In this document: positions 1 to 49,296 of the stretch, piece by piece
Layout: every line of letters begins with the position of its first letter
Numbering within the stretch: the stretch's first letter is position 1
Assembly (NCBI GenBank): GCA_963640485.1
Contig: CAVHZP010000001.1
Coordinates: forward strand, 1 to 49,296
Direction: 5' to 3'
Source of the DNA: a bacterium
Lineage (GTDB): Bacteria; Bacillota; Negativicutes; Veillonellales; Dialisteraceae
Length of the DNA: 49,296 bases
Translations under genes and position numbers: made by a program
The notes under the pieces: model-generated
Database searches by the model: none
The model's input: only the letters and a program-made list of their open reading frames with translations
Told to the model about the DNA's origin: nothing

Positions 1-77
1 TTGCATAAAAATTCCAGTATAATTTCAGATAACGATTTAATCAGTGGTTCCCTTACAATAGACAGGATTGAGAGTAC

Positions 78-944
78 ATGGATAATTTTAAGAGCTTCAA
101 CGATTTCCGGCGGGATCTGCACAAAGACGAGGAAACTGCTCTCGAAGCGCCGAAGCCGGAGGATACAGAAAATCTATATGTGCCCATTGAGGAAGAAGCC
201 CCGGAATCGAATGAGCCCACCAAAAGAAAAAAAGGCAGGCATTGGAAGGTCAAGCACTCCTATCTCTTGGCCGGAGCCGGTGTAGTTCTGCTTTTTGGAA
301 GCGTTTTCTTTCTGCCCATTCCATTGGGGGATATTTCTATTTCCGGAAATACGAAGCTCACCGTAGACGATGTGATTTTCGAAGGGGAAATCCGCCGGCC
401 TGTAAATGTGCTGCAAGTGAGTGCATCGGATTTGGAGGAGCGGATTCGTCATGATGTGCGTGTGGCCAGTGTGACGGTGACTCGCCAATTTCCGCTGACC
501 CTGAAAGTTTTCGTGGAAGATCGGCTTCCTCTGGCGGTGGTGCAAGGGGAATACAGCTACGGCATCATTGATAAAGACGGCTTTGTGATTGACTCGGTAC
601 AGGCGATTCGCTCTGCCGATGTGCCTATGATTACCGGAAAGCGGCTGGGGAATCTGCTTCTGGGGGATCAGGTGGATCAGGAAGATGTACGGAAGGCATT
701 GACTTTCTTAGGGAGCCTCACCAGCGATGGGCACAAGGTGTTTTCGGAAATCAATATCGGAAATCCCCAGAGCATCATGGCGTATACCCGCGATGGTATC
801 ACTGTGCGCTTGGGCGATGGAAGTGATGCAGCAGAGCGCGCTAAGTTGGCGGAAAATATGGTGGGAGATGTGAAAGCTCGTGGGCTTTCGGTGGAATATC
901 TGGACGCCAACTTGACATCGCCCTTCATCAAATTGAAAAAATAA
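78..944 (+). CDS. ftsQ: Cell division protein FtsQ/DivIB
   Basis: Charged cytoplasmic N-terminus, single TM (YLLAGAGVVLLFGSVFFLPI), POTRA-like segment (ISISGNTKLT...VASVTVTRQFPLTLKVFVEDR); directly upstream of ftsZ. Confidence 0.9.
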   Translation: MDNFKSFNDFRRDLHKDEETALEAPKPEDTENLYVPIEEEAPESNEPTKRKKGRHWKVKHSYLLAGAGVVLLFGSVFFLPIPLGDISISGNTKLTVDDVIFEGEIRRPVNVLQVSASDLEERIRHDVRVASVTVTRQFPLTLKVFVEDRLPLAVVQGEYSYGIIDKDGFVIDSVQAIRSADVPMITGKRLGNLLLGDQVDQEDVRKALTFLGSLTSDGHKVFSEINIGNPQSIMAYTRDGITVRLGDGSDAAERAKLAENMVGDVKARGLSVEYLDANLTSPFIKLKK

Positions 945-975
945 TATTTCGTGAAATATTTCACGAAATATTTTT
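943..975. terminator. Perfect 30-bp palindrome followed by a T-run; possible terminator or operator after ftsQ
   Basis: AATATTTCGTGAAATATTTCACGAAATATT (943-972) is its own reverse complement, followed by TTT. Confidence 0.5.
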
Positions 976-1167
976 GCGATTTATCCTATATGACTGTAGC
1001 GAACTTGCAGAAAGTATTGTACAATGTAAGATATAGTTTGTAGGATACAGCCGATATATGGTGAAGTGTGAATTTTCGTTCTTGTACTACAAGACGGATC
1101 TCTATTTCAGCCAAATCGGTTTCCGAGTTGAATAGATAACCAGAAATATCCCGGAGGAGGAGCGAAA

Positions 1168-2202
1168 ATGGAACAGTCTGAAAATGCTAACATTAAAGTC
1201 ATCGGTGTAGGCGGTGGCGGAAATAATGCTGTTAACCGCATGATCGAGCAGGAAGTTAAAGGGGTAGAATTTATCGCCGTCAATACAGAATTACAGGTAT
1301 TGAATAAGTCTATGGCTGAAACCAGAATTCAGATTGGCGAGAAAGCAACCAAAGGGCTTGGTGCTGGTGCGAAACCGTCTGTCGGTGAAGCGGCTGCTGA
1401 GGAGTCTCGCGATGAATTGACAAAAGCCCTGAGTGGCGCGGACATGGTCTTTGTTACTGCTGGTATGGGCGGCGGCACCGGTACTGGTGCCGCTCCGGTA
1501 GCAGCGCAGTGCGCAAGAGAACTCGGCGCATTGACCATTGCTGTAGTGACCAAGCCATTCACCTTTGAAGGCAAAGTCAGAGCGAAGAATGCACAGGAAG
1601 GTATCGAACGTTTGAAAGAAAACGTAGATGCAATCCTCGTGGTGCCGAATGATAAATTGCTGGCCATTAGTGACAAGAAAACGTCCCTCAAAGATGCTTT
1701 CAAGACTGCTGACGATGTTCTTCGCCAGGGCATCCAGGGGATTTCCGACTTGATTACCGTACCGGGCGTCATCAACCTGGACTTCGCCGATGTAAGAACT
1801 ATCATGAGCGATCAGGGTGAAGCACTGATGGGCATTGGTATCGGCACCGGTGATAACCGTGCCTGCGAAGCAGCGGAAGCAGCAATCAAAAGTCCGCTCT
1901 TGGAACGCAGCATTGATGGGGCGAAAGGTATTATCGTCAATATTACCGGCAAGGACGATCTAGGACTCCAGGAAGTCAGCGAAGCAGTTGGGATTATCAC
2001 CGAAGCTGCCGATCCGGAAGCCAATATCATCTTCGGTACTTCTGTAGATGAGGCTATGGATAGTGAAGAGGTTAAGATTACCGTTATTGCCACCGGTTTT
2101 GAAGAAAAGAAGAAATCTGCAGCGCCGGCTGGCTCCAACAGATTTGGCAGTACAGTTCGCCCGGCAGCGGGAATTGCGGTTCCGGATTTCCTCAGAAAAT
2201 AA
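1168..2202 (+). CDS. ftsZ: Cell division GTPase FtsZ
   Basis: [17 protein letters not shown], tubulin signature [17 protein letters not shown]7 loop, C-terminal [17 protein letters not shown]. Confidence 0.99.
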
Positions 2203-2285
2203 TGGCAAGGGAGCCACTGAGGAGGTAGGGAGCCCTGATTGAATGGATGAATCAGTGTTTCCCTAGTGCTCATTTCTTTGAGATG

Positions 2286-2322
2286 AAAAGCCACACCGCA
2301 CGAGCAGTGTGGCTTTTATTTT
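2286..2322 (+). terminator. Intrinsic terminator after ftsZ
   Basis: AAAAGCCACAC-N10-GTGTGGCTTTT followed by ATTTT. Confidence 0.75.
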
Positions 2323-2382
2323 CTAATTAACTATATAGGTAATGATCTCGTATCGTTATTCTAATATAAGGAGGATATACCA

Positions 2383-2868
2383 ATGAAATGCCCATATTGC
2401 AATAGCAGAGATACGAAAGTAACCGACTCCCGCGATACCGATGAAGGCGCTGCTATTCGCCGCCGTCGTCAGTGTCTGGTGTGCAATCGTCGTTTCACCA
2501 CCTATGAAACCATAGAGCAGATGCCGCTGCGTGTCATCAAGAAAAATGGCACCAGAGAGCTTTTTGATAAAAGCAAAGTGCGCAATGGCATTGTCCGCGC
2601 TTGCGAAAAGAGAAATGTCACATCCAAACAGATTGAAGATATTGTAGATTTGGTGGAGAGAAGCATTCGTAATGACATGAAGAGAGAAGTGTCCAGTGAG
2701 ACCATCGGCAATATCGTCATGGAAGAACTCCAGAAGCTGGACCAGGTGGCTTATGTCCGCTTTGCTTCGGTTTATCGTGAATTCAAAGATATTGAAAGCT
2801 TCATGGACGAATTGCAGCATCTGATGCGAAATAAAAAAGGTAAAGCTGGAGAGGAAAGCAAAGCATGA
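2383..2868 (+). CDS. nrdR: Transcriptional repressor NrdR
   Basis: MKCPYC...[18 protein letters not shown] zinc ribbon, ATP cone, [13 protein letters not shown]. Confidence 0.98.
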
Positions 2869-3434
2869 GGAAAACCATAGAAGCGGCTTTCTCTGCCCAT
2901 GAAGAAGCGGTGGAACGCTCGAAATGTTTATTTCCCGAAATCGAAAAGATGGCGCAGCTTTGCGAAGCAGCTCTTCGCAGCGGCCATAAAATTTTGATTT
3001 GCGGAAATGGCGGAAGCGCAGCAGATGCGCAGCACATTGCGGCAGAATTTGTGGGACGCTTTCACAGTGAGCGCTGCTCTTTGCCTTCTATTGCCTTAAC
3101 TACCGATACGTCCATCTTGACCGCCGTGGGAAATGACTATGCCTTCGACCGCATTTTTGCCAGACAGGTGGAAGGTCTTGGAAATCCGGGGGACGTACTC
3201 TGGGGGATTTCCACCAGTGGCAACAGTCCTGACGTCCTCGAAGCCCTCCGGGTAGCTCGTGAAAAGGGACTCGTCACCATCGGTTCCTCCGGGAAGACCG
3301 GGGGTGCTATGAAAGAGCTGTGCGATGCTATTCTGGTTGTGCCTAGTGACGTGACGGCGCGCATTCAGGAAGTTCACATGCTCTGCGCCCATATCATTTG
3401 TCAGATCATTGACGACATGGATTGGACAAAATAA
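2865..3434 (+). CDS. gmhA: Phosphoheptose isomerase (SIS)
   Basis: [37 protein letters not shown] motifs; ATGA overlap with nrdR. Confidence 0.96.
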
Positions 3435-3435
3435 G

Positions 3436-3948
3436 ATGCAGGCAGAGAAAAAAGCTGTATTTTTCGATCGGGACGGCGTTTTGAATACCGATGATGGCTA
3501 TGTGCACTCCATGGATGCCCTTCACTGGGTGGAAGGTGCCAGAGAAGTCGTCGGCGCCTTGTCGAAAAAAGGCTATCTGATTTTTGTGGTGACCAACCAA
3601 AGCGGTGTGGCAAGAGGCTACTATACGGAAGAAGACGTAAAGACACTTCACCGCCAGATGAATCAAGAGTTTGCTGCCTATGGCGGGGCTGTGACGGAGT
3701 TCTTTTATTGTCCGCATTTGGAAGGTGCGGCGGTCGCTCGCTATGATGTGTGCTGTGATTGCCGGAAGCCAAAGCCTGGCATGATTTTGACGGCTATGGA
3801 GAAATATGGGATTTTTCCAACCAACGCCGTTCTTTTTGGCGATGGCGCGCGGGACATAGAAGCTGCACAGCGAGCAGGCATCGAGGGATTTTTATTTCCC
3901 GGTGGGAATATCAAAGATTTTGTTTTCGAAAAGATGAGTCTTTCGTAA
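3436..3948 (+). CDS. gmhB: D-glycero-D-manno-heptose 1,7-bisphosphate phosphatase (HAD)
   Basis: FFDRDGVLN, VTNQSG, CPH...CDCRKPKPGM, GD..D motifs; start re-called at ATG 3436 just after the gmhA stop. Confidence 0.93.
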   Translation: MQAEKKAVFFDRDGVLNTDDGYVHSMDALHWVEGAREVVGALSKKGYLIFVVTNQSGVARGYYTEEDVKTLHRQMNQEFAAYGGAVTEFFYCPHLEGAAVARYDVCCDCRKPKPGMILTAMEKYGIFPTNAVLFGDGARDIEAAQRAGIEGFLFPGGNIKDFVFEKMSLS

Positions 3949-3977
3949 TAAGATGGATTGGAAGGGAAGAAAGAACG

Positions 3978-4973
3978 ATGGGACAAAAAGCATATAAAAA
4001 CATTTTGATTATCAAAATGAGCTCTTTGGGCGATGTGATTCACGCACTCCCTTCCTTGTATGTGCTGCGAAAAAATTATCCTGAGGCGAAGATTACCTGG
4101 GCGGTTCATTCCGCTTTTGCCGGTCTTTTGCCGGGAAAGCCTTGGCTTGATGAAGTGTATCTGGTGGATCGCAAACGGATTAAAAAATTGTCTTACCTTA
4201 GACAACTCCGTAAAGAACTGCACGAAAGGCATTTTGACCTGGTTATTGATTTACAGATGATTGCTAAAAGTGCTTTGGTGGCTTTTTTGACCGGTTGTCC
4301 GAATCGAATTGGCTATCAAGATGCCCGGGAGGGGAGCTTCCTGGTAAGCCATCCCATCGCGGGAGCCCATAAGCAGGGCCAAATCATTGAGCAGTATATA
4401 GATGTGATGCGTTATTTGGGGTGCGAAGTGTCGGGGATAGAATTTCCGATGAAAGATTTTTCAACGGAAAGAGAGTCGGTGAAAGAAAAACTGCATCAGA
4501 AGGGCATCGAAGGGCGCTATGTGGTCTTGGTGCCTGGTACTCGTGGTGAGAAGAAAAAGTGGCCAATCCCCTACTGGGGGGAACTGGCACGACGACTGGC
4601 TGATGAAGGAATCTATACCGTCATTTCCGGTACCCCCAACGAAAAAGAAATGGGGGAGGGAATCAAAGCCATTTCTACAACGTCGTATACCGTAGACTTA
4701 ATTGGAAAGACATCACTGCTAGAATTGGCAGCATTGGAGGAAGGGGCAGCGCTTCATATTTCTGGAGATACCGGCCCCCTTCATATCGCCAACGCGGTGA
4801 AGACGCCGATTATTGCACTCTATGGTCCTACACTGCCTGATAGGAGTGGTCCCTATGGAAATCCCAATGGCCATTCGCTGCTGGCGAAAGATCCGGGGAA
4901 CGAGAATTGCCGTATGGATACGTTGCCGGTGGATGATGTATATAATCTGGCTATGGAAGTGCTGCACAAATAG
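3978..4973 (+). CDS. GT9 lipopolysaccharide heptosyltransferase (WaaC/WaaF-like)
   Basis: ILIIKMSSLGDVIHALP, FDLVIDLQ, KKWP, GDTGPLHIANA..LYGPT motifs; start re-called at ATG 3978. Confidence 0.9.
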   Translation: MGQKAYKNILIIKMSSLGDVIHALPSLYVLRKNYPEAKITWAVHSAFAGLLPGKPWLDEVYLVDRKRIKKLSYLRQLRKELHERHFDLVIDLQMIAKSALVAFLTGCPNRIGYQDAREGSFLVSHPIAGAHKQGQIIEQYIDVMRYLGCEVSGIEFPMKDFSTERESVKEKLHQKGIEGRYVVLVPGTRGEKKKWPIPYWGELARRLADEGIYTVISGTPNEKEMGEGIKAISTTSYTVDLIGKTSLLELAALEEGAALHISGDTGPLHIANAVKTPIIALYGPTLPDRSGPYGNPNGHSLLAKDPGNENCRMDTLPVDDVYNLAMEVLHK

Positions 4974-4991
4974 TTTCGAATGGAGGAAAAC

Positions 4992-5783
4992 ATGATAGAA
5001 GAAATTACCAGTCGAAACAACCAATGGGTAAAGTGCGCGCTGCAGCTCAAACAGAAGAAATTCAGAGACCGTTACGGCCTCTTTTTGATGGAAGGGCTTC
5101 GTAGTGTAGAAGATGCGGTGAATCAGAAGCGGGAGCGTTGCACCTGCTTTTTGACAGCGCCGCAGCTTTCCAATGACAGATGTCGTTTGCTTCTGGAAAA
5201 AGCCGGGGCCCTGGGCTGGCGGATTCTCCAAGTCACCGATGGGCTGATGAAAGAGCTTTCGGGAACCGAGCATGGCCAGGGCATTTTGGTCATGGCGCCG
5301 AAGAACCAGCCGGATCCGGAGGATTTGCTTTCTGCAAAAGATGGTTTTTATGTTCTTCTTGATTCGGTGCAGGATCCGGGAAATATGGGAACCATTCTGC
5401 GAACTGCTGCAGCTGCAGGGGCGAAAGCCGTACTTCTGACGAAAGGCTGCACTGATCCATTTGCAGAAAAAGCCGTGAGAAGTTCCATGGGGAGCATTCT
5501 TCGCATCCCGGTCTATGAGAATTTATCTGTAGACTTTATTCAGAAAATCAAAGAGGAGACGCCGCTTTCCTTGTATGGGACTGCGCTGAAAAATGCGAAG
5601 CCTTACAAAGAAATTTCTGGAGTTTCTTCCGGTATTTTTATGTTCGGTAATGAGGGAAATGGTATTCGACCCGAATTGCTGAATCTGGCAGATCAAAATT
5701 TATATATTCCGCTGGCAGGGACCGTGGAGTCTCTCAACGTGTCTGTAGCGGCTGCTGTGATTTTATTTCATTTTATCAATTGA
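4992..5783 (+). CDS. TrmH/SpoU-family RNA methyltransferase
   Basis: ITSRNN, LDSVQDPGNMGTILRTA, FGNEGNGI, ESLNVSVAAAV SPOUT motifs; GGAGG RBS before ATG 4992. Confidence 0.93.
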   Translation: MIEEITSRNNQWVKCALQLKQKKFRDRYGLFLMEGLRSVEDAVNQKRERCTCFLTAPQLSNDRCRLLLEKAGALGWRILQVTDGLMKELSGTEHGQGILVMAPKNQPDPEDLLSAKDGFYVLLDSVQDPGNMGTILRTAAAAGAKAVLLTKGCTDPFAEKAVRSSMGSILRIPVYENLSVDFIQKIKEETPLSLYGTALKNAKPYKEISGVSSGIFMFGNEGNGIRPELLNLADQNLYIPLAGTVESLNVSVAAAVILFHFIN

Positions 5784-5866
5784 CATACCAGGAAACTTCT
5801 CCGTTTCCTTCGTGTGTTTTCACATAGATTAGGAGAATTTGGCGCTCGCCAATTTCTATAGGAAAA

Positions 5867-6322
5867 ATGAGAAAAGAAAAAGAACAGTTTTATCTGGTGG
5901 ATCTTAGCGTCCTGCCGGAAGCGATTAAGAAGACAATCAAAGTCAAAGAATGGCTGCAAGATGGGACCTGCGGCTCCATCAATGAAGCAGTGAAGAAAGT
6001 CGATATGAGCCGCAGCGCTTATTACAAGTACAAAGATCATGTAGTTCCGGCGTGGGAAAAGAAGGAGCAGCGGATTGCAGTCCTTTTTATCCTGCTGGCT
6101 GATGAGTTGGCATTATTCAGCAAAGTGATGCGTCGGGTGGGGAAGGGAAATTATAATATTCTTTCCTTCAACAAAGATTCGGCTGCTGAAAAAATGGCGG
6201 CTTTAACCATGACAATTCAACTGGAAGATGATTCAGAGCCTTTGAAGGAGCTGAAAGAAGCATTGGAGAATATGAAAGGCTTGCAGTCAGTCACTGTAGA
6301 AGAGTCTCTGGTTCGTTCATAA
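5867..6322 (+). CDS. ACT-domain protein of the PheB/ThrR family (probable threonine operon repressor)
   Basis: FYLVDLSVLPEAIKKT...EAVKKVDMSRSAYYKYKD N-terminal HTH-like signature plus ACT-like C-terminus; directly upstream of hom-thrB. Confidence 0.85.
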   Translation: MRKEKEQFYLVDLSVLPEAIKKTIKVKEWLQDGTCGSINEAVKKVDMSRSAYYKYKDHVVPAWEKKEQRIAVLFILLADELALFSKVMRRVGKGNYNILSFNKDSAAEKMAALTMTIQLEDDSEPLKELKEALENMKGLQSVTVEESLVRS

Positions 6323-6375
6323 AATTTCACATTCACATCGGTTGTACATCCCCTATGGTACAGGAGGAAATGTAA

Positions 6376-7677
6376 ATGAAAAAAATTAATATTGCACTCC
6401 TTGGCTTTGGCACCGTCGGCAGCGGCGTGGCCGAAACGATCAAACGGAACAGCAAAATGATGGCAGAGCAGCTGGGATGTCAGCTGGTGATCACCCATGT
6501 GTTGGTGCGTCATCCGGAAAAATATGCCAAGATGGAAATCCTCAAGGACGTTCATCTGACTTCTTCTTTTGAGGAAGTGATTGCAGACGACACCATCGAT
6601 ATTGTGGTGGAAGTGATGGGCGGCATCCATCCGGCGAAAGAATACATTTTTGCTGCACTGAACCGGCAGATGAATGTGGTCAGTGCCAACAAAGATGTGG
6701 TGGCTCTCTTCGGACCGGAAATCATGCACACCGCCATGGAAAATAAAGTGAACTTTAGCTGCGAAGCTAGCGTTGGCGGCGGTATCCCGATTTTGCGGCC
6801 GCTCCACGATTCTTTGGCAGCCAATGAAATCGAAAGCATCGTAGGTATTGTCAATGGTACCACCAATTTCATTCTGTCCAGCATGGACGAAGAAGGGGTG
6901 AGCTACTCCGACGCTCTGCGCGTGGCACAGAAAAAAGGCTACGCCGAAGCAGATCCCACCAACGATGTATGCGGTTATGACGCAGCCAGAAAACTGGCGA
7001 TTCTGGCGTCCATTGGTTTCCGCGCTAACGTTACTTTTGATGATGTACTGGTAGAAGGCATCGAAAAGATTTCTCAGAAAGACGTACAGTACGCCAGCGA
7101 AATGGGATATGCTATCAAATTGCTGGCTGTGGGCACCCGCCAGGAAAATGGCATCGCCCTCAATGTATATCCGGCTTTCGTACCGCGGACCCATCCACTG
7201 GCTTCCGTCAAAGGCTCCTACAATGCGATTTATGTGACGGGAAATATTGTAGATGATGTTATGTTCTACGGTCGCGGCGCCGGTTCCCTTCCGACCGCCA
7301 GCGCTGTTATGGCAGACGTCATCAGCACCGCGAAGCATATCAAAAACAATTCCACCGGCACCGGCATGATGCTGACGGAAACCAAGCGCATTCCTTTCTA
7401 CTCTTCTTTGAAACTCAAAAATTCCTACTATTTCCGTCTGATCGTAGACGACGTGACCGGCGTACTTTCGCAGATTGCTTCGGCGTATGCAGACCACGAC
7501 ATCAGCATCAAGGAAGTGGTGCAGAAGAGCCGCATCGAAGATGCCGCCGAACTGATGATCATCACACAGGATACGCCGCGGGAAAATATCATTCAGGTAG
7601 AAAAAGCGTTGCAGGTATTGCCATGCATGCGCCAGGTAGCGAATATCGTGAGGGTTATGGAAGATGATAGAGAATAA
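6376..7677 (+). CDS. hom: Homoserine dehydrogenase with C-terminal ACT domain
   Basis: LLGFGTVGSG, VVSANK, EASVGGGIP, GIVNGTTNFIL, GYAEADPTNDV motifs. Confidence 0.97.
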   Translation: MKKINIALLGFGTVGSGVAETIKRNSKMMAEQLGCQLVITHVLVRHPEKYAKMEILKDVHLTSSFEEVIADDTIDIVVEVMGGIHPAKEYIFAALNRQMNVVSANKDVVALFGPEIMHTAMENKVNFSCEASVGGGIPILRPLHDSLAANEIESIVGIVNGTTNFILSSMDEEGVSYSDALRVAQKKGYAEADPTNDVCGYDAARKLAILASIGFRANVTFDDVLVEGIEKISQKDVQYASEMGYAIKLLAVGTRQENGIALNVYPAFVPRTHPLASVKGSYNAIYVTGNIVDDVMFYGRGAGSLPTASAVMADVISTAKHIKNNSTGTGMMLTETKRIPFYSSLKLKNSYYFRLIVDDVTGVLSQIASAYADHDISIKEVVQKSRIEDAAELMIITQDTPRENIIQVEKALQVLPCMRQVANIVRVMEDDRE

Positions 7678-8587
7678 AACATACATCGTTCGCGTGCCGG
7701 CGACCACAGCCAATATCGGTAGTGGATTTGATACGCTGGGCATGTCCCTGGGCTTGTACAACGTAGTGCAGTTTGTGCCGGAAGAAGGACGCAAACTGGT
7801 GGATACAGAAATTCGCGCCGAAGGGGAAGGGGCAGACCAGATTACCTCCGGCATGGATAACATGATCATCAAAGCCATGGCAGAAACCGCAGAACTGGCA
7901 GGACGGGAAATTCCCGGCGGCAAAATGTACCTCATCAACCGCATTCCTTTTGCCAGAGGTCTCGGCAGTAGCTCCGCCGCTTTGGCATCCGGCGTATTCC
8001 TGGCGAATATGCTCATGGGTGAACCTTTCAATCGCACGGAAATTTTGAATATCACCGCCGACATGGAAGGACACCCCGATAATGCAGCGCCGGCGATTTT
8101 GGGCGGCTTCTGCATGGCACTTCTGAAAGATGGAAAAGTAACGGCAGAAAGCATTGATATTCCATCCCACTGGAAAGCTGTCGTTACAATTCCGGAATTT
8201 GAACTCCACACCGAAAAGGCGAGAGCCGTGCTTCCGAAAGAATACAGCCGCAGTGATGCGGTGCACAATATTGGCGCCGTCTCTTTCCTCATGGCAGCTT
8301 TCATGTACCAGAAGCCGGAATACTTAAAGTTCGGTTTAGATGATTGCATCCATGTCCCGTATCGCCTGGATCTGATTCCCGGCGCAAAACAGGTCATTGC
8401 CAACGCTATGTACTCCGGCGCTTACGGCGCCACCATCAGCGGCTCCGGCCCCACCATCATCGCCTTTGCACCGGCAGCGGAAGCGGATCGGGTAGGGAAG
8501 GCCATGGTCGATGGATTCCACGCAGCCAAGATGAATGCGCGCTATCTGGTGCTCGACTTTGATCAGAACGGCATCATGTCCGTATAA
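7664..8587 (+). CDS. thrB: Homoserine kinase
   Basis: VPATTANIGSGFD, IPFARGLGSSSAA (GHMP), EGHPDN, ISGSGPT. Confidence 0.97.
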   Translation: MIENKTYIVRVPATTANIGSGFDTLGMSLGLYNVVQFVPEEGRKLVDTEIRAEGEGADQITSGMDNMIIKAMAETAELAGREIPGGKMYLINRIPFARGLGSSSAALASGVFLANMLMGEPFNRTEILNITADMEGHPDNAAPAILGGFCMALLKDGKVTAESIDIPSHWKAVVTIPEFELHTEKARAVLPKEYSRSDAVHNIGAVSFLMAAFMYQKPEYLKFGLDDCIHVPYRLDLIPGAKQVIANAMYSGAYGATISGSGPTIIAFAPAAEADRVGKAMVDGFHAAKMNARYLVLDFDQNGIMSV

Positions 8588-8599
8588 ATAAAAAAACGG

Positions 8600-8640
8600 A
8601 AATTCCTGATTTCTATGAGTGGAAATCAGGAATTTTTTTA
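8600..8640 (+). terminator. Intrinsic terminator after thrB
   Basis: AAATTCCTGATTTC-loop-GAAATCAGGAATTT followed by a T-run. Confidence 0.8.
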
Positions 8641-8719
8641 TGCCCTAAAGAGCGTGCAAGTTAAATCGTGTTTTTGTAAATAATGAATTAATCACTGTTT
8701 ACTTATAGAATTTTTTGAT

Positions 8720-8747
8720 TTGAAAAAAATTAATAAGATTGTATAAT
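8720..8747 (+). promoter_or_regulatory. Putative sigma70/sigmaA promoter of hpf
   Basis: TTGAAA-N16-TATAAT in an AT-rich spacer. Confidence 0.55.
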
Positions 8748-8796
8748 ATATACAGAAGGGTAAGCAAGAGCTTATCCACGAAAGGAGGATTTCATT

Positions 8797-9336
8797 ATGG
8801 AATTAACCGTTAGAGGCAAGAATCTTGAGATGACTGATGCTCTGCATACTTATGTAGAAAAGCACACAGGAAAAATTCAGAGGTACTTTGATAAACCGAT
8901 AAAAATTAACGTTCTTCTTCGTATTTCTAACATGACAAAGACTTGCGAAACAACCGTATTTGTAGATGGCGTGATCCTTCGCGGCGTTGAAAAATCGGAT
9001 GATATGTACAAATCCATCGACCTGGTATTCGACAAGGTAGAACGTCAGATTCACAAGTACAAGACCCGTCTGGCAAAGAAGTTCAAAGAAAAGAATACCC
9101 TGTCCCGCCAGTTTGTACTGGAGAAAGAAGCGGCTACAGTGGCTTCGGATTCTGATTTTGAAATTGTAAAGACCAAACATTTCAACATCAGCCCCATGTC
9201 GCCGGAGGAAGCTATTCTGCAGATGAACCTTTTGGGACATAACTTCTTCATGTTCTTCAATTCCGATACGGAAGCTATGGCTGTGGTATATCGCAGAGAT
9301 GATGGCAAATATGGCCTGATTGATGCAGAAAAATAA
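8797..9336 (+). CDS. hpf: Ribosome hibernation promoting factor (long HPF/RaiA)
   Basis: VRGKNLEMTDAL, DMYKSID...ERQIHKYK, PMSPEEAILQMNLLGHNFFMF...VVYRRDDGKYGLI; upstream of secA. Confidence 0.95.
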   Translation: MELTVRGKNLEMTDALHTYVEKHTGKIQRYFDKPIKINVLLRISNMTKTCETTVFVDGVILRGVEKSDDMYKSIDLVFDKVERQIHKYKTRLAKKFKEKNTLSRQFVLEKEAATVASDSDFEIVKTKHFNISPMSPEEAILQMNLLGHNFFMFFNSDTEAMAVVYRRDDGKYGLIDAEK

Positions 9337-9357
9337 AATAGAATTTGAAATTTCTTG

Positions 9358-9389
9358 AAAAAGGAGCGGAATTTACCGCTCCTTTTTTG
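9358..9389 (+). terminator. Intrinsic terminator after hpf
   Basis: AAAAAGGAGCGG-loop-CCGCTCCTTTTTT. Confidence 0.85.
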
Positions 9390-9478
9390 ACTAAGGGGAG
9401 GAAATTTGTTAAACTAATACTGTATGTATTTTGGAGAAGTAGGATTTCATAGATCTGATTATTAAAGGAGCTGCTTTC

Positions 9479-11968
9479 ATGTTTGATAAGTTTTTTGACA
9501 GACTGTTCAATGGATCCAATGAAAAAGAAATCAAGAAAATTCGTAAGATTGTTGAGCAGCAGATTAATCCCTTGGAAGATGGGCTGAAAAAGCTGAGCGA
9601 TTCTTCCTTGGCACACAAGACCAATGAATTTAAATTGCGTTTGTCCAAAGGGGAAACGTTGGACGACATTCTCCCGGAAGCTTTCGCCGTCATCCGCGAA
9701 GCTTCCCGTCGTGTACTGGGAATGCGTCATTTCGATACGCAGCTCATCGGCGGTATCATTCTGCATCGAGGAAATATCGCAGAAATGTGCACTGGTGAAG
9801 GTAAGACCCTGGTGGCTACATCGCCGGTTTACCTGAATGCCCTGGAAGGAAAAGGTGTTCATGTCATCACCGTCAATGATTACCTGGCAAAGCGCGATAG
9901 TGAATGGATGGGACAGCTGTATAAGTTCCTGGGCCTTTCTACCGGGCTGATTATCCATGACCTGGATTTCAACCAGCGCAAACTGGCTTACAATTCCGAT
10001 ATCACTTACGGCACCAATAATGAATTTGGTTTCGACTATCTGCGTGATAACATGGTTACTTCCCTGGACCAGATGGTGCAGCGGCCATTGCATTACTGCC
10101 TCATCGATGAAGTGGACTCCATTTTGATCGACGAAGCCCGTACACCGCTGATTATTTCCGGACCGGGACAGAAATCCACAGATAACTACTATGTACTGGC
10201 GAAACTGGTTCCTCAGCTGAAAAAAGATGAGGACTACACCATCGACGAAAAGCAGAAGACCGTAGCGCCCACCGAAGCCGGCGTGGCGAAGATGGAAAAA
10301 CTGCTGCATGTAGAAAATCTGTATGATGCAGAAAATCTGGAATTGAACCATCTCTTTGTGCAGGCCCTTCGTGCGCAGACCATGATGACCCGCGACAAGG
10401 ATTATGTAGTTAAAGATGGGGAAGTCGTCATCGTTGATGAATTCACCGGCCGTATGATGTATGGCCGCCGTTACTCCGACGGGCTGCACCAGGCTATCGA
10501 AGCAAAGGAAGGGCTGGAAGTACAGCGCGAAAGCCAGACTCTGGCAACCATTACCTTCCAGAATTATTTCAGAATGTACGACAAACTGGCTGGCATGACC
10601 GGTACCGCTAAGACGGAAGAACAGGAATTTATCAAGATTTATGGACTTCCGGTATTGCAGGTACCCACCAACAAGCCGATTCAGCGTAAAGACCTGCCGG
10701 ATGTGATTTTCAAAAACCAGCGGGGCAAGTACAAAGCGGTCGTGAAGGAAGTACAGCGTCGTCATGCCACCGGGCAGCCGATGCTGATCGGTACCACTTC
10801 CATTGAGCAGTCGGAAGAATTGTCCCATATGCTGAAACAGGCAGGCATCGTTCATAGCGTGCTGAATGCGAAGTACCATGAAATGGAAGCTGCCATCGTA
10901 GCGCAGGCAGGCCAGAAGGGACAGGTCACCATCGCCACCAACATGGCAGGCCGTGGTACCGATATTTCCTTGGGCGAAGGCGTCGAAGAACTGGGCGGCC
11001 TCGCTATCATCGGCACAGAACGCCACGAAAGCCGTCGTATCGATAACCAGCTTCGCGGCCGTGCCGGCCGTCAGGGCGACCCGGGCTCCAGCCAGTTCTT
11101 CCTGTCTCTGGAAGATGATCTGCTCCGCATTTTCGGCGGCGACAACATCAAGAGCTTCATGGAAAAAATGGGTCTCGAAGAAGATGAACCTATCAACAGC
11201 CGTATGGTTTCTAATGCCATCCAGAAGGCGCAGAAGCGCGTAGAAGCCCGCAACTTCGATATCCGTAAGTACGTACTGGAATACGATGATGTCATGAACC
11301 AGCAGCGTAAGGTAGTCTATGATCAGCGCCGCAAGATTCTTGAAGGGGAGGACATGAAGGACCAGATCCTTTCTATGGTAGACTCCATCATCGACCGTGG
11401 TATGACGGCTTACGCCGACCCGAAACTCTATCCGGAGGAATGGGACTTTGCAGGCCTTCTGAAATATGCGGAAAAATATTTCCTGGCTCCCGGCGAACTG
11501 AACCTGGAAGAAGTTGAGGAAATGAGTCGTGAAGAAGTGGAAGACAAGCTGAAAACCATTGCTCACGAAACCTACGAAGCCAGAGAACAGTCCATCGGCT
11601 CGCCGATGATGCGCGAACTGGAAAAAGCAGTCATGCTGAAAGTGGTGGATTCCAAGTGGATGGAACACTTAGACGATATGGATATGCTGAAGGAAGGCAT
11701 CAGCCTCCGCTCCTACGGTCAGAGAAATCCAATCGTAGAATACAAGGTAGAAGCATTCGATATTTTCGAAGAAATGCAGCAGGCTATGATGGAAACCATC
11801 ATTCTCTACCTCTACCACATCCAGATCCGCTTCGCTGAAGAACCGGCAGAAGAGAGAGCCCACCTGGAAAAACCGGCAGCCCCGGAGGACCACTTGCAGG
11901 GCGCAGAAGAGCATTACACCAATGAAAATGGTAGCGAAGAATCTGCCAATGCAGACGTAAAGAAATAA
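9479..11968 (+). CDS. secA: Preprotein translocase ATPase SecA
   Basis: [62 protein letters not shown]. Confidence 0.99.
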
Positions 11969-12101
11969 TTCCATAAGGTATAAACAGTGATTTCATCAGC
12001 CTCTAGTAGAAGAGATTTGCGTCTTTTCTACGGCTGATGATTTGCTGTTTCTATATAAGAAATAAAAAATAAATGAGAAACAGAAAGCGAGATGACTATC
12101 A

Positions 12102-13215
12102 GTGTTAGAAGATTTGAAAAAAACCTTGACAGACCTGCTGAATCACGAAAAAGAAATAAGGGATTCACTTTGACTTACCTCAGCTGAAAGAACGTATCAA
12201 CAGTTATGATATTCAGATGAGTGACCCCAGTTTTTGGGATGATGCAGAGAAAGCCCGCGAGATTTCCCAGGCAGCTACGGAAGCGAAAGATGCTTACGAC
12301 ACCTATACCCGCCTTTTCGAAAGAGCGGAAGGATTGAAGGATCTCCTGGACCTGGCGCTGGAGGAAGATGACCAGGCCATGGAACCGGAACTGAAGGCGG
12401 AAATTGACGAGCTGAAAGAAATCTTGGACAAGAAGGAAATCGAACTCCTTTTGAGCGAACCTTATGATGCCAATAATGCCATCATCACCTTCCACGCCGG
12501 TGCCGGCGGTACCGAGGCCCAGGACTGGACCGAAATGCTGATTCGCATGTACATCAAGTGGGCAGAGGCAGAAGGCTTTACCATCGAAGAGCTGAATATG
12601 CTCCCCGGCGATGAAGCAGGCATTAAGAATGCAGAATATATGGTGAAAGGCAAGTATGCCTATGGTTTCCTGAAATCGGAAAAAGGTGTACACCGTCTGG
12701 TGCGCATTTCTCCTTTCGATGCAGCGAAGCGTCGCCACACCTCTTTCTCAGCGGTGGACGTGATGCCGGAAATCACCGATGATGTGGAAGTGGACCTGAA
12801 CATGTCCGATGTGCGCGTGGACTACTATCGCGCCAGCGGTGCCGGCGGTCAGCATATCAATAAGACCAGTTCGGCGGTTCGTATGACCCATATCCCTACG
12901 GGCATTGTGGCAGCCTGCCAGAATGAACGCTCCCAGTTCCAGAATAAGGAACAGTGTCTCCGCCTGCTCCGTGCGAAACTCTATGAATTGGAGTTGCAGA
13001 AGAGAGAGCAGATGACGAAGGATATCGAAGGGGAACAGCAGGCCATCGAGTGGGGCAGCCAGATTCGTTCCTATGTATTCCAGCCCTACACTTTGGTGAA
13101 GGATAACCGCACCGGTATCGAAACCGGCAATATCCAGGGGGTCATGGATGGTGACCTGACACAGTTTATTGAAGGTTTCCTGAAACAGAACAAGTTCAAA
13201 ACCAAAGCGAAATAA
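12102..13215 (+). CDS. prfB: Peptide chain release factor 2, expressed through a +1 programmed ribosomal frameshift
   Basis: GTG 12102 opens a 23-codon frame ending CTT TGA C (12168-12174) with internal SD-like AGGGA just upstream; the +1 frame (GAC 12172) runs into the 12217..13215 ORF carrying SPF and GGQ motifs. Confidence 0.96.
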
Positions 13216-13227
13216 AGGACAGATAGA

Positions 13228-15255
13228 ATGAAAGTTTTACAAGAGACGGCTTTCAAGGTGCTGGCGGTGCTGGTGCTCATCGGCGCCATGGCCGGCGGCT
13301 TGATTTCCTGGCAGCGCTACCAGGTGGAGGAGAAGGCTTCTACGGTGGAAATGGTCTATGACTATAGAAATATCGTAGAAAGCGCCGCCGTAGAGCGAAT
13401 GAAGGAAGACGATCTTTTCTCGCTGTACAAAAAGAGCGGTGTCACCTCTGTGGCAGTCTATGACGAAACCCTGGAGCACTTGGCGAACCACGGCTTTATC
13501 CAGGTTTATCGTGGCTATGAGTTGCAGGCGAAAGCGGGGGACACTTCCCTTACCGGGGATAAGATCTATATCCAGCCGGTGGATACCGCCGATGGGAAAG
13601 CCTATTTTGAAGAATTACAAGACCACATGAAGATTCTCTACGGAGAAGATTGCAAAGTTCTCACCATTGGAAATACGGAGACGCTGGAAATTGCCGGGGT
13701 CTATGAAAAGATGATCACCGCGCCTTTGGGAATTTTCGAAAATACCGTCAAAAAGGCAGCGGCTCACGATTTCTACGTGGTGCTTCGTCCGTCCAATGTA
13801 CCTCATGTATCTAAGGAATTTATCGACACCTTCCTGAAAGCAGCCGATGCTTCGGACAAGGTGAGCGCCGTCATTTTCCAGGGAAAAGAAGTGCTGGGCT
13901 ACAAAGAGCACGCTGCTTGCGTGTCTAAAGGCCTCAATGAACGGCATATCCCCATCGTTCTCATCGAAGCGCAGAGCCAGCTGGGATTTGAACCCCAGGC
14001 AGGGCTCCTGGATATGGCAAATAGCTCGGATTACCAGGTGGTACGCCTCTATGCTATGTCCAAAGACGAGCTCATCAAATTGGGACAGAAGGAAGCGGCA
14101 GCTCGATTCTATATTTCTGATATCGAAAGAAATATCCGCATGAACCTTTTCCCGTCCTACAAGTTTGCGACGGATGGAAAGACGCTGTCTGAAACCAATG
14201 CGGCGTACATCGCTGATGTGACCAGCCGTCTGGAAAATCACGGCTTCTCCGTGGGCAAGGCGTCCGTAATAGATGCTTACTTCCCGATGATGCCGCTTCG
14301 CGCTTTGGCTATGGCCGGCGCGGTATCGCTGGTGGTGATGACGCTCTTGCTCCTGCTGCCCGGTCTCAGCAAATGGATCTATGGCATCGAAGTGTTGGCG
14401 CTGGCTGCTGCCGAAGGCGGCTACTGGGTGCTGCACATGAATCTGGTGTTGCAACTCCTCGCCCTGGGCGCAGCGGTGTGCACGCCGGTGATTGTAATGG
14501 CCCTGTTCCTGAATTATTGCCTGAAGCGCAAAGACAAAGCCTTTGCTGATGTGGGCTGGGGGAGACTCTTCCTGGAGTCTGCCGGCCTGCTTTGGGGCTG
14601 CGGTATTCTTTCGCTGGCAGGGGCACTCTTCGTGAGCGGCCTTTTGAGCGATATTCGTTTCTTCTTGGAAATGCAATATTTCCGCGGCGTGAAGGTGACT
14701 TTCGTCTTGCCGCTGGCGTTGATTTCTTTCGTGTATATCCAGCATTTCCCCTTCTTTGGGAAAGTGGTGGCGTCGGACAAAGATTTCGTTTCCTTTGTGA
14801 AAAAATTCTGCCATATCCAGATTAAGCTGGGGCTCTTGATAGGCCTGGGGCTTTTGGCTATGGTGGGATTCGTCTTTGTGGGCCGCAGCGGAAACAATGG
14901 CGCGCCGGTGCCGCAGTTTGAAATCGCCCTTCGCCGTTTCCTGGAAGATGTGATGTATGCCCGTCCGAGAGAGAAGGAATTCCTTTTCGGCCATCCGGCC
15001 ATGCTGGTGGCTATGGCGGCGCTGTACCGGAAATGGCCGCAGATTCTGCACTATTTCCTGATTGTAGCAGTTACCATCGGCCAGGGTTCTATGGTAGAAA
15101 CTTTTGCACACATGAGAAGTCCGTTCATTTTGAGCTTTATCCGCGGACTGGATGGTTTGGCAGCAGGGACTCTCTCTATGGTAGGTGCATTGATTGCAGT
15201 GATGATTCTGGTGAGAATCACCAAGTTCTTTGGTGAGCGATATGGCAAAGTATAA
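13228..15255 (+). CDS. Polytopic membrane protein, DUF5693-like, typically csaB-linked
   Basis: N-terminal TM, large soluble domain, ERNIRM, FRGVK, GRSGN, RPREKEFLFGHP, ETFAHMRSP motifs; overlaps csaB. Confidence 0.75.
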   Translation: MKVLQETAFKVLAVLVLIGAMAGGLISWQRYQVEEKASTVEMVYDYRNIVESAAVERMKEDDLFSLYKKSGVTSVAVYDETLEHLANHGFIQVYRGYELQAKAGDTSLTGDKIYIQPVDTADGKAYFEELQDHMKILYGEDCKVLTIGNTETLEIAGVYEKMITAPLGIFENTVKKAAAHDFYVVLRPSNVPHVSKEFIDTFLKAADASDKVSAVIFQGKEVLGYKEHAACVSKGLNERHIPIVLIEAQSQLGFEPQAGLLDMANSSDYQVVRLYAMSKDELIKLGQKEAAARFYISDIERNIRMNLFPSYKFATDGKTLSETNAAYIADVTSRLENHGFSVGKASVIDAYFPMMPLRALAMAGAVSLVVMTLLLLLPGLSKWIYGIEVLALAAAEGGYWVLHMNLVLQLLALGAAVCTPVIVMALFLNYCLKRKDKAFADVGWGRLFLESAGLLWGCGILSLAGALFVSGLLSDIRFFLEMQYFRGVKVTFVLPLALISFVYIQHFPFFGKVVASDKDFVSFVKKFCHIQIKLGLLIGLGLLAMVGFVFVGRSGNNGAPVPQFEIALRRFLEDVMYARPREKEFLFGHPAMLVAMAALYRKWPQILHYFLIVAVTIGQGSMVETFAHMRSPFILSFIRGLDGLAAGTLSMVGALIAVMILVRITKFFGERYGKV

Positions 15256-16339
15256 GATTGTAATTTCCGGATACTATGGCTTCCATAATGCCGGAGATGA
15301 GGCCATGCTTCTGGCCATACTCCAGGCGCTCCGAAAGACATTTGACAGCCCGGAAATCACTGTCATTTCCGGAAATCCTGCAGCCACGGCGAAGACTTTC
15401 GGCGTAGAGACGGTACCGCGGTTTGGCATGTTCTCCATCTTGAAGGCTATCTTTTGCAGTGACCTTCTGATCAGCGGCGGTGGCAGCCTTTTGCAGGACG
15501 TGACCAGCTGGAAAAGCATGATTTATTATCTCACCATCATCATCGTGGCGGTGCTTTTCCGGAAGCGGGTTTTCCTGTACTCCCAGGGCATCGGCCCGGT
15601 GCGGTACCGGGTGATTCGTATCATCTTGAAGCACGTGCTGAATTACGTGGATGCCATCACCGTGCGGGACAAAGAGTCGAAAGGCTTCCTGCAACGCTTG
15701 GGAGTGCATCGCACGATTTATACCACCGCCGATGCAGTGCTGTCTCTGGACCCTGTTTCTTTGGATCATGGGAAAGAGATTCTCCAAAGAAACAAGGTGG
15801 ACTGCTCCCGAAAGCTGGTGGGCATCGCCATCCGCAGCTGGGCAGATACCGAGCGGTGGATGGAGCCATTCAAGAAATATGTGTATCGCCTCGCCAAAGA
15901 AGGGATCTCTGTGGTGCTCATTCCCATGCAATTCCCTGAGGACAAACTGACCGCAGAGAGAAGCATTGGCACCATGGAGCATGTCTATGTGCTGAAAGAA
16001 CCATACACCATTGAAGAATTGATTTCCCTGATGGGCTCGATGGATGCAGTCATCGGCATGCGGCTTCACGCCATGATTTTCTCGGCGCTCATGCACGTGC
16101 CATTTCTGGGGATTTCCTATGACCCGAAAATAGATAATTTCCTGGCTTTGATTGACCGGAAGGCCACCTGTTCCATCCGCACCATGGATGCGGAGAAGCT
16201 CTATGCAGATACCATGGAGCTCCTCTCGGCAGAACCGAAGGCCCGGGACTGGAGTGAAATCGATGCGCTTCGCCGGCAAGCCTGTGAGAATGTAGAAATA
16301 TTGGAATCGTTAGTGAATCACAAGGAGGAAAACAAATGA
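15242..16339 (+). CDS. csaB: Polysaccharide pyruvyl transferase CsaB
   Basis: ISGYYGFHNAGDEAML, ISGGGSLLQDVTS, QGIGP, ITVRD, GMRLHAMI, ISYDPKI; start re-called at ATG 15242. Confidence 0.93.
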   Translation: MAKYKIVISGYYGFHNAGDEAMLLAILQALRKTFDSPEITVISGNPAATAKTFGVETVPRFGMFSILKAIFCSDLLISGGGSLLQDVTSWKSMIYYLTIIIVAVLFRKRVFLYSQGIGPVRYRVIRIILKHVLNYVDAITVRDKESKGFLQRLGVHRTIYTTADAVLSLDPVSLDHGKEILQRNKVDCSRKLVGIAIRSWADTERWMEPFKKYVYRLAKEGISVVLIPMQFPEDKLTAERSIGTMEHVYVLKEPYTIEELISLMGSMDAVIGMRLHAMIFSALMHVPFLGISYDPKIDNFLALIDRKATCSIRTMDAEKLYADTMELLSAEPKARDWSEIDALRRQACENVEILESLVNHKEENK

Positions 16340-17169
16340 GTCAGCTTACTGCAGAAGAACTCAGTGCGCTTCAAAAGAAAGCGAAGGATGTGCGCATTGA
16401 CATTTTGAAGATGATTACCCAGGCAAATTCGGGACATACCGGCGGTTCTTTGTCGGCAGCGGATCTCCTGACTTTGCTGTTTTTCCGTGAAATGAATGTA
16501 GACCCGGCAGACCCGAAGAAGGCAGACCGCGACCGCGTGGTCCTCTCCAAGGGCCATGCAGCACCGGCGCTCTATGCGGTGCTGGCTGAAAAAGGCTATT
16601 TCCCGAAGGAAGAGCTGGAAACTCTTCGCCAGGCAGGCCATATGCTCCAGGGCCACCCGGACATGAAACATACTCCCGGCGTAGACATGACCACCGGTTC
16701 TCTGGGACAGGGCATTAGTGCCGCTTGCGGCATGGCGTTGGCTTCCAAGATGGACAAGGCTGATTGGCGTGTCTATGCGATTCTGGGCGATGGCGAACTG
16801 GAAGAAGGCCAGGTATGGGAAGCGGCTATGTATGCAGCTCACTACAAACTGGATCACTTGATTGCTTTCGTAGATAACAATGGGCTCCAGATTGATGGGC
16901 CTATCACCGAAGTCATGTCTTCTCTGCCGATTGGTGAAAAATTCGAAGCTTTCGGCTGGCATGTCATCGAAACCGATGGCCACGACATGGCAAAACTCCA
17001 TGACGCCATCGAAGAGGCAAAAACTATTTCCGGCAAACCGACCATGATCGTCATGAAGACGGTCAAAGGCAAGGGCGTACCGGAAATCGAAAACCAGGTG
17101 GGCTGGCATGGCAAAGCACCGAGCAAAGAAGAATGTGAAAGATTTATTAAAGCAGTGGAGGCAGAATAA
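16336..17169 (+). CDS. Transketolase, N-terminal (TPP-binding) subunit
   Basis: SGHTGGSLS, DRVVLSKGHAAP, LQGHP, TTGSLGQG, GDGELEEGQVWEA. Confidence 0.95.
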   Translation: MSQLTAEELSALQKKAKDVRIDILKMITQANSGHTGGSLSAADLLTLLFFREMNVDPADPKKADRDRVVLSKGHAAPALYAVLAEKGYFPKEELETLRQAGHMLQGHPDMKHTPGVDMTTGSLGQGISAACGMALASKMDKADWRVYAILGDGELEEGQVWEAAMYAAHYKLDHLIAFVDNNGLQIDGPITEVMSSLPIGEKFEAFGWHVIETDGHDMAKLHDAIEEAKTISGKPTMIVMKTVKGKGVPEIENQVGWHGKAPSKEECERFIKAVEAE

Positions 17170-18101
17170 TGGGTAAGGCAACTCGTGACGCATACGGCGA
17201 AGCGTTGAAAGAACTGGGCGCAGTCAATCCGGATATCGTAGTATTGGATGCTGACTTGTCTGCATCCACAAAGACCCAGACTTTTGCCAAAGCATACCCG
17301 GATCGTTTCTTTGATACCGGTATCGCGGAAGGAAATATGATGGGCGTGGCTGCCGGTCTGGCAGCTGCAGGAAAGATCCCCTTCGCCTCTACCTTTGCGG
17401 TATTTGGCGCAGGGAGAGCTTACGAACAGATCAGAAACTCCGTCTGCTATCCAAAGCTCAATGTGAAAGTGGCAGTAACCCACGCCGGCCTCACCGTCGG
17501 TGAAGACGGCGCAACCCACCAGATGCTCGAAGACATCACATTGATGAGAGCGCTGCCGAACATGACCGTCATCGTGCCGGCAGATGCTGCAGAAACCAAA
17601 GCCGCTGTGAAATGGGCGGCTGACTACAAAGGCCCGGTATACATCCGCATGGGCCGCGCGAAATGCGATGACATTTGCCCGGAAGATTATACCTTCACAC
17701 CGGGCGTCAGCTATGAAGCCGTTTCCGGCAATGACGTGACTATCATTGCTTGCGGTATCATGGTAGCAAAAGCGGTAGAAGCAGCAGCGCTGCTGAAAGA
17801 AAAAGGTATTTCTGCTCGCGTTATCAACATGAGCTCCATCAAACCAATCGATGAAAAAGCAATTCTCAAAGCGGCCGAAGAAACCGGTGCAATCCTCACT
17901 TGTGAAGAACACACGGTCAAAGGCGGCCTCGGCGGCGCTGTAGCAGAAGTGCTGTGCCTCCACAAGCCGGTACCGATGGCTATGATCGGCACCGAAGACA
18001 CCTTCGGCGAATCCGGCACCGCAGAAGACCTGCTGGAAAAATATGGCCTGACAGCGCAGCACGTCGCAGAAGAAGCGGAAAAGCTACTATCCAGGAAGTG
18101 A
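17169..18101 (+). CDS. Transketolase, C-terminal subunit
   Basis: LDADLS, GIAEGNM, GEDGATHQ, GPVYIR, EEHTVKGGLG. Confidence 0.95.
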   Translation: MGKATRDAYGEALKELGAVNPDIVVLDADLSASTKTQTFAKAYPDRFFDTGIAEGNMMGVAAGLAAAGKIPFASTFAVFGAGRAYEQIRNSVCYPKLNVKVAVTHAGLTVGEDGATHQMLEDITLMRALPNMTVIVPADAAETKAAVKWAADYKGPVYIRMGRAKCDDICPEDYTFTPGVSYEAVSGNDVTIIACGIMVAKAVEAAALLKEKGISARVINMSSIKPIDEKAILKAAEETGAILTCEEHTVKGGLGGAVAEVLCLHKPVPMAMIGTEDTFGESGTAEDLLEKYGLTAQHVAEEAEKLLSRK

Positions 18102-18108
18102 GGAATTA

Positions 18109-18798
18109 ATGATTACTTTTGATCAGGTGTCACTCAAGTACGATGCGAAACACACCGCCCTCAGTAACATTAATATTCATATCGACAAAGGGGAATTTGT
18201 CTTCGTCGTAGGGCCAAGCGGCGCGGGTAAATCGACTTTTATCAAAATCTTGACCCATGAGCTGGTGCCCAGCGAAGGTACCGTCATCGTCAATGGCCAG
18301 CGCATCAACAAACTGAAATCGGGAAAGGTGCCTTACTACAGAAGAAGTCTGGGCATCGTATTCCAAGATTTCCGTCTGCTCACGGAAAAGACAGTCTTTG
18401 AAAATATCGCTTTCGTTCTTCGCGTAACCGGCACGAAGAATGCCAAGGAAATCAAAGCGAAGGTGCAGCGGGTGCTGGACCTGGTGGGACTGCGGGGCAA
18501 GGACAAGGAACTTCCCACGAAGCTTTCCGGCGGCGAGCAGCAGCGTGTGGCCATCGCCCGCGCGCTGGTGAATCAGCCGCTCCTTCTCATCGCCGACGAA
18601 CCGACCGGCAACCTGGACCCCAATACGTCTGATGAAATCATGAAACTTTTCAGTGAAATTAACCACATGGGCACCACCATCATCATGGTCACTCACAACC
18701 GCGACCTGGTCAATGCCATGCACAAGCGCGTGGTCATCATCGAAGGCGGCCATATCGTGAATGACGTGAAGAAAGGGGGCTATGATCTGAATGTTTAG
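18109..18798 (+). CDS. ftsE: Cell division ABC ATPase FtsE
   Basis: GPSGAGKST, GIVFQDFRLL, LSGGEQQRVAIARA, ADEPTGNLDP; precedes ftsX. Confidence 0.96.
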   Translation: MITFDQVSLKYDAKHTALSNINIHIDKGEFVFVVGPSGAGKSTFIKILTHELVPSEGTVIVNGQRINKLKSGKVPYYRRSLGIVFQDFRLLTEKTVFENIAFVLRVTGTKNAKEIKAKVQRVLDLVGLRGKDKELPTKLSGGEQQRVAIARALVNQPLLLIADEPTGNLDPNTSDEIMKLFSEINHMGTTIIMVTHNRDLVNAMHKRVVIIEGGHIVNDVKKGGYDLNV

Positions 18799-19675
18799 TT
18801 CCTTATCTTATTTCTGGGGAGAAACATTCCGTTCCCTTTTCCGGAACCGTTTTATGGCAGTTGCTTCCGTCTTGACGGTGACGCTGTCCATGTTCATTCT
18901 GGGCGTATTTCTCTCGGCGGTGCTGAATATCAACCACATGGCTTCCTATCTGGAAAACCAGGTGGAAATGACCGTCTATCTCCGCGACGGTCTCACCACC
19001 GACCAGGTCATGAGCATCGGGAAATATCTCAAAGCCCAGCCGGGATTGAAAGAGATTTCTTTCACCAACAAAGACCAGGCCATGGTGGAATTTAAAGAAC
19101 GCATGGGGGACCAACAGGGACTCCTAGAAGCCATCAATGGCAATCCGCTTCCTGCCTCCTACCAGATGTCTTTTGAAACACCGGAAGCCCTGAAACTGTC
19201 GGCAGAAGTGGTGGCAGGCTATGAAGGCGTCGAAACCGTGCAGTACGGCAAAGACATCATCGAGCAGCTCTACAAAGTGGCGCAGATTATCCGCCTGAGC
19301 GGCATGGTGCTCATCGTATTCCTCGCGGGCGCTGAGCTTTTCATTATTTCCAATACCATCCGCCTCACCGTCTTTGCACGGCGTCGGGAAATCCAGATCA
19401 TGAAATACGTCGGCGCTACCAATGGATTTATCCGCTGGCCATTCCTTTTCGAAGGCATGGTGATTGGTTTCCTTGGTTCCGGCATTGCCTCCCTCATTCT
19501 GTGGGAAGGCTACAAGATGGTGGTAGACGAAATCGCCTCCGCCGGGCTGGTATTCATTCCACTGATTCCTCTGTGGCCATTCATGGGCTATACCACAGTG
19601 ATCATTCTGGCTATTGGCATCGTTATCGGTGTCATGGGGAGTGCCATTTCCCTGCGCAAATACATGAAGGTGTAA
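18791..19675 (+). CDS. ftsX: Cell division permease FtsX
   Basis: NPLPAS, ISNTIRLTVFARRREIQIMKYVGATNGFIRWPFLFEG. Confidence 0.96.
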   Translation: MFSSLSYFWGETFRSLFRNRFMAVASVLTVTLSMFILGVFLSAVLNINHMASYLENQVEMTVYLRDGLTTDQVMSIGKYLKAQPGLKEISFTNKDQAMVEFKERMGDQQGLLEAINGNPLPASYQMSFETPEALKLSAEVVAGYEGVETVQYGKDIIEQLYKVAQIIRLSGMVLIVFLAGAELFIISNTIRLTVFARRREIQIMKYVGATNGFIRWPFLFEGMVIGFLGSGIASLILWEGYKMVVDEIASAGLVFIPLIPLWPFMGYTTVIILAIGIVIGVMGSAISLRKYMKV

Positions 19676-19678
19676 GCC

Positions 19679-20827
19679 ATGAAGAAACAGCAAATGATTC
19701 TTTCCGTGGCTGTGGCCTCCATGCTGCTCACCTCGTCGGTGCTGCCTTCTGTGGCCGATGATCTGGAAGATGAACTGACGGATATCCAGGGACAAATCGA
19801 CGAATCCAGAGCCACTCAGGCAAGCTGGCAGGAAGTAATCGAGCAGGTGGCAGTGAAGCTCAAAGCTATCCAGGCAGAGCTGGACGTGGCCACCGCGCGG
19901 CTCACGGAAATCCAGAACGAGCAGGCGAAAATCAATGCCCAGATTCGCCAGACCGAAGAGGACATCCGCAAGGCAGAGGCTTATCTGGCGCAGCGCCAGC
20001 AGGTCCTGAGCCTCCGCGTCCGTTCCATTTACAAATTCGGCCAGCTGAATTATCTCGAAGTCATCATGGGCGCGAAAAGTTTCAGCGATTTCGCAAACCG
20101 CCTGGAACTTTTGAAACGCATCATCCAGTCTGACTACAATCTGATCCTGGAAATCCAGGACCAGAAAGCAAAAATCGAGACGAAGAAGCAGGAACTTCTG
20201 CAGGACAAAGCGCGTCTTGACGCCTTGGCAGCCGAAGCGCAGAAGGCACAGGACGAAGTGGCGAAGAAGAAGGCAGAGCAGCAAGCCGTCATGGACGAAG
20301 CTCGCGCCAATAGAGCCGCCGCCGCCCAGATGGAAGAAGACCTCATCGCCCGCTCTAATGCGGTCAAAGACCTCATTGAAGAGCGCAAACGCCAGCGTGC
20401 AATCGCTGAAAGTGGCGGCAGCGACGCCGGCTATGCCCAGGGCACCGGGCAGCTCGGCTGGCCTTGCAACGGCGTCATCACTTCGCCCCAGGGCTACCGC
20501 GTGCACCCGATTTTCGGCACCACCATTTATCACTCCGGCATGGATATCGGCGTAGACTACGGCACTCCGATTCATGCCGCCGATAGCGGTACCGTCATTT
20601 ATTCCGGATGGATCAGCGGTTATGGCAATGCCGTCATCATCGACCACGGCAATGGCATGGAAACGCTCTACGGCCACAACCAGTCCCTCTATGTATCGGA
20701 AGGGCAAAATGTATCGAAAGGCGAAGTCATCGCCGGCGCCGGTTCCACCGGCAATTCGACAGGCCCCCATTGTCACTTTGAAGTACGGATCAACGGCTCG
20801 CCGGTGGATCCGATGGGTTACTTGTAA
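19679..20827 (+). CDS. Coiled-coil + M23 (LytM) peptidase, EnvC-like FtsEX partner
   Basis: Signal peptide, long coiled coil, HSGMDIG and GPHCHFEV zinc motifs, GYGNAVIIDH. Confidence 0.9.
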   Translation: MKKQQMILSVAVASMLLTSSVLPSVADDLEDELTDIQGQIDESRATQASWQEVIEQVAVKLKAIQAELDVATARLTEIQNEQAKINAQIRQTEEDIRKAEAYLAQRQQVLSLRVRSIYKFGQLNYLEVIMGAKSFSDFANRLELLKRIIQSDYNLILEIQDQKAKIETKKQELLQDKARLDALAAEAQKAQDEVAKKKAEQQAVMDEARANRAAAAQMEEDLIARSNAVKDLIEERKRQRAIAESGGSDAGYAQGTGQLGWPCNGVITSPQGYRVHPIFGTTIYHSGMDIGVDYGTPIHAADSGTVIYSGWISGYGNAVIIDHGNGMETLYGHNQSLYVSEGQNVSKGEVIAGAGSTGNSTGPHCHFEVRINGSPVDPMGYL

Positions 20828-21969
20828 TGAAAAATTGGAAATACTATGCGAAAGTGGGGCTTCCCGCCTTCGCAGCCGGCGTCATTTGTACCGCATCTTT
20901 CTTCGGAGGTGCGGTACTCCGCTTTACGGACGATCCCGGCGCATTCATGGGCTTTCTCACGGATTTTCAGGAAATTAAGAAAAACTATTTCCGGCCCATT
21001 TCCGATAAAGACCTTTTGAACGGCGCTTCTACGGGCATGTTTGCCGCGGTGGGGGACCCTTACACCGTGGTCCTTTCGGGAGAGAAATATGATTCCTTCA
21101 TGGAAGGCACCACCGGTGAATACGGCGGCATTGGCGTGGTCATCGGTATCAACAAGGAAAACAAGCCGGTGATCATCAATGTATTCTCCCAGGGAAGTGC
21201 CGGCAACGCGGGCCTTCTGGCGGGGGACGTGATTCTTTCCGTCGATGGGAAATCCACCGAAGAGCTGGGTCTCAATGGCACCGCCTCCGCCGTGCGGGGC
21301 GAGAAGGGGACCACCGTGGAAATCGATGTGGAAAGAAATGGGGAAACCCTACACTTCACCGTAGAACGCTCAGAAATCACCATGCCCACCGTGCAGAGCT
21401 TCATGGCAGACGAAGGTATCGGCTATATCCACATCTACACCTTCGGCAAACACACGGCTGACGAATTCCGCGACCAGTTAGCGTCCCTCAAAATTTTGGG
21501 AGCGAAGAAACTCATCATCGACGTCCGTATGAATCCCGGCGGCCTCATTGACTCCGTGGTATCTGTGGCAAACCAGATCCTCACCAAAGGCACCGTGGTC
21601 AGCTATCACACCAAAGATGGAAACGCTGAGTCCTATGACATCGAAGGCGTAGAAGAACCTATGCCTCTTGCAATCCTCATCGATCATAACAGCGCCAGCG
21701 CCTCCGAAATCCTCGCCGGCGCCGTGCAGGACAAAAAGGAAGGCATTATCCTAGGCGAAAATAGCTTTGGTAAGGGGACAGTGCAGGCTATCTTTGATAC
21801 AGGCGAAAAGAAAGCCCTCAAAATTTCCATCGCCGAGTACCGCACGCCGTCAGGCAAGACCATCGACAAAGTGGGAATCGCCCCTGATGAAACGGTGGAG
21901 CAAACCGGCTTCCTCTTCGATAAGGAGACCGATTCGGTGTATAAGAGAGCTGTGGAACGGTTGAAATGA
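20827..21969 (+). CDS. S41 carboxy-terminal processing protease with PDZ domain (CtpA-like)
   Basis: DPYT, GGIGV, DVRMNPGG, SASASEILAGA, GKGTVQ motifs. Confidence 0.93.
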   Translation: MKNWKYYAKVGLPAFAAGVICTASFFGGAVLRFTDDPGAFMGFLTDFQEIKKNYFRPISDKDLLNGASTGMFAAVGDPYTVVLSGEKYDSFMEGTTGEYGGIGVVIGINKENKPVIINVFSQGSAGNAGLLAGDVILSVDGKSTEELGLNGTASAVRGEKGTTVEIDVERNGETLHFTVERSEITMPTVQSFMADEGIGYIHIYTFGKHTADEFRDQLASLKILGAKKLIIDVRMNPGGLIDSVVSVANQILTKGTVVSYHTKDGNAESYDIEGVEEPMPLAILIDHNSASASEILAGAVQDKKEGIILGENSFGKGTVQAIFDTGEKKALKISIAEYRTPSGKTIDKVGIAPDETVEQTGFLFDKETDSVYKRAVERLK

Positions 21970-21985
21970 GGGTAGCGTGTTTTAT

Positions 21986-22231
21986 CGCTATCGGTTTTGT
22001 AGTCGGTAGTCGGTAGCCGGTAGTCAGGGCGCGTTTGGTTGCTGGTTCATATGGGATTATTACCGCAAGTGGTGGCATTATGTATCGCTGGCAGCAACTG
22101 CGTCCTAACCGCGGACTACCAATTTTCTAAGCATCATCCAGCCTGGGGCCACCTTCTTCAGGGAAGAAGGCAAATAGAAGAAGCAGGCAAATGTGGCCTG
22201 ACTACTGATTACTAATTACTGATTACTAAAC
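21986..22231. repeat. Heptamer-arm foldback element, copy E1
   Basis: Left arm CGCTATCGGTTTTG(TAGTCGG)2 TAGCCGG TAGTCAG GGCGCGTTTGG (21986-22038); inverted right arm CAAATGTGGC CTGACTA CTGATTA CTAATTA CTGATTA CTAAAC (22188-22231). Confidence 0.85.
22131..22184 (+). repeat. REP-like module GCATCATCC...CCACCTTCTTCAGGGAAGAAGGC nested in E1
   Basis: Near-identical to 22925-22979 (2 substitutions and 1 indel); contains hairpin CCTTCTTC-AGG-GAAGAAGG. Confidence 0.85.
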
Positions 22232-22281
22232 AAAAAAGGGAGTACCGAAATGATGACTCATTTCGTTACTCCTTTTTGTTT
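22228..22281. terminator. Bidirectional intrinsic terminator between convergent ctpA and queF
   Basis: AAACAAAAAAGGGAGTACCGAAATGA-loop-TCATTTCGTTACTCCTTTTTGTTT. Confidence 0.8.
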
Positions 22282-22774
22282 ATCTATTATCCACTTTTTC
22301 CGGGTGCATATCATGGCGGAGAAGGCGGTAGCGGGCGAAGTCGCGCCACTCGGTGCCTGGGATGCCGTAGTTGCAGTAGGGGTCGATGGAGAGGCCGCCT
22401 CTAGGGAGGAATTTGCCCCAGACTTCGATGTAGCGGGGGCGGAGGAGTTTGATGAGGTCGGTCATGATGATGTTCACGCAGTCTTCGTGAAAGTCGCCGT
22501 GGTTTCTGAAGGAGAAGAGGTAGAGTTTCAGGGATTTGCTTTCTACCATGTACTGGTCGGGAATGTAGGAAATGTAGATGGTAGCAAAGTCGGGCTGCCC
22601 GGTCTTGGGGCAGAGGCTGGTGAATTCGGGGCAGTTGAATTTTATGAAGAAGTCTCTGTCAGCGTGTTTGTTGGGGATTTTCTCCAAGAGGTTCGGGTTG
22701 TAGTCGTAGGTGTATTTGGTGTTCTGATTTCCCAGCTGTTTGAGCTGGTCTAATCCTTCACGGGTTTCGGACAT
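22280..22774 (-). CDS. queF: NADPH-dependent preQ0 reductase (unimodular QueF)
   Basis: [42 protein letters not shown] motifs. Confidence 0.97.
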
Positions 22775-22795
22775 GGGAGTATTTCCTTTCTTTGT

Positions 22796-23029
22796 TGGTT
22801 TGAGGGATAGGGGATAAGGGATAAGGGATAAGGCGCATTTGACTGATTAATCCAATATTCTAAGCCTTCTTCTCTGAAGAGGGTGCCCGTAGGGTGGGTG
22901 ATGCTTCACTCCTCACTTTCGTAGGCATCATCCGGCCTGGCGGCCACCTTCTTCAGGGAAGAAGGCAAATCGAAGAAGCCGCTAAACGCGTCCTTATCCC
23001 TTATCCCCTATCCCTTATCCCTAATAAAC
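22796..23029. repeat. Heptamer-arm foldback element, copy E2 (GGGATAA variant) enclosing two inverted REP-like modules
   Basis: (RGGGATA)4 AGGCGCATTTGA at 22803-22842 and AAACGCGTCC(YTATCCC)4 TAATAAAC at 22984-23029; inner inverted modules at 22864-22904 and 22925-22979. Confidence 0.85.
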
Positions 23030-23031
23030 AG

Positions 23032-24609
23032 TTAAATTTTCTTCGCCGCTTCCATCAGCTGGTTTTCATTGTTGCTTCCGGGGAACCATTGGATGCGGAG
23101 GGGGATGTGGAAGGTTTTTTCGAAGTCTTTCAGAAGGTGGCCGGTGGCGTGGGCGGGGACGTCGAAGTTTTCCAGGTTGGTGTAGATGCGCAGGTCCATG
23201 GCGTGGGAGCAGGAGGTGCAGACGAGGCGGGTGATGGAGTGTTCCTGGCTTTCGTCGAGGCCTTCAGCGAGGGCGAGGAAGAGGGAGAGCATGCGTACCT
23301 GGCGCATTTGCGCGGCGGTCAGGATGTGGGCCTGGCCATTGGCTTTCAAATATTTCCCGGAGTAGCCGTGGTGGAAGGCACAGATGAGGGAGCACATGAC
23401 TTGTTCGCTGTGGGACCAGCCGAAGATGTGGGCGTTGGCGGCCATGTAGGCACTGTGGCGGGCGTGGCTGTAGTAGTTGATCAGATTTCCTATGTCATGA
23501 AGGAGGGCGGCGGCGGTGAGGATGTCGCGCATGCGGCGGTCCAGGCCATGGACTTTCTGCCACTGGTCGAAGAGGGAGAGGGCCATGGCGGTGACGTAGT
23601 GGGTGTGGAAGGTGTATTCCATGGGCAGGGTGTCCAGGTAGTTTTGGACGGAGCTTTGGAGCATGTCTTTTTCCCGGTGGCCGTCATTGTCGTAGAGGGG
23701 GTCGTAGTAGTGGAAGAAGAGTCCTTCTCGGAGGCCGCAGCCGGAAATGGTGAGGTAGGGGGCTTTGGCTTTGCGGATGATTTCCTGTACCACCAGGGCG
23801 CCGGCGACGATGATGTCAGCCCGTTCACTGGAGAGGCCGCTGATTTTCTGGCGTTCTTCGTAGGTTTTGCTGGTGATCATGCGGACTTCTTCGAAAAGGT
23901 CTTCCACCGGGAAATGGTAGTTATGAAGTTTCGGCAGGGGGTAGTTCACGGCGCGCTGGTGGATTTTCGCCAGGTTGCGCACGGTGCCGCCGATGCCGAT
24001 GACTTCCATGGGGACGGTGGGGAACCAGTCGATCTTGGCGAGGACGCCCTGGATGAAATTTTTCATTTCCGTCAGCTTTTCGGCGGTCACATTGCCGGAG
24101 GACTGGAACATTTCCGTCAGCGTCACGGCGCCGATGGGGATGCTGATAGAGCGGATGCGTTTCTTGTCTTTCACCAAAGTGATTTCTACGCTGGCACCGC
24201 CCAGGTCGAAGAGGAGGAAATCTTTCTTATCAATGGTGTGGATGACACCGGAAAATCCCAGGGCTGCTTCGGCTTTGCCGCTGATGATGGTCATGGGGAT
24301 GCCGGTAGAGAGGCGCACACGTTTCAGGAAGGAGGCGCCGTTCACGGCGTTGCGCACGGCAGCGGTGGCGACGGCGAGGACTTTCTTGATGTGCTGCACT
24401 TCGATGATGTGGGCGTAGACGGAAAGGCAACGAAGTGCCCGCTGCTGCGCTTCTTCGGTGAGGATGCGGGTGGAGAGGGTCATGCCTTCGGCAAGACGGA
24501 TGGATTTCTTTTCCTGGTAAATGAGCTTGTAGGCGCCGTGTTCTCCGATCTGCATGATGATGAAGCGGATGGAGTTGGAGCCAAGGTCAATGATGGCGAT
24601 GCGTTCCAT
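23032..24609 (-). CDS. ppx: Ppx/GppA-family exopolyphosphatase with C-terminal HD-like domain
   Basis: AIIDLGSNSIR, ATAAVRNAVN, DLGGASVE, GIGGTVRNLA, RADII, GLREG, AALLHDIG. Confidence 0.93.
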   Translation of the reverse strand: MERIAIIDLGSNSIRFIIMQIGEHGAYKLIYQEKKSIRLAEGMTLSTRILTEEAQQRALRCLSVYAHIIEVQHIKKVLAVATAAVRNAVNGASFLKRVRLSTGIPMTIISGKAEAALGFSGVIHTIDKKDFLLFDLGGASVEITLVKDKKRIRSISIPIGAVTLTEMFQSSGNVTAEKLTEMKNFIQGVLAKIDWFPTVPMEVIGIGGTVRNLAKIHQRAVNYPLPKLHNYHFPVEDLFEEVRMITSKTYEERQKISGLSSERADIIVAGALVVQEIIRKAKAPYLTISGCGLREGLFFHYYDPLYDNDGHREKDMLQSSVQNYLDTLPMEYTFHTHYVTAMALSLFDQWQKVHGLDRRMRDILTAAALLHDIGNLINYYSHARHSAYMAANAHIFGWSHSEQVMCSLICAFHHGYSGKYLKANGQAHILTAAQMRQVRMLSLFLALAEGLDESQEHSITRLVCTSCSHAMDLRIYTNLENFDVPAHATGHLLKDFEKTFHIPLRIQWFPGSNNENQLMEAAKKI

Positions 24610-24733
24610 AGGTTCTCCTTACGTTTTTCTTGTTGTAGTTAAGAATAGCTTTTGCTTTCGATATGTAATTCTATTTTACAACATAGTTGCATTTATGAAA
24701 AGGAGAGATGGATTTCCTAAAAGAGGGGTTTTG

Positions 24734-24742
24734 TGATATACT
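24734..24742 (+). promoter_or_regulatory. Putative extended -10 promoter for the cydB-like gene
   Basis: TGnTATACT (TGATATACT), placed upstream of repeat E3 and the ORF. Confidence 0.45.
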
Positions 24743-24756
24743 TTGTAGGAAATAAA

Positions 24757-24888
24757 GATTTAGTAATCGGTAGTCAGTGGTCAGTAGCCGGTAGCTGGAG
24801 ACAGTTGGAGACAATAGCGAACGCGACTGGCGGATAGCGGAAAACACACCTGACCACTGACTACCGATTACCGACTACCGACTACTTT
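24757..24888. repeat. Heptamer-arm foldback element, copy E3 (in the probable 5' UTR of the cydB-like gene)
   Basis: GATTTAG TAATCGG TAGTCAG TGGTCAG TAGCCGG ... CCTGACCA CTGACTA CCGATTA CCGACTA CCGACTA C. Confidence 0.85.
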
Positions 24889-24906
24889 TTCAAATGGAGG
24901 ATACAT

Positions 24907-25818
24907 ATGGATTCGAATGTGCTTTTGGCACCCCTTGGATTTTTAGGAATGTATATGCTCTTGGAGTCTTGCGACTGGGGGCTTTCTTTGGCGGCTCCGT
25001 TCGCTTGTAGAAATCAGGAGGAGAATGAGGCGGTGCTGGGCGTCATGAAGCCGGGCATCGATGGCAATGAAGCTTGGTTTTTCCTGGGGCTGGTGCTCAT
25101 GGGGGCGGCGGTGCCCATCGCCGGCGGCGTATCACCATTTCCTGTGGCTCTTTTGATGGGGCTTGTAGGGCTCGGCGCGTTGCTTCGTATCGCCGGCTGC
25201 TATGGCAGGAAATCTTTGGGATCCTCTCTTGTAATGAAGGGGCTCTGCGCTTTTTCTGTGATTTCCATGGGTGCCTTGGGACTTTTCGCCGGTTCCCTCG
25301 TTTCTGAGGACGGCGGTATGCTCTCTGCTTTGGGCATTGTGAGTGCGCTGTGGTGCATTCTCGCCGCGTTCCAGGTGGGCGCTCTCTTTGGGGCAGCGAA
25401 AATAGTGAATCCTTTGGGCGAACGGTTCCGCGCAGCGTTCCTGGTTTCCTCTGTGCTGAGTCTGGTGCTCTTCCTTGCCACCGCTATGGTTTTAGGTGGC
25501 GCAGTAGGGGATGTGCCTTTCTTCTGGGCAGGGCTCGGTCTTTCGGTGGTGCTTCAGGTGGCTGCATTCTTCCTCACCCGTATGCGTCAGGTGATGGCAG
25601 GGCTCGCGGCTTTGTATGTTTCCTTCGCCGCTTCGCTGGCCCTTTACTTTGCGGGCATCGGCGCGGGCATGGAAAAAATTCACGGCGCTCATCTCGCTTC
25701 GACAGGTGCGGAACCGGATACCATGATCTTGGCAGCCGTCACCGGCTGGACGGTGGCTGTTTTCCTGTGGCGCCTTTCCCGTAAGAAGGAAAGCTATGAG
25801 TGGAAGGATCACATTTGA
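24907..25818 (+). CDS. Divergent cytochrome bd oxidase subunit II (CydB)-like membrane protein
   Basis: YMLLESCDWGLSLAAPF...PGIDGNEAWFFLG resembles the CydB N-terminal 'LDGFDFGVG...PHWDGNEVWL' signature; about 8-9 hydrophobic helices; GGAGG RBS. Confidence 0.65.
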   Translation: MDSNVLLAPLGFLGMYMLLESCDWGLSLAAPFACRNQEENEAVLGVMKPGIDGNEAWFFLGLVLMGAAVPIAGGVSPFPVALLMGLVGLGALLRIAGCYGRKSLGSSLVMKGLCAFSVISMGALGLFAGSLVSEDGGMLSALGIVSALWCILAAFQVGALFGAAKIVNPLGERFRAAFLVSSVLSLVLFLATAMVLGGAVGDVPFFWAGLGLSVVLQVAAFFLTRMRQVMAGLAALYVSFAASLALYFAGIGAGMEKIHGAHLASTGAEPDTMILAAVTGWTVAVFLWRLSRKKESYEWKDHI

Positions 25819-25840
25819 TTTTTTAGAAATATGAGGTGTC

Positions 25841-26008
25841 ATGATGGGAGAATTGTATAAAACCCAGCATACCATTGACGAAATGCTGGACCGTATGGGC
25901 GTGAAAATCGTATTGGACTCGGAACACTTGAGCGAAGAGGATCGTTTCGAAGCAGAGAAACAGGGCTCTTCGGTGGTGCTGAAAAAGGTGGAAAAGAAGG
26001 AAGAATAA
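25841..26008 (+). CDS. Small hypothetical protein, 55 aa (below the ORF-track cutoff)
   Basis: RBS GAGGTG at 25833-25838; MMGELYKTQHTIDEMLDRMGVKIVLDSEHLSEEDRFEAEKQGSSVVLKKVEKKEE; followed directly by a terminator. Confidence 0.75.
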   Translation: MMGELYKTQHTIDEMLDRMGVKIVLDSEHLSEEDRFEAEKQGSSVVLKKVEKKEE

Positions 26009-26050
26009 AAAAACGGCGATTTCCGCAGGAGGCGGGAATCGCCGTTTTTT
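26007..26050 (+). terminator. Intrinsic terminator
   Basis: AAAAAACGGCGATTTCCGC-loop-GCGGGAATCGCCGTTTTTT. Confidence 0.85.
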
Positions 26051-26061
26051 AGTGCTACTGC

Positions 26062-26283
26062 CGCTGGTGCGAACATGTTGCTGTAGCTCCTAGCTCCTAG
26101 CTGCTGGCTTCTAGCCGGATAGAGAAACATCTCACGCATCCCGCGATTAGTGGAAGCGGGAAATAGTTTGCTTACCGCGCTAATTGCGTAAGTTTTACGC
26201 GCATAGCGCTTAGCGGTGAGTCTGTCGTACTAGCTGACTAGCAGCCAGCAGCCAGGAGCTACAGCACCATGTACGCACCAGCG
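26062..26283. repeat. Heptamer-arm foldback element, second subfamily (TAGCTGC-type), copy E4
   Basis: CGCTGGTGCGAACATGTTGCTG TAGCTCC TAGCTCC TAGCTGC TGGCTTC TAGCCGG ... inverted ...TAGCAGCCAGCAGCCAGGAGCTACAGCACCATGTACGCACCAGCG; homologous to 45505-45747. Confidence 0.85.
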
Positions 26284-26290
26284 TAGGCTA

Positions 26291-26349
26291 ACCTCCGCCC
26301 TTCGGCCCCTCCCCCCCTTCCAGAGGAAGTGGGGGGAGGGGCCGAAGGC
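26291..26349. repeat. GC-rich palindromic (REP-like) hairpin
   Basis: CCTTCGGCCCCTCCCCCC...GGGGGGAGGGGCCGAAGG long stem. Confidence 0.7.
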
Positions 26350-26352
26350 TCT

Positions 26353-26394
26353 AAAAAAGCGTGAACATCTCTCGCAAAGATGTTCACGCTTTTT
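26353..26394 (-). terminator. Intrinsic (bidirectional) terminator after the dnaX-recR-bofA operon
   Basis: AAAAAAGCGTGAACATCT-loop-AGATGTTCACGCTTTTT. Confidence 0.85.
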
Positions 26395-26396
26395 GG

Positions 26397-26645
26397 TTAC
26401 AGTATATTGAATATCGCCAGGATCAGGGTGCCGGGGATGCCGAAGAGGGCTACGATGATGCCGTTCATGGTATCCCAGACCATGTGGGTGATGCCCAGGG
26501 TATTGAGCAGCCAGAAGAGGACGCCGCCCATGATGATATTTCCTATGATTTTCTTCACAAATTTGGCAAATAGAAGAAAAGCGAGGACTACGATGATCAC
26601 GCCGGTGATGCCGTAGCCGCCGAGACCGCCTAGTGTTTCCAGCAT
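26397..26645 (-). CDS. BofA-family small membrane protein (pro-sigmaK processing inhibitor-like)
   Basis: Hydrophobic 82 aa with NIIMGGVLFWLLN...IVALFGIPG pattern; syntenic position after recR as in the Bacillus dnaX-yaaK-recR-yaaL-bofA locus; GGAGG RBS. Confidence 0.75.
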   Translation of the reverse strand: MLETLGGLGGYGITGVIIVVLAFLLFAKFVKKIIGNIIMGGVLFWLLNTLGITHMVWDTMNGIIVALFGIPGTLILAIFNIL

Positions 26646-26654
26646 ATTGCCTCC

Positions 26655-27245
26655 TTAGAGTTCTTTTCTGTTTTCCACAGCGCCGGCGAGGGTGAGGCTG
26701 TCAGCGAAGCCGATGTCTCCGCCCATGGGGATGCCGCGACCGATGCGGCTGACTTTGATGCCGGTAGGTTTGATGAGCCGCGCCAGGTAGAAGGCAGTGG
26801 CTTCGCCTTCGGTGTCAGGATCGGTGGCGAGGATGATTTCCTTCACCATATCATCTTGCAGGCGGTGGAGGAGTTCTTTGATTTTCAAATCTTCCGGGCC
26901 GATGCCGTCTAAGGGGGAGAGGGCGCCGTGGAGGATGTGGTAGACGCCGCGGTATTCGTGGGTCTGCTCGATGGCCATCATGTCCTGGGGCTGCTCTACC
27001 ACGCAGATGAGGGAGTGGTCTCTCCGGTCATCGTCGCAGATATCGCAGGGGTCTTTGGTGGCGAGATTGCAGCAGACAGAGCAGTAACAGACTTTGCTCT
27101 TGGCTTCCCGGATGGTTTTGAGGAAATCATAAACTTCTTTTTCCGGACGTTCCATCATGAAGTAGGCCAGGCGGCGGGCGCTTTTGACGCCGATGCCCGG
27201 GAGTTTTCTGAATTGCTCTGCCACTTGCTCCAGTTCTTTATTCAT
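26655..27245 (-). CDS. recR: Recombination mediator RecR
   Basis: LPGIGVKSARRLA, C4 zinc finger, ICVVE, YHILHGALSPLDGIGP, EGEATA TOPRIM. Confidence 0.98.
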   Translation of the reverse strand: MNKELEQVAEQFRKLPGIGVKSARRLAYFMMERPEKEVYDFLKTIREAKSKVCYCSVCCNLATKDPCDICDDDRRDHSLICVVEQPQDMMAIEQTHEYRGVYHILHGALSPLDGIGPEDLKIKELLHRLQDDMVKEIILATDPDTEGEATAFYLARLIKPTGIKVSRIGRGIPMGGDIGFADSLTLAGAVENRKEL

Positions 27246-27571
27246 TAGAACATGCCGCCGGGAAGTCCGAGGCCGCCGGTGACTTCGCTCATGCTCTTGG
27301 AAACCATTTCATCAGCTTTCTTGCCGGCTTCATTCACAGCGGTGGTGATGAGGTCTTCGAGCATTTCCGGATCATTCGGGTCGATGGCGTCTTTGGAAAT
27401 TTTCAGGGACGTGATCTGGTGTTCGCCGCTCATGGAGAGGGAGATAGCGCCGCCGCCGACGGATACGTCAACGGTCTGTTTTTTCAATTCTTCCTGTTTC
27501 TTCTGCAGGTCTTCCTGCATTTTGCGGGCTTTTTTCAGCATGCTCTGCATCTGTGCTTTATTTCCGAACAT
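27245..27571 (-). CDS. YbaB/EbfC nucleoid-associated protein
   Basis: MLKKARKMQE...GGG...IDPNDPEMLEDLITTAVNEA; between dnaX and recR. Confidence 0.95.
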   Translation of the reverse strand: MFGNKAQMQSMLKKARKMQEDLQKKQEELKKQTVDVSVGGGAISLSMSGEHQITSLKISKDAIDPNDPEMLEDLITTAVNEAGKKADEMVSKSMSEVTGGLGLPGGMF

Positions 27572-27612
27572 TGGGGGATTCCTCCTTGTAACAAAAGGCT
27601 GGTTCAGCCATA

Positions 27613-29607
<1,995 letters not shown>

Positions 29608-29644
29608 AGATGCCTCCGGGGTATAGAGATGAAATACGGTAGTT

Positions 29645-29812
29645 GGTTTAGTGGTCAGTAATTAGTAATTAGTAGTCAGGGCGCATTTGACGGCTTTTCC
29701 ACATATCTCGATAACCTGATATATAGGGAAAAACGTTAGACATAATCTGCTTATAACTGCTGGTCACCGATTGTGACTCTAATTACTGACTACTGATTAC
29801 TGACCACTAGAT
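29645..29812. repeat. Heptamer-arm foldback element, copy E5 (between ffs and dnaX)
   Basis: GGTTTAG TGGTCAG TAATTAG TAATTAG TAGTCAG GGCGCATTTGA ... CTAATTA CTGACTA CTGATTA CTGACCA CTAGAT. Confidence 0.85.
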
Positions 29813-29849
29813 TCGGACAATAAAAAAAGGACATTTCAGTCCTCATTTA

Positions 29850-29960
29850 TGACAGCCTCCAGGATGCACCGTGGCACATGAAAAGGACCACTTATTGCTG
29901 CTTCCTCTCGGACCTGACAAGATTCATGGGTTTCCATTGCACGGGGCCCGGAGACTGCCA
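29850..29960 (-). ncRNA. ffs: Signal recognition particle RNA (small, 4.5S-type)
   Basis: Minus strand contains domain IV TCAGGTCC-GAGA-GGAAGCAGC, closing stem GGCAGTCTCC/GGAGGCTGTC; conserved position upstream of dnaX. Confidence 0.92.
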
Positions 29961-29991
29961 CAAATCAAGATTGAAATGTCACAGTAGCTAT

Positions 29992-30019
29992 ATTATACAG
30001 CATTATATATTTTTTGCAA
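29992..30019 (-). promoter_or_regulatory. Promoter of ffs
   Basis: Minus strand TTGCAA-N16-TATAAT. Confidence 0.7.
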
Positions 30020-30069
30020 TGACTTTTTTGAGATTTACGGGATATGGCTTGCTTAGATAAGGGGTGTTT

Positions 30070-30356
30070 ACCGCTGGTGGTTTAGTGATCAGTAATCAGT
30101 GGTCAGTAATCAGGAGTTAGAGACAGTTGGAGGCAATGAGAAATGCGGGAGCTAGTGGTTTAGTAATCAGTAATCAGTGGCCAGAAGCCAAACGCGTCCT
30201 GACTACTGACCACTGATTACTGATTACTAAAATTGATAGCGGAAAAATGCAAAAAGGGTCAGAAGCCAAATGCGTCTCGACTACTGACTACCGATTACAA
30301 AATCAATAGCGGGAGTATCACTAATAGGGGCAATGGGTAAACGCGCCCTGATTACT
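30070..30356. repeat. Cluster of five heptamer arms (E6) at the left edge of the MerR/TBDR cassette
   Basis: Forward arms 30070-30115 and 30151-30184; reverse arms 30186-30243 and 30263-30313; truncated reverse arm 30339-30356 abutting the merR stop. Confidence 0.85.
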
Positions 30357-31186
30357 TAACCTCTATCGCTTGCACGCTTCACCGCCATCTCCAGCTGGCA
30401 CTGATTGGGGGCGCCTTCTTCGCTAAGGAGCTGGGTGAAGAAGATGGGAGAAGTGATGGTGAGGCCCAGGAGGGAGGCGGTGCGCTTCAGGTGGTTGGCA
30501 ATGGAGGGAGAGAGGGGCGAAAGATTGTGGGGGAAGATATAGGTGAGGTAGAGGGATGCGGGATAGGTGATGGGATTTTCCATCTCCTCCTCGCTTTCCG
30601 ATAGGAGCACCATGTGGAAATCTGTGGGGCCCGTGAGGCTCGCCAGGTCTTCAGCAGCCGGCATCAGGGCGAGCTGGAGATTTCTCTCAAAGAGATGGCT
30701 CCCGTAGGCGGCGATGAGGGGCGCGCTCATAAGGCAGGCGTCCCGCAAACTGGTGCCGGCGGGGAAGAGGGGACTCTTCTGGCCGTAGAGAGGGCCACGA
30801 GGGATTACCATGACTTGCTCCATCGGTAAGGCGCGGGACCTGGCGAGACGATCCATTTTCCCGCGGAGGCACTCGATACGCCGCTCCAGAGAAGTAATGG
30901 TTTCCTCGTACTCCATGATTTTATCCGAGAGAAGTTCCAGCAAGAGGCGGCGGTGGGGCGCATTGTGAAATTCGGCCAAAGCGGCGCCGGGGAGCTCCAG
31001 ATTTCGTAGGGACAGAAGCTCAGCGAAGGGGAGAATCTGCCGCGTGTCATAGTAGCGATAGCCCTTCTCGCTCTTGTGGGCCGGCGAAAAGATGCCTTGA
31101 TTGTCATAATAAATTAAAGTCTGCTTATCGATGTGAAACAGCTTCGCAAATTCTGCGGGAGTGTAGTGGTTGGGATTCGATTTCAT
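30356..31186 (-). CDS. MerR-family transcriptional regulator (BltR/BmrR-like size, with C-terminal effector domain)
   Basis: YTPAEFAKLFHIDKQTLIYYDNQGIFSPAHKSEKGYRYY wHTH, coiled-coil dimerisation helix, about 150-aa C-terminal domain. Confidence 0.9.
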   Translation of the reverse strand: MKSNPNHYTPAEFAKLFHIDKQTLIYYDNQGIFSPAHKSEKGYRYYDTRQILPFAELLSLRNLELPGAALAEFHNAPHRRLLLELLSDKIMEYEETITSLERRIECLRGKMDRLARSRALPMEQVMVIPRGPLYGQKSPLFPAGTSLRDACLMSAPLIAAYGSHLFERNLQLALMPAAEDLASLTGPTDFHMVLLSESEEEMENPITYPASLYLTYIFPHNLSPLSPSIANHLKRTASLLGLTITSPIFFTQLLSEEGAPNQCQLEMAVKRASDRG

Positions 31187-31321
31187 CGGACTTTCCTTAG
31201 GTGTATAGTGGCCATAGACTTTTTAATTTCTGGTAGTATATTAGCACAGTTGGAAAAATTATTCAAAAATAAAGTATAGAAAAATAAAGGTAAAATGAGC
31301 GCAAATGAAATAAAAATGCTA

Positions 31322-31352
31322 TTGACATTATAGGAACTATAAAGAATACACT
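31322..31352 (+). promoter_or_regulatory. MerR-type promoter/operator with 19-bp spacer
   Basis: TTGACA (31322-27) - 19 bp - TACACT (31347-52); dyad TTATAG-GAA-CTATAA (31328-42) within the spacer. Confidence 0.85.
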
Positions 31353-31381
31353 CTACTTGGTCTAAGAACGGTGGTGAAACG

Positions 31382-32212
31382 ATGAAGCAGCTGAAAAAGA
31401 TCGATATGGATGCCTTGTGGCAGCGAGAGCAGGGCTGGAACAGCCAAAAGAAATCGGGGCGAAAGTACGATGATGCGGAAGAGCTCCGGTTCTGGGAAAA
31501 GCTGGCGCCCCACTATTCGGAGAAATTCAATCTCTACCGGGATGTACCCCGTCTGGGTGACTGGATTCACGAAAAAGTGGGAGATGGCCAGCGCCTCATT
31601 GACGTGGGCTGCGGGAGCGGCAATTTCACCATCCCTATTTCTTCCTACAGCAAGGAAATCCTGGCCATCGACTTTTCGCCGGCCATGCTGTCAGTGTTGC
31701 AGGGAGAACTGGAAAAGCGGCAAATCACCAATGTGAAGACCCGCTGCTCCAAGTGGGAGGATTTCCACGAATCCTACGAAGCAGACTACGTGCTGGCGGT
31801 GAATTCCATGTACCGCATGTGCTACATGGGCTCCGCGCTGAAAAAGATCGTCGCCTATGGACGAAAGGGCTTCTTCATCATCCGCACCCTTTTGAAACCG
31901 ATGCTCTACCATCTCTATGATGACCTGGAGCTGAACTACCGGCGCAACAACGACTATATGCTCATGCCCATGATGCTGTGGGATATGGGCATCCACGCGG
32001 AAGTGTCCTTCTGGCACTACGACCGCCTGGTGCGCTATGAAGACATGAAGGCGGTACAAAAAGAAATGACCGCCGACCTGGGCGAGCTTTCGTACATGAG
32101 CTACGAAGGGGACTTGAAGAAGAAGTTCCTCGAACAGGCTGCGCGAGAGGGCGATGGATTTCAGTGGAAATCCGAGCGGATTGTGGAAGTGATTAGCTAC
32201 ACGAAAAGGTAG
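31382..32212 (+). CDS. Class I SAM-dependent methyltransferase
   Basis: Motif I LIDVGCGSGNF, ILAIDFSPAML, KWED, ADYVLA. Confidence 0.9.
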   Translation: MKQLKKIDMDALWQREQGWNSQKKSGRKYDDAEELRFWEKLAPHYSEKFNLYRDVPRLGDWIHEKVGDGQRLIDVGCGSGNFTIPISSYSKEILAIDFSPAMLSVLQGELEKRQITNVKTRCSKWEDFHESYEADYVLAVNSMYRMCYMGSALKKIVAYGRKGFFIIRTLLKPMLYHLYDDLELNYRRNNDYMLMPMMLWDMGIHAEVSFWHYDRLVRYEDMKAVQKEMTADLGELSYMSYEGDLKKKFLEQAAREGDGFQWKSERIVEVISYTKR

Positions 32213-32222
32213 TGTGCTAAAG

Positions 32223-32329
32223 GCTATCGGTTTAGTAGTCAGTGGTTAGTAATCGGTAGTCGGTTACCTGATAAGCAGGGGAAACGTTCGCGCGTCATTT
32301 TGCACCTGGAACCCCGAACCTTGAACCCA
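32223..32329. repeat. Single heptamer arm (E7) plus a GAACCYY heptamer run
   Basis: GCTATCGGTTTAG TAGTCAG TGGTTAG TAATCGG TAGTCGG (32223-32263); GCACCTG GAACCCC GAACCTT GAACCCA (32302-32329). Confidence 0.75.
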
Positions 32330-32432
32330 TTACGTTCTCTTCTTCCCGCCGTGGAAACACGGACACACGGGCGGGAAGTGAGATAGATTTTTATTTTTCC
32401 GGTTGTTTATATTTTATGAGGAGAGATTTGGT

Positions 32433-34598
32433 ATGAAGAAAGGGAATTATGTAGCACTGGCTGCGGCCATATTATTGACAATTTCTGGGGGGGTAACGCT
32501 TAGAGCAGCGGATACAACGGTGACGCAGCTGGCAGAAGTGGTAGTTATTGGCGATAGAGATAAAGAAAGAGAAGTGCTTCCGGGGGATTTCGTTTACACA
32601 AAATCGCAGACAGGCTTTTTATCCGGCAAGAACACCATGGATGTTCCTTTTACACAGACTAACTTTACAGAAAAATCCATGGAAATGTTTGCGGGCCCCG
32701 ATAGACCGATGGATGCTCTTTTGGCTAATTCGCCATCGGTAAGACAGACCGGTTCTATCATTCACGGCGATTTCTTCTTCCGTGGTCTTCGTACCAATGG
32801 CACAAATTTCTATGTAAACAATGTTCCTGGCGTTTTCACACAGTTTAATACTCCGCTTTATCCGGTAGAATCTTTGGAAATGATTTCCGGGCCAAACGTA
32901 GGTATTTATGGCACCGGCGTACAGTACGAAACCACCAATCCCGGCGGCATTATCAGCGTCAAAACCAAAGTGGCTCCTGATGAAGGCGTTTTTGACTATA
33001 CCCAGACGATTTCCGGTCGTGGACTTTGGGGTGAATATATAGATTATGGCGAACGCTTTGGCGATAAGAAAGAATGGGGCGTTCGCATTACCACAGAAAA
33101 TATCAATGGCAAGACTTCTGTGAAGGGAACACAGATCGATGGCCAGGGGATTTTCGCAAACATTGATCACAAATCTGAACACACCAGTGACAATTTGTTC
33201 TTTGGTTATCGCAATTTCCATATTCAGGGCGGCGCTCGTTGGTTTATCCTGGATTCTGCTGCTACGCACTTGCCTCCGGTTCCGAAGGGCGATACAGACT
33301 TTGGCTATGATGGCATGATTAAGGCTACCCATGGCTGGCTTGCAGTTTACAACCATGAACAGAAATTCAATGAACACTGGGACGGCTTTGTTAATTTAGG
33401 TATGCAGAGAAATGACCTGGATCAGAATGTCATGCCAAACGGTGGCAGCGGCTATGGTATTGATGAAAACGGAAATATCAAGGTAACTGCAAAACCGGGC
33501 GGTACACCGCAGGAATACTATTACTGGCAGGTGGGAACCACCGCTCATTACAATACCGGTGATGTGAAGCATGATATTACTCTCTCCTACAATCAGGCTT
33601 GGCGTAACCGGAAAACTGCATGGAATAATGGCAGTGTAACAACCATCGGTACCGGCGATGTATTTACCGGTATTCATCAGACTGCCGCAGCTCCGACTAA
33701 GTTCGATACACGTTGGAGTAATAAGACTCGTGTAAAGAGTTATTCTTTGGTAGACTACATGACTTATGACAAATGGAATTTCATTGTAGGTGTTCATAAG
33801 CATGAAGCAGTATCTAGAGCTTATAGCTATGACAAGGCGGGGTCTCTCAGTGGTGTGGCCAGCACGAAGACAGATGCAACCAGCCCGACTTATGGTTTGA
33901 TTTATCATCCGAATCAGAATCTGTCTATCTATGCCAGCCATTCTGAAAACTTCGATGCAGGTAGTTCGGTAAATACAGCCTATGCAAACTATGGCGATGT
34001 TCTTCCTCCGCTGAAAACAAAACAGAATGAAATTGGTGTGAAATACGAGAAGAATGATCTGCTGTGGACATTGGCTTACTATGACATTAAGCAGGATAAC
34101 CTGATTGGCGTTGCAAAGAGCGGCTACGACAAACTGTTTCAGCAGAGGGATGGGGAAGCCCGTCATAAAGGTGTAGAGCTGACTTTCAATGGAAAAATGA
34201 CCGAAAAGTGGAATGTCTTCGGTGGCGTATCTTACTTGAACGCTAAACAGCGGAAAACAGAGAATGGCACATTGAACGGGAAACGCGTCAATGGTACTTC
34301 TGAATGGACTGGCGTGCTTGGCTTGGAATATAACCCCAATGAACAGTGGAGCATCTTAGGACGTGCTATTTACACCGGCAAATCTCCGATTAAGAATGAA
34401 GCAATCTGGGTAGGAGGATACACACTGTTTGATTTGGGCGCTACTTACAAGACCCATTTCGGAAAAACACCGGCAGAATTGACTTTGATGTGCAACAATG
34501 TCTTTGACAAAGATTATTGGATGGCATCTCGTGGGGCAAACTGGATTTACGCTTCGCTTCCACGTACCTTCACTTTTACTGCAAAACTTCATTTCTAA
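32433..34598 (+). CDS. TonB-dependent outer-membrane receptor (siderophore-receptor-like)
   Basis: Signal peptide, LAEVVVIG TonB-box-like segment, plug motifs (MDVPF, FFRG, VESLEMISGP, PGGIISVKTK), QNEIGVKY, GVEL, NNVFDKDYW...PRTFTFTAKLHF with terminal Phe; start re-called at ATG 32433 behind GAGGAG. Confidence 0.92.
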   Translation: MKKGNYVALAAAILLTISGGVTLRAADTTVTQLAEVVVIGDRDKEREVLPGDFVYTKSQTGFLSGKNTMDVPFTQTNFTEKSMEMFAGPDRPMDALLANSPSVRQTGSIIHGDFFFRGLRTNGTNFYVNNVPGVFTQFNTPLYPVESLEMISGPNVGIYGTGVQYETTNPGGIISVKTKVAPDEGVFDYTQTISGRGLWGEYIDYGERFGDKKEWGVRITTENINGKTSVKGTQIDGQGIFANIDHKSEHTSDNLFFGYRNFHIQGGARWFILDSAATHLPPVPKGDTDFGYDGMIKATHGWLAVYNHEQKFNEHWDGFVNLGMQRNDLDQNVMPNGGSGYGIDENGNIKVTAKPGGTPQEYYYWQVGTTAHYNTGDVKHDITLSYNQAWRNRKTAWNNGSVTTIGTGDVFTGIHQTAAAPTKFDTRWSNKTRVKSYSLVDYMTYDKWNFIVGVHKHEAVSRAYSYDKAGSLSGVASTKTDATSPTYGLIYHPNQNLSIYASHSENFDAGSSVNTAYANYGDVLPPLKTKQNEIGVKYEKNDLLWTLAYYDIKQDNLIGVAKSGYDKLFQQRDGEARHKGVELTFNGKMTEKWNVFGGVSYLNAKQRKTENGTLNGKRVNGTSEWTGVLGLEYNPNEQWSILGRAIYTGKSPIKNEAIWVGGYTLFDLGATYKTHFGKTPAELTLMCNNVFDKDYWMASRGANWIYASLPRTFTFTAKLHF

Positions 34599-34605
34599 TT
34601 TTCCT

Positions 34606-34645
34606 AAGGAAACCGGTCGTTTATGGCGGCCGGCTTTCTTTTTAT
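34606..34645 (+). terminator. Probable terminator/stem-loop after the TBDR gene
   Basis: AAGGAAACCGGTCGT-loop-GCGGCCGGCTTTCTTTTTAT imperfect stem with U-tract. Confidence 0.55.
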
Positions 34646-34769
34646 CGAAGGAAAGCGTAGACTTTTAAATAAACAAATGGCCGTTTTCCGGTACAGACAG
34701 GAAACTGGCATCTTGAACTCTATTTCTCGCACAAGCGTTTTTTGAAATAATTGCCGGAGGTGGTCTTCT

Positions 34770-36314
34770 TTGCGGTTTCTTTGGAACATATTGGCAATTC
34801 TCCTCCTCTCTTGTCTTCTCCTCTCCGGTTGCGGAAAGGAGCCGCAGGGGGAGAGGGAAATCGTCCTGGCGGCGGGGCGGGATTTGGCGCCGGGGGAGAA
34901 GGATCCTTACTACTCTACGGTGATTCTGAAGACCTGGGAGTCACTGGTGGGGATTTCTGATGCCGGCGAGGCGATGCCCATGCTGGCCACGTCCTGGGAG
35001 GCGAATCCGGAGAAGACGGAGTGGATTTTTCACTTGCGGGAAGGCGTTTCGTTCCAGGATGGTGAGCCCTTCGATGCGGAAGCGGTACTTGCCAATTTCT
35101 ACCGGGTGACCCATATGGGATACAAGCCGTCCTCTTTCTATGGCTACCTGGTGTCCCGCATTTATCCGGGCCTTTTGAAATACGAGGCTGACGATGCGCA
35201 CACGGTGCATCTTTACTTCGAAAAACCGGTGCCCATGCTGATTTACCGCATGGCCGGCTGGGGAAGTGCCATGTTCAGCCCTAAGTGTTTCGACAAGGAA
35301 ACCGGGGATTTTACGAGCATCGCCAAAGGGACGGGGCCTTTTGAAATCGTAGATCGCGTGCCTTATCAGTACACCCTTCTTCAGCGCTTCGAAGGCTATC
35401 ACGGCGAAAAGGCGAAAGCGGAGAAAATCCGCATCCGCGTCATCACCTCGCCGGAGGCGCGGTACTCGGCCATGCGTTCGGGAGAGGTGCAGGGGGTCCT
35501 GGACCTGGGCGGCCTCACGCCTATCATGGCGCGAGATCTTTCCGGGACGGGGGATTTTTCTGTAGACACGGCCCACTCGACGATTTCTCACTATCTATCG
35601 GTCAATGGCGGTCGCTTCCCCTTTAGTGACGAGCGGATGCGAAAGGCTCTGAATCTGGCCATCGACCGGGAAAAGATTGTGAAATATTATTTTGCCGGTT
35701 ACGGCACGCCGACCCGGGGATTTCTGAATAGTACGAATCCTTTTGCCCATGCGGAAAAGCCGGTCTTTGATCCGGCAGAGGCGAAGCGTCTCGCCCGCGA
35801 GGTATTGGGCGATGAGAGGGTCCCGGTGAAATTCCTCCTGCCTCAATACGGCATGGATCGCTATCCCTACAAGGTGATTTCTGAATTCATACAGGCAGAG
35901 CTTTCGGATCTGGGCCTCGATGTGAATATCTGTATGGTCGATGGTTTAAGCTCCCGGAAAATGATGCAGGAAGGGGACTACGACCTCTCCATCGGCACCC
36001 GGGGCCTGGGAAATCTGGACCCCACCTCGCTCCTTCGGGAATTTTTCCATTCTGACGGCGCCACGAATCGTGCCAGCTCCTTCCATTACCAAAATCCCGC
36101 CATCGATGAAGACTTCGCATCTCTGGACTACACCTATGACATCGCCGCCAGGGCGAAACTTTACGACCATATCCAGCAGGAACTTTTATCCCATCCCGCT
36201 GTAGTGCCCCTCCTGGAAGATGAAAACCTGGCGGTCTCTTCGAAAAAATTGGAAGGTTACCGGGCCGCAGTCTACGGGATCACGCTGGATAAGGTGAAGT
36301 GGGCGGATGAGTAG
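34770..36314 (+). CDS. ABC transporter substrate-binding lipoprotein, family 5 (Ni/peptide/opine)
   Basis: TTG start with GGAGGTG RBS, lipobox LSGC, PMLATSWE...FHLREGVSFQDGEPFDAEAV, GTGPF, RKALNLAIDRE. Confidence 0.92.
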   Translation: MRFLWNILAILLLSCLLLSGCGKEPQGEREIVLAAGRDLAPGEKDPYYSTVILKTWESLVGISDAGEAMPMLATSWEANPEKTEWIFHLREGVSFQDGEPFDAEAVLANFYRVTHMGYKPSSFYGYLVSRIYPGLLKYEADDAHTVHLYFEKPVPMLIYRMAGWGSAMFSPKCFDKETGDFTSIAKGTGPFEIVDRVPYQYTLLQRFEGYHGEKAKAEKIRIRVITSPEARYSAMRSGEVQGVLDLGGLTPIMARDLSGTGDFSVDTAHSTISHYLSVNGGRFPFSDERMRKALNLAIDREKIVKYYFAGYGTPTRGFLNSTNPFAHAEKPVFDPAEAKRLAREVLGDERVPVKFLLPQYGMDRYPYKVISEFIQAELSDLGLDVNICMVDGLSSRKMMQEGDYDLSIGTRGLGNLDPTSLLREFFHSDGATNRASSFHYQNPAIDEDFASLDYTYDIAARAKLYDHIQQELLSHPAVVPLLEDENLAVSSKKLEGYRAAVYGITLDKVKWADE

Positions 36315-36402
36315 TCTGATGTCTGATATCTGATATCTGATCATCTTTTGCCAAGGGAAACGCGTCCTGACTACTGACTACCGACCACAAAAATCGACAG
36401 CG
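36315..36402. repeat. TCTGATA heptamer run plus one reverse arm (E8) inside the ABC operon
   Basis: TCTGATG TCTGATA TCTGATA TCTGATC (36315-36342); AAACGCGTC CTGACTA CTGACTA CCGACCA CAAAAATCGACAGCG (36358-36402). Confidence 0.8.
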
Positions 36403-36429
36403 TTTATTTCTACCATCACAGGAGTCCCT

Positions 36430-37365
36430 ATGAAGCGCTTATTTCTTTACGCCGCCACGCGGCTGTTGCTTGTATTTCCTTTCCTCATCGGCCTCACGGT
36501 GCTGGCCTTTGCCTTGGGTGTATTGGCGCCGGGAGATCCGGCTTTGGCGGTATTGACTATGGATGGGGCCGCGGAACCGACGGCAGAGGAGCTCTCGGCC
36601 ATGCGGAGCCAGCTGGGGCTGGACAGGCCTTATGGGATGCAGTATCTTTCCTGGCTGGCCCAGGCGCTTTCCGGGGATTTGGGGATTTCCTATCTCACCC
36701 ACAAGCCGGTGCTTTCAGAGCTTTTGCAGCATCTGCCGGTGACATTTCACCTGGCGCTGTGGGCCATGGGCTGGGTGCTGCTCCTGGGCATCCCCGGCGG
36801 GCTGTGGGCGGCGCGGCGGCAGAATTCTCATCCGGAGATGGGCCTCCGGCTGCTATCGCTGTTCTTTATTTCCGTGCCTTCTTTCTGGCTGGCTATCCTT
36901 TTGATGCTCCTTCTCTCGGAAGAGTGGCAGGTCCTTCCGTCTTCGGGCTACGGCGCCTGGCAGCAGATGGTGATGCCCTCCTTTGTTCTGGCGGCCGGGA
37001 CGGCAGCGGCGACGCTGCGGTTGGAACAGACGGCGGTGCTGGAGGTGATGGAGAAGCCTTTCATTCTGACAGAACGGGCGAAGGGGCTTCCTATGTCCTA
37101 CATCGAGCGCCGCCACGTGCTGCCGAATGCGCTGATGCCGGTGATCACCATGGTGGGTACCTATTTCGGCTCCATCCTCGGCGGTTCGGTGATTGTGGAG
37201 AATTTATTTTCCTTCCCCGGCCTGGGGAGTTATGTGCTGGCGGCCATCTGGGGGCGGGACTATCCGGTGATCCAGGGCTATGTGCTGGTGAGTGGGACGA
37301 TTTTCATTTTCTTTAATTATCTGGTGGATCTTTCATACTATGTGCTGAGCCCGAAGGGGAAGTGA
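36430..37365 (+). CDS. ABC permease (NikB/DppB-like)
   Basis: APGDPA, LGLDRPYGMQYLSWL, GDLGIS, EAA-like loop AKGLP...HVLPNA, RDYPVIQG. Confidence 0.93.
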   Translation: MKRLFLYAATRLLLVFPFLIGLTVLAFALGVLAPGDPALAVLTMDGAAEPTAEELSAMRSQLGLDRPYGMQYLSWLAQALSGDLGISYLTHKPVLSELLQHLPVTFHLALWAMGWVLLLGIPGGLWAARRQNSHPEMGLRLLSLFFISVPSFWLAILLMLLLSEEWQVLPSSGYGAWQQMVMPSFVLAAGTAAATLRLEQTAVLEVMEKPFILTERAKGLPMSYIERRHVLPNALMPVITMVGTYFGSILGGSVIVENLFSFPGLGSYVLAAIWGRDYPVIQGYVLVSGTIFIFFNYLVDLSYYVLSPKGK

Positions 37366-37368
37366 CCT

Positions 37369-38196
37369 ATGAGAAGACATATACATCCGATCTATGTGGC
37401 CGCCTTTTTCGTGATGGTGGGGATCATTGGCGCGGCGCTTCTGGCGCCCTGGATTTCTTCCTATGATCCTATCGCCGTGTCGGTGGAGGAAATCCTGGAG
37501 GAACCCTCCGGCAATCACTGGCTGGGCACTGACGCGCTGGGACGGGATATCCTCTCCCGCACGCTCTACGGTGCGCGGACATCGGTGGCTTTTGCCTTCG
37601 TGGCGGCGTGCTGCACCATGGTGGTGGGGCTCTCACTGGGGATTCTGTCGGGCTATTTCGGCGGCTGGGTGGATAAGACGATTCAGGTATTGGTCTGCGT
37701 TTTTCAGGGGCTCCCGGGCATGAGCCTCATGATTGCCATCGCGGCGATTCTGCCGGAGAATCATTTCCGCATCATCATCGCTTTGACGCTCACATCATGG
37801 ACGGGATTTTCCCGCATCGTCCGAAGTGAAGTGATTCGCATCCGCGGAGAGACCTACATGGAAAGCATCCGCGCTTTGGGTGCCGGTCATGGCTATATCC
37901 TTCGGCGCTATGTGCTGCCGAACGTGCTTCCCACAGTGGTGGTGCTTTTGACTCTTCGCATCGGAACGTCGCTTCTCTCGGCGTCGGCGCTGTCGTATCT
38001 GGGACTTGGCATTTCTCCGCCGGCAGCGGACTGGGGCGTCATGATTGCCGATGCCAGGACTTATTTCCGCGCCTATCCCTGGATGATTTTGGCGCCGGGA
38101 CTGGGGATTACCCTTTTCTGCATGTCCATCAATTTGCTGGGCGATGCGTTGCGAGACTATTGGAAGGAGCCATCCTATGGATATAGAAATCAATGA
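37369..38196 (+). CDS. ABC permease (NikC/DppC-like)
   Basis: HWLGTDALGRDILSR, LPN, LSYLGLG, DWGVMI, NLLGDALRD. Confidence 0.93.
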   Translation: MRRHIHPIYVAAFFVMVGIIGAALLAPWISSYDPIAVSVEEILEEPSGNHWLGTDALGRDILSRTLYGARTSVAFAFVAACCTMVVGLSLGILSGYFGGWVDKTIQVLVCVFQGLPGMSLMIAIAAILPENHFRIIIALTLTSWTGFSRIVRSEVIRIRGETYMESIRALGAGHGYILRRYVLPNVLPTVVVLLTLRIGTSLLSASALSYLGLGISPPAADWGVMIADARTYFRAYPWMILAPGLGITLFCMSINLLGDALRDYWKEPSYGYRNQ

Positions 38197-39094
38197 TTTG
38201 TCCGTGTCTTTCGGCTCTTCCCAAGTGTTGCGTCACGCGAGCCTCTATCTTTCGCAAGGAAAAATCACGGCGCTGGTGGGGGAGTCGGGGAGCGGAAAAT
38301 CCATCCTCGGCGCTGCGGTGATGCAGCTTTTGCCGGAGAAAGCCGACATAAGCGGGCAGATTTCCTTTGGCGGGAGAAATCTGCTTTCTCTTTCGGAAAA
38401 AGAAATGGAATCGGTGCGGGGGAAGGAAATCGGTTGGATCGCGCAGGATCCCATTTCTGCCATGGACCCGCTCTTTTCTGTGGGGCAGCAGGTGATGGAG
38501 CGGGCTCACTATGATATGCCAAGGCCCAAGCGCGAGGAAAAGGAAATTGGCATAGCGCAGCTCCTTCGATTCGGCTTGCCCCGGGCGGAGCGGGTTTATC
38601 ATATGAAGCCCCACGAACTCTCTGGCGGCATGGCGCAGCGAGTTATGGCGGCCATGATGGCCATGCCCCGGCCGTCCTGGATCATTGCCGATGAACCTAC
38701 CAAGGGCCTCGACGCCTTCGTGCGCCGGGAAGTGTGCGAGGTTTTCCGCAAACTTCGAGATGAGGGGATTGGCTTTCTCCTCATTACCCACGACCTTCGG
38801 CTGGCGGAGCGGCTCTCTGACGAGACTGCCATCATTTATGCCGGGGAAATTCTGGAAAAGGGACCGACCCGGGAAATCTTCGCCCATCCCCGCCATCCTT
38901 ATACGGTAAGCTTTTTCGATGCGTCTCCGAGGCGTGCTCTTCGTCCCATCCCCGGCACGCCGCCGGATTTGTCGCAGATTCCTCAAGGCTGCATTTTCAA
39001 AGAGCGCTGTCCCTATGCCGATTGCGATGGAAAGGTAGAGGCGCGGGAAATTTCCGGCCACTGGATGAAGTGTCAACACAGAGAGGGAAGGTGA
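38177..39094 (+). CDS. ABC ATPase (NikD/DppD-like)
   Basis: GESGSGKS, PHELSGGMAQR, IADEPTKGLD, HPYT, C-terminal Cys cluster (GCIFKERC...C...C); start re-called at ATG 38177 behind AAGGAG. Confidence 0.93.
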   Translation: MDIEINDLSVSFGSSQVLRHASLYLSQGKITALVGESGSGKSILGAAVMQLLPEKADISGQISFGGRNLLSLSEKEMESVRGKEIGWIAQDPISAMDPLFSVGQQVMERAHYDMPRPKREEKEIGIAQLLRFGLPRAERVYHMKPHELSGGMAQRVMAAMMAMPRPSWIIADEPTKGLDAFVRREVCEVFRKLRDEGIGFLLITHDLRLAERLSDETAIIYAGEILEKGPTREIFAHPRHPYTVSFFDASPRRALRPIPGTPPDLSQIPQGCIFKERCPYADCDGKVEAREISGHWMKCQHREGR

Positions 39095-39098
39095 GGTT

Positions 39099-39848
39099 AT
39101 GGATGTATTGGAAGTGAAAAATATCTCCGTCAGCTTTTCTCACGGCCTTATTTTTAAAGAAAAGCGGGAAGTGCTTCACCATATTTCCTTTGCCGTGCAA
39201 GAAGGGGAGCTCCTGGGGCTGGCGGGTACCAGCGGCGCCGGAAAATCTACCCTCTCCCGCGTCCTTATGGGGCTTCGGCAACCCGATGAAGGGGATGTGC
39301 TGCTAGACGGGATCTCTCTTCTCGGCGCAAAAGGGAGAGGTGCGCGGCATCAGGTGCAGATGCTTTTTCAAAATCCCGCAGCGGCGTTGCATCCCCGCAT
39401 GACCATCGGTGAATCCATGAAAGAACCCTTCCGTCTCCATGGTGGTTATAGCAGGGAGAAAATTGAGGAAATATGGGAGGACCTGCAGTTGCGGAAAGAG
39501 CTTTGGACCCGCTACCCCTCCCAACTTTCCGGCGGCGAACTGCAGCGGGTGTGCCTCGGTCGGCTTCTCCTTTTAAAGCCGCGGCTGCTACTCCTGGACG
39601 AGCCCACGTCCATGCTGGACGTCTCCGTGCAGGCACAAGTGATTTCCATCCTGCAGAGGCTTCGGGAAAAACACCCCATGGCTTGTCTCTTCATTTCTCA
39701 TGACCTGGACCTCCTGCGCGCTGTGTCCGACCGCATCGGCATCCTGGAAAGTGGCCGTCTCATAGAAATCGCAGAGACCGAAGAACTCTATCGCCATCCG
39801 AAGGAGAAATATACAAAGGAACTGCTGCGGGCGTTTGAGGAATTTTAG
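39099..39848 (+). CDS. ABC ATPase (NikE/DppF-like)
   Basis: GTSGAGKST, YPSQLSGGELQR, LDEPTSMLDVSVQAQ, ISHDL. Confidence 0.93.
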   Translation: MDVLEVKNISVSFSHGLIFKEKREVLHHISFAVQEGELLGLAGTSGAGKSTLSRVLMGLRQPDEGDVLLDGISLLGAKGRGARHQVQMLFQNPAAALHPRMTIGESMKEPFRLHGGYSREKIEEIWEDLQLRKELWTRYPSQLSGGELQRVCLGRLLLLKPRLLLLDEPTSMLDVSVQAQVISILQRLREKHPMACLFISHDLDLLRAVSDRIGILESGRLIEIAETEELYRHPKEKYTKELLRAFEEF

Positions 39849-39853
39849 GTTTT

Positions 39854-39973
39854 GCCGCTATTGGTTTAGTGATCAGTGATCAGTAGTCGGTGGGCAGTGG
39901 TCGGTAATGGGGCAAGAGCCAAATGCGCCCTGATTACCGATCACTGACTACTGATTACTAAATCGATAGCGGT
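39854..39973. repeat. Heptamer-arm foldback element, copy E9 (compact, at the right edge of the cassette)
   Basis: CCGCTATTGGTTTAG TGATCAG TGATCAG TAGTCGG TGGGCAG TGGTCGG ... CAAATGCGCC CTGATTA CCGATCA CTGACTA CTGATTA CTAAATCGATAGCGG. Confidence 0.88.
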
Positions 39974-40061
39974 ACGCCCTCTCTTTCCTGGAAATATAAC
40001 TATTTCTTGCATAAAAAATCACTTTCCCTTGTGATTCTCTATATAAAATCACCTAAATCGC

Positions 40062-40090
40062 TTGACCAAAACAGCATTGGGCGATATAGT
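40062..40090 (+). promoter_or_regulatory. Putative sigmaA promoter
   Basis: TTGACC-N17-TATAGT. Confidence 0.6.
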
Positions 40091-40130
40091 TAAATACAGT
40101 GGATAATTATGAATTCGAATAGGTGATAAA

Positions 40131-40520
40131 ATGTTTAATTTACCCGAAAAATATGTTGTCATTGATGGCTTCAAAATCCCCGCAGACAAGGGGGAAGAGT
40201 ACAAGCGTCTCCGCGACAGCATGTCCAAAGCAGCTGATAAATTTTTCCATACCTTTTGTGAAGAAGTGAAGAAGGAAAAGCTTTACGACCTTCTGGGTGA
40301 AGGAATTGTGGGCTATTCTTCTACCGGGGAAATGCTTGCCCGTATTTCCTTAGACCCCTTTGAACTGTCTGCCATGAATGTGGCAAAGCAGAGAAAAGCA
40401 CTGGAGAAATACATGCTCGCGACCAATGGCTATGATGAAGAGGATTACCAGCAGCTTCTGAAGGAATTTAACGAACGGAAAGCTGAGCGAAAAGCGAAGA
40501 AAGAGAATAAAGAAAAATAA
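40131..40520 (+). CDS. Hypothetical protein (129 aa)
   Basis: AGGTG RBS, protein-like composition, first gene of an apparent operon with degV/DAK2; no family recognised. Confidence 0.8.
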   Translation: MFNLPEKYVVIDGFKIPADKGEEYKRLRDSMSKAADKFFHTFCEEVKKEKLYDLLGEGIVGYSSTGEMLARISLDPFELSAMNVAKQRKALEKYMLATNGYDEEDYQQLLKEFNERKAERKAKKENKEK

Positions 40521-40542
40521 CAATAGGAAGGAACATACTGCT

Positions 40543-41376
40543 ATGATTCATTTGATCCTGGACAGCACATCCGGCGTCAGCGAGGATTTTTTAAGGGAGC
40601 ATCCCAATGTGCACATGATCCCGCTCACCATTGAAATTGGAGATGAGTATGTGCCCGAAAACAAGGCCACCATCAAGGCGGTCATTGATCGTTCGGAAGC
40701 CACGAAGAAATCCGTTCCCACCAGCCAGCCCAGCACCGGCGATTTTTTGAAAATGTTTGCAGATATCCCGGCAGAAGACCCGATTATCATGTTGTGCATC
40801 TGTGCGACCATCAGCGGCACTTATAATGGGGCTCTTTTGGCTGCCCGCCAGTCCGGCCGCAAGAATATCACCGTGGTGAATACCAAAACCACCGCCATCG
40901 GCATGATTCACCTGGCGCTGGACGGCTTGGAAATGATTGAAAACGGCGCGTCTTATGAAGAAGTATCCAAGGAACTTTTAGAAGCTGCCGAACGCACCGG
41001 ACTTACTGTCACACTGGATACCCTTGACTATCTGCAGCGTGGCGGCCGCATTGGCCGTGCCGCAGGGCTTATCGGCAGCATTCTCAAGATCAAACCGGTC
41101 ATTTATCTCAATGAAAACAATGAAGTCGATGCATTGGCGAAAGTGCGCACCGCAAAGAAAGCCAATCAGACGATGCTGAAATATTTAGAGGAACGGGCGC
41201 CTTTCAAGCGAATTGGCGTCGTTCATATCGAAAATGAAGAGGGCGGAAAAGCTCTCCATGCTTTGGTTCAAGAACAGTATCCGGATATTGAGGTCACTCT
41301 CACCCTGGCTACTCCTGTTTTGTCAGCTTATCTGGGACCGGGGCTTACAGGAGTCATTTTTGAATGTGCCAAATAG
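40543..41376 (+). CDS. DegV-family fatty acid-binding protein (FakB)
   Basis: ILDSTS, PTSQPS, ISGTYN, TLDYLQRGGRIG, LKIKPVI, LGPG. Confidence 0.93.
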   Translation: MIHLILDSTSGVSEDFLREHPNVHMIPLTIEIGDEYVPENKATIKAVIDRSEATKKSVPTSQPSTGDFLKMFADIPAEDPIIMLCICATISGTYNGALLAARQSGRKNITVVNTKTTAIGMIHLALDGLEMIENGASYEEVSKELLEAAERTGLTVTLDTLDYLQRGGRIGRAAGLIGSILKIKPVIYLNENNEVDALAKVRTAKKANQTMLKYLEERAPFKRIGVVHIENEEGGKALHALVQEQYPDIEVTLTLATPVLSAYLGPGLTGVIFECAK

Positions 41377-41391
41377 TGGGGGGAGAGAACA

Positions 41392-42993
41392 ATGTATACG
41401 GTCATTGATGGGAATTATTTCAAGAATATGCTGATCGGAGCGTACCAGCTATTTGAGAAGAAATATGAAATTATCAACCAGCTGAATGTATTTCCTGTGC
41501 CTGACGGAGATACAGGAAATAATATGCTGAACACGTTGAAATCTATGTACAGCATGATAGCCGATGTAAGCCCCGAAGAACCGGTGGGCATCATCGCAGA
41601 GAAAGCCTCTGCCGGTGCCATCATGGGTGCTCGCGGAAATTCCGGCGTCATTCTGTCGCAGATTATTCACGGCATCAGCCGCGGCCTTCACGGCAAGAAG
41701 ACCGCTTCCTGCGGCCAGATGAGCAAAGCTTTCCAGTACGGCATCCTCTATGCGTACCGCGCTGTTACCAAACCGGTGGAAGGCACCATTCTTTCTGTCG
41801 CTAGAGGCATTGCCAAAGGCACCCACGATGTGTACAAGAGTGAAACCGATTTCAGCAAAATTCTGGAAGCATCCATTGATTCCGGCAACGAAGCGCTGGC
41901 GAAAACGCCGGAGCAGCTGCAGATTCTGAAAGATGCAAATGTAGTCGATGCCGGCGGTCAGGGGCTGATTTTCTTCCTCATGGGTTGCCTGAACGGCCTC
42001 ACCGGGAAAGTGGAAGATATCGAAGTCGATGTGAAACCGGTGATTAGCCGCCTGGAAGCCAAAGGCGAATCCTTCTCCATCGAATATCCCTACTGCACCG
42101 AATTCATCATCAGCCCATGCAAAGTGGAAGCCAGAGAAGTGAGAAAGAAACTTTCCTCCTGGGGCGAATCCATGATCGTAGCAGCCGGCGATAACCTGGT
42201 AAAAGTACATATTCACGCCCAGCGCCCGGGCCACGTGCTCGATATGGCGGCAGACTGGGGCACACTCCACGATATCAAATGCGATAACATGGTGGACCAG
42301 TTCCATAAAAATAAAGAAAAACAGCAGAAAATGGCGAAGAAACCGCTGGGGATTCTCACCGTCGTATCCGGCGAAGGCTGGACAGAGCTCTTCGAAAAGA
42401 TGGGCTGCGATGTGGTTTCCGGTGGCCAGTCCATGAACCCTTCCGTGCAGGAATTATCTGCCGGCATGGAAAATGGACAGTATGAGAAATACATTATTCT
42501 GCCGAACAACAAAAACATTATCCTCGCCGCTCAGCAGCTGAAAAAGATGCTCGGCGAAAAGGTTCATATCGTGCCGTCTACGAACCCCATGGAAGGACTC
42601 ACGGCTGCTATGGCATTCTCCGCAGAAGCAACCATCGAAGAGAATGTGGAAGCCATGACTGCACAGATGGGCGAAATCAAGACCGGCATGATCACTACCG
42701 CTGTACGCGACAGCATTGTCGGCGAATCGGTGATTCATAAAGATGATTTCATGGGTCTGGTGAAAGGCCATGAAGTGATTTCCCTTTCTGATTTCCACGA
42801 ATGCTTTACCGGCGTCCTCGGACTCCTGGTGGACGAAGATACAGAAATCGTAACCATTTACTACGGCGCTGATCTTTCCGAAGAAGACTGCCGCGCTGAA
42901 TTGGACAAAGCAGAAGAACTCTATCCGGATGTGACCTTCGAAATGTACGAAGGCAGCCAGCCGCTGTATCCGATGTTCATCGCTGCGGAATAA
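41392..42993 (+). CDS. DAK2-domain fatty acid kinase subunit (FakA/YloV-like)
   Basis: INQLNVFPVPDGDTGNNM, GARGNSGVILSQ, KPVEGTILSV, VDAGGQG, YCTEF, KVHIH, GGQSMNPS, LPNNKNI. Confidence 0.95.
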   Translation: MYTVIDGNYFKNMLIGAYQLFEKKYEIINQLNVFPVPDGDTGNNMLNTLKSMYSMIADVSPEEPVGIIAEKASAGAIMGARGNSGVILSQIIHGISRGLHGKKTASCGQMSKAFQYGILYAYRAVTKPVEGTILSVARGIAKGTHDVYKSETDFSKILEASIDSGNEALAKTPEQLQILKDANVVDAGGQGLIFFLMGCLNGLTGKVEDIEVDVKPVISRLEAKGESFSIEYPYCTEFIISPCKVEAREVRKKLSSWGESMIVAAGDNLVKVHIHAQRPGHVLDMAADWGTLHDIKCDNMVDQFHKNKEKQQKMAKKPLGILTVVSGEGWTELFEKMGCDVVSGGQSMNPSVQELSAGMENGQYEKYIILPNNKNIILAAQQLKKMLGEKVHIVPSTNPMEGLTAAMAFSAEATIEENVEAMTAQMGEIKTGMITTAVRDSIVGESVIHKDDFMGLVKGHEVISLSDFHECFTGVLGLLVDEDTEIVTIYYGADLSEEDCRAELDKAEELYPDVTFEMYEGSQPLYPMFIAAE

Positions 42994-42997
42994 TGGG

Positions 42998-43048
42998 CAA
43001 TAAAAAAGAGCCAAATGCGTAAATTCGCATTTGGCTCTTTTTTATTGC
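42998..43048. terminator. Intrinsic (bidirectional) terminator after fakA
   Basis: GCAATAAAAAAGAGCCAAATGCG-loop-CGCATTTGGCTCTTTTTATTGC. Confidence 0.88.
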
Positions 43049-43141
43049 GCTTACTAACAATCGGCTTCAAGCGGCGGCATGAAAACTCTTAACCTAACAG
43101 CATTGCATATAGCGGTGGCACGGGCATGTGGGACTGGTGGA

Positions 43142-43182
43142 AAATGCGTCCTGACTACCGACTACTAAACTACCAGCGGTAA
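43142..43182. repeat. Single reverse heptamer arm (E10) upstream of the argR promoter
   Basis: AAATGCGTC CTGACTA CCGACTA CTAAACTACCAGCGGTAA; reverse complement nearly matches the 30068-30085 terminus. Confidence 0.8.
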
Positions 43183-43234
43183 GTATGCTATATCTTTCAT
43201 TTCGCATATTTCATTATCTTTATACGCAAAAACA

Positions 43235-43263
43235 TTGACCTTATTCATAGAATGATTTAAAAT
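43235..43263 (+). promoter_or_regulatory. Putative sigmaA promoter of argR-recN
   Basis: TTGACC-N17-TAAAAT. Confidence 0.6.
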
Positions 43264-43365
43264 GATTTCAGAAAGTAATCCGAAAGAATGGGACTATTTT
43301 CTTGCGTTTATGCAACTTACAGAATATGCAAAATAGTATTTTTATAAATACAAGGAGGGCTTACC

Positions 43366-43821
43366 ATGAAACGGTATAGAATCATGAAAATCAAAGAAAT
43401 CATCCAGAATCAGGTGATCGAGACGCAGGAGGAATTGGCACAGGCGCTGAAGCAGGAGGGGATCGTGGTGACACAGGCTACGGTTTCCCGTGATATCAAA
43501 GATCTGATGCTTTTGAAGATTCCTTATAAGGATGGACACTATCGCTATGCACTGGCCAATGAGAAGCCTTCGATGCTTTCCAAGAATCATACGGCCATGC
43601 TTTTCCAGCAGTCTGTGATCAAGATCGACAGCGCCATGAATATGGTGGTGCTGCACACCTTGCCGGGGTCGGCGTCGGCGGTGGCTTTTGCCATCGACCA
43701 TGCCCGCAGTGACGAGGTAATCGGCACTTTGGCCGGCGATGATACGGTGCTTATGATTCTTCGTTCGCCGGAGGATGTGCCTGGGGTTTTGAAGAAAATC
43801 CAGGCTATGGTTAAGGACTGA
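43366..43821 (+). CDS. argR: Arginine repressor
   Basis: IETQEEL, VTQATVSRDIKDL, TLPGSA, GTLAGDDT. Confidence 0.97.
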   Translation: MKRYRIMKIKEIIQNQVIETQEELAQALKQEGIVVTQATVSRDIKDLMLLKIPYKDGHYRYALANEKPSMLSKNHTAMLFQQSVIKIDSAMNMVVLHTLPGSASAVAFAIDHARSDEVIGTLAGDDTVLMILRSPEDVPGVLKKIQAMVKD

Positions 43822-43835
43822 AATGAGGGCAGGCT

Positions 43836-45500
43836 ATGCTGCAAAGTCTTCACATCGTTAATTTCGCCATCATCGAGGACACGGTGATTGATTTCACCGG
43901 TGGCGTCACCATTTTCACCGGGGAGACCGGGGCGGGGAAATCGATTCTCATCGACGCTTTGGCTGTCTTGACCGGGCGGAGGGCGAAGACGGATCTGATT
44001 CGTACCGGCGCTGATGCCTTCAAAGTAGAAGGCGTTTTCTACGGCGATGATGGCATCGCTGATGAACTCAAGGGCATGGGCATCGAGTGTGAAGGGCATC
44101 AGGTGATCCTTTCCCGGAAACTCACCCGCTCAGGCCGGGGGATTTGCACCATCAATGGAGATTTCTGCACAGTGAAGCAGCTGCAGCAGGTGGGGAAGAC
44201 GCTTCTTCGTCTCCATGAGCAGAATGACAATATGGAGCTGCTGTCCATTCCTTTCTGCGAGCGCATGGTGGACTCGGGGATGCCGGAGGTGGTGGAAGCC
44301 TACCGGTCGTACCGCGAGTCTTATAAAGAGTGGAAGCGGCTGAAAGATGCGCTGGAGGATTACGAGAACCGGAAGCAGGAGCGGGAACGGCGGCTGGATA
44401 TCCTGGACTGGGAGCTGGGGCAGATTTCTTCGGCAGGTCTCCAGGTGGGCGAGGATGAGGAAATCGAGAAAAAGCTCTCGGTGCTGCAGAATCATGAGCG
44501 CATTTTCCGCGCCGTTCATGGGGCGCTGGATTCACTGACTGCCGATGGCGGACCGCAAGACGCCGTGGGCGAGGCAGCGCGGGAGATTTCCTCCGTGTCC
44601 CGCTATGACAATACGCTGGATGCTTTCGTGGAATCCTTGAACACCGCCGCCTATGCGTTGGAGGATGCCATCAGCGGGCTGGAGTCCTATATTTCAGATA
44701 CCGATTTCTCGGAAGAGGAATTGACGGAGCTGCAGGACCGGGACGAAGTGCTCCGGGAAATGAAGAGGAAATATGGCCCTGAGCTGTCGGACGTGCTTGC
44801 CTACGCGGCGAAGGCGAAGGAAGAGTATGAGACCCTGAAAGAAGTCATCTATGACAATGAGACGCTGCAGCAGAATTATGCGAAGTTGTCGAAAACATTG
44901 ATGGCGAAGGCGGAAGCGCTGAACCAGGAGCGGCGGATTTCTTCGAAGCAAATCCTGGTAAAAGTGGTGGACACGCTGAAAGATATGGGCATGGAAAATG
45001 CGCGGATGGAGCTGCACCTCCTGCCGGCAGACATGCCTATGCCCACGGGGGCGGCGGAAATGGAATTTTATTTCTCTGCGAATCCCGGCGAACCGCTCCG
45101 CAGCATGAAGGACACTGCATCAGGCGGCGAAATTTCCCGTATCGCGCTGGCTATAGAAATGGTGATTTCCCACCTTTTGAAGCAGCAGACTTTGATTTTC
45201 GACGAAATCGACGTGGGCATCAGCGGCAAGGTAGGACTGCAGGTGGCGAAGAAAATCGCGCTCCTGTCTCACACCATTCAGGTGCTCTGCATCACCCACT
45301 TGCCACAGACCGCTTGCGCGGCGGATCGGCATTACAAGATTGTGAAAGATATTTCCGATGGTCGCACCGCCACGAAGGCCGTGCTCCTGGGAGAGAAGGA
45401 ACACCTGGAAAACATCGCCCAAATGATTTCCGGCACCGAGGATTCCAAGAGTGCCTGGGAGTCGGCGGTAGAAATGAAGGAAGCGGTGAAGGGCGGCTAG
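43836..45500 (+). CDS. recN: DNA repair protein RecN
   Basis: NFAII, TGETGAGKSILIDAL, SANPGE, ASGGEISR, IFDEIDVGISG, QVLCITHLPQ. Confidence 0.97.
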   Translation: MLQSLHIVNFAIIEDTVIDFTGGVTIFTGETGAGKSILIDALAVLTGRRAKTDLIRTGADAFKVEGVFYGDDGIADELKGMGIECEGHQVILSRKLTRSGRGICTINGDFCTVKQLQQVGKTLLRLHEQNDNMELLSIPFCERMVDSGMPEVVEAYRSYRESYKEWKRLKDALEDYENRKQERERRLDILDWELGQISSAGLQVGEDEEIEKKLSVLQNHERIFRAVHGALDSLTADGGPQDAVGEAAREISSVSRYDNTLDAFVESLNTAAYALEDAISGLESYISDTDFSEEELTELQDRDEVLREMKRKYGPELSDVLAYAAKAKEEYETLKEVIYDNETLQQNYAKLSKTLMAKAEALNQERRISSKQILVKVVDTLKDMGMENARMELHLLPADMPMPTGAAEMEFYFSANPGEPLRSMKDTASGGEISRIALAIEMVISHLLKQQTLIFDEIDVGISGKVGLQVAKKIALLSHTIQVLCITHLPQTACAADRHYKIVKDISDGRTATKAVLLGEKEHLENIAQMISGTEDSKSAWESAVEMKEAVKGG

Positions 45501-45504
45501 TGGT

Positions 45505-45747
45505 GTATTTGCTAGTGCATACATGCCGATGCAGCTCCTGGCTGCTGGCTGCTAGCTGCTGGTCGGCTAGAGCGACATCTCATCGATGCACAGAGAGCGT
45601 CCCGCAATGAGCAAAAGCAAGAAATTGTTTGCTAATTGTTCATCGCGGGACGCTCTTTTTATGCCATCGATATGTTCGTCTAGCCGGCTAGAAGCCAGCA
45701 GCTAGGAGCTAGAAGCTTCATCTCCATGTATGCACCTGCGGAAATAC
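45505..45747. repeat. Heptamer-arm foldback element, second subfamily, copy E11 (about 240-nt near-continuous hairpin)
   Basis: GTGCATACATG/CATGTATGCAC ends, CAGCTCC TGGCTGC TGGCTGC TAGCTGC arm vs inverted arm, inner AGAGCGTCCCGC/GCGGGACGCTCT stem. Confidence 0.88.
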
Positions 45748-45834
45748 TTAAAATGCATGATTTTTATTTCCAGTCTGTGTTATAATTGACAAGGATTCTC
45801 TGTTATCCCTAATTTCATTTAAGGAAGTGTATCT

Positions 45835-46119
45835 ATGAAAATTACGACTGAAGAAGCTCAGAAGATTGCGCTCCTTTCCCGCCTGGAGTTTGAGGCCGGC
45901 GATCTGGAAAAGATGCGCGATTCCATGAATAGTATTTTGACTTACATGGAAGAACTGAACCAATACGATACGACTGATGTCGCGCCGACGGTACATGCGG
46001 TAGAGCAGTACAATGTCATGCGCGAAGATGCACCACACCAGTCTTTTACCAACGAAGAAGCACTGCTGAATGCGCCGGAAAAAGAAGACGGCTATTTCAA
46101 AGTGCCGAAGATTATGTAA
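45835..46119 (+). CDS. gatC: Asp/Glu-tRNA amidotransferase subunit C
   Basis: IALLSRLE, DTTDVAPT, NVMRED, LLNAPEKEDGYFKVPKI. Confidence 0.96.
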   Translation: MKITTEEAQKIALLSRLEFEAGDLEKMRDSMNSILTYMEELNQYDTTDVAPTVHAVEQYNVMREDAPHQSFTNEEALLNAPEKEDGYFKVPKIM

Positions 46120-46131
46120 GGAGGCGGCAGA

Positions 46132-47589
46132 GTGAAATACACGATTCATGATCTCCATGAACAGCTGGTGAAGAAGGAAATCTCCGCTGTCGAACTGACG
46201 AAGAAAATCATCGCTCATCGCGATAGTGTGGAAGGGGACATTCATGCGTACCTCTCCACTTCTGATGAAACGGCTCTCGCTGTAGCCGCAAAGGTAGATG
46301 CAAAGATTGCTGCGGGGGAAGAAATCTCTGACCTCGCCGGCATTCCGGGCGCTATCAAAGACAATATGTGCATCAAAGGCGAGACTTGCACCGCCGCTTC
46401 GAAGATGCTGGAACACTGGGTATCCCCCTATGATGCTACTGTCATCGAAAAATTGAAGGCAGAAGATTATATTTCCCTGGGCAAGACCAACATGGACGAA
46501 TTTGCCATGGGTTCCTCCACGGAGCGTTCCGCTTTCGGCCCGTCTAGAAATCCTTGGGACACCGACTATGTACCTGGCGGCTCTTCCGGCGGCTCTGCAG
46601 CAGCAGTCGCAGCTACCGAAGCCATCTGGTCTCTGGGTTCCGACACCGGCGGATCCATCCGTCAGCCGGCGTCTTTCAATGGCATCGTAGGTCTGAAACC
46701 GACTTATGGCCTCGTTTCCCGTTACGGCCTTCTGGCATTCTCCTCCTCGCTGGACCAGATCGGACCGTTGGTAAAGGATGTCACCGACGCGGCTATCGTT
46801 CTCAATGCGATCGCTGGCCATGACCCGAAAGATTCCACTTCCATTCCGCAGGAAAAGAAGGACTACAAGAAGGCTCTCGTCCGCGACGTGAAGGGCATGA
46901 AGGTAGGCGTACCGAAGGAATTCTTCGGCAAAGGCATCAAAGAAGAAACCAAAGCAGCTATCGAAGCCGCTTTGAAATTCTATGAATCCGAAGGCGCTGA
47001 AATCGTAGACGTTTCCATTCCGCATATCAATAGCGGCGTCTCTGTGTACTACATCATCGCGCCGGCAGAAGCCAGCTCGAACCTGGCCCGCTATGACGGC
47101 GTAAGCTACGGTTTCCGCGCACCGGGCAAAGATATCATTGATATGTATATCAAAACCAGAAGCCAGGGGTTCGGCGAAGAAGTCAAGCGCCGCATCATGC
47201 TGGGGAACTATGTACTCTCCGCCGGCTACTATGATGCGTACTATCTGAAAGCGCTGAAAGTTCGTACACTGCTGTGCCAGGAATTTGCAGAAGCTTTCAA
47301 GCACTGCGATGTGATCTGTGCGCCGTCCGCATCCGGCACATCCTTCAAATTCGGTGCCTTCTCGGATCCGCTGGCACTCTACATGGAAGATATCTGCACG
47401 GTACCGGTGAACCTCATCGGCGCGCCGTCGATTTCTATCCCCGTAGGCTTCAAAGATGGTATGCCACTGGGCATGCAGCTCATCGGCAAGACCCTGGGCG
47501 AAGAAACCATCCTTCGCGCTGCCTACACCTTCGAACAGGCGCATCCTGAATTTACCAAAACAGCACCCAAAGGAGAGATTAAGGAATGA
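46132..47589 (+). CDS. gatA: Asp/Glu-tRNA amidotransferase subunit A
   Basis: [41 protein letters not shown] amidase signature; GTG start with AGGAGG. Confidence 0.98.
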
Positions 47590-49031
47590 AATATGAAGTC
47601 GTAATCGGCCTGGAAGTCCATACGGAACTTCAGACAAAAACCAAAATCTTCTGCAACTGCAAGACCTCCTTCGGTGCAGATCCCAATACCAATGTATGCC
47701 CGGTATGCCTCGGCCTTCCGGGAGTTCTTCCGGTATTGAATAAAAAAGTGCTGGAATATGCGGTAAGAGCGGGCCTGGCTCTCAACTGCGAAATTTCCCG
47801 TTTCAGCAAATTTGACCGCAAAAACTATTACTATCCGGACCTGCCGAAAAACTTCCAGACATCCCAGTTTGACCTGCCTATCTGCGAACACGGCTACCTG
47901 GATGTAGAAGTGGACGGCAAAGTGAAGCGCCTCCGCATCACCCGCGCCCACATGGAAGAAGACGCCGGGAAACTGGTACACCACGGCACCTCTATCACCG
48001 ACTCCGACTACTCCCTGGTAGACTACAACCGCACCGGCACGCCACTTCTGGAAATCGTTTCCGAACCGGATATGCGTTCCGCAAAAGAAGCAGTAGCGTA
48101 CATGGAAAAAATGCGCGCTATCCTGCAGTATGTCGGTATTTCTGACTGCCGCATGGAAGAAGGTAGCCTCCGCTGCGATGCCAACGTTTCTGTTCGTCCC
48201 GTAGGCCAGAAGGAACTGGGCACCAAGACGGAAATCAAGAATATCAACTCCTTCAAAGGCGTAGAAAAAGCCATCGAATATGAGGCTATGCGCCAGGCTG
48301 AACTTCTCGAAGAAGGCGGCAAGGTAGTCCAGGAAACCAGAACCTGGGACGAAAAAGAAGGCATCACCAAGTCCATGCGTACCAAGGAAGAAGCGAACGA
48401 CTATCGCTATTTCCCGGAACCGGACCTGGTACCTTTCACTGTTTCCGAAGAATATATCGAAAATATCCGTAAATCCCTGCCGGAACTCCCGGATGCCAGA
48501 AAAGCCAGATACATGGAAGAATTCGGCATCTCCGACTCCGATGCAGTCTTCATGACCAATGATAAGAATACCGCCGACTATTTCGAAGCAGTGGTCGCTG
48601 CCGGCGCTGACCCGAAAGCTACCGTCAACTGGATCATGGGCGAATTTGCGAGCCAGCTTTCCACTGATGGCATCGAAATCGCCAAGGCTCCGGTTTCCGC
48701 AGAAGACCTGGCAGGCCTGCTCCTTTTGATTTCCAAAGGCACCATTTCCGGTAAAATCGCGAAGAAAGTTTTCGCTACCATGTGGAAAGAAGGCGGCAAA
48801 GCGGAAGACATCGTGAAGGCACAGGGCCTCGTACAGATTTCCGATACCGGCGCACTGCAGGCATTGGTAGATAAAGTAGTCTCTGAAAATCCGAAAGCTG
48901 TCGAAGACTTCAAGGCGGGCAAGAAGAAAGCCGTCGGCGCTCTGGTAGGCCAGATCATGAAAGCCACCAAGGGCCAGGCAAACCCGAAAGTCATCAACGA
49001 ACTTTTGAGTAAAACCCTTGCATCCTTATGA
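47586..49031 (+). CDS. gatB: Asp/Glu-tRNA amidotransferase subunit B
   Basis: [51 protein letters not shown]. Confidence 0.98.
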
Positions 49032-49296
49032 GTGAAGAAAACAAAAGCCAATACACCGAGGTTCACGAAGAGCCTCGGGTCATGTCCGACGAGGACGTGA
49101 AGGACTACCATGGCCTCACCCTGAATGAAAGGGGAGAGGAGGACCGCTCTTCTTATGAGGAACAGTCTTCGGGAGTCCATGTGAAGTTTGTGAATCTAAA
49201 CGAAATCCCCTGGTGGAAGAAAGCCCTGTGGATCGCCGCCGGCGTCCTCTTCCTGGGCCTCGCGGCGGTGGCCGCCTGGTTCTTCTTCCTGTGGGG
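49028..49296 (+). CDS. Hypothetical membrane protein, truncated by the window end
   Basis: ATG overlaps the gatB stop (ATGA); [34 protein letters not shown]...[30 protein letters not shown] stays open to the end. Confidence 0.75.

What the first reader, a model, noticed from the sequence alone, without database searches (positions are those of the whole stretch)
21986..43182. Dispersed family of foldback elements whose inverted arms are tandem heptamer arrays
Seen: about 18 arms at 9 intergenic loci (E1 21986, E2 22796, E3 24757, E5 29645, E6 30070, E7 32223, E8 36358, E9 39854, E10 43142) share one grammar. It runs from an outer terminus CCGCTRKYGGTTTAG through 1-5 tandem 7-mers (TAGTCAG/TAGTCGG/TAATCAG/TGGTCAG) to an inner core GGRCGCRTTTGG, and some arms lack one part. 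Arms usually face each other around a variable centre, so each locus folds back on itself. Variation is largely A/G at fixed heptamer positions, which can be G-U compatible. None was seen inside a CDS or in the first 21.9 kb, and no transposase is in the window. Known analogues are REP/BIME mosaics, MITEs and cyanobacterial STRR heptamers. Inference: an apparently unnamed non-autonomous mobile or RNA-structural element family, with its mobilising enzyme encoded elsewhere.
Basis: partly seen in the sequence, partly recalled or inferred. Interest (0 to 1): 0.8.

Follow-up and report, generated by a model that had tools for sequence, protein, structure and literature searches.

The report
Self-overwriting heptamer-armed DNA hairpins
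About a thousand mirror-image DNA hairpins built from 7-base repeats fill most longer gaps between genes in this Dialister-like bacterium, and sister species carry hairpins at the same places but with unrelated contents, so the elements likely overwrite one another in place, probably as gene-less offshoots of a small four-helix-bundle gene cassette of unknown function.

Summary
The genome holds about 1,900 heptamer arms in about 1,000 clusters (6.6% of its DNA), in four main 7-mer classes, occupying 602 of 769 intergenic gaps of 100 bp or more.

Two sister genomes (90% identical at gene ends) have elements at the same sites, but 7-mer class, arm sequence and centre match no better than chance. 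Near-identical arm-to-arm copies occur at other sites within the genome, with no target duplication. The pattern is replacement in place, as reported for REPINs, but no RAYT-type transposase was found.

Four-helix-bundle (TIGR02436/PF05635) genes carrying matching arms were found for six of seven classes in this three-genome clade, and arrays track that gene across the family. The G-U/RNA reading is not supported. That the protein drives the copying is inferred, not shown.

The architecture was described in Geobacter and Xanthomonas, and this scan has noted the four-helix link many times on other DNA. The protein link and measured overwriting were not found in nine literature searches. Verdict: new variant of a known kind.

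The parts
21986..22232 (.). E1, class A (TAGTCAG) foldback between the S41 protease and queF genes; arrays 22000-22027 and 22198-22225; GC-rich hairpin module at 22129-22171 in the centre
22803..23022 (.). E2, class B (GGGATAA) foldback between queF and ppx; arrays 22804-22831 and 22994-23021; centre is a dimer of GC-rich hairpin modules. Both sisters have unrelated class A elements here
24757..24886 (.). E3, class A foldback between ppx and the cytochrome bd subunit II-like gene; arrays 24764-24791 and 24850-24884
26062..26283 (.). G012 has class A here, G055 class B with a nested GGAGCTA element
29645..29812 (.). E5, class A foldback between dnaX and the SRP RNA gene; arrays 29652-29679 and 29779-29806; centre has no paralogue in the genome. 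G012 has B with nested GGAGCTA, G055 an unrelated A, G015 GAGGAGT; several other relatives have a short gap without arms
29823..30029 (-). Large SRP RNA gene (host feature, conserved anchor between E5 and E6)
   Evidence: RF01854, 90.5 bits
30070..30354 (.). E6, class A mosaic: left arrays 30086-30113 and 30164-30184, right arrays 30199-30226, 30284-30304 and a one-unit arm at 30348-30354 abutting the merR-type gene end
32223..32328 (.). E7, mixed pair: class A left array 32236-32263 facing a degenerate AAGGTTC-type right arm at about 32305-32328
   Evidence: right arm read by eye
36315..36401 (.). E8, mixed pair: TCTGATR-type array 36315-36342 directly after the stop codon, facing class A right array 36367-36387
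39855..39973 (.). E9, compact class A foldback with both outer termini; arrays 39870-39904 and 39930-39957
42999..43047 (.). Perfect palindrome made of two inner-core motifs between A/T runs; terminator-like by eye, but not called by the terminator scan
43140..43182 (-). E10, lone class A right arm (array 43151-43164) upstream of argR
45511..45735 (.). G012 has class A here; G055 has a B left arm and an A right arm on two contigs

Best explanation
These are non-coding DNA foldback elements, each two inverted arms of about four 7-mers around a variable centre, that have been copied from arm edge to arm edge between intergenic sites and likely spread by overwriting the element already at a site, as probable gene-less offshoots of heptamer-armed four-helix-bundle (TIGR02436/PF05635) cassettes. 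Shown: genome-wide saturation; same sites but unrelated contents in sister genomes; paralogous copies with unrelated flanks and no target duplication; a four-helix-bundle gene with matching arms for six of seven classes; arrays tracking that gene across the family. Inferred: the small protein (a homopentamer in its one solved relative) binds its own 7-mer arrays on DNA and marks or pairs them; a nick or break in the extruded hairpin, made by a host enzyme or a DUF559 nuclease, is repaired using another element, often a neighbour, as template; gain or loss of a cassette would then shift which 7-mer class dominates a genome, as RAYT exchange does for REPINs. Centres collect passengers: DUF559-type hairpins, nested elements of other classes and an IS5-family MITE.
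For: Site kept, content replaced: arms in both genomes at 85 of 206 (G012) and 83 of 216 (G055) orthologous gaps, in neither at 108 and 119, discordant at 13 and 14; arm-to-gene distances correlate (rho 0.81-0.88); centre identity median 0.38 and 0.35 against 0.34 and 0.31 for shuffled pairs and 0.86 and 0.89 for arm-free gaps. Same class at 20 of 51 and 33 of 54 sites against 19.9 and 31.2 by chance; A-arm identity 0.744 and 0.743 against 0.759 and 0.753 shuffled. Copying within the genome: 214 of 390 centres have one other place covering 80% or more, 47 at 90% identity or more; best paralogue on the same contig for 19 of 343 against 1.4 expected; shared sequence ends at the outer arm edges; centres are closer to own-genome DNA than to equal-sized sister samples (83 against 16 and 37 of 239). 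Partner gene: the genome's one TIGR02436 gene follows a class A mosaic; sisters have such genes with A, B, AAGGTTC, GGAGCTA, ACGGTTA and GAGGAGT arms; 17 of 23 family loci with arrays on both sides have inverted matching units (shuffle mean 1.5), and 26 of 39 across phyla; only 3 of 402 host genes with arms on both sides are enclosed left-gene-right; A, B and GGGATTA/GTGACTA proteins form one clade, 100/99; 2 arrays in 309 kb from 17 genomes without the gene against 82 in 363 kb from 23 with it.
Against: No catalytic activity or DNA binding is shown for this protein family. The class A gene is flanked by hairpins, not cleanly enclosed (closed pair upstream; downstream unseen in G000 because the contig ends; two right arms in G055), and in a genome this saturated adjacency alone means little. 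No gene with class C arms was found, and genes for B and the minor classes were seen only in sisters (G000 is 92.7% complete; 273 of 720 contig ends lie near an arm). Arm-protein matching could be plain linkage. Switches between classes without shared arm sequence are hard to get by homology-based conversion alone. Full-length recent copies are mostly class B (40 of 46 pairs), whose centres share one hairpin family; 35 of 190 class A centres have no paralogue. The same-contig excess rests on few pairs (6 of 13 queries at 95% identity are 3 reciprocal pairs), and assembly artefacts are not excluded. G024 has a period-8 inverted array but no TIGR02436 hit. Six of 23 gene-positive samples had no array, and kin are not independent. 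No clean empty site was found.
Confidence: 0.55

Rival explanations
1. Enzyme-free turnover: cassettes only seed the arms; hairpin breakage, RecA-type ectopic conversion among about 2,000 similar arms and template switching do all the copying, and the four-helix gene is a passenger.
For: Local copying bias, mixed and nested elements, no target duplication, no transposase tied to the arms, slightly better within-element than between-element pairing for class A (0.818 against 0.785).
Against: Does not easily explain the fixed mode of four units (757 of 1,229 A arms), colonisation of new sites, switches between unrelated classes, or intact reading frames with class-matched arms.
Confidence: 0.22
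2. The hairpins are kept by selection for a host function (mRNA stabilisation, RNase III processing, termination or binding of a regulator), and any class will do, which would explain conserved sites with free content.
For: Sites are conserved; first arm lies a median 29 nt after the stop codon; all eight window elements folded give stable hairpins (z -5 to -14); sense strand marginally more stable (mean -77.1 against -75.9 kcal/mol, 152 of 283, p = 0.04); the Coxiella IVS with heptamer repeats is cut by RNase III in vitro (PMC4990558, passages).
Against: No G-U excess on the mRNA strand in any class (447/495, 33/53, 17/21); divergent gaps, which need not be transcribed, are as often filled (82 of 101) as co-directional ones (445 of 586); many relatives lack arrays. 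This could be a consequence alongside the main reading.
Confidence: 0.1
3. A DUF559 nuclease is the engine and the heptamer arms hitchhike on its GC-rich hairpins.
For: DUF559 occurs in 37 of 53 family genomes including both sisters, where it lies next to a class A arm (one side seen in each); its flanking hairpins resemble modules common in centres (one motif in 89 of 517 elements).
Against: Not found in G000 (tblastn best E 0.59); DUF559 genes carry their own hairpins, and 1 of 32 other loci had a heptamer array within 200 bp; the complete genome G047 has three DUF559 genes, no TIGR02436 and no array in 20 kb; most centres lack the modules.
Confidence: 0.08
4. They are ordinary MITEs moved by a DDE or HUH transposase encoded elsewhere.
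For: Terminal inverted structure, high copy number; IS5-family and IS3-like genes exist in the genome.
Against: No target duplication; the IS5-family element has its own, different inverted repeats and its own MITE; no Y1 transposase in G000 or G012 and none enclosed by arms among 30 loci; replacement at fixed sites is not how MITEs normally behave (general knowledge).
Confidence: 0.05

Closest known systems
Paired 'predicted global regulator binding sites', classes 1-3, of Geobacter metallireducens (PMC2700814; passages and supplement legends read, files not opened)
   Same: Three to five tandem 7-8-mers, classes 1 and 2 paired on opposite strands at variable distance, several classes per genome, insertion sequences landing near them
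   Different: 16-48 sites per class against about 1,900 arms here; different units; interpreted as IHF/HU sites; no four-helix gene or turnover mentioned in the passages seen
GGGAATC heptamer repeats of Xanthomonas (PMC4692102; passages)
   Same: Intergenic heptamer arrays, 70-75 convergent inverted pairs per genome, close to gene ends, sequence variation between close species
   Different: One G-rich class read as G-quadruplex; about 185 repeats; no class replacement or partner gene in the passages seen
REPIN-RAYT systems (PMC3733652 and bioRxiv 10.1101/2024.10.14.618302; passages)
   Same: Works like it: paired inverted units in extragenic space, several populations each with its own partner gene, and REPINs in conserved spaces change type (13 of 20 spaces mixed in P. 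chlororaphis)
   Different: Arms are tandem heptamers, not short REP stem-loops; no HUH/RAYT gene; the candidate partner has no known catalytic activity
ORF-bearing 23S rRNA intervening sequences, S23p/PF05635 (PMC4990558; passages); structure PDB 2GSC
   Same: Same protein family (E 3.8e-32; 2gsc E 5.6e-20); heptamer repeats next to the gene within inverted ends
   Different: Here the gene lies in a protein operon and the elements are gene-less, dispersed and not in rRNA; excision from RNA is untested
TAACTGA repeats of Beggiatoaceae (PMC4679880; passages) and cyanobacterial STRR (recalled; Calothrix repeats cited in PMC4692102)
   Same: Intergenic heptamer arrays; TAACTGA read on the other strand is one base from TAATCAG
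   Different: Described almost entirely as direct arrays, not foldback pairs with cores

Membership tests
REP/REPIN-RAYT | Unit is a short palindromic stem-loop with a GTAG- or CGTC-type foot | tested here: not met
   Arm consensus is outer motif, four tandem 7-mers, inner core; definition from PMC3733652
REP/REPIN-RAYT | Cognate HUH tyrosine transposase flanked by the repeats | tested here: not met
   PF01797: 0 in G000 and G012, 1 without arrays in G055, 17 of 53 family genomes; 7 of 30 loci had a nearby array, none a left-right pair around the gene as judged from the printed arrays; genomes incomplete
REP/REPIN-RAYT | Paired, extragenic, high copy, type changes at conserved spaces | tested here: met
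   supports 'works like', not membership
MITE of a DDE transposon | Target-site duplication | tested here: not met
   466 elements: small excess of 5-6 nt repeats over shuffle, led by the palindrome ACATGT inside class C ends; no clean empty site
MITE of a DDE transposon | Transposase gene bounded by the same inverted ends | tested here: not met
   No left-right pair in G000 encloses a transposase; the IS5-family element has other ends
Heptamer-armed PF05635/TIGR02436 cassette (S23p IVS type) | PF05635 gene between or beside inverted heptamer arms of the same unit | tested here: met
   Met in sisters and relatives; in G000 upstream side only; the window's elements themselves carry no gene
Heptamer-armed PF05635/TIGR02436 cassette (S23p IVS type) | Located in 23S rRNA | tested here: not met
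   Window elements lie between protein and SRP genes; the G000 gene follows lon; rRNA operons of G000 were not examined
Heptamer-armed PF05635/TIGR02436 cassette (S23p IVS type) | Excision from RNA by RNase III | not testable with these tools
   No sequencing run was listed
Paired heptamer/octamer arrays (Geobacter classes 1-3, Xanthomonas GGGAATC pairs) | About four tandem 7-8-mers, paired on opposite strands at variable distance, mainly intergenic | tested here: met
   Mode four units; 532 of 558 adjacent left-right arms within 400 bp, median 110 bp; 8 of 1,866 in genes
Known RNA family (Rfam) | Match at gathering score | tested here: not met
   Only SRP RNA in the window; three weak microRNA-model matches far below cut-off in five cassette loci

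The most novel reading that the evidence does not exclude
The S23p/TIGR02436 four-helix-bundle proteins are the specificity factors of an undescribed class of mobile DNA: each protein reads its own 7-mer array and licenses copy-and-overwrite of foldback elements without a HUH or DDE transposase. This would explain the excess of heptamer repeats in many bacteria and give a function to an orphan family.
Probability: 0.3. Interest if true: 0.85.

Novelty: new variant of a known kind. Interest (0 to 1): 0.6.

Why it matters
Two questions remain open in the papers read: why heptamer repeats are over-represented in bacteria (PMC4692102) and what S23p-family proteins do (PMC4990558). This clade is a good test bed because three close genomes hold several classes at very high density, each with a matching gene, including a paralogue pair at 70% identity with different 7-mers (GTGATCA-type and GGGATAA). 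It shows intergenic DNA being wholly replaced at fixed sites while neighbouring gaps stay 86-89% identical, which affects gene regulation, assembly of such genomes, and comparative work on intergenic regions. If the protein is the driver, it would be a transposase-free counterpart of REPIN-RAYT systems.

Tried and rejected
Sequencing runs: none was listed, so expression, RNA ends and strain-level empty sites could not be examined.
G-U test for an RNA hairpin: negative.
Target duplication: none beyond internal palindromes.
Clean empty sites: of 27 discordant gap comparisons, 22 were printed; most were degenerate elements missed by my patterns, N gaps or apparent deletions, and none showed a precise junction.
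Centres as captured foreign or gene DNA: rejected for most; 347 of 390 have matches elsewhere in the genome, 8 hit called genes; the 43 unique ones were not searched against phages or plasmids.
Class clustering along contigs: none (126 of 252 neighbours share class, 125.1 by chance).
Other enzymes: GxxExxY none over cut-off in 53 genomes; GIY-YIG hits are a small single-copy gene present in all three genomes and long UvrC-sized proteins; a reverse transcriptase in G000 lies among phage-like genes and none was found in G055 or G001.
Insertion at a hairpin apex: GGAGCTA and ACGGTTA elements start right after the A/B core, but no empty core palindrome was found, so that core may simply be their own outer end.
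No structure or complex prediction was run; the tools cannot model DNA binding.
Literature searches were judged from listings and showed no paper on these elements in Dialister or linking PF05635 to dispersed heptamer foldbacks; subscription journals and unopened supplements (notably those of PMC2700814) may bear on this.
Full report
OBSERVATION. The nine loci are present as described. A pattern scan lists 16 TAGTCAG-class (A) arms and two GGGATAA-class (B) arms at E2. Flanking genes are ordinary host genes, and Rfam finds only the SRP RNA. The host is probably a Dialister: the three close relatives of its four-helix protein at 66-67% identity are titled Dialister sp.. Two other close hits carry discordant titles but have the same lon/engB gene context.

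GENOME-WIDE SCALE. The 2.32 Mb assembly (360 contigs, 92.7% complete) has 1,671 period-7 arrays against 1 in each of two shuffles. Class patterns give 1,974 arms: A 1,229, B 456, C 250, D (GAGGAGT) 39, with 8 and 7 in shuffles. Four units is the mode, and 532 of 558 adjacent left-right arms lie within 400 bp. My patterns for class A allow only transitions, chosen from the data-driven unit census. With my own script gene calls, 8 of 1,866 arms lie in genes. Arms occupy 602 of 769 gaps of 100 bp or more, in all gene orientations. About 1,005 clusters cover 152.8 kb, 6.6% of the genome. Class A is abundant in only two other family genomes, G012 and G055 (1,702 and 1,981 pattern hits against 2,176 here; at most 16 in the other 50). 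The tool's reversed-pattern control rang in the hundreds in about a dozen other genus members, which have classes of their own.

DNA OR RNA. If the hairpins were selected in mRNA, mismatches should be G-U on the sense strand. They are not: 447 against 495 for A, 33 against 53 for B, 17 against 21 for C. Folding energy favours the sense strand only marginally (152 of 283 elements, p = 0.04). Divergent gaps are filled as often as co-directional ones. The elements fold well on either strand, so effects on RNA are possible, but the sequence signature is strand-symmetric.

SAME SITE, DIFFERENT CONTENT. In the window's gaps the sisters carry different elements: queF-ppx is B/A/A in G000/G012/G055, 26008-26396 is C/A/B, dnaX-SRP is A/B/A. 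I fetched about 580 kb of each sister's roughly 2.1-2.2 Mb and compared gaps anchored by gene ends that are 90% identical. Arms were in both genomes at 85 of 206 and 83 of 216 gaps, in neither at 108 and 119, and discordant at 13 and 14. Distances from arm to gene were conserved (rho 0.81-0.88). Centre identity (median 0.38, n = 33; 0.35, n = 31) was close to shuffled pairs (0.34; 0.31), while arm-free gaps kept 0.86 (n = 32) and 0.89 (n = 33). Class agreement (20 of 51; 33 of 54) equals chance (19.9; 31.2), and even A-A sites have arms no closer than random. Point mutation cannot produce class switches with class-specific cores, so contents have been replaced. More distant relatives show short gaps without arms or yet other classes at the same sites.

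WHERE THE CONTENT COMES FROM. Of 390 trimmed centres, 347 match other places in the genome; 214 have one match covering 80% or more, 47 of them at 90% identity or more, and 43 are unique. Centres match own-genome DNA better than equal-sized sister samples (83 against 16 and 37 of 239 above 0.8 bits per base). Best paralogues lie on the same contig in 19 of 343 cases against 1.4 expected. Three near-identical pairs sit 0.5-2.1 kb apart. In these, identity runs from the outer edge of one arm to the outer edge of the other, with unrelated flanks. For 40 B-B pairs, identity outside the arms is at background. Against this: recent full-length copies are mostly class B, neighbours do not share class more than chance, and assembly artefacts are not excluded. 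No target duplication was found.

THE PARTNER GENE. G000 has no Y1 transposase, DUF559 or GxxExxY hit but one TIGR02436/PF05635 gene, at C266:2781, directly after a class A mosaic downstream of lon; the contig ends at its stop codon. Its solved relative is 2GSC, a homopentamer according to PMC4990558. The family has such genes in 36 of 53 genomes. In G055 the orthologue (88%) has A arms and a paralogue (70%) is enclosed by B arms. Other sister copies carry AAGGTTC, GGAGCTA, ACGGTTA and GAGGAGT arms, matching minor dispersed classes; none with class C arms was found. Of 48 family loci examined, 23 had arrays on both sides and 17 of these were inverted matches (shuffle mean 1.5, maximum 7). Of 80 loci across phyla, including five Dialister-type ones, 39 had both and 26 matched. 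Only 3 of 402 host genes with arms on both sides are enclosed this way. The A, B and GGGATTA/GTGACTA proteins form one clade (100/99; unit labels assigned by me). Samples of up to 20 kb gave 2 arrays in 309 kb from all 17 gene-negative genomes and 82 in 363 kb from 23 of the 35 gene-positive ones, 6 of which had none. Kin are not independent, G024 is an exception with a period-8 array, and the class A gene is flanked, not strictly enclosed.

PASSENGERS. DUF559 genes (37 of 53 genomes) carry GC-rich hairpins like those in many centres, and in both sisters lie beside a class A arm. An IS5-family element on C135 sits at CTAG inside a class C arm, and about 130 matches to its ends mark a separate MITE. 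GGAGCTA and ACGGTTA elements are nested inside A/B cores.

MECHANISM. I commit, at 0.55, to a REPIN-like system whose partner is the four-helix protein. Copy-and-replace at DNA level is well supported. Binding of the protein to its 7-mers, the initiating nick and templated repair are inferred. The enzyme-free version (0.22) fits the same patterns except the fixed four-unit arms, new-site colonisation and class switches.

KNOWN OR NEW. From passages read: paired four-unit 7-8-mer sites in Geobacter metallireducens (PMC2700814), convergent GGGAATC pairs in Xanthomonas (PMC4692102), TAACTGA arrays (PMC4679880), REP families and RAYTs (PMC3733652), heptamers beside the S23p gene in the Coxiella IVS (PMC4990558), and REPINs changing type in conserved spaces (bioRxiv 10.1101/2024.10.14.618302). 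The architecture is therefore a known kind. Nine searches, judged from listings, showed no paper tying PF05635 to dispersed foldbacks or describing them in Dialister. The scan's own notes hold 69 findings on the four-helix link, and one on unit swapping at shared sites, all on other DNA; none covers this genome. I had reached the four-helix link before looking and do not count those notes as support. What this case adds is saturation, a measured overwriting at chance level, and class-matched paralogues ready for testing.

Noticed in passing
G000 C135:1508-2765 and about 130 motif matches genome-wide, one at window 33-56: IS5-family element inserted at CTAG inside a class C arm, with an abundant MITE bearing its inverted repeats
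   Followed up: partly
L268 (G012) and L269 (G055): DUF559 genes flanked by their own GC-rich hairpins and lying beside class A arms; similar hairpins are common in G000 although no DUF559 gene was found there
   Followed up: partly
G000 C70:1041-1818: Reverse transcriptase among phage-like genes, possibly a diversity-generating retroelement; not tested
   Followed up: no
window 42999-43047: A terminator-like palindrome built from two element inner cores, possibly a co-opted remnant; the terminator scan did not call it
   Followed up: partly
L042, L044, L053 and L008, L010: One clade of four-helix genes seems to have 9-mer arms, and two relatives have 8-mer inverted arrays, so the period is not always 7 (read by eye)
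   Followed up: no
window 26090-26117 compared with L002: Class C left arms begin with the reverse complement of the GGAGCTA unit of G012, suggesting one class arose from the other by inversion
   Followed up: no
G000 assembly: 273 of 720 contig ends have an arm within 200 bp, so these elements probably fragment the assembly
   Followed up: partly
window 32433-39848: TonB-dependent receptor gene followed by an ABC peptide/nickel-type transporter operon, after a merR-type regulator and a methyltransferase
   Followed up: no
L287: Record titled as a Bacteroidota family but with the Dialister-type lon/four-helix/engB arrangement; likely a label or binning mismatch, not evidence of transfer
   Followed up: no
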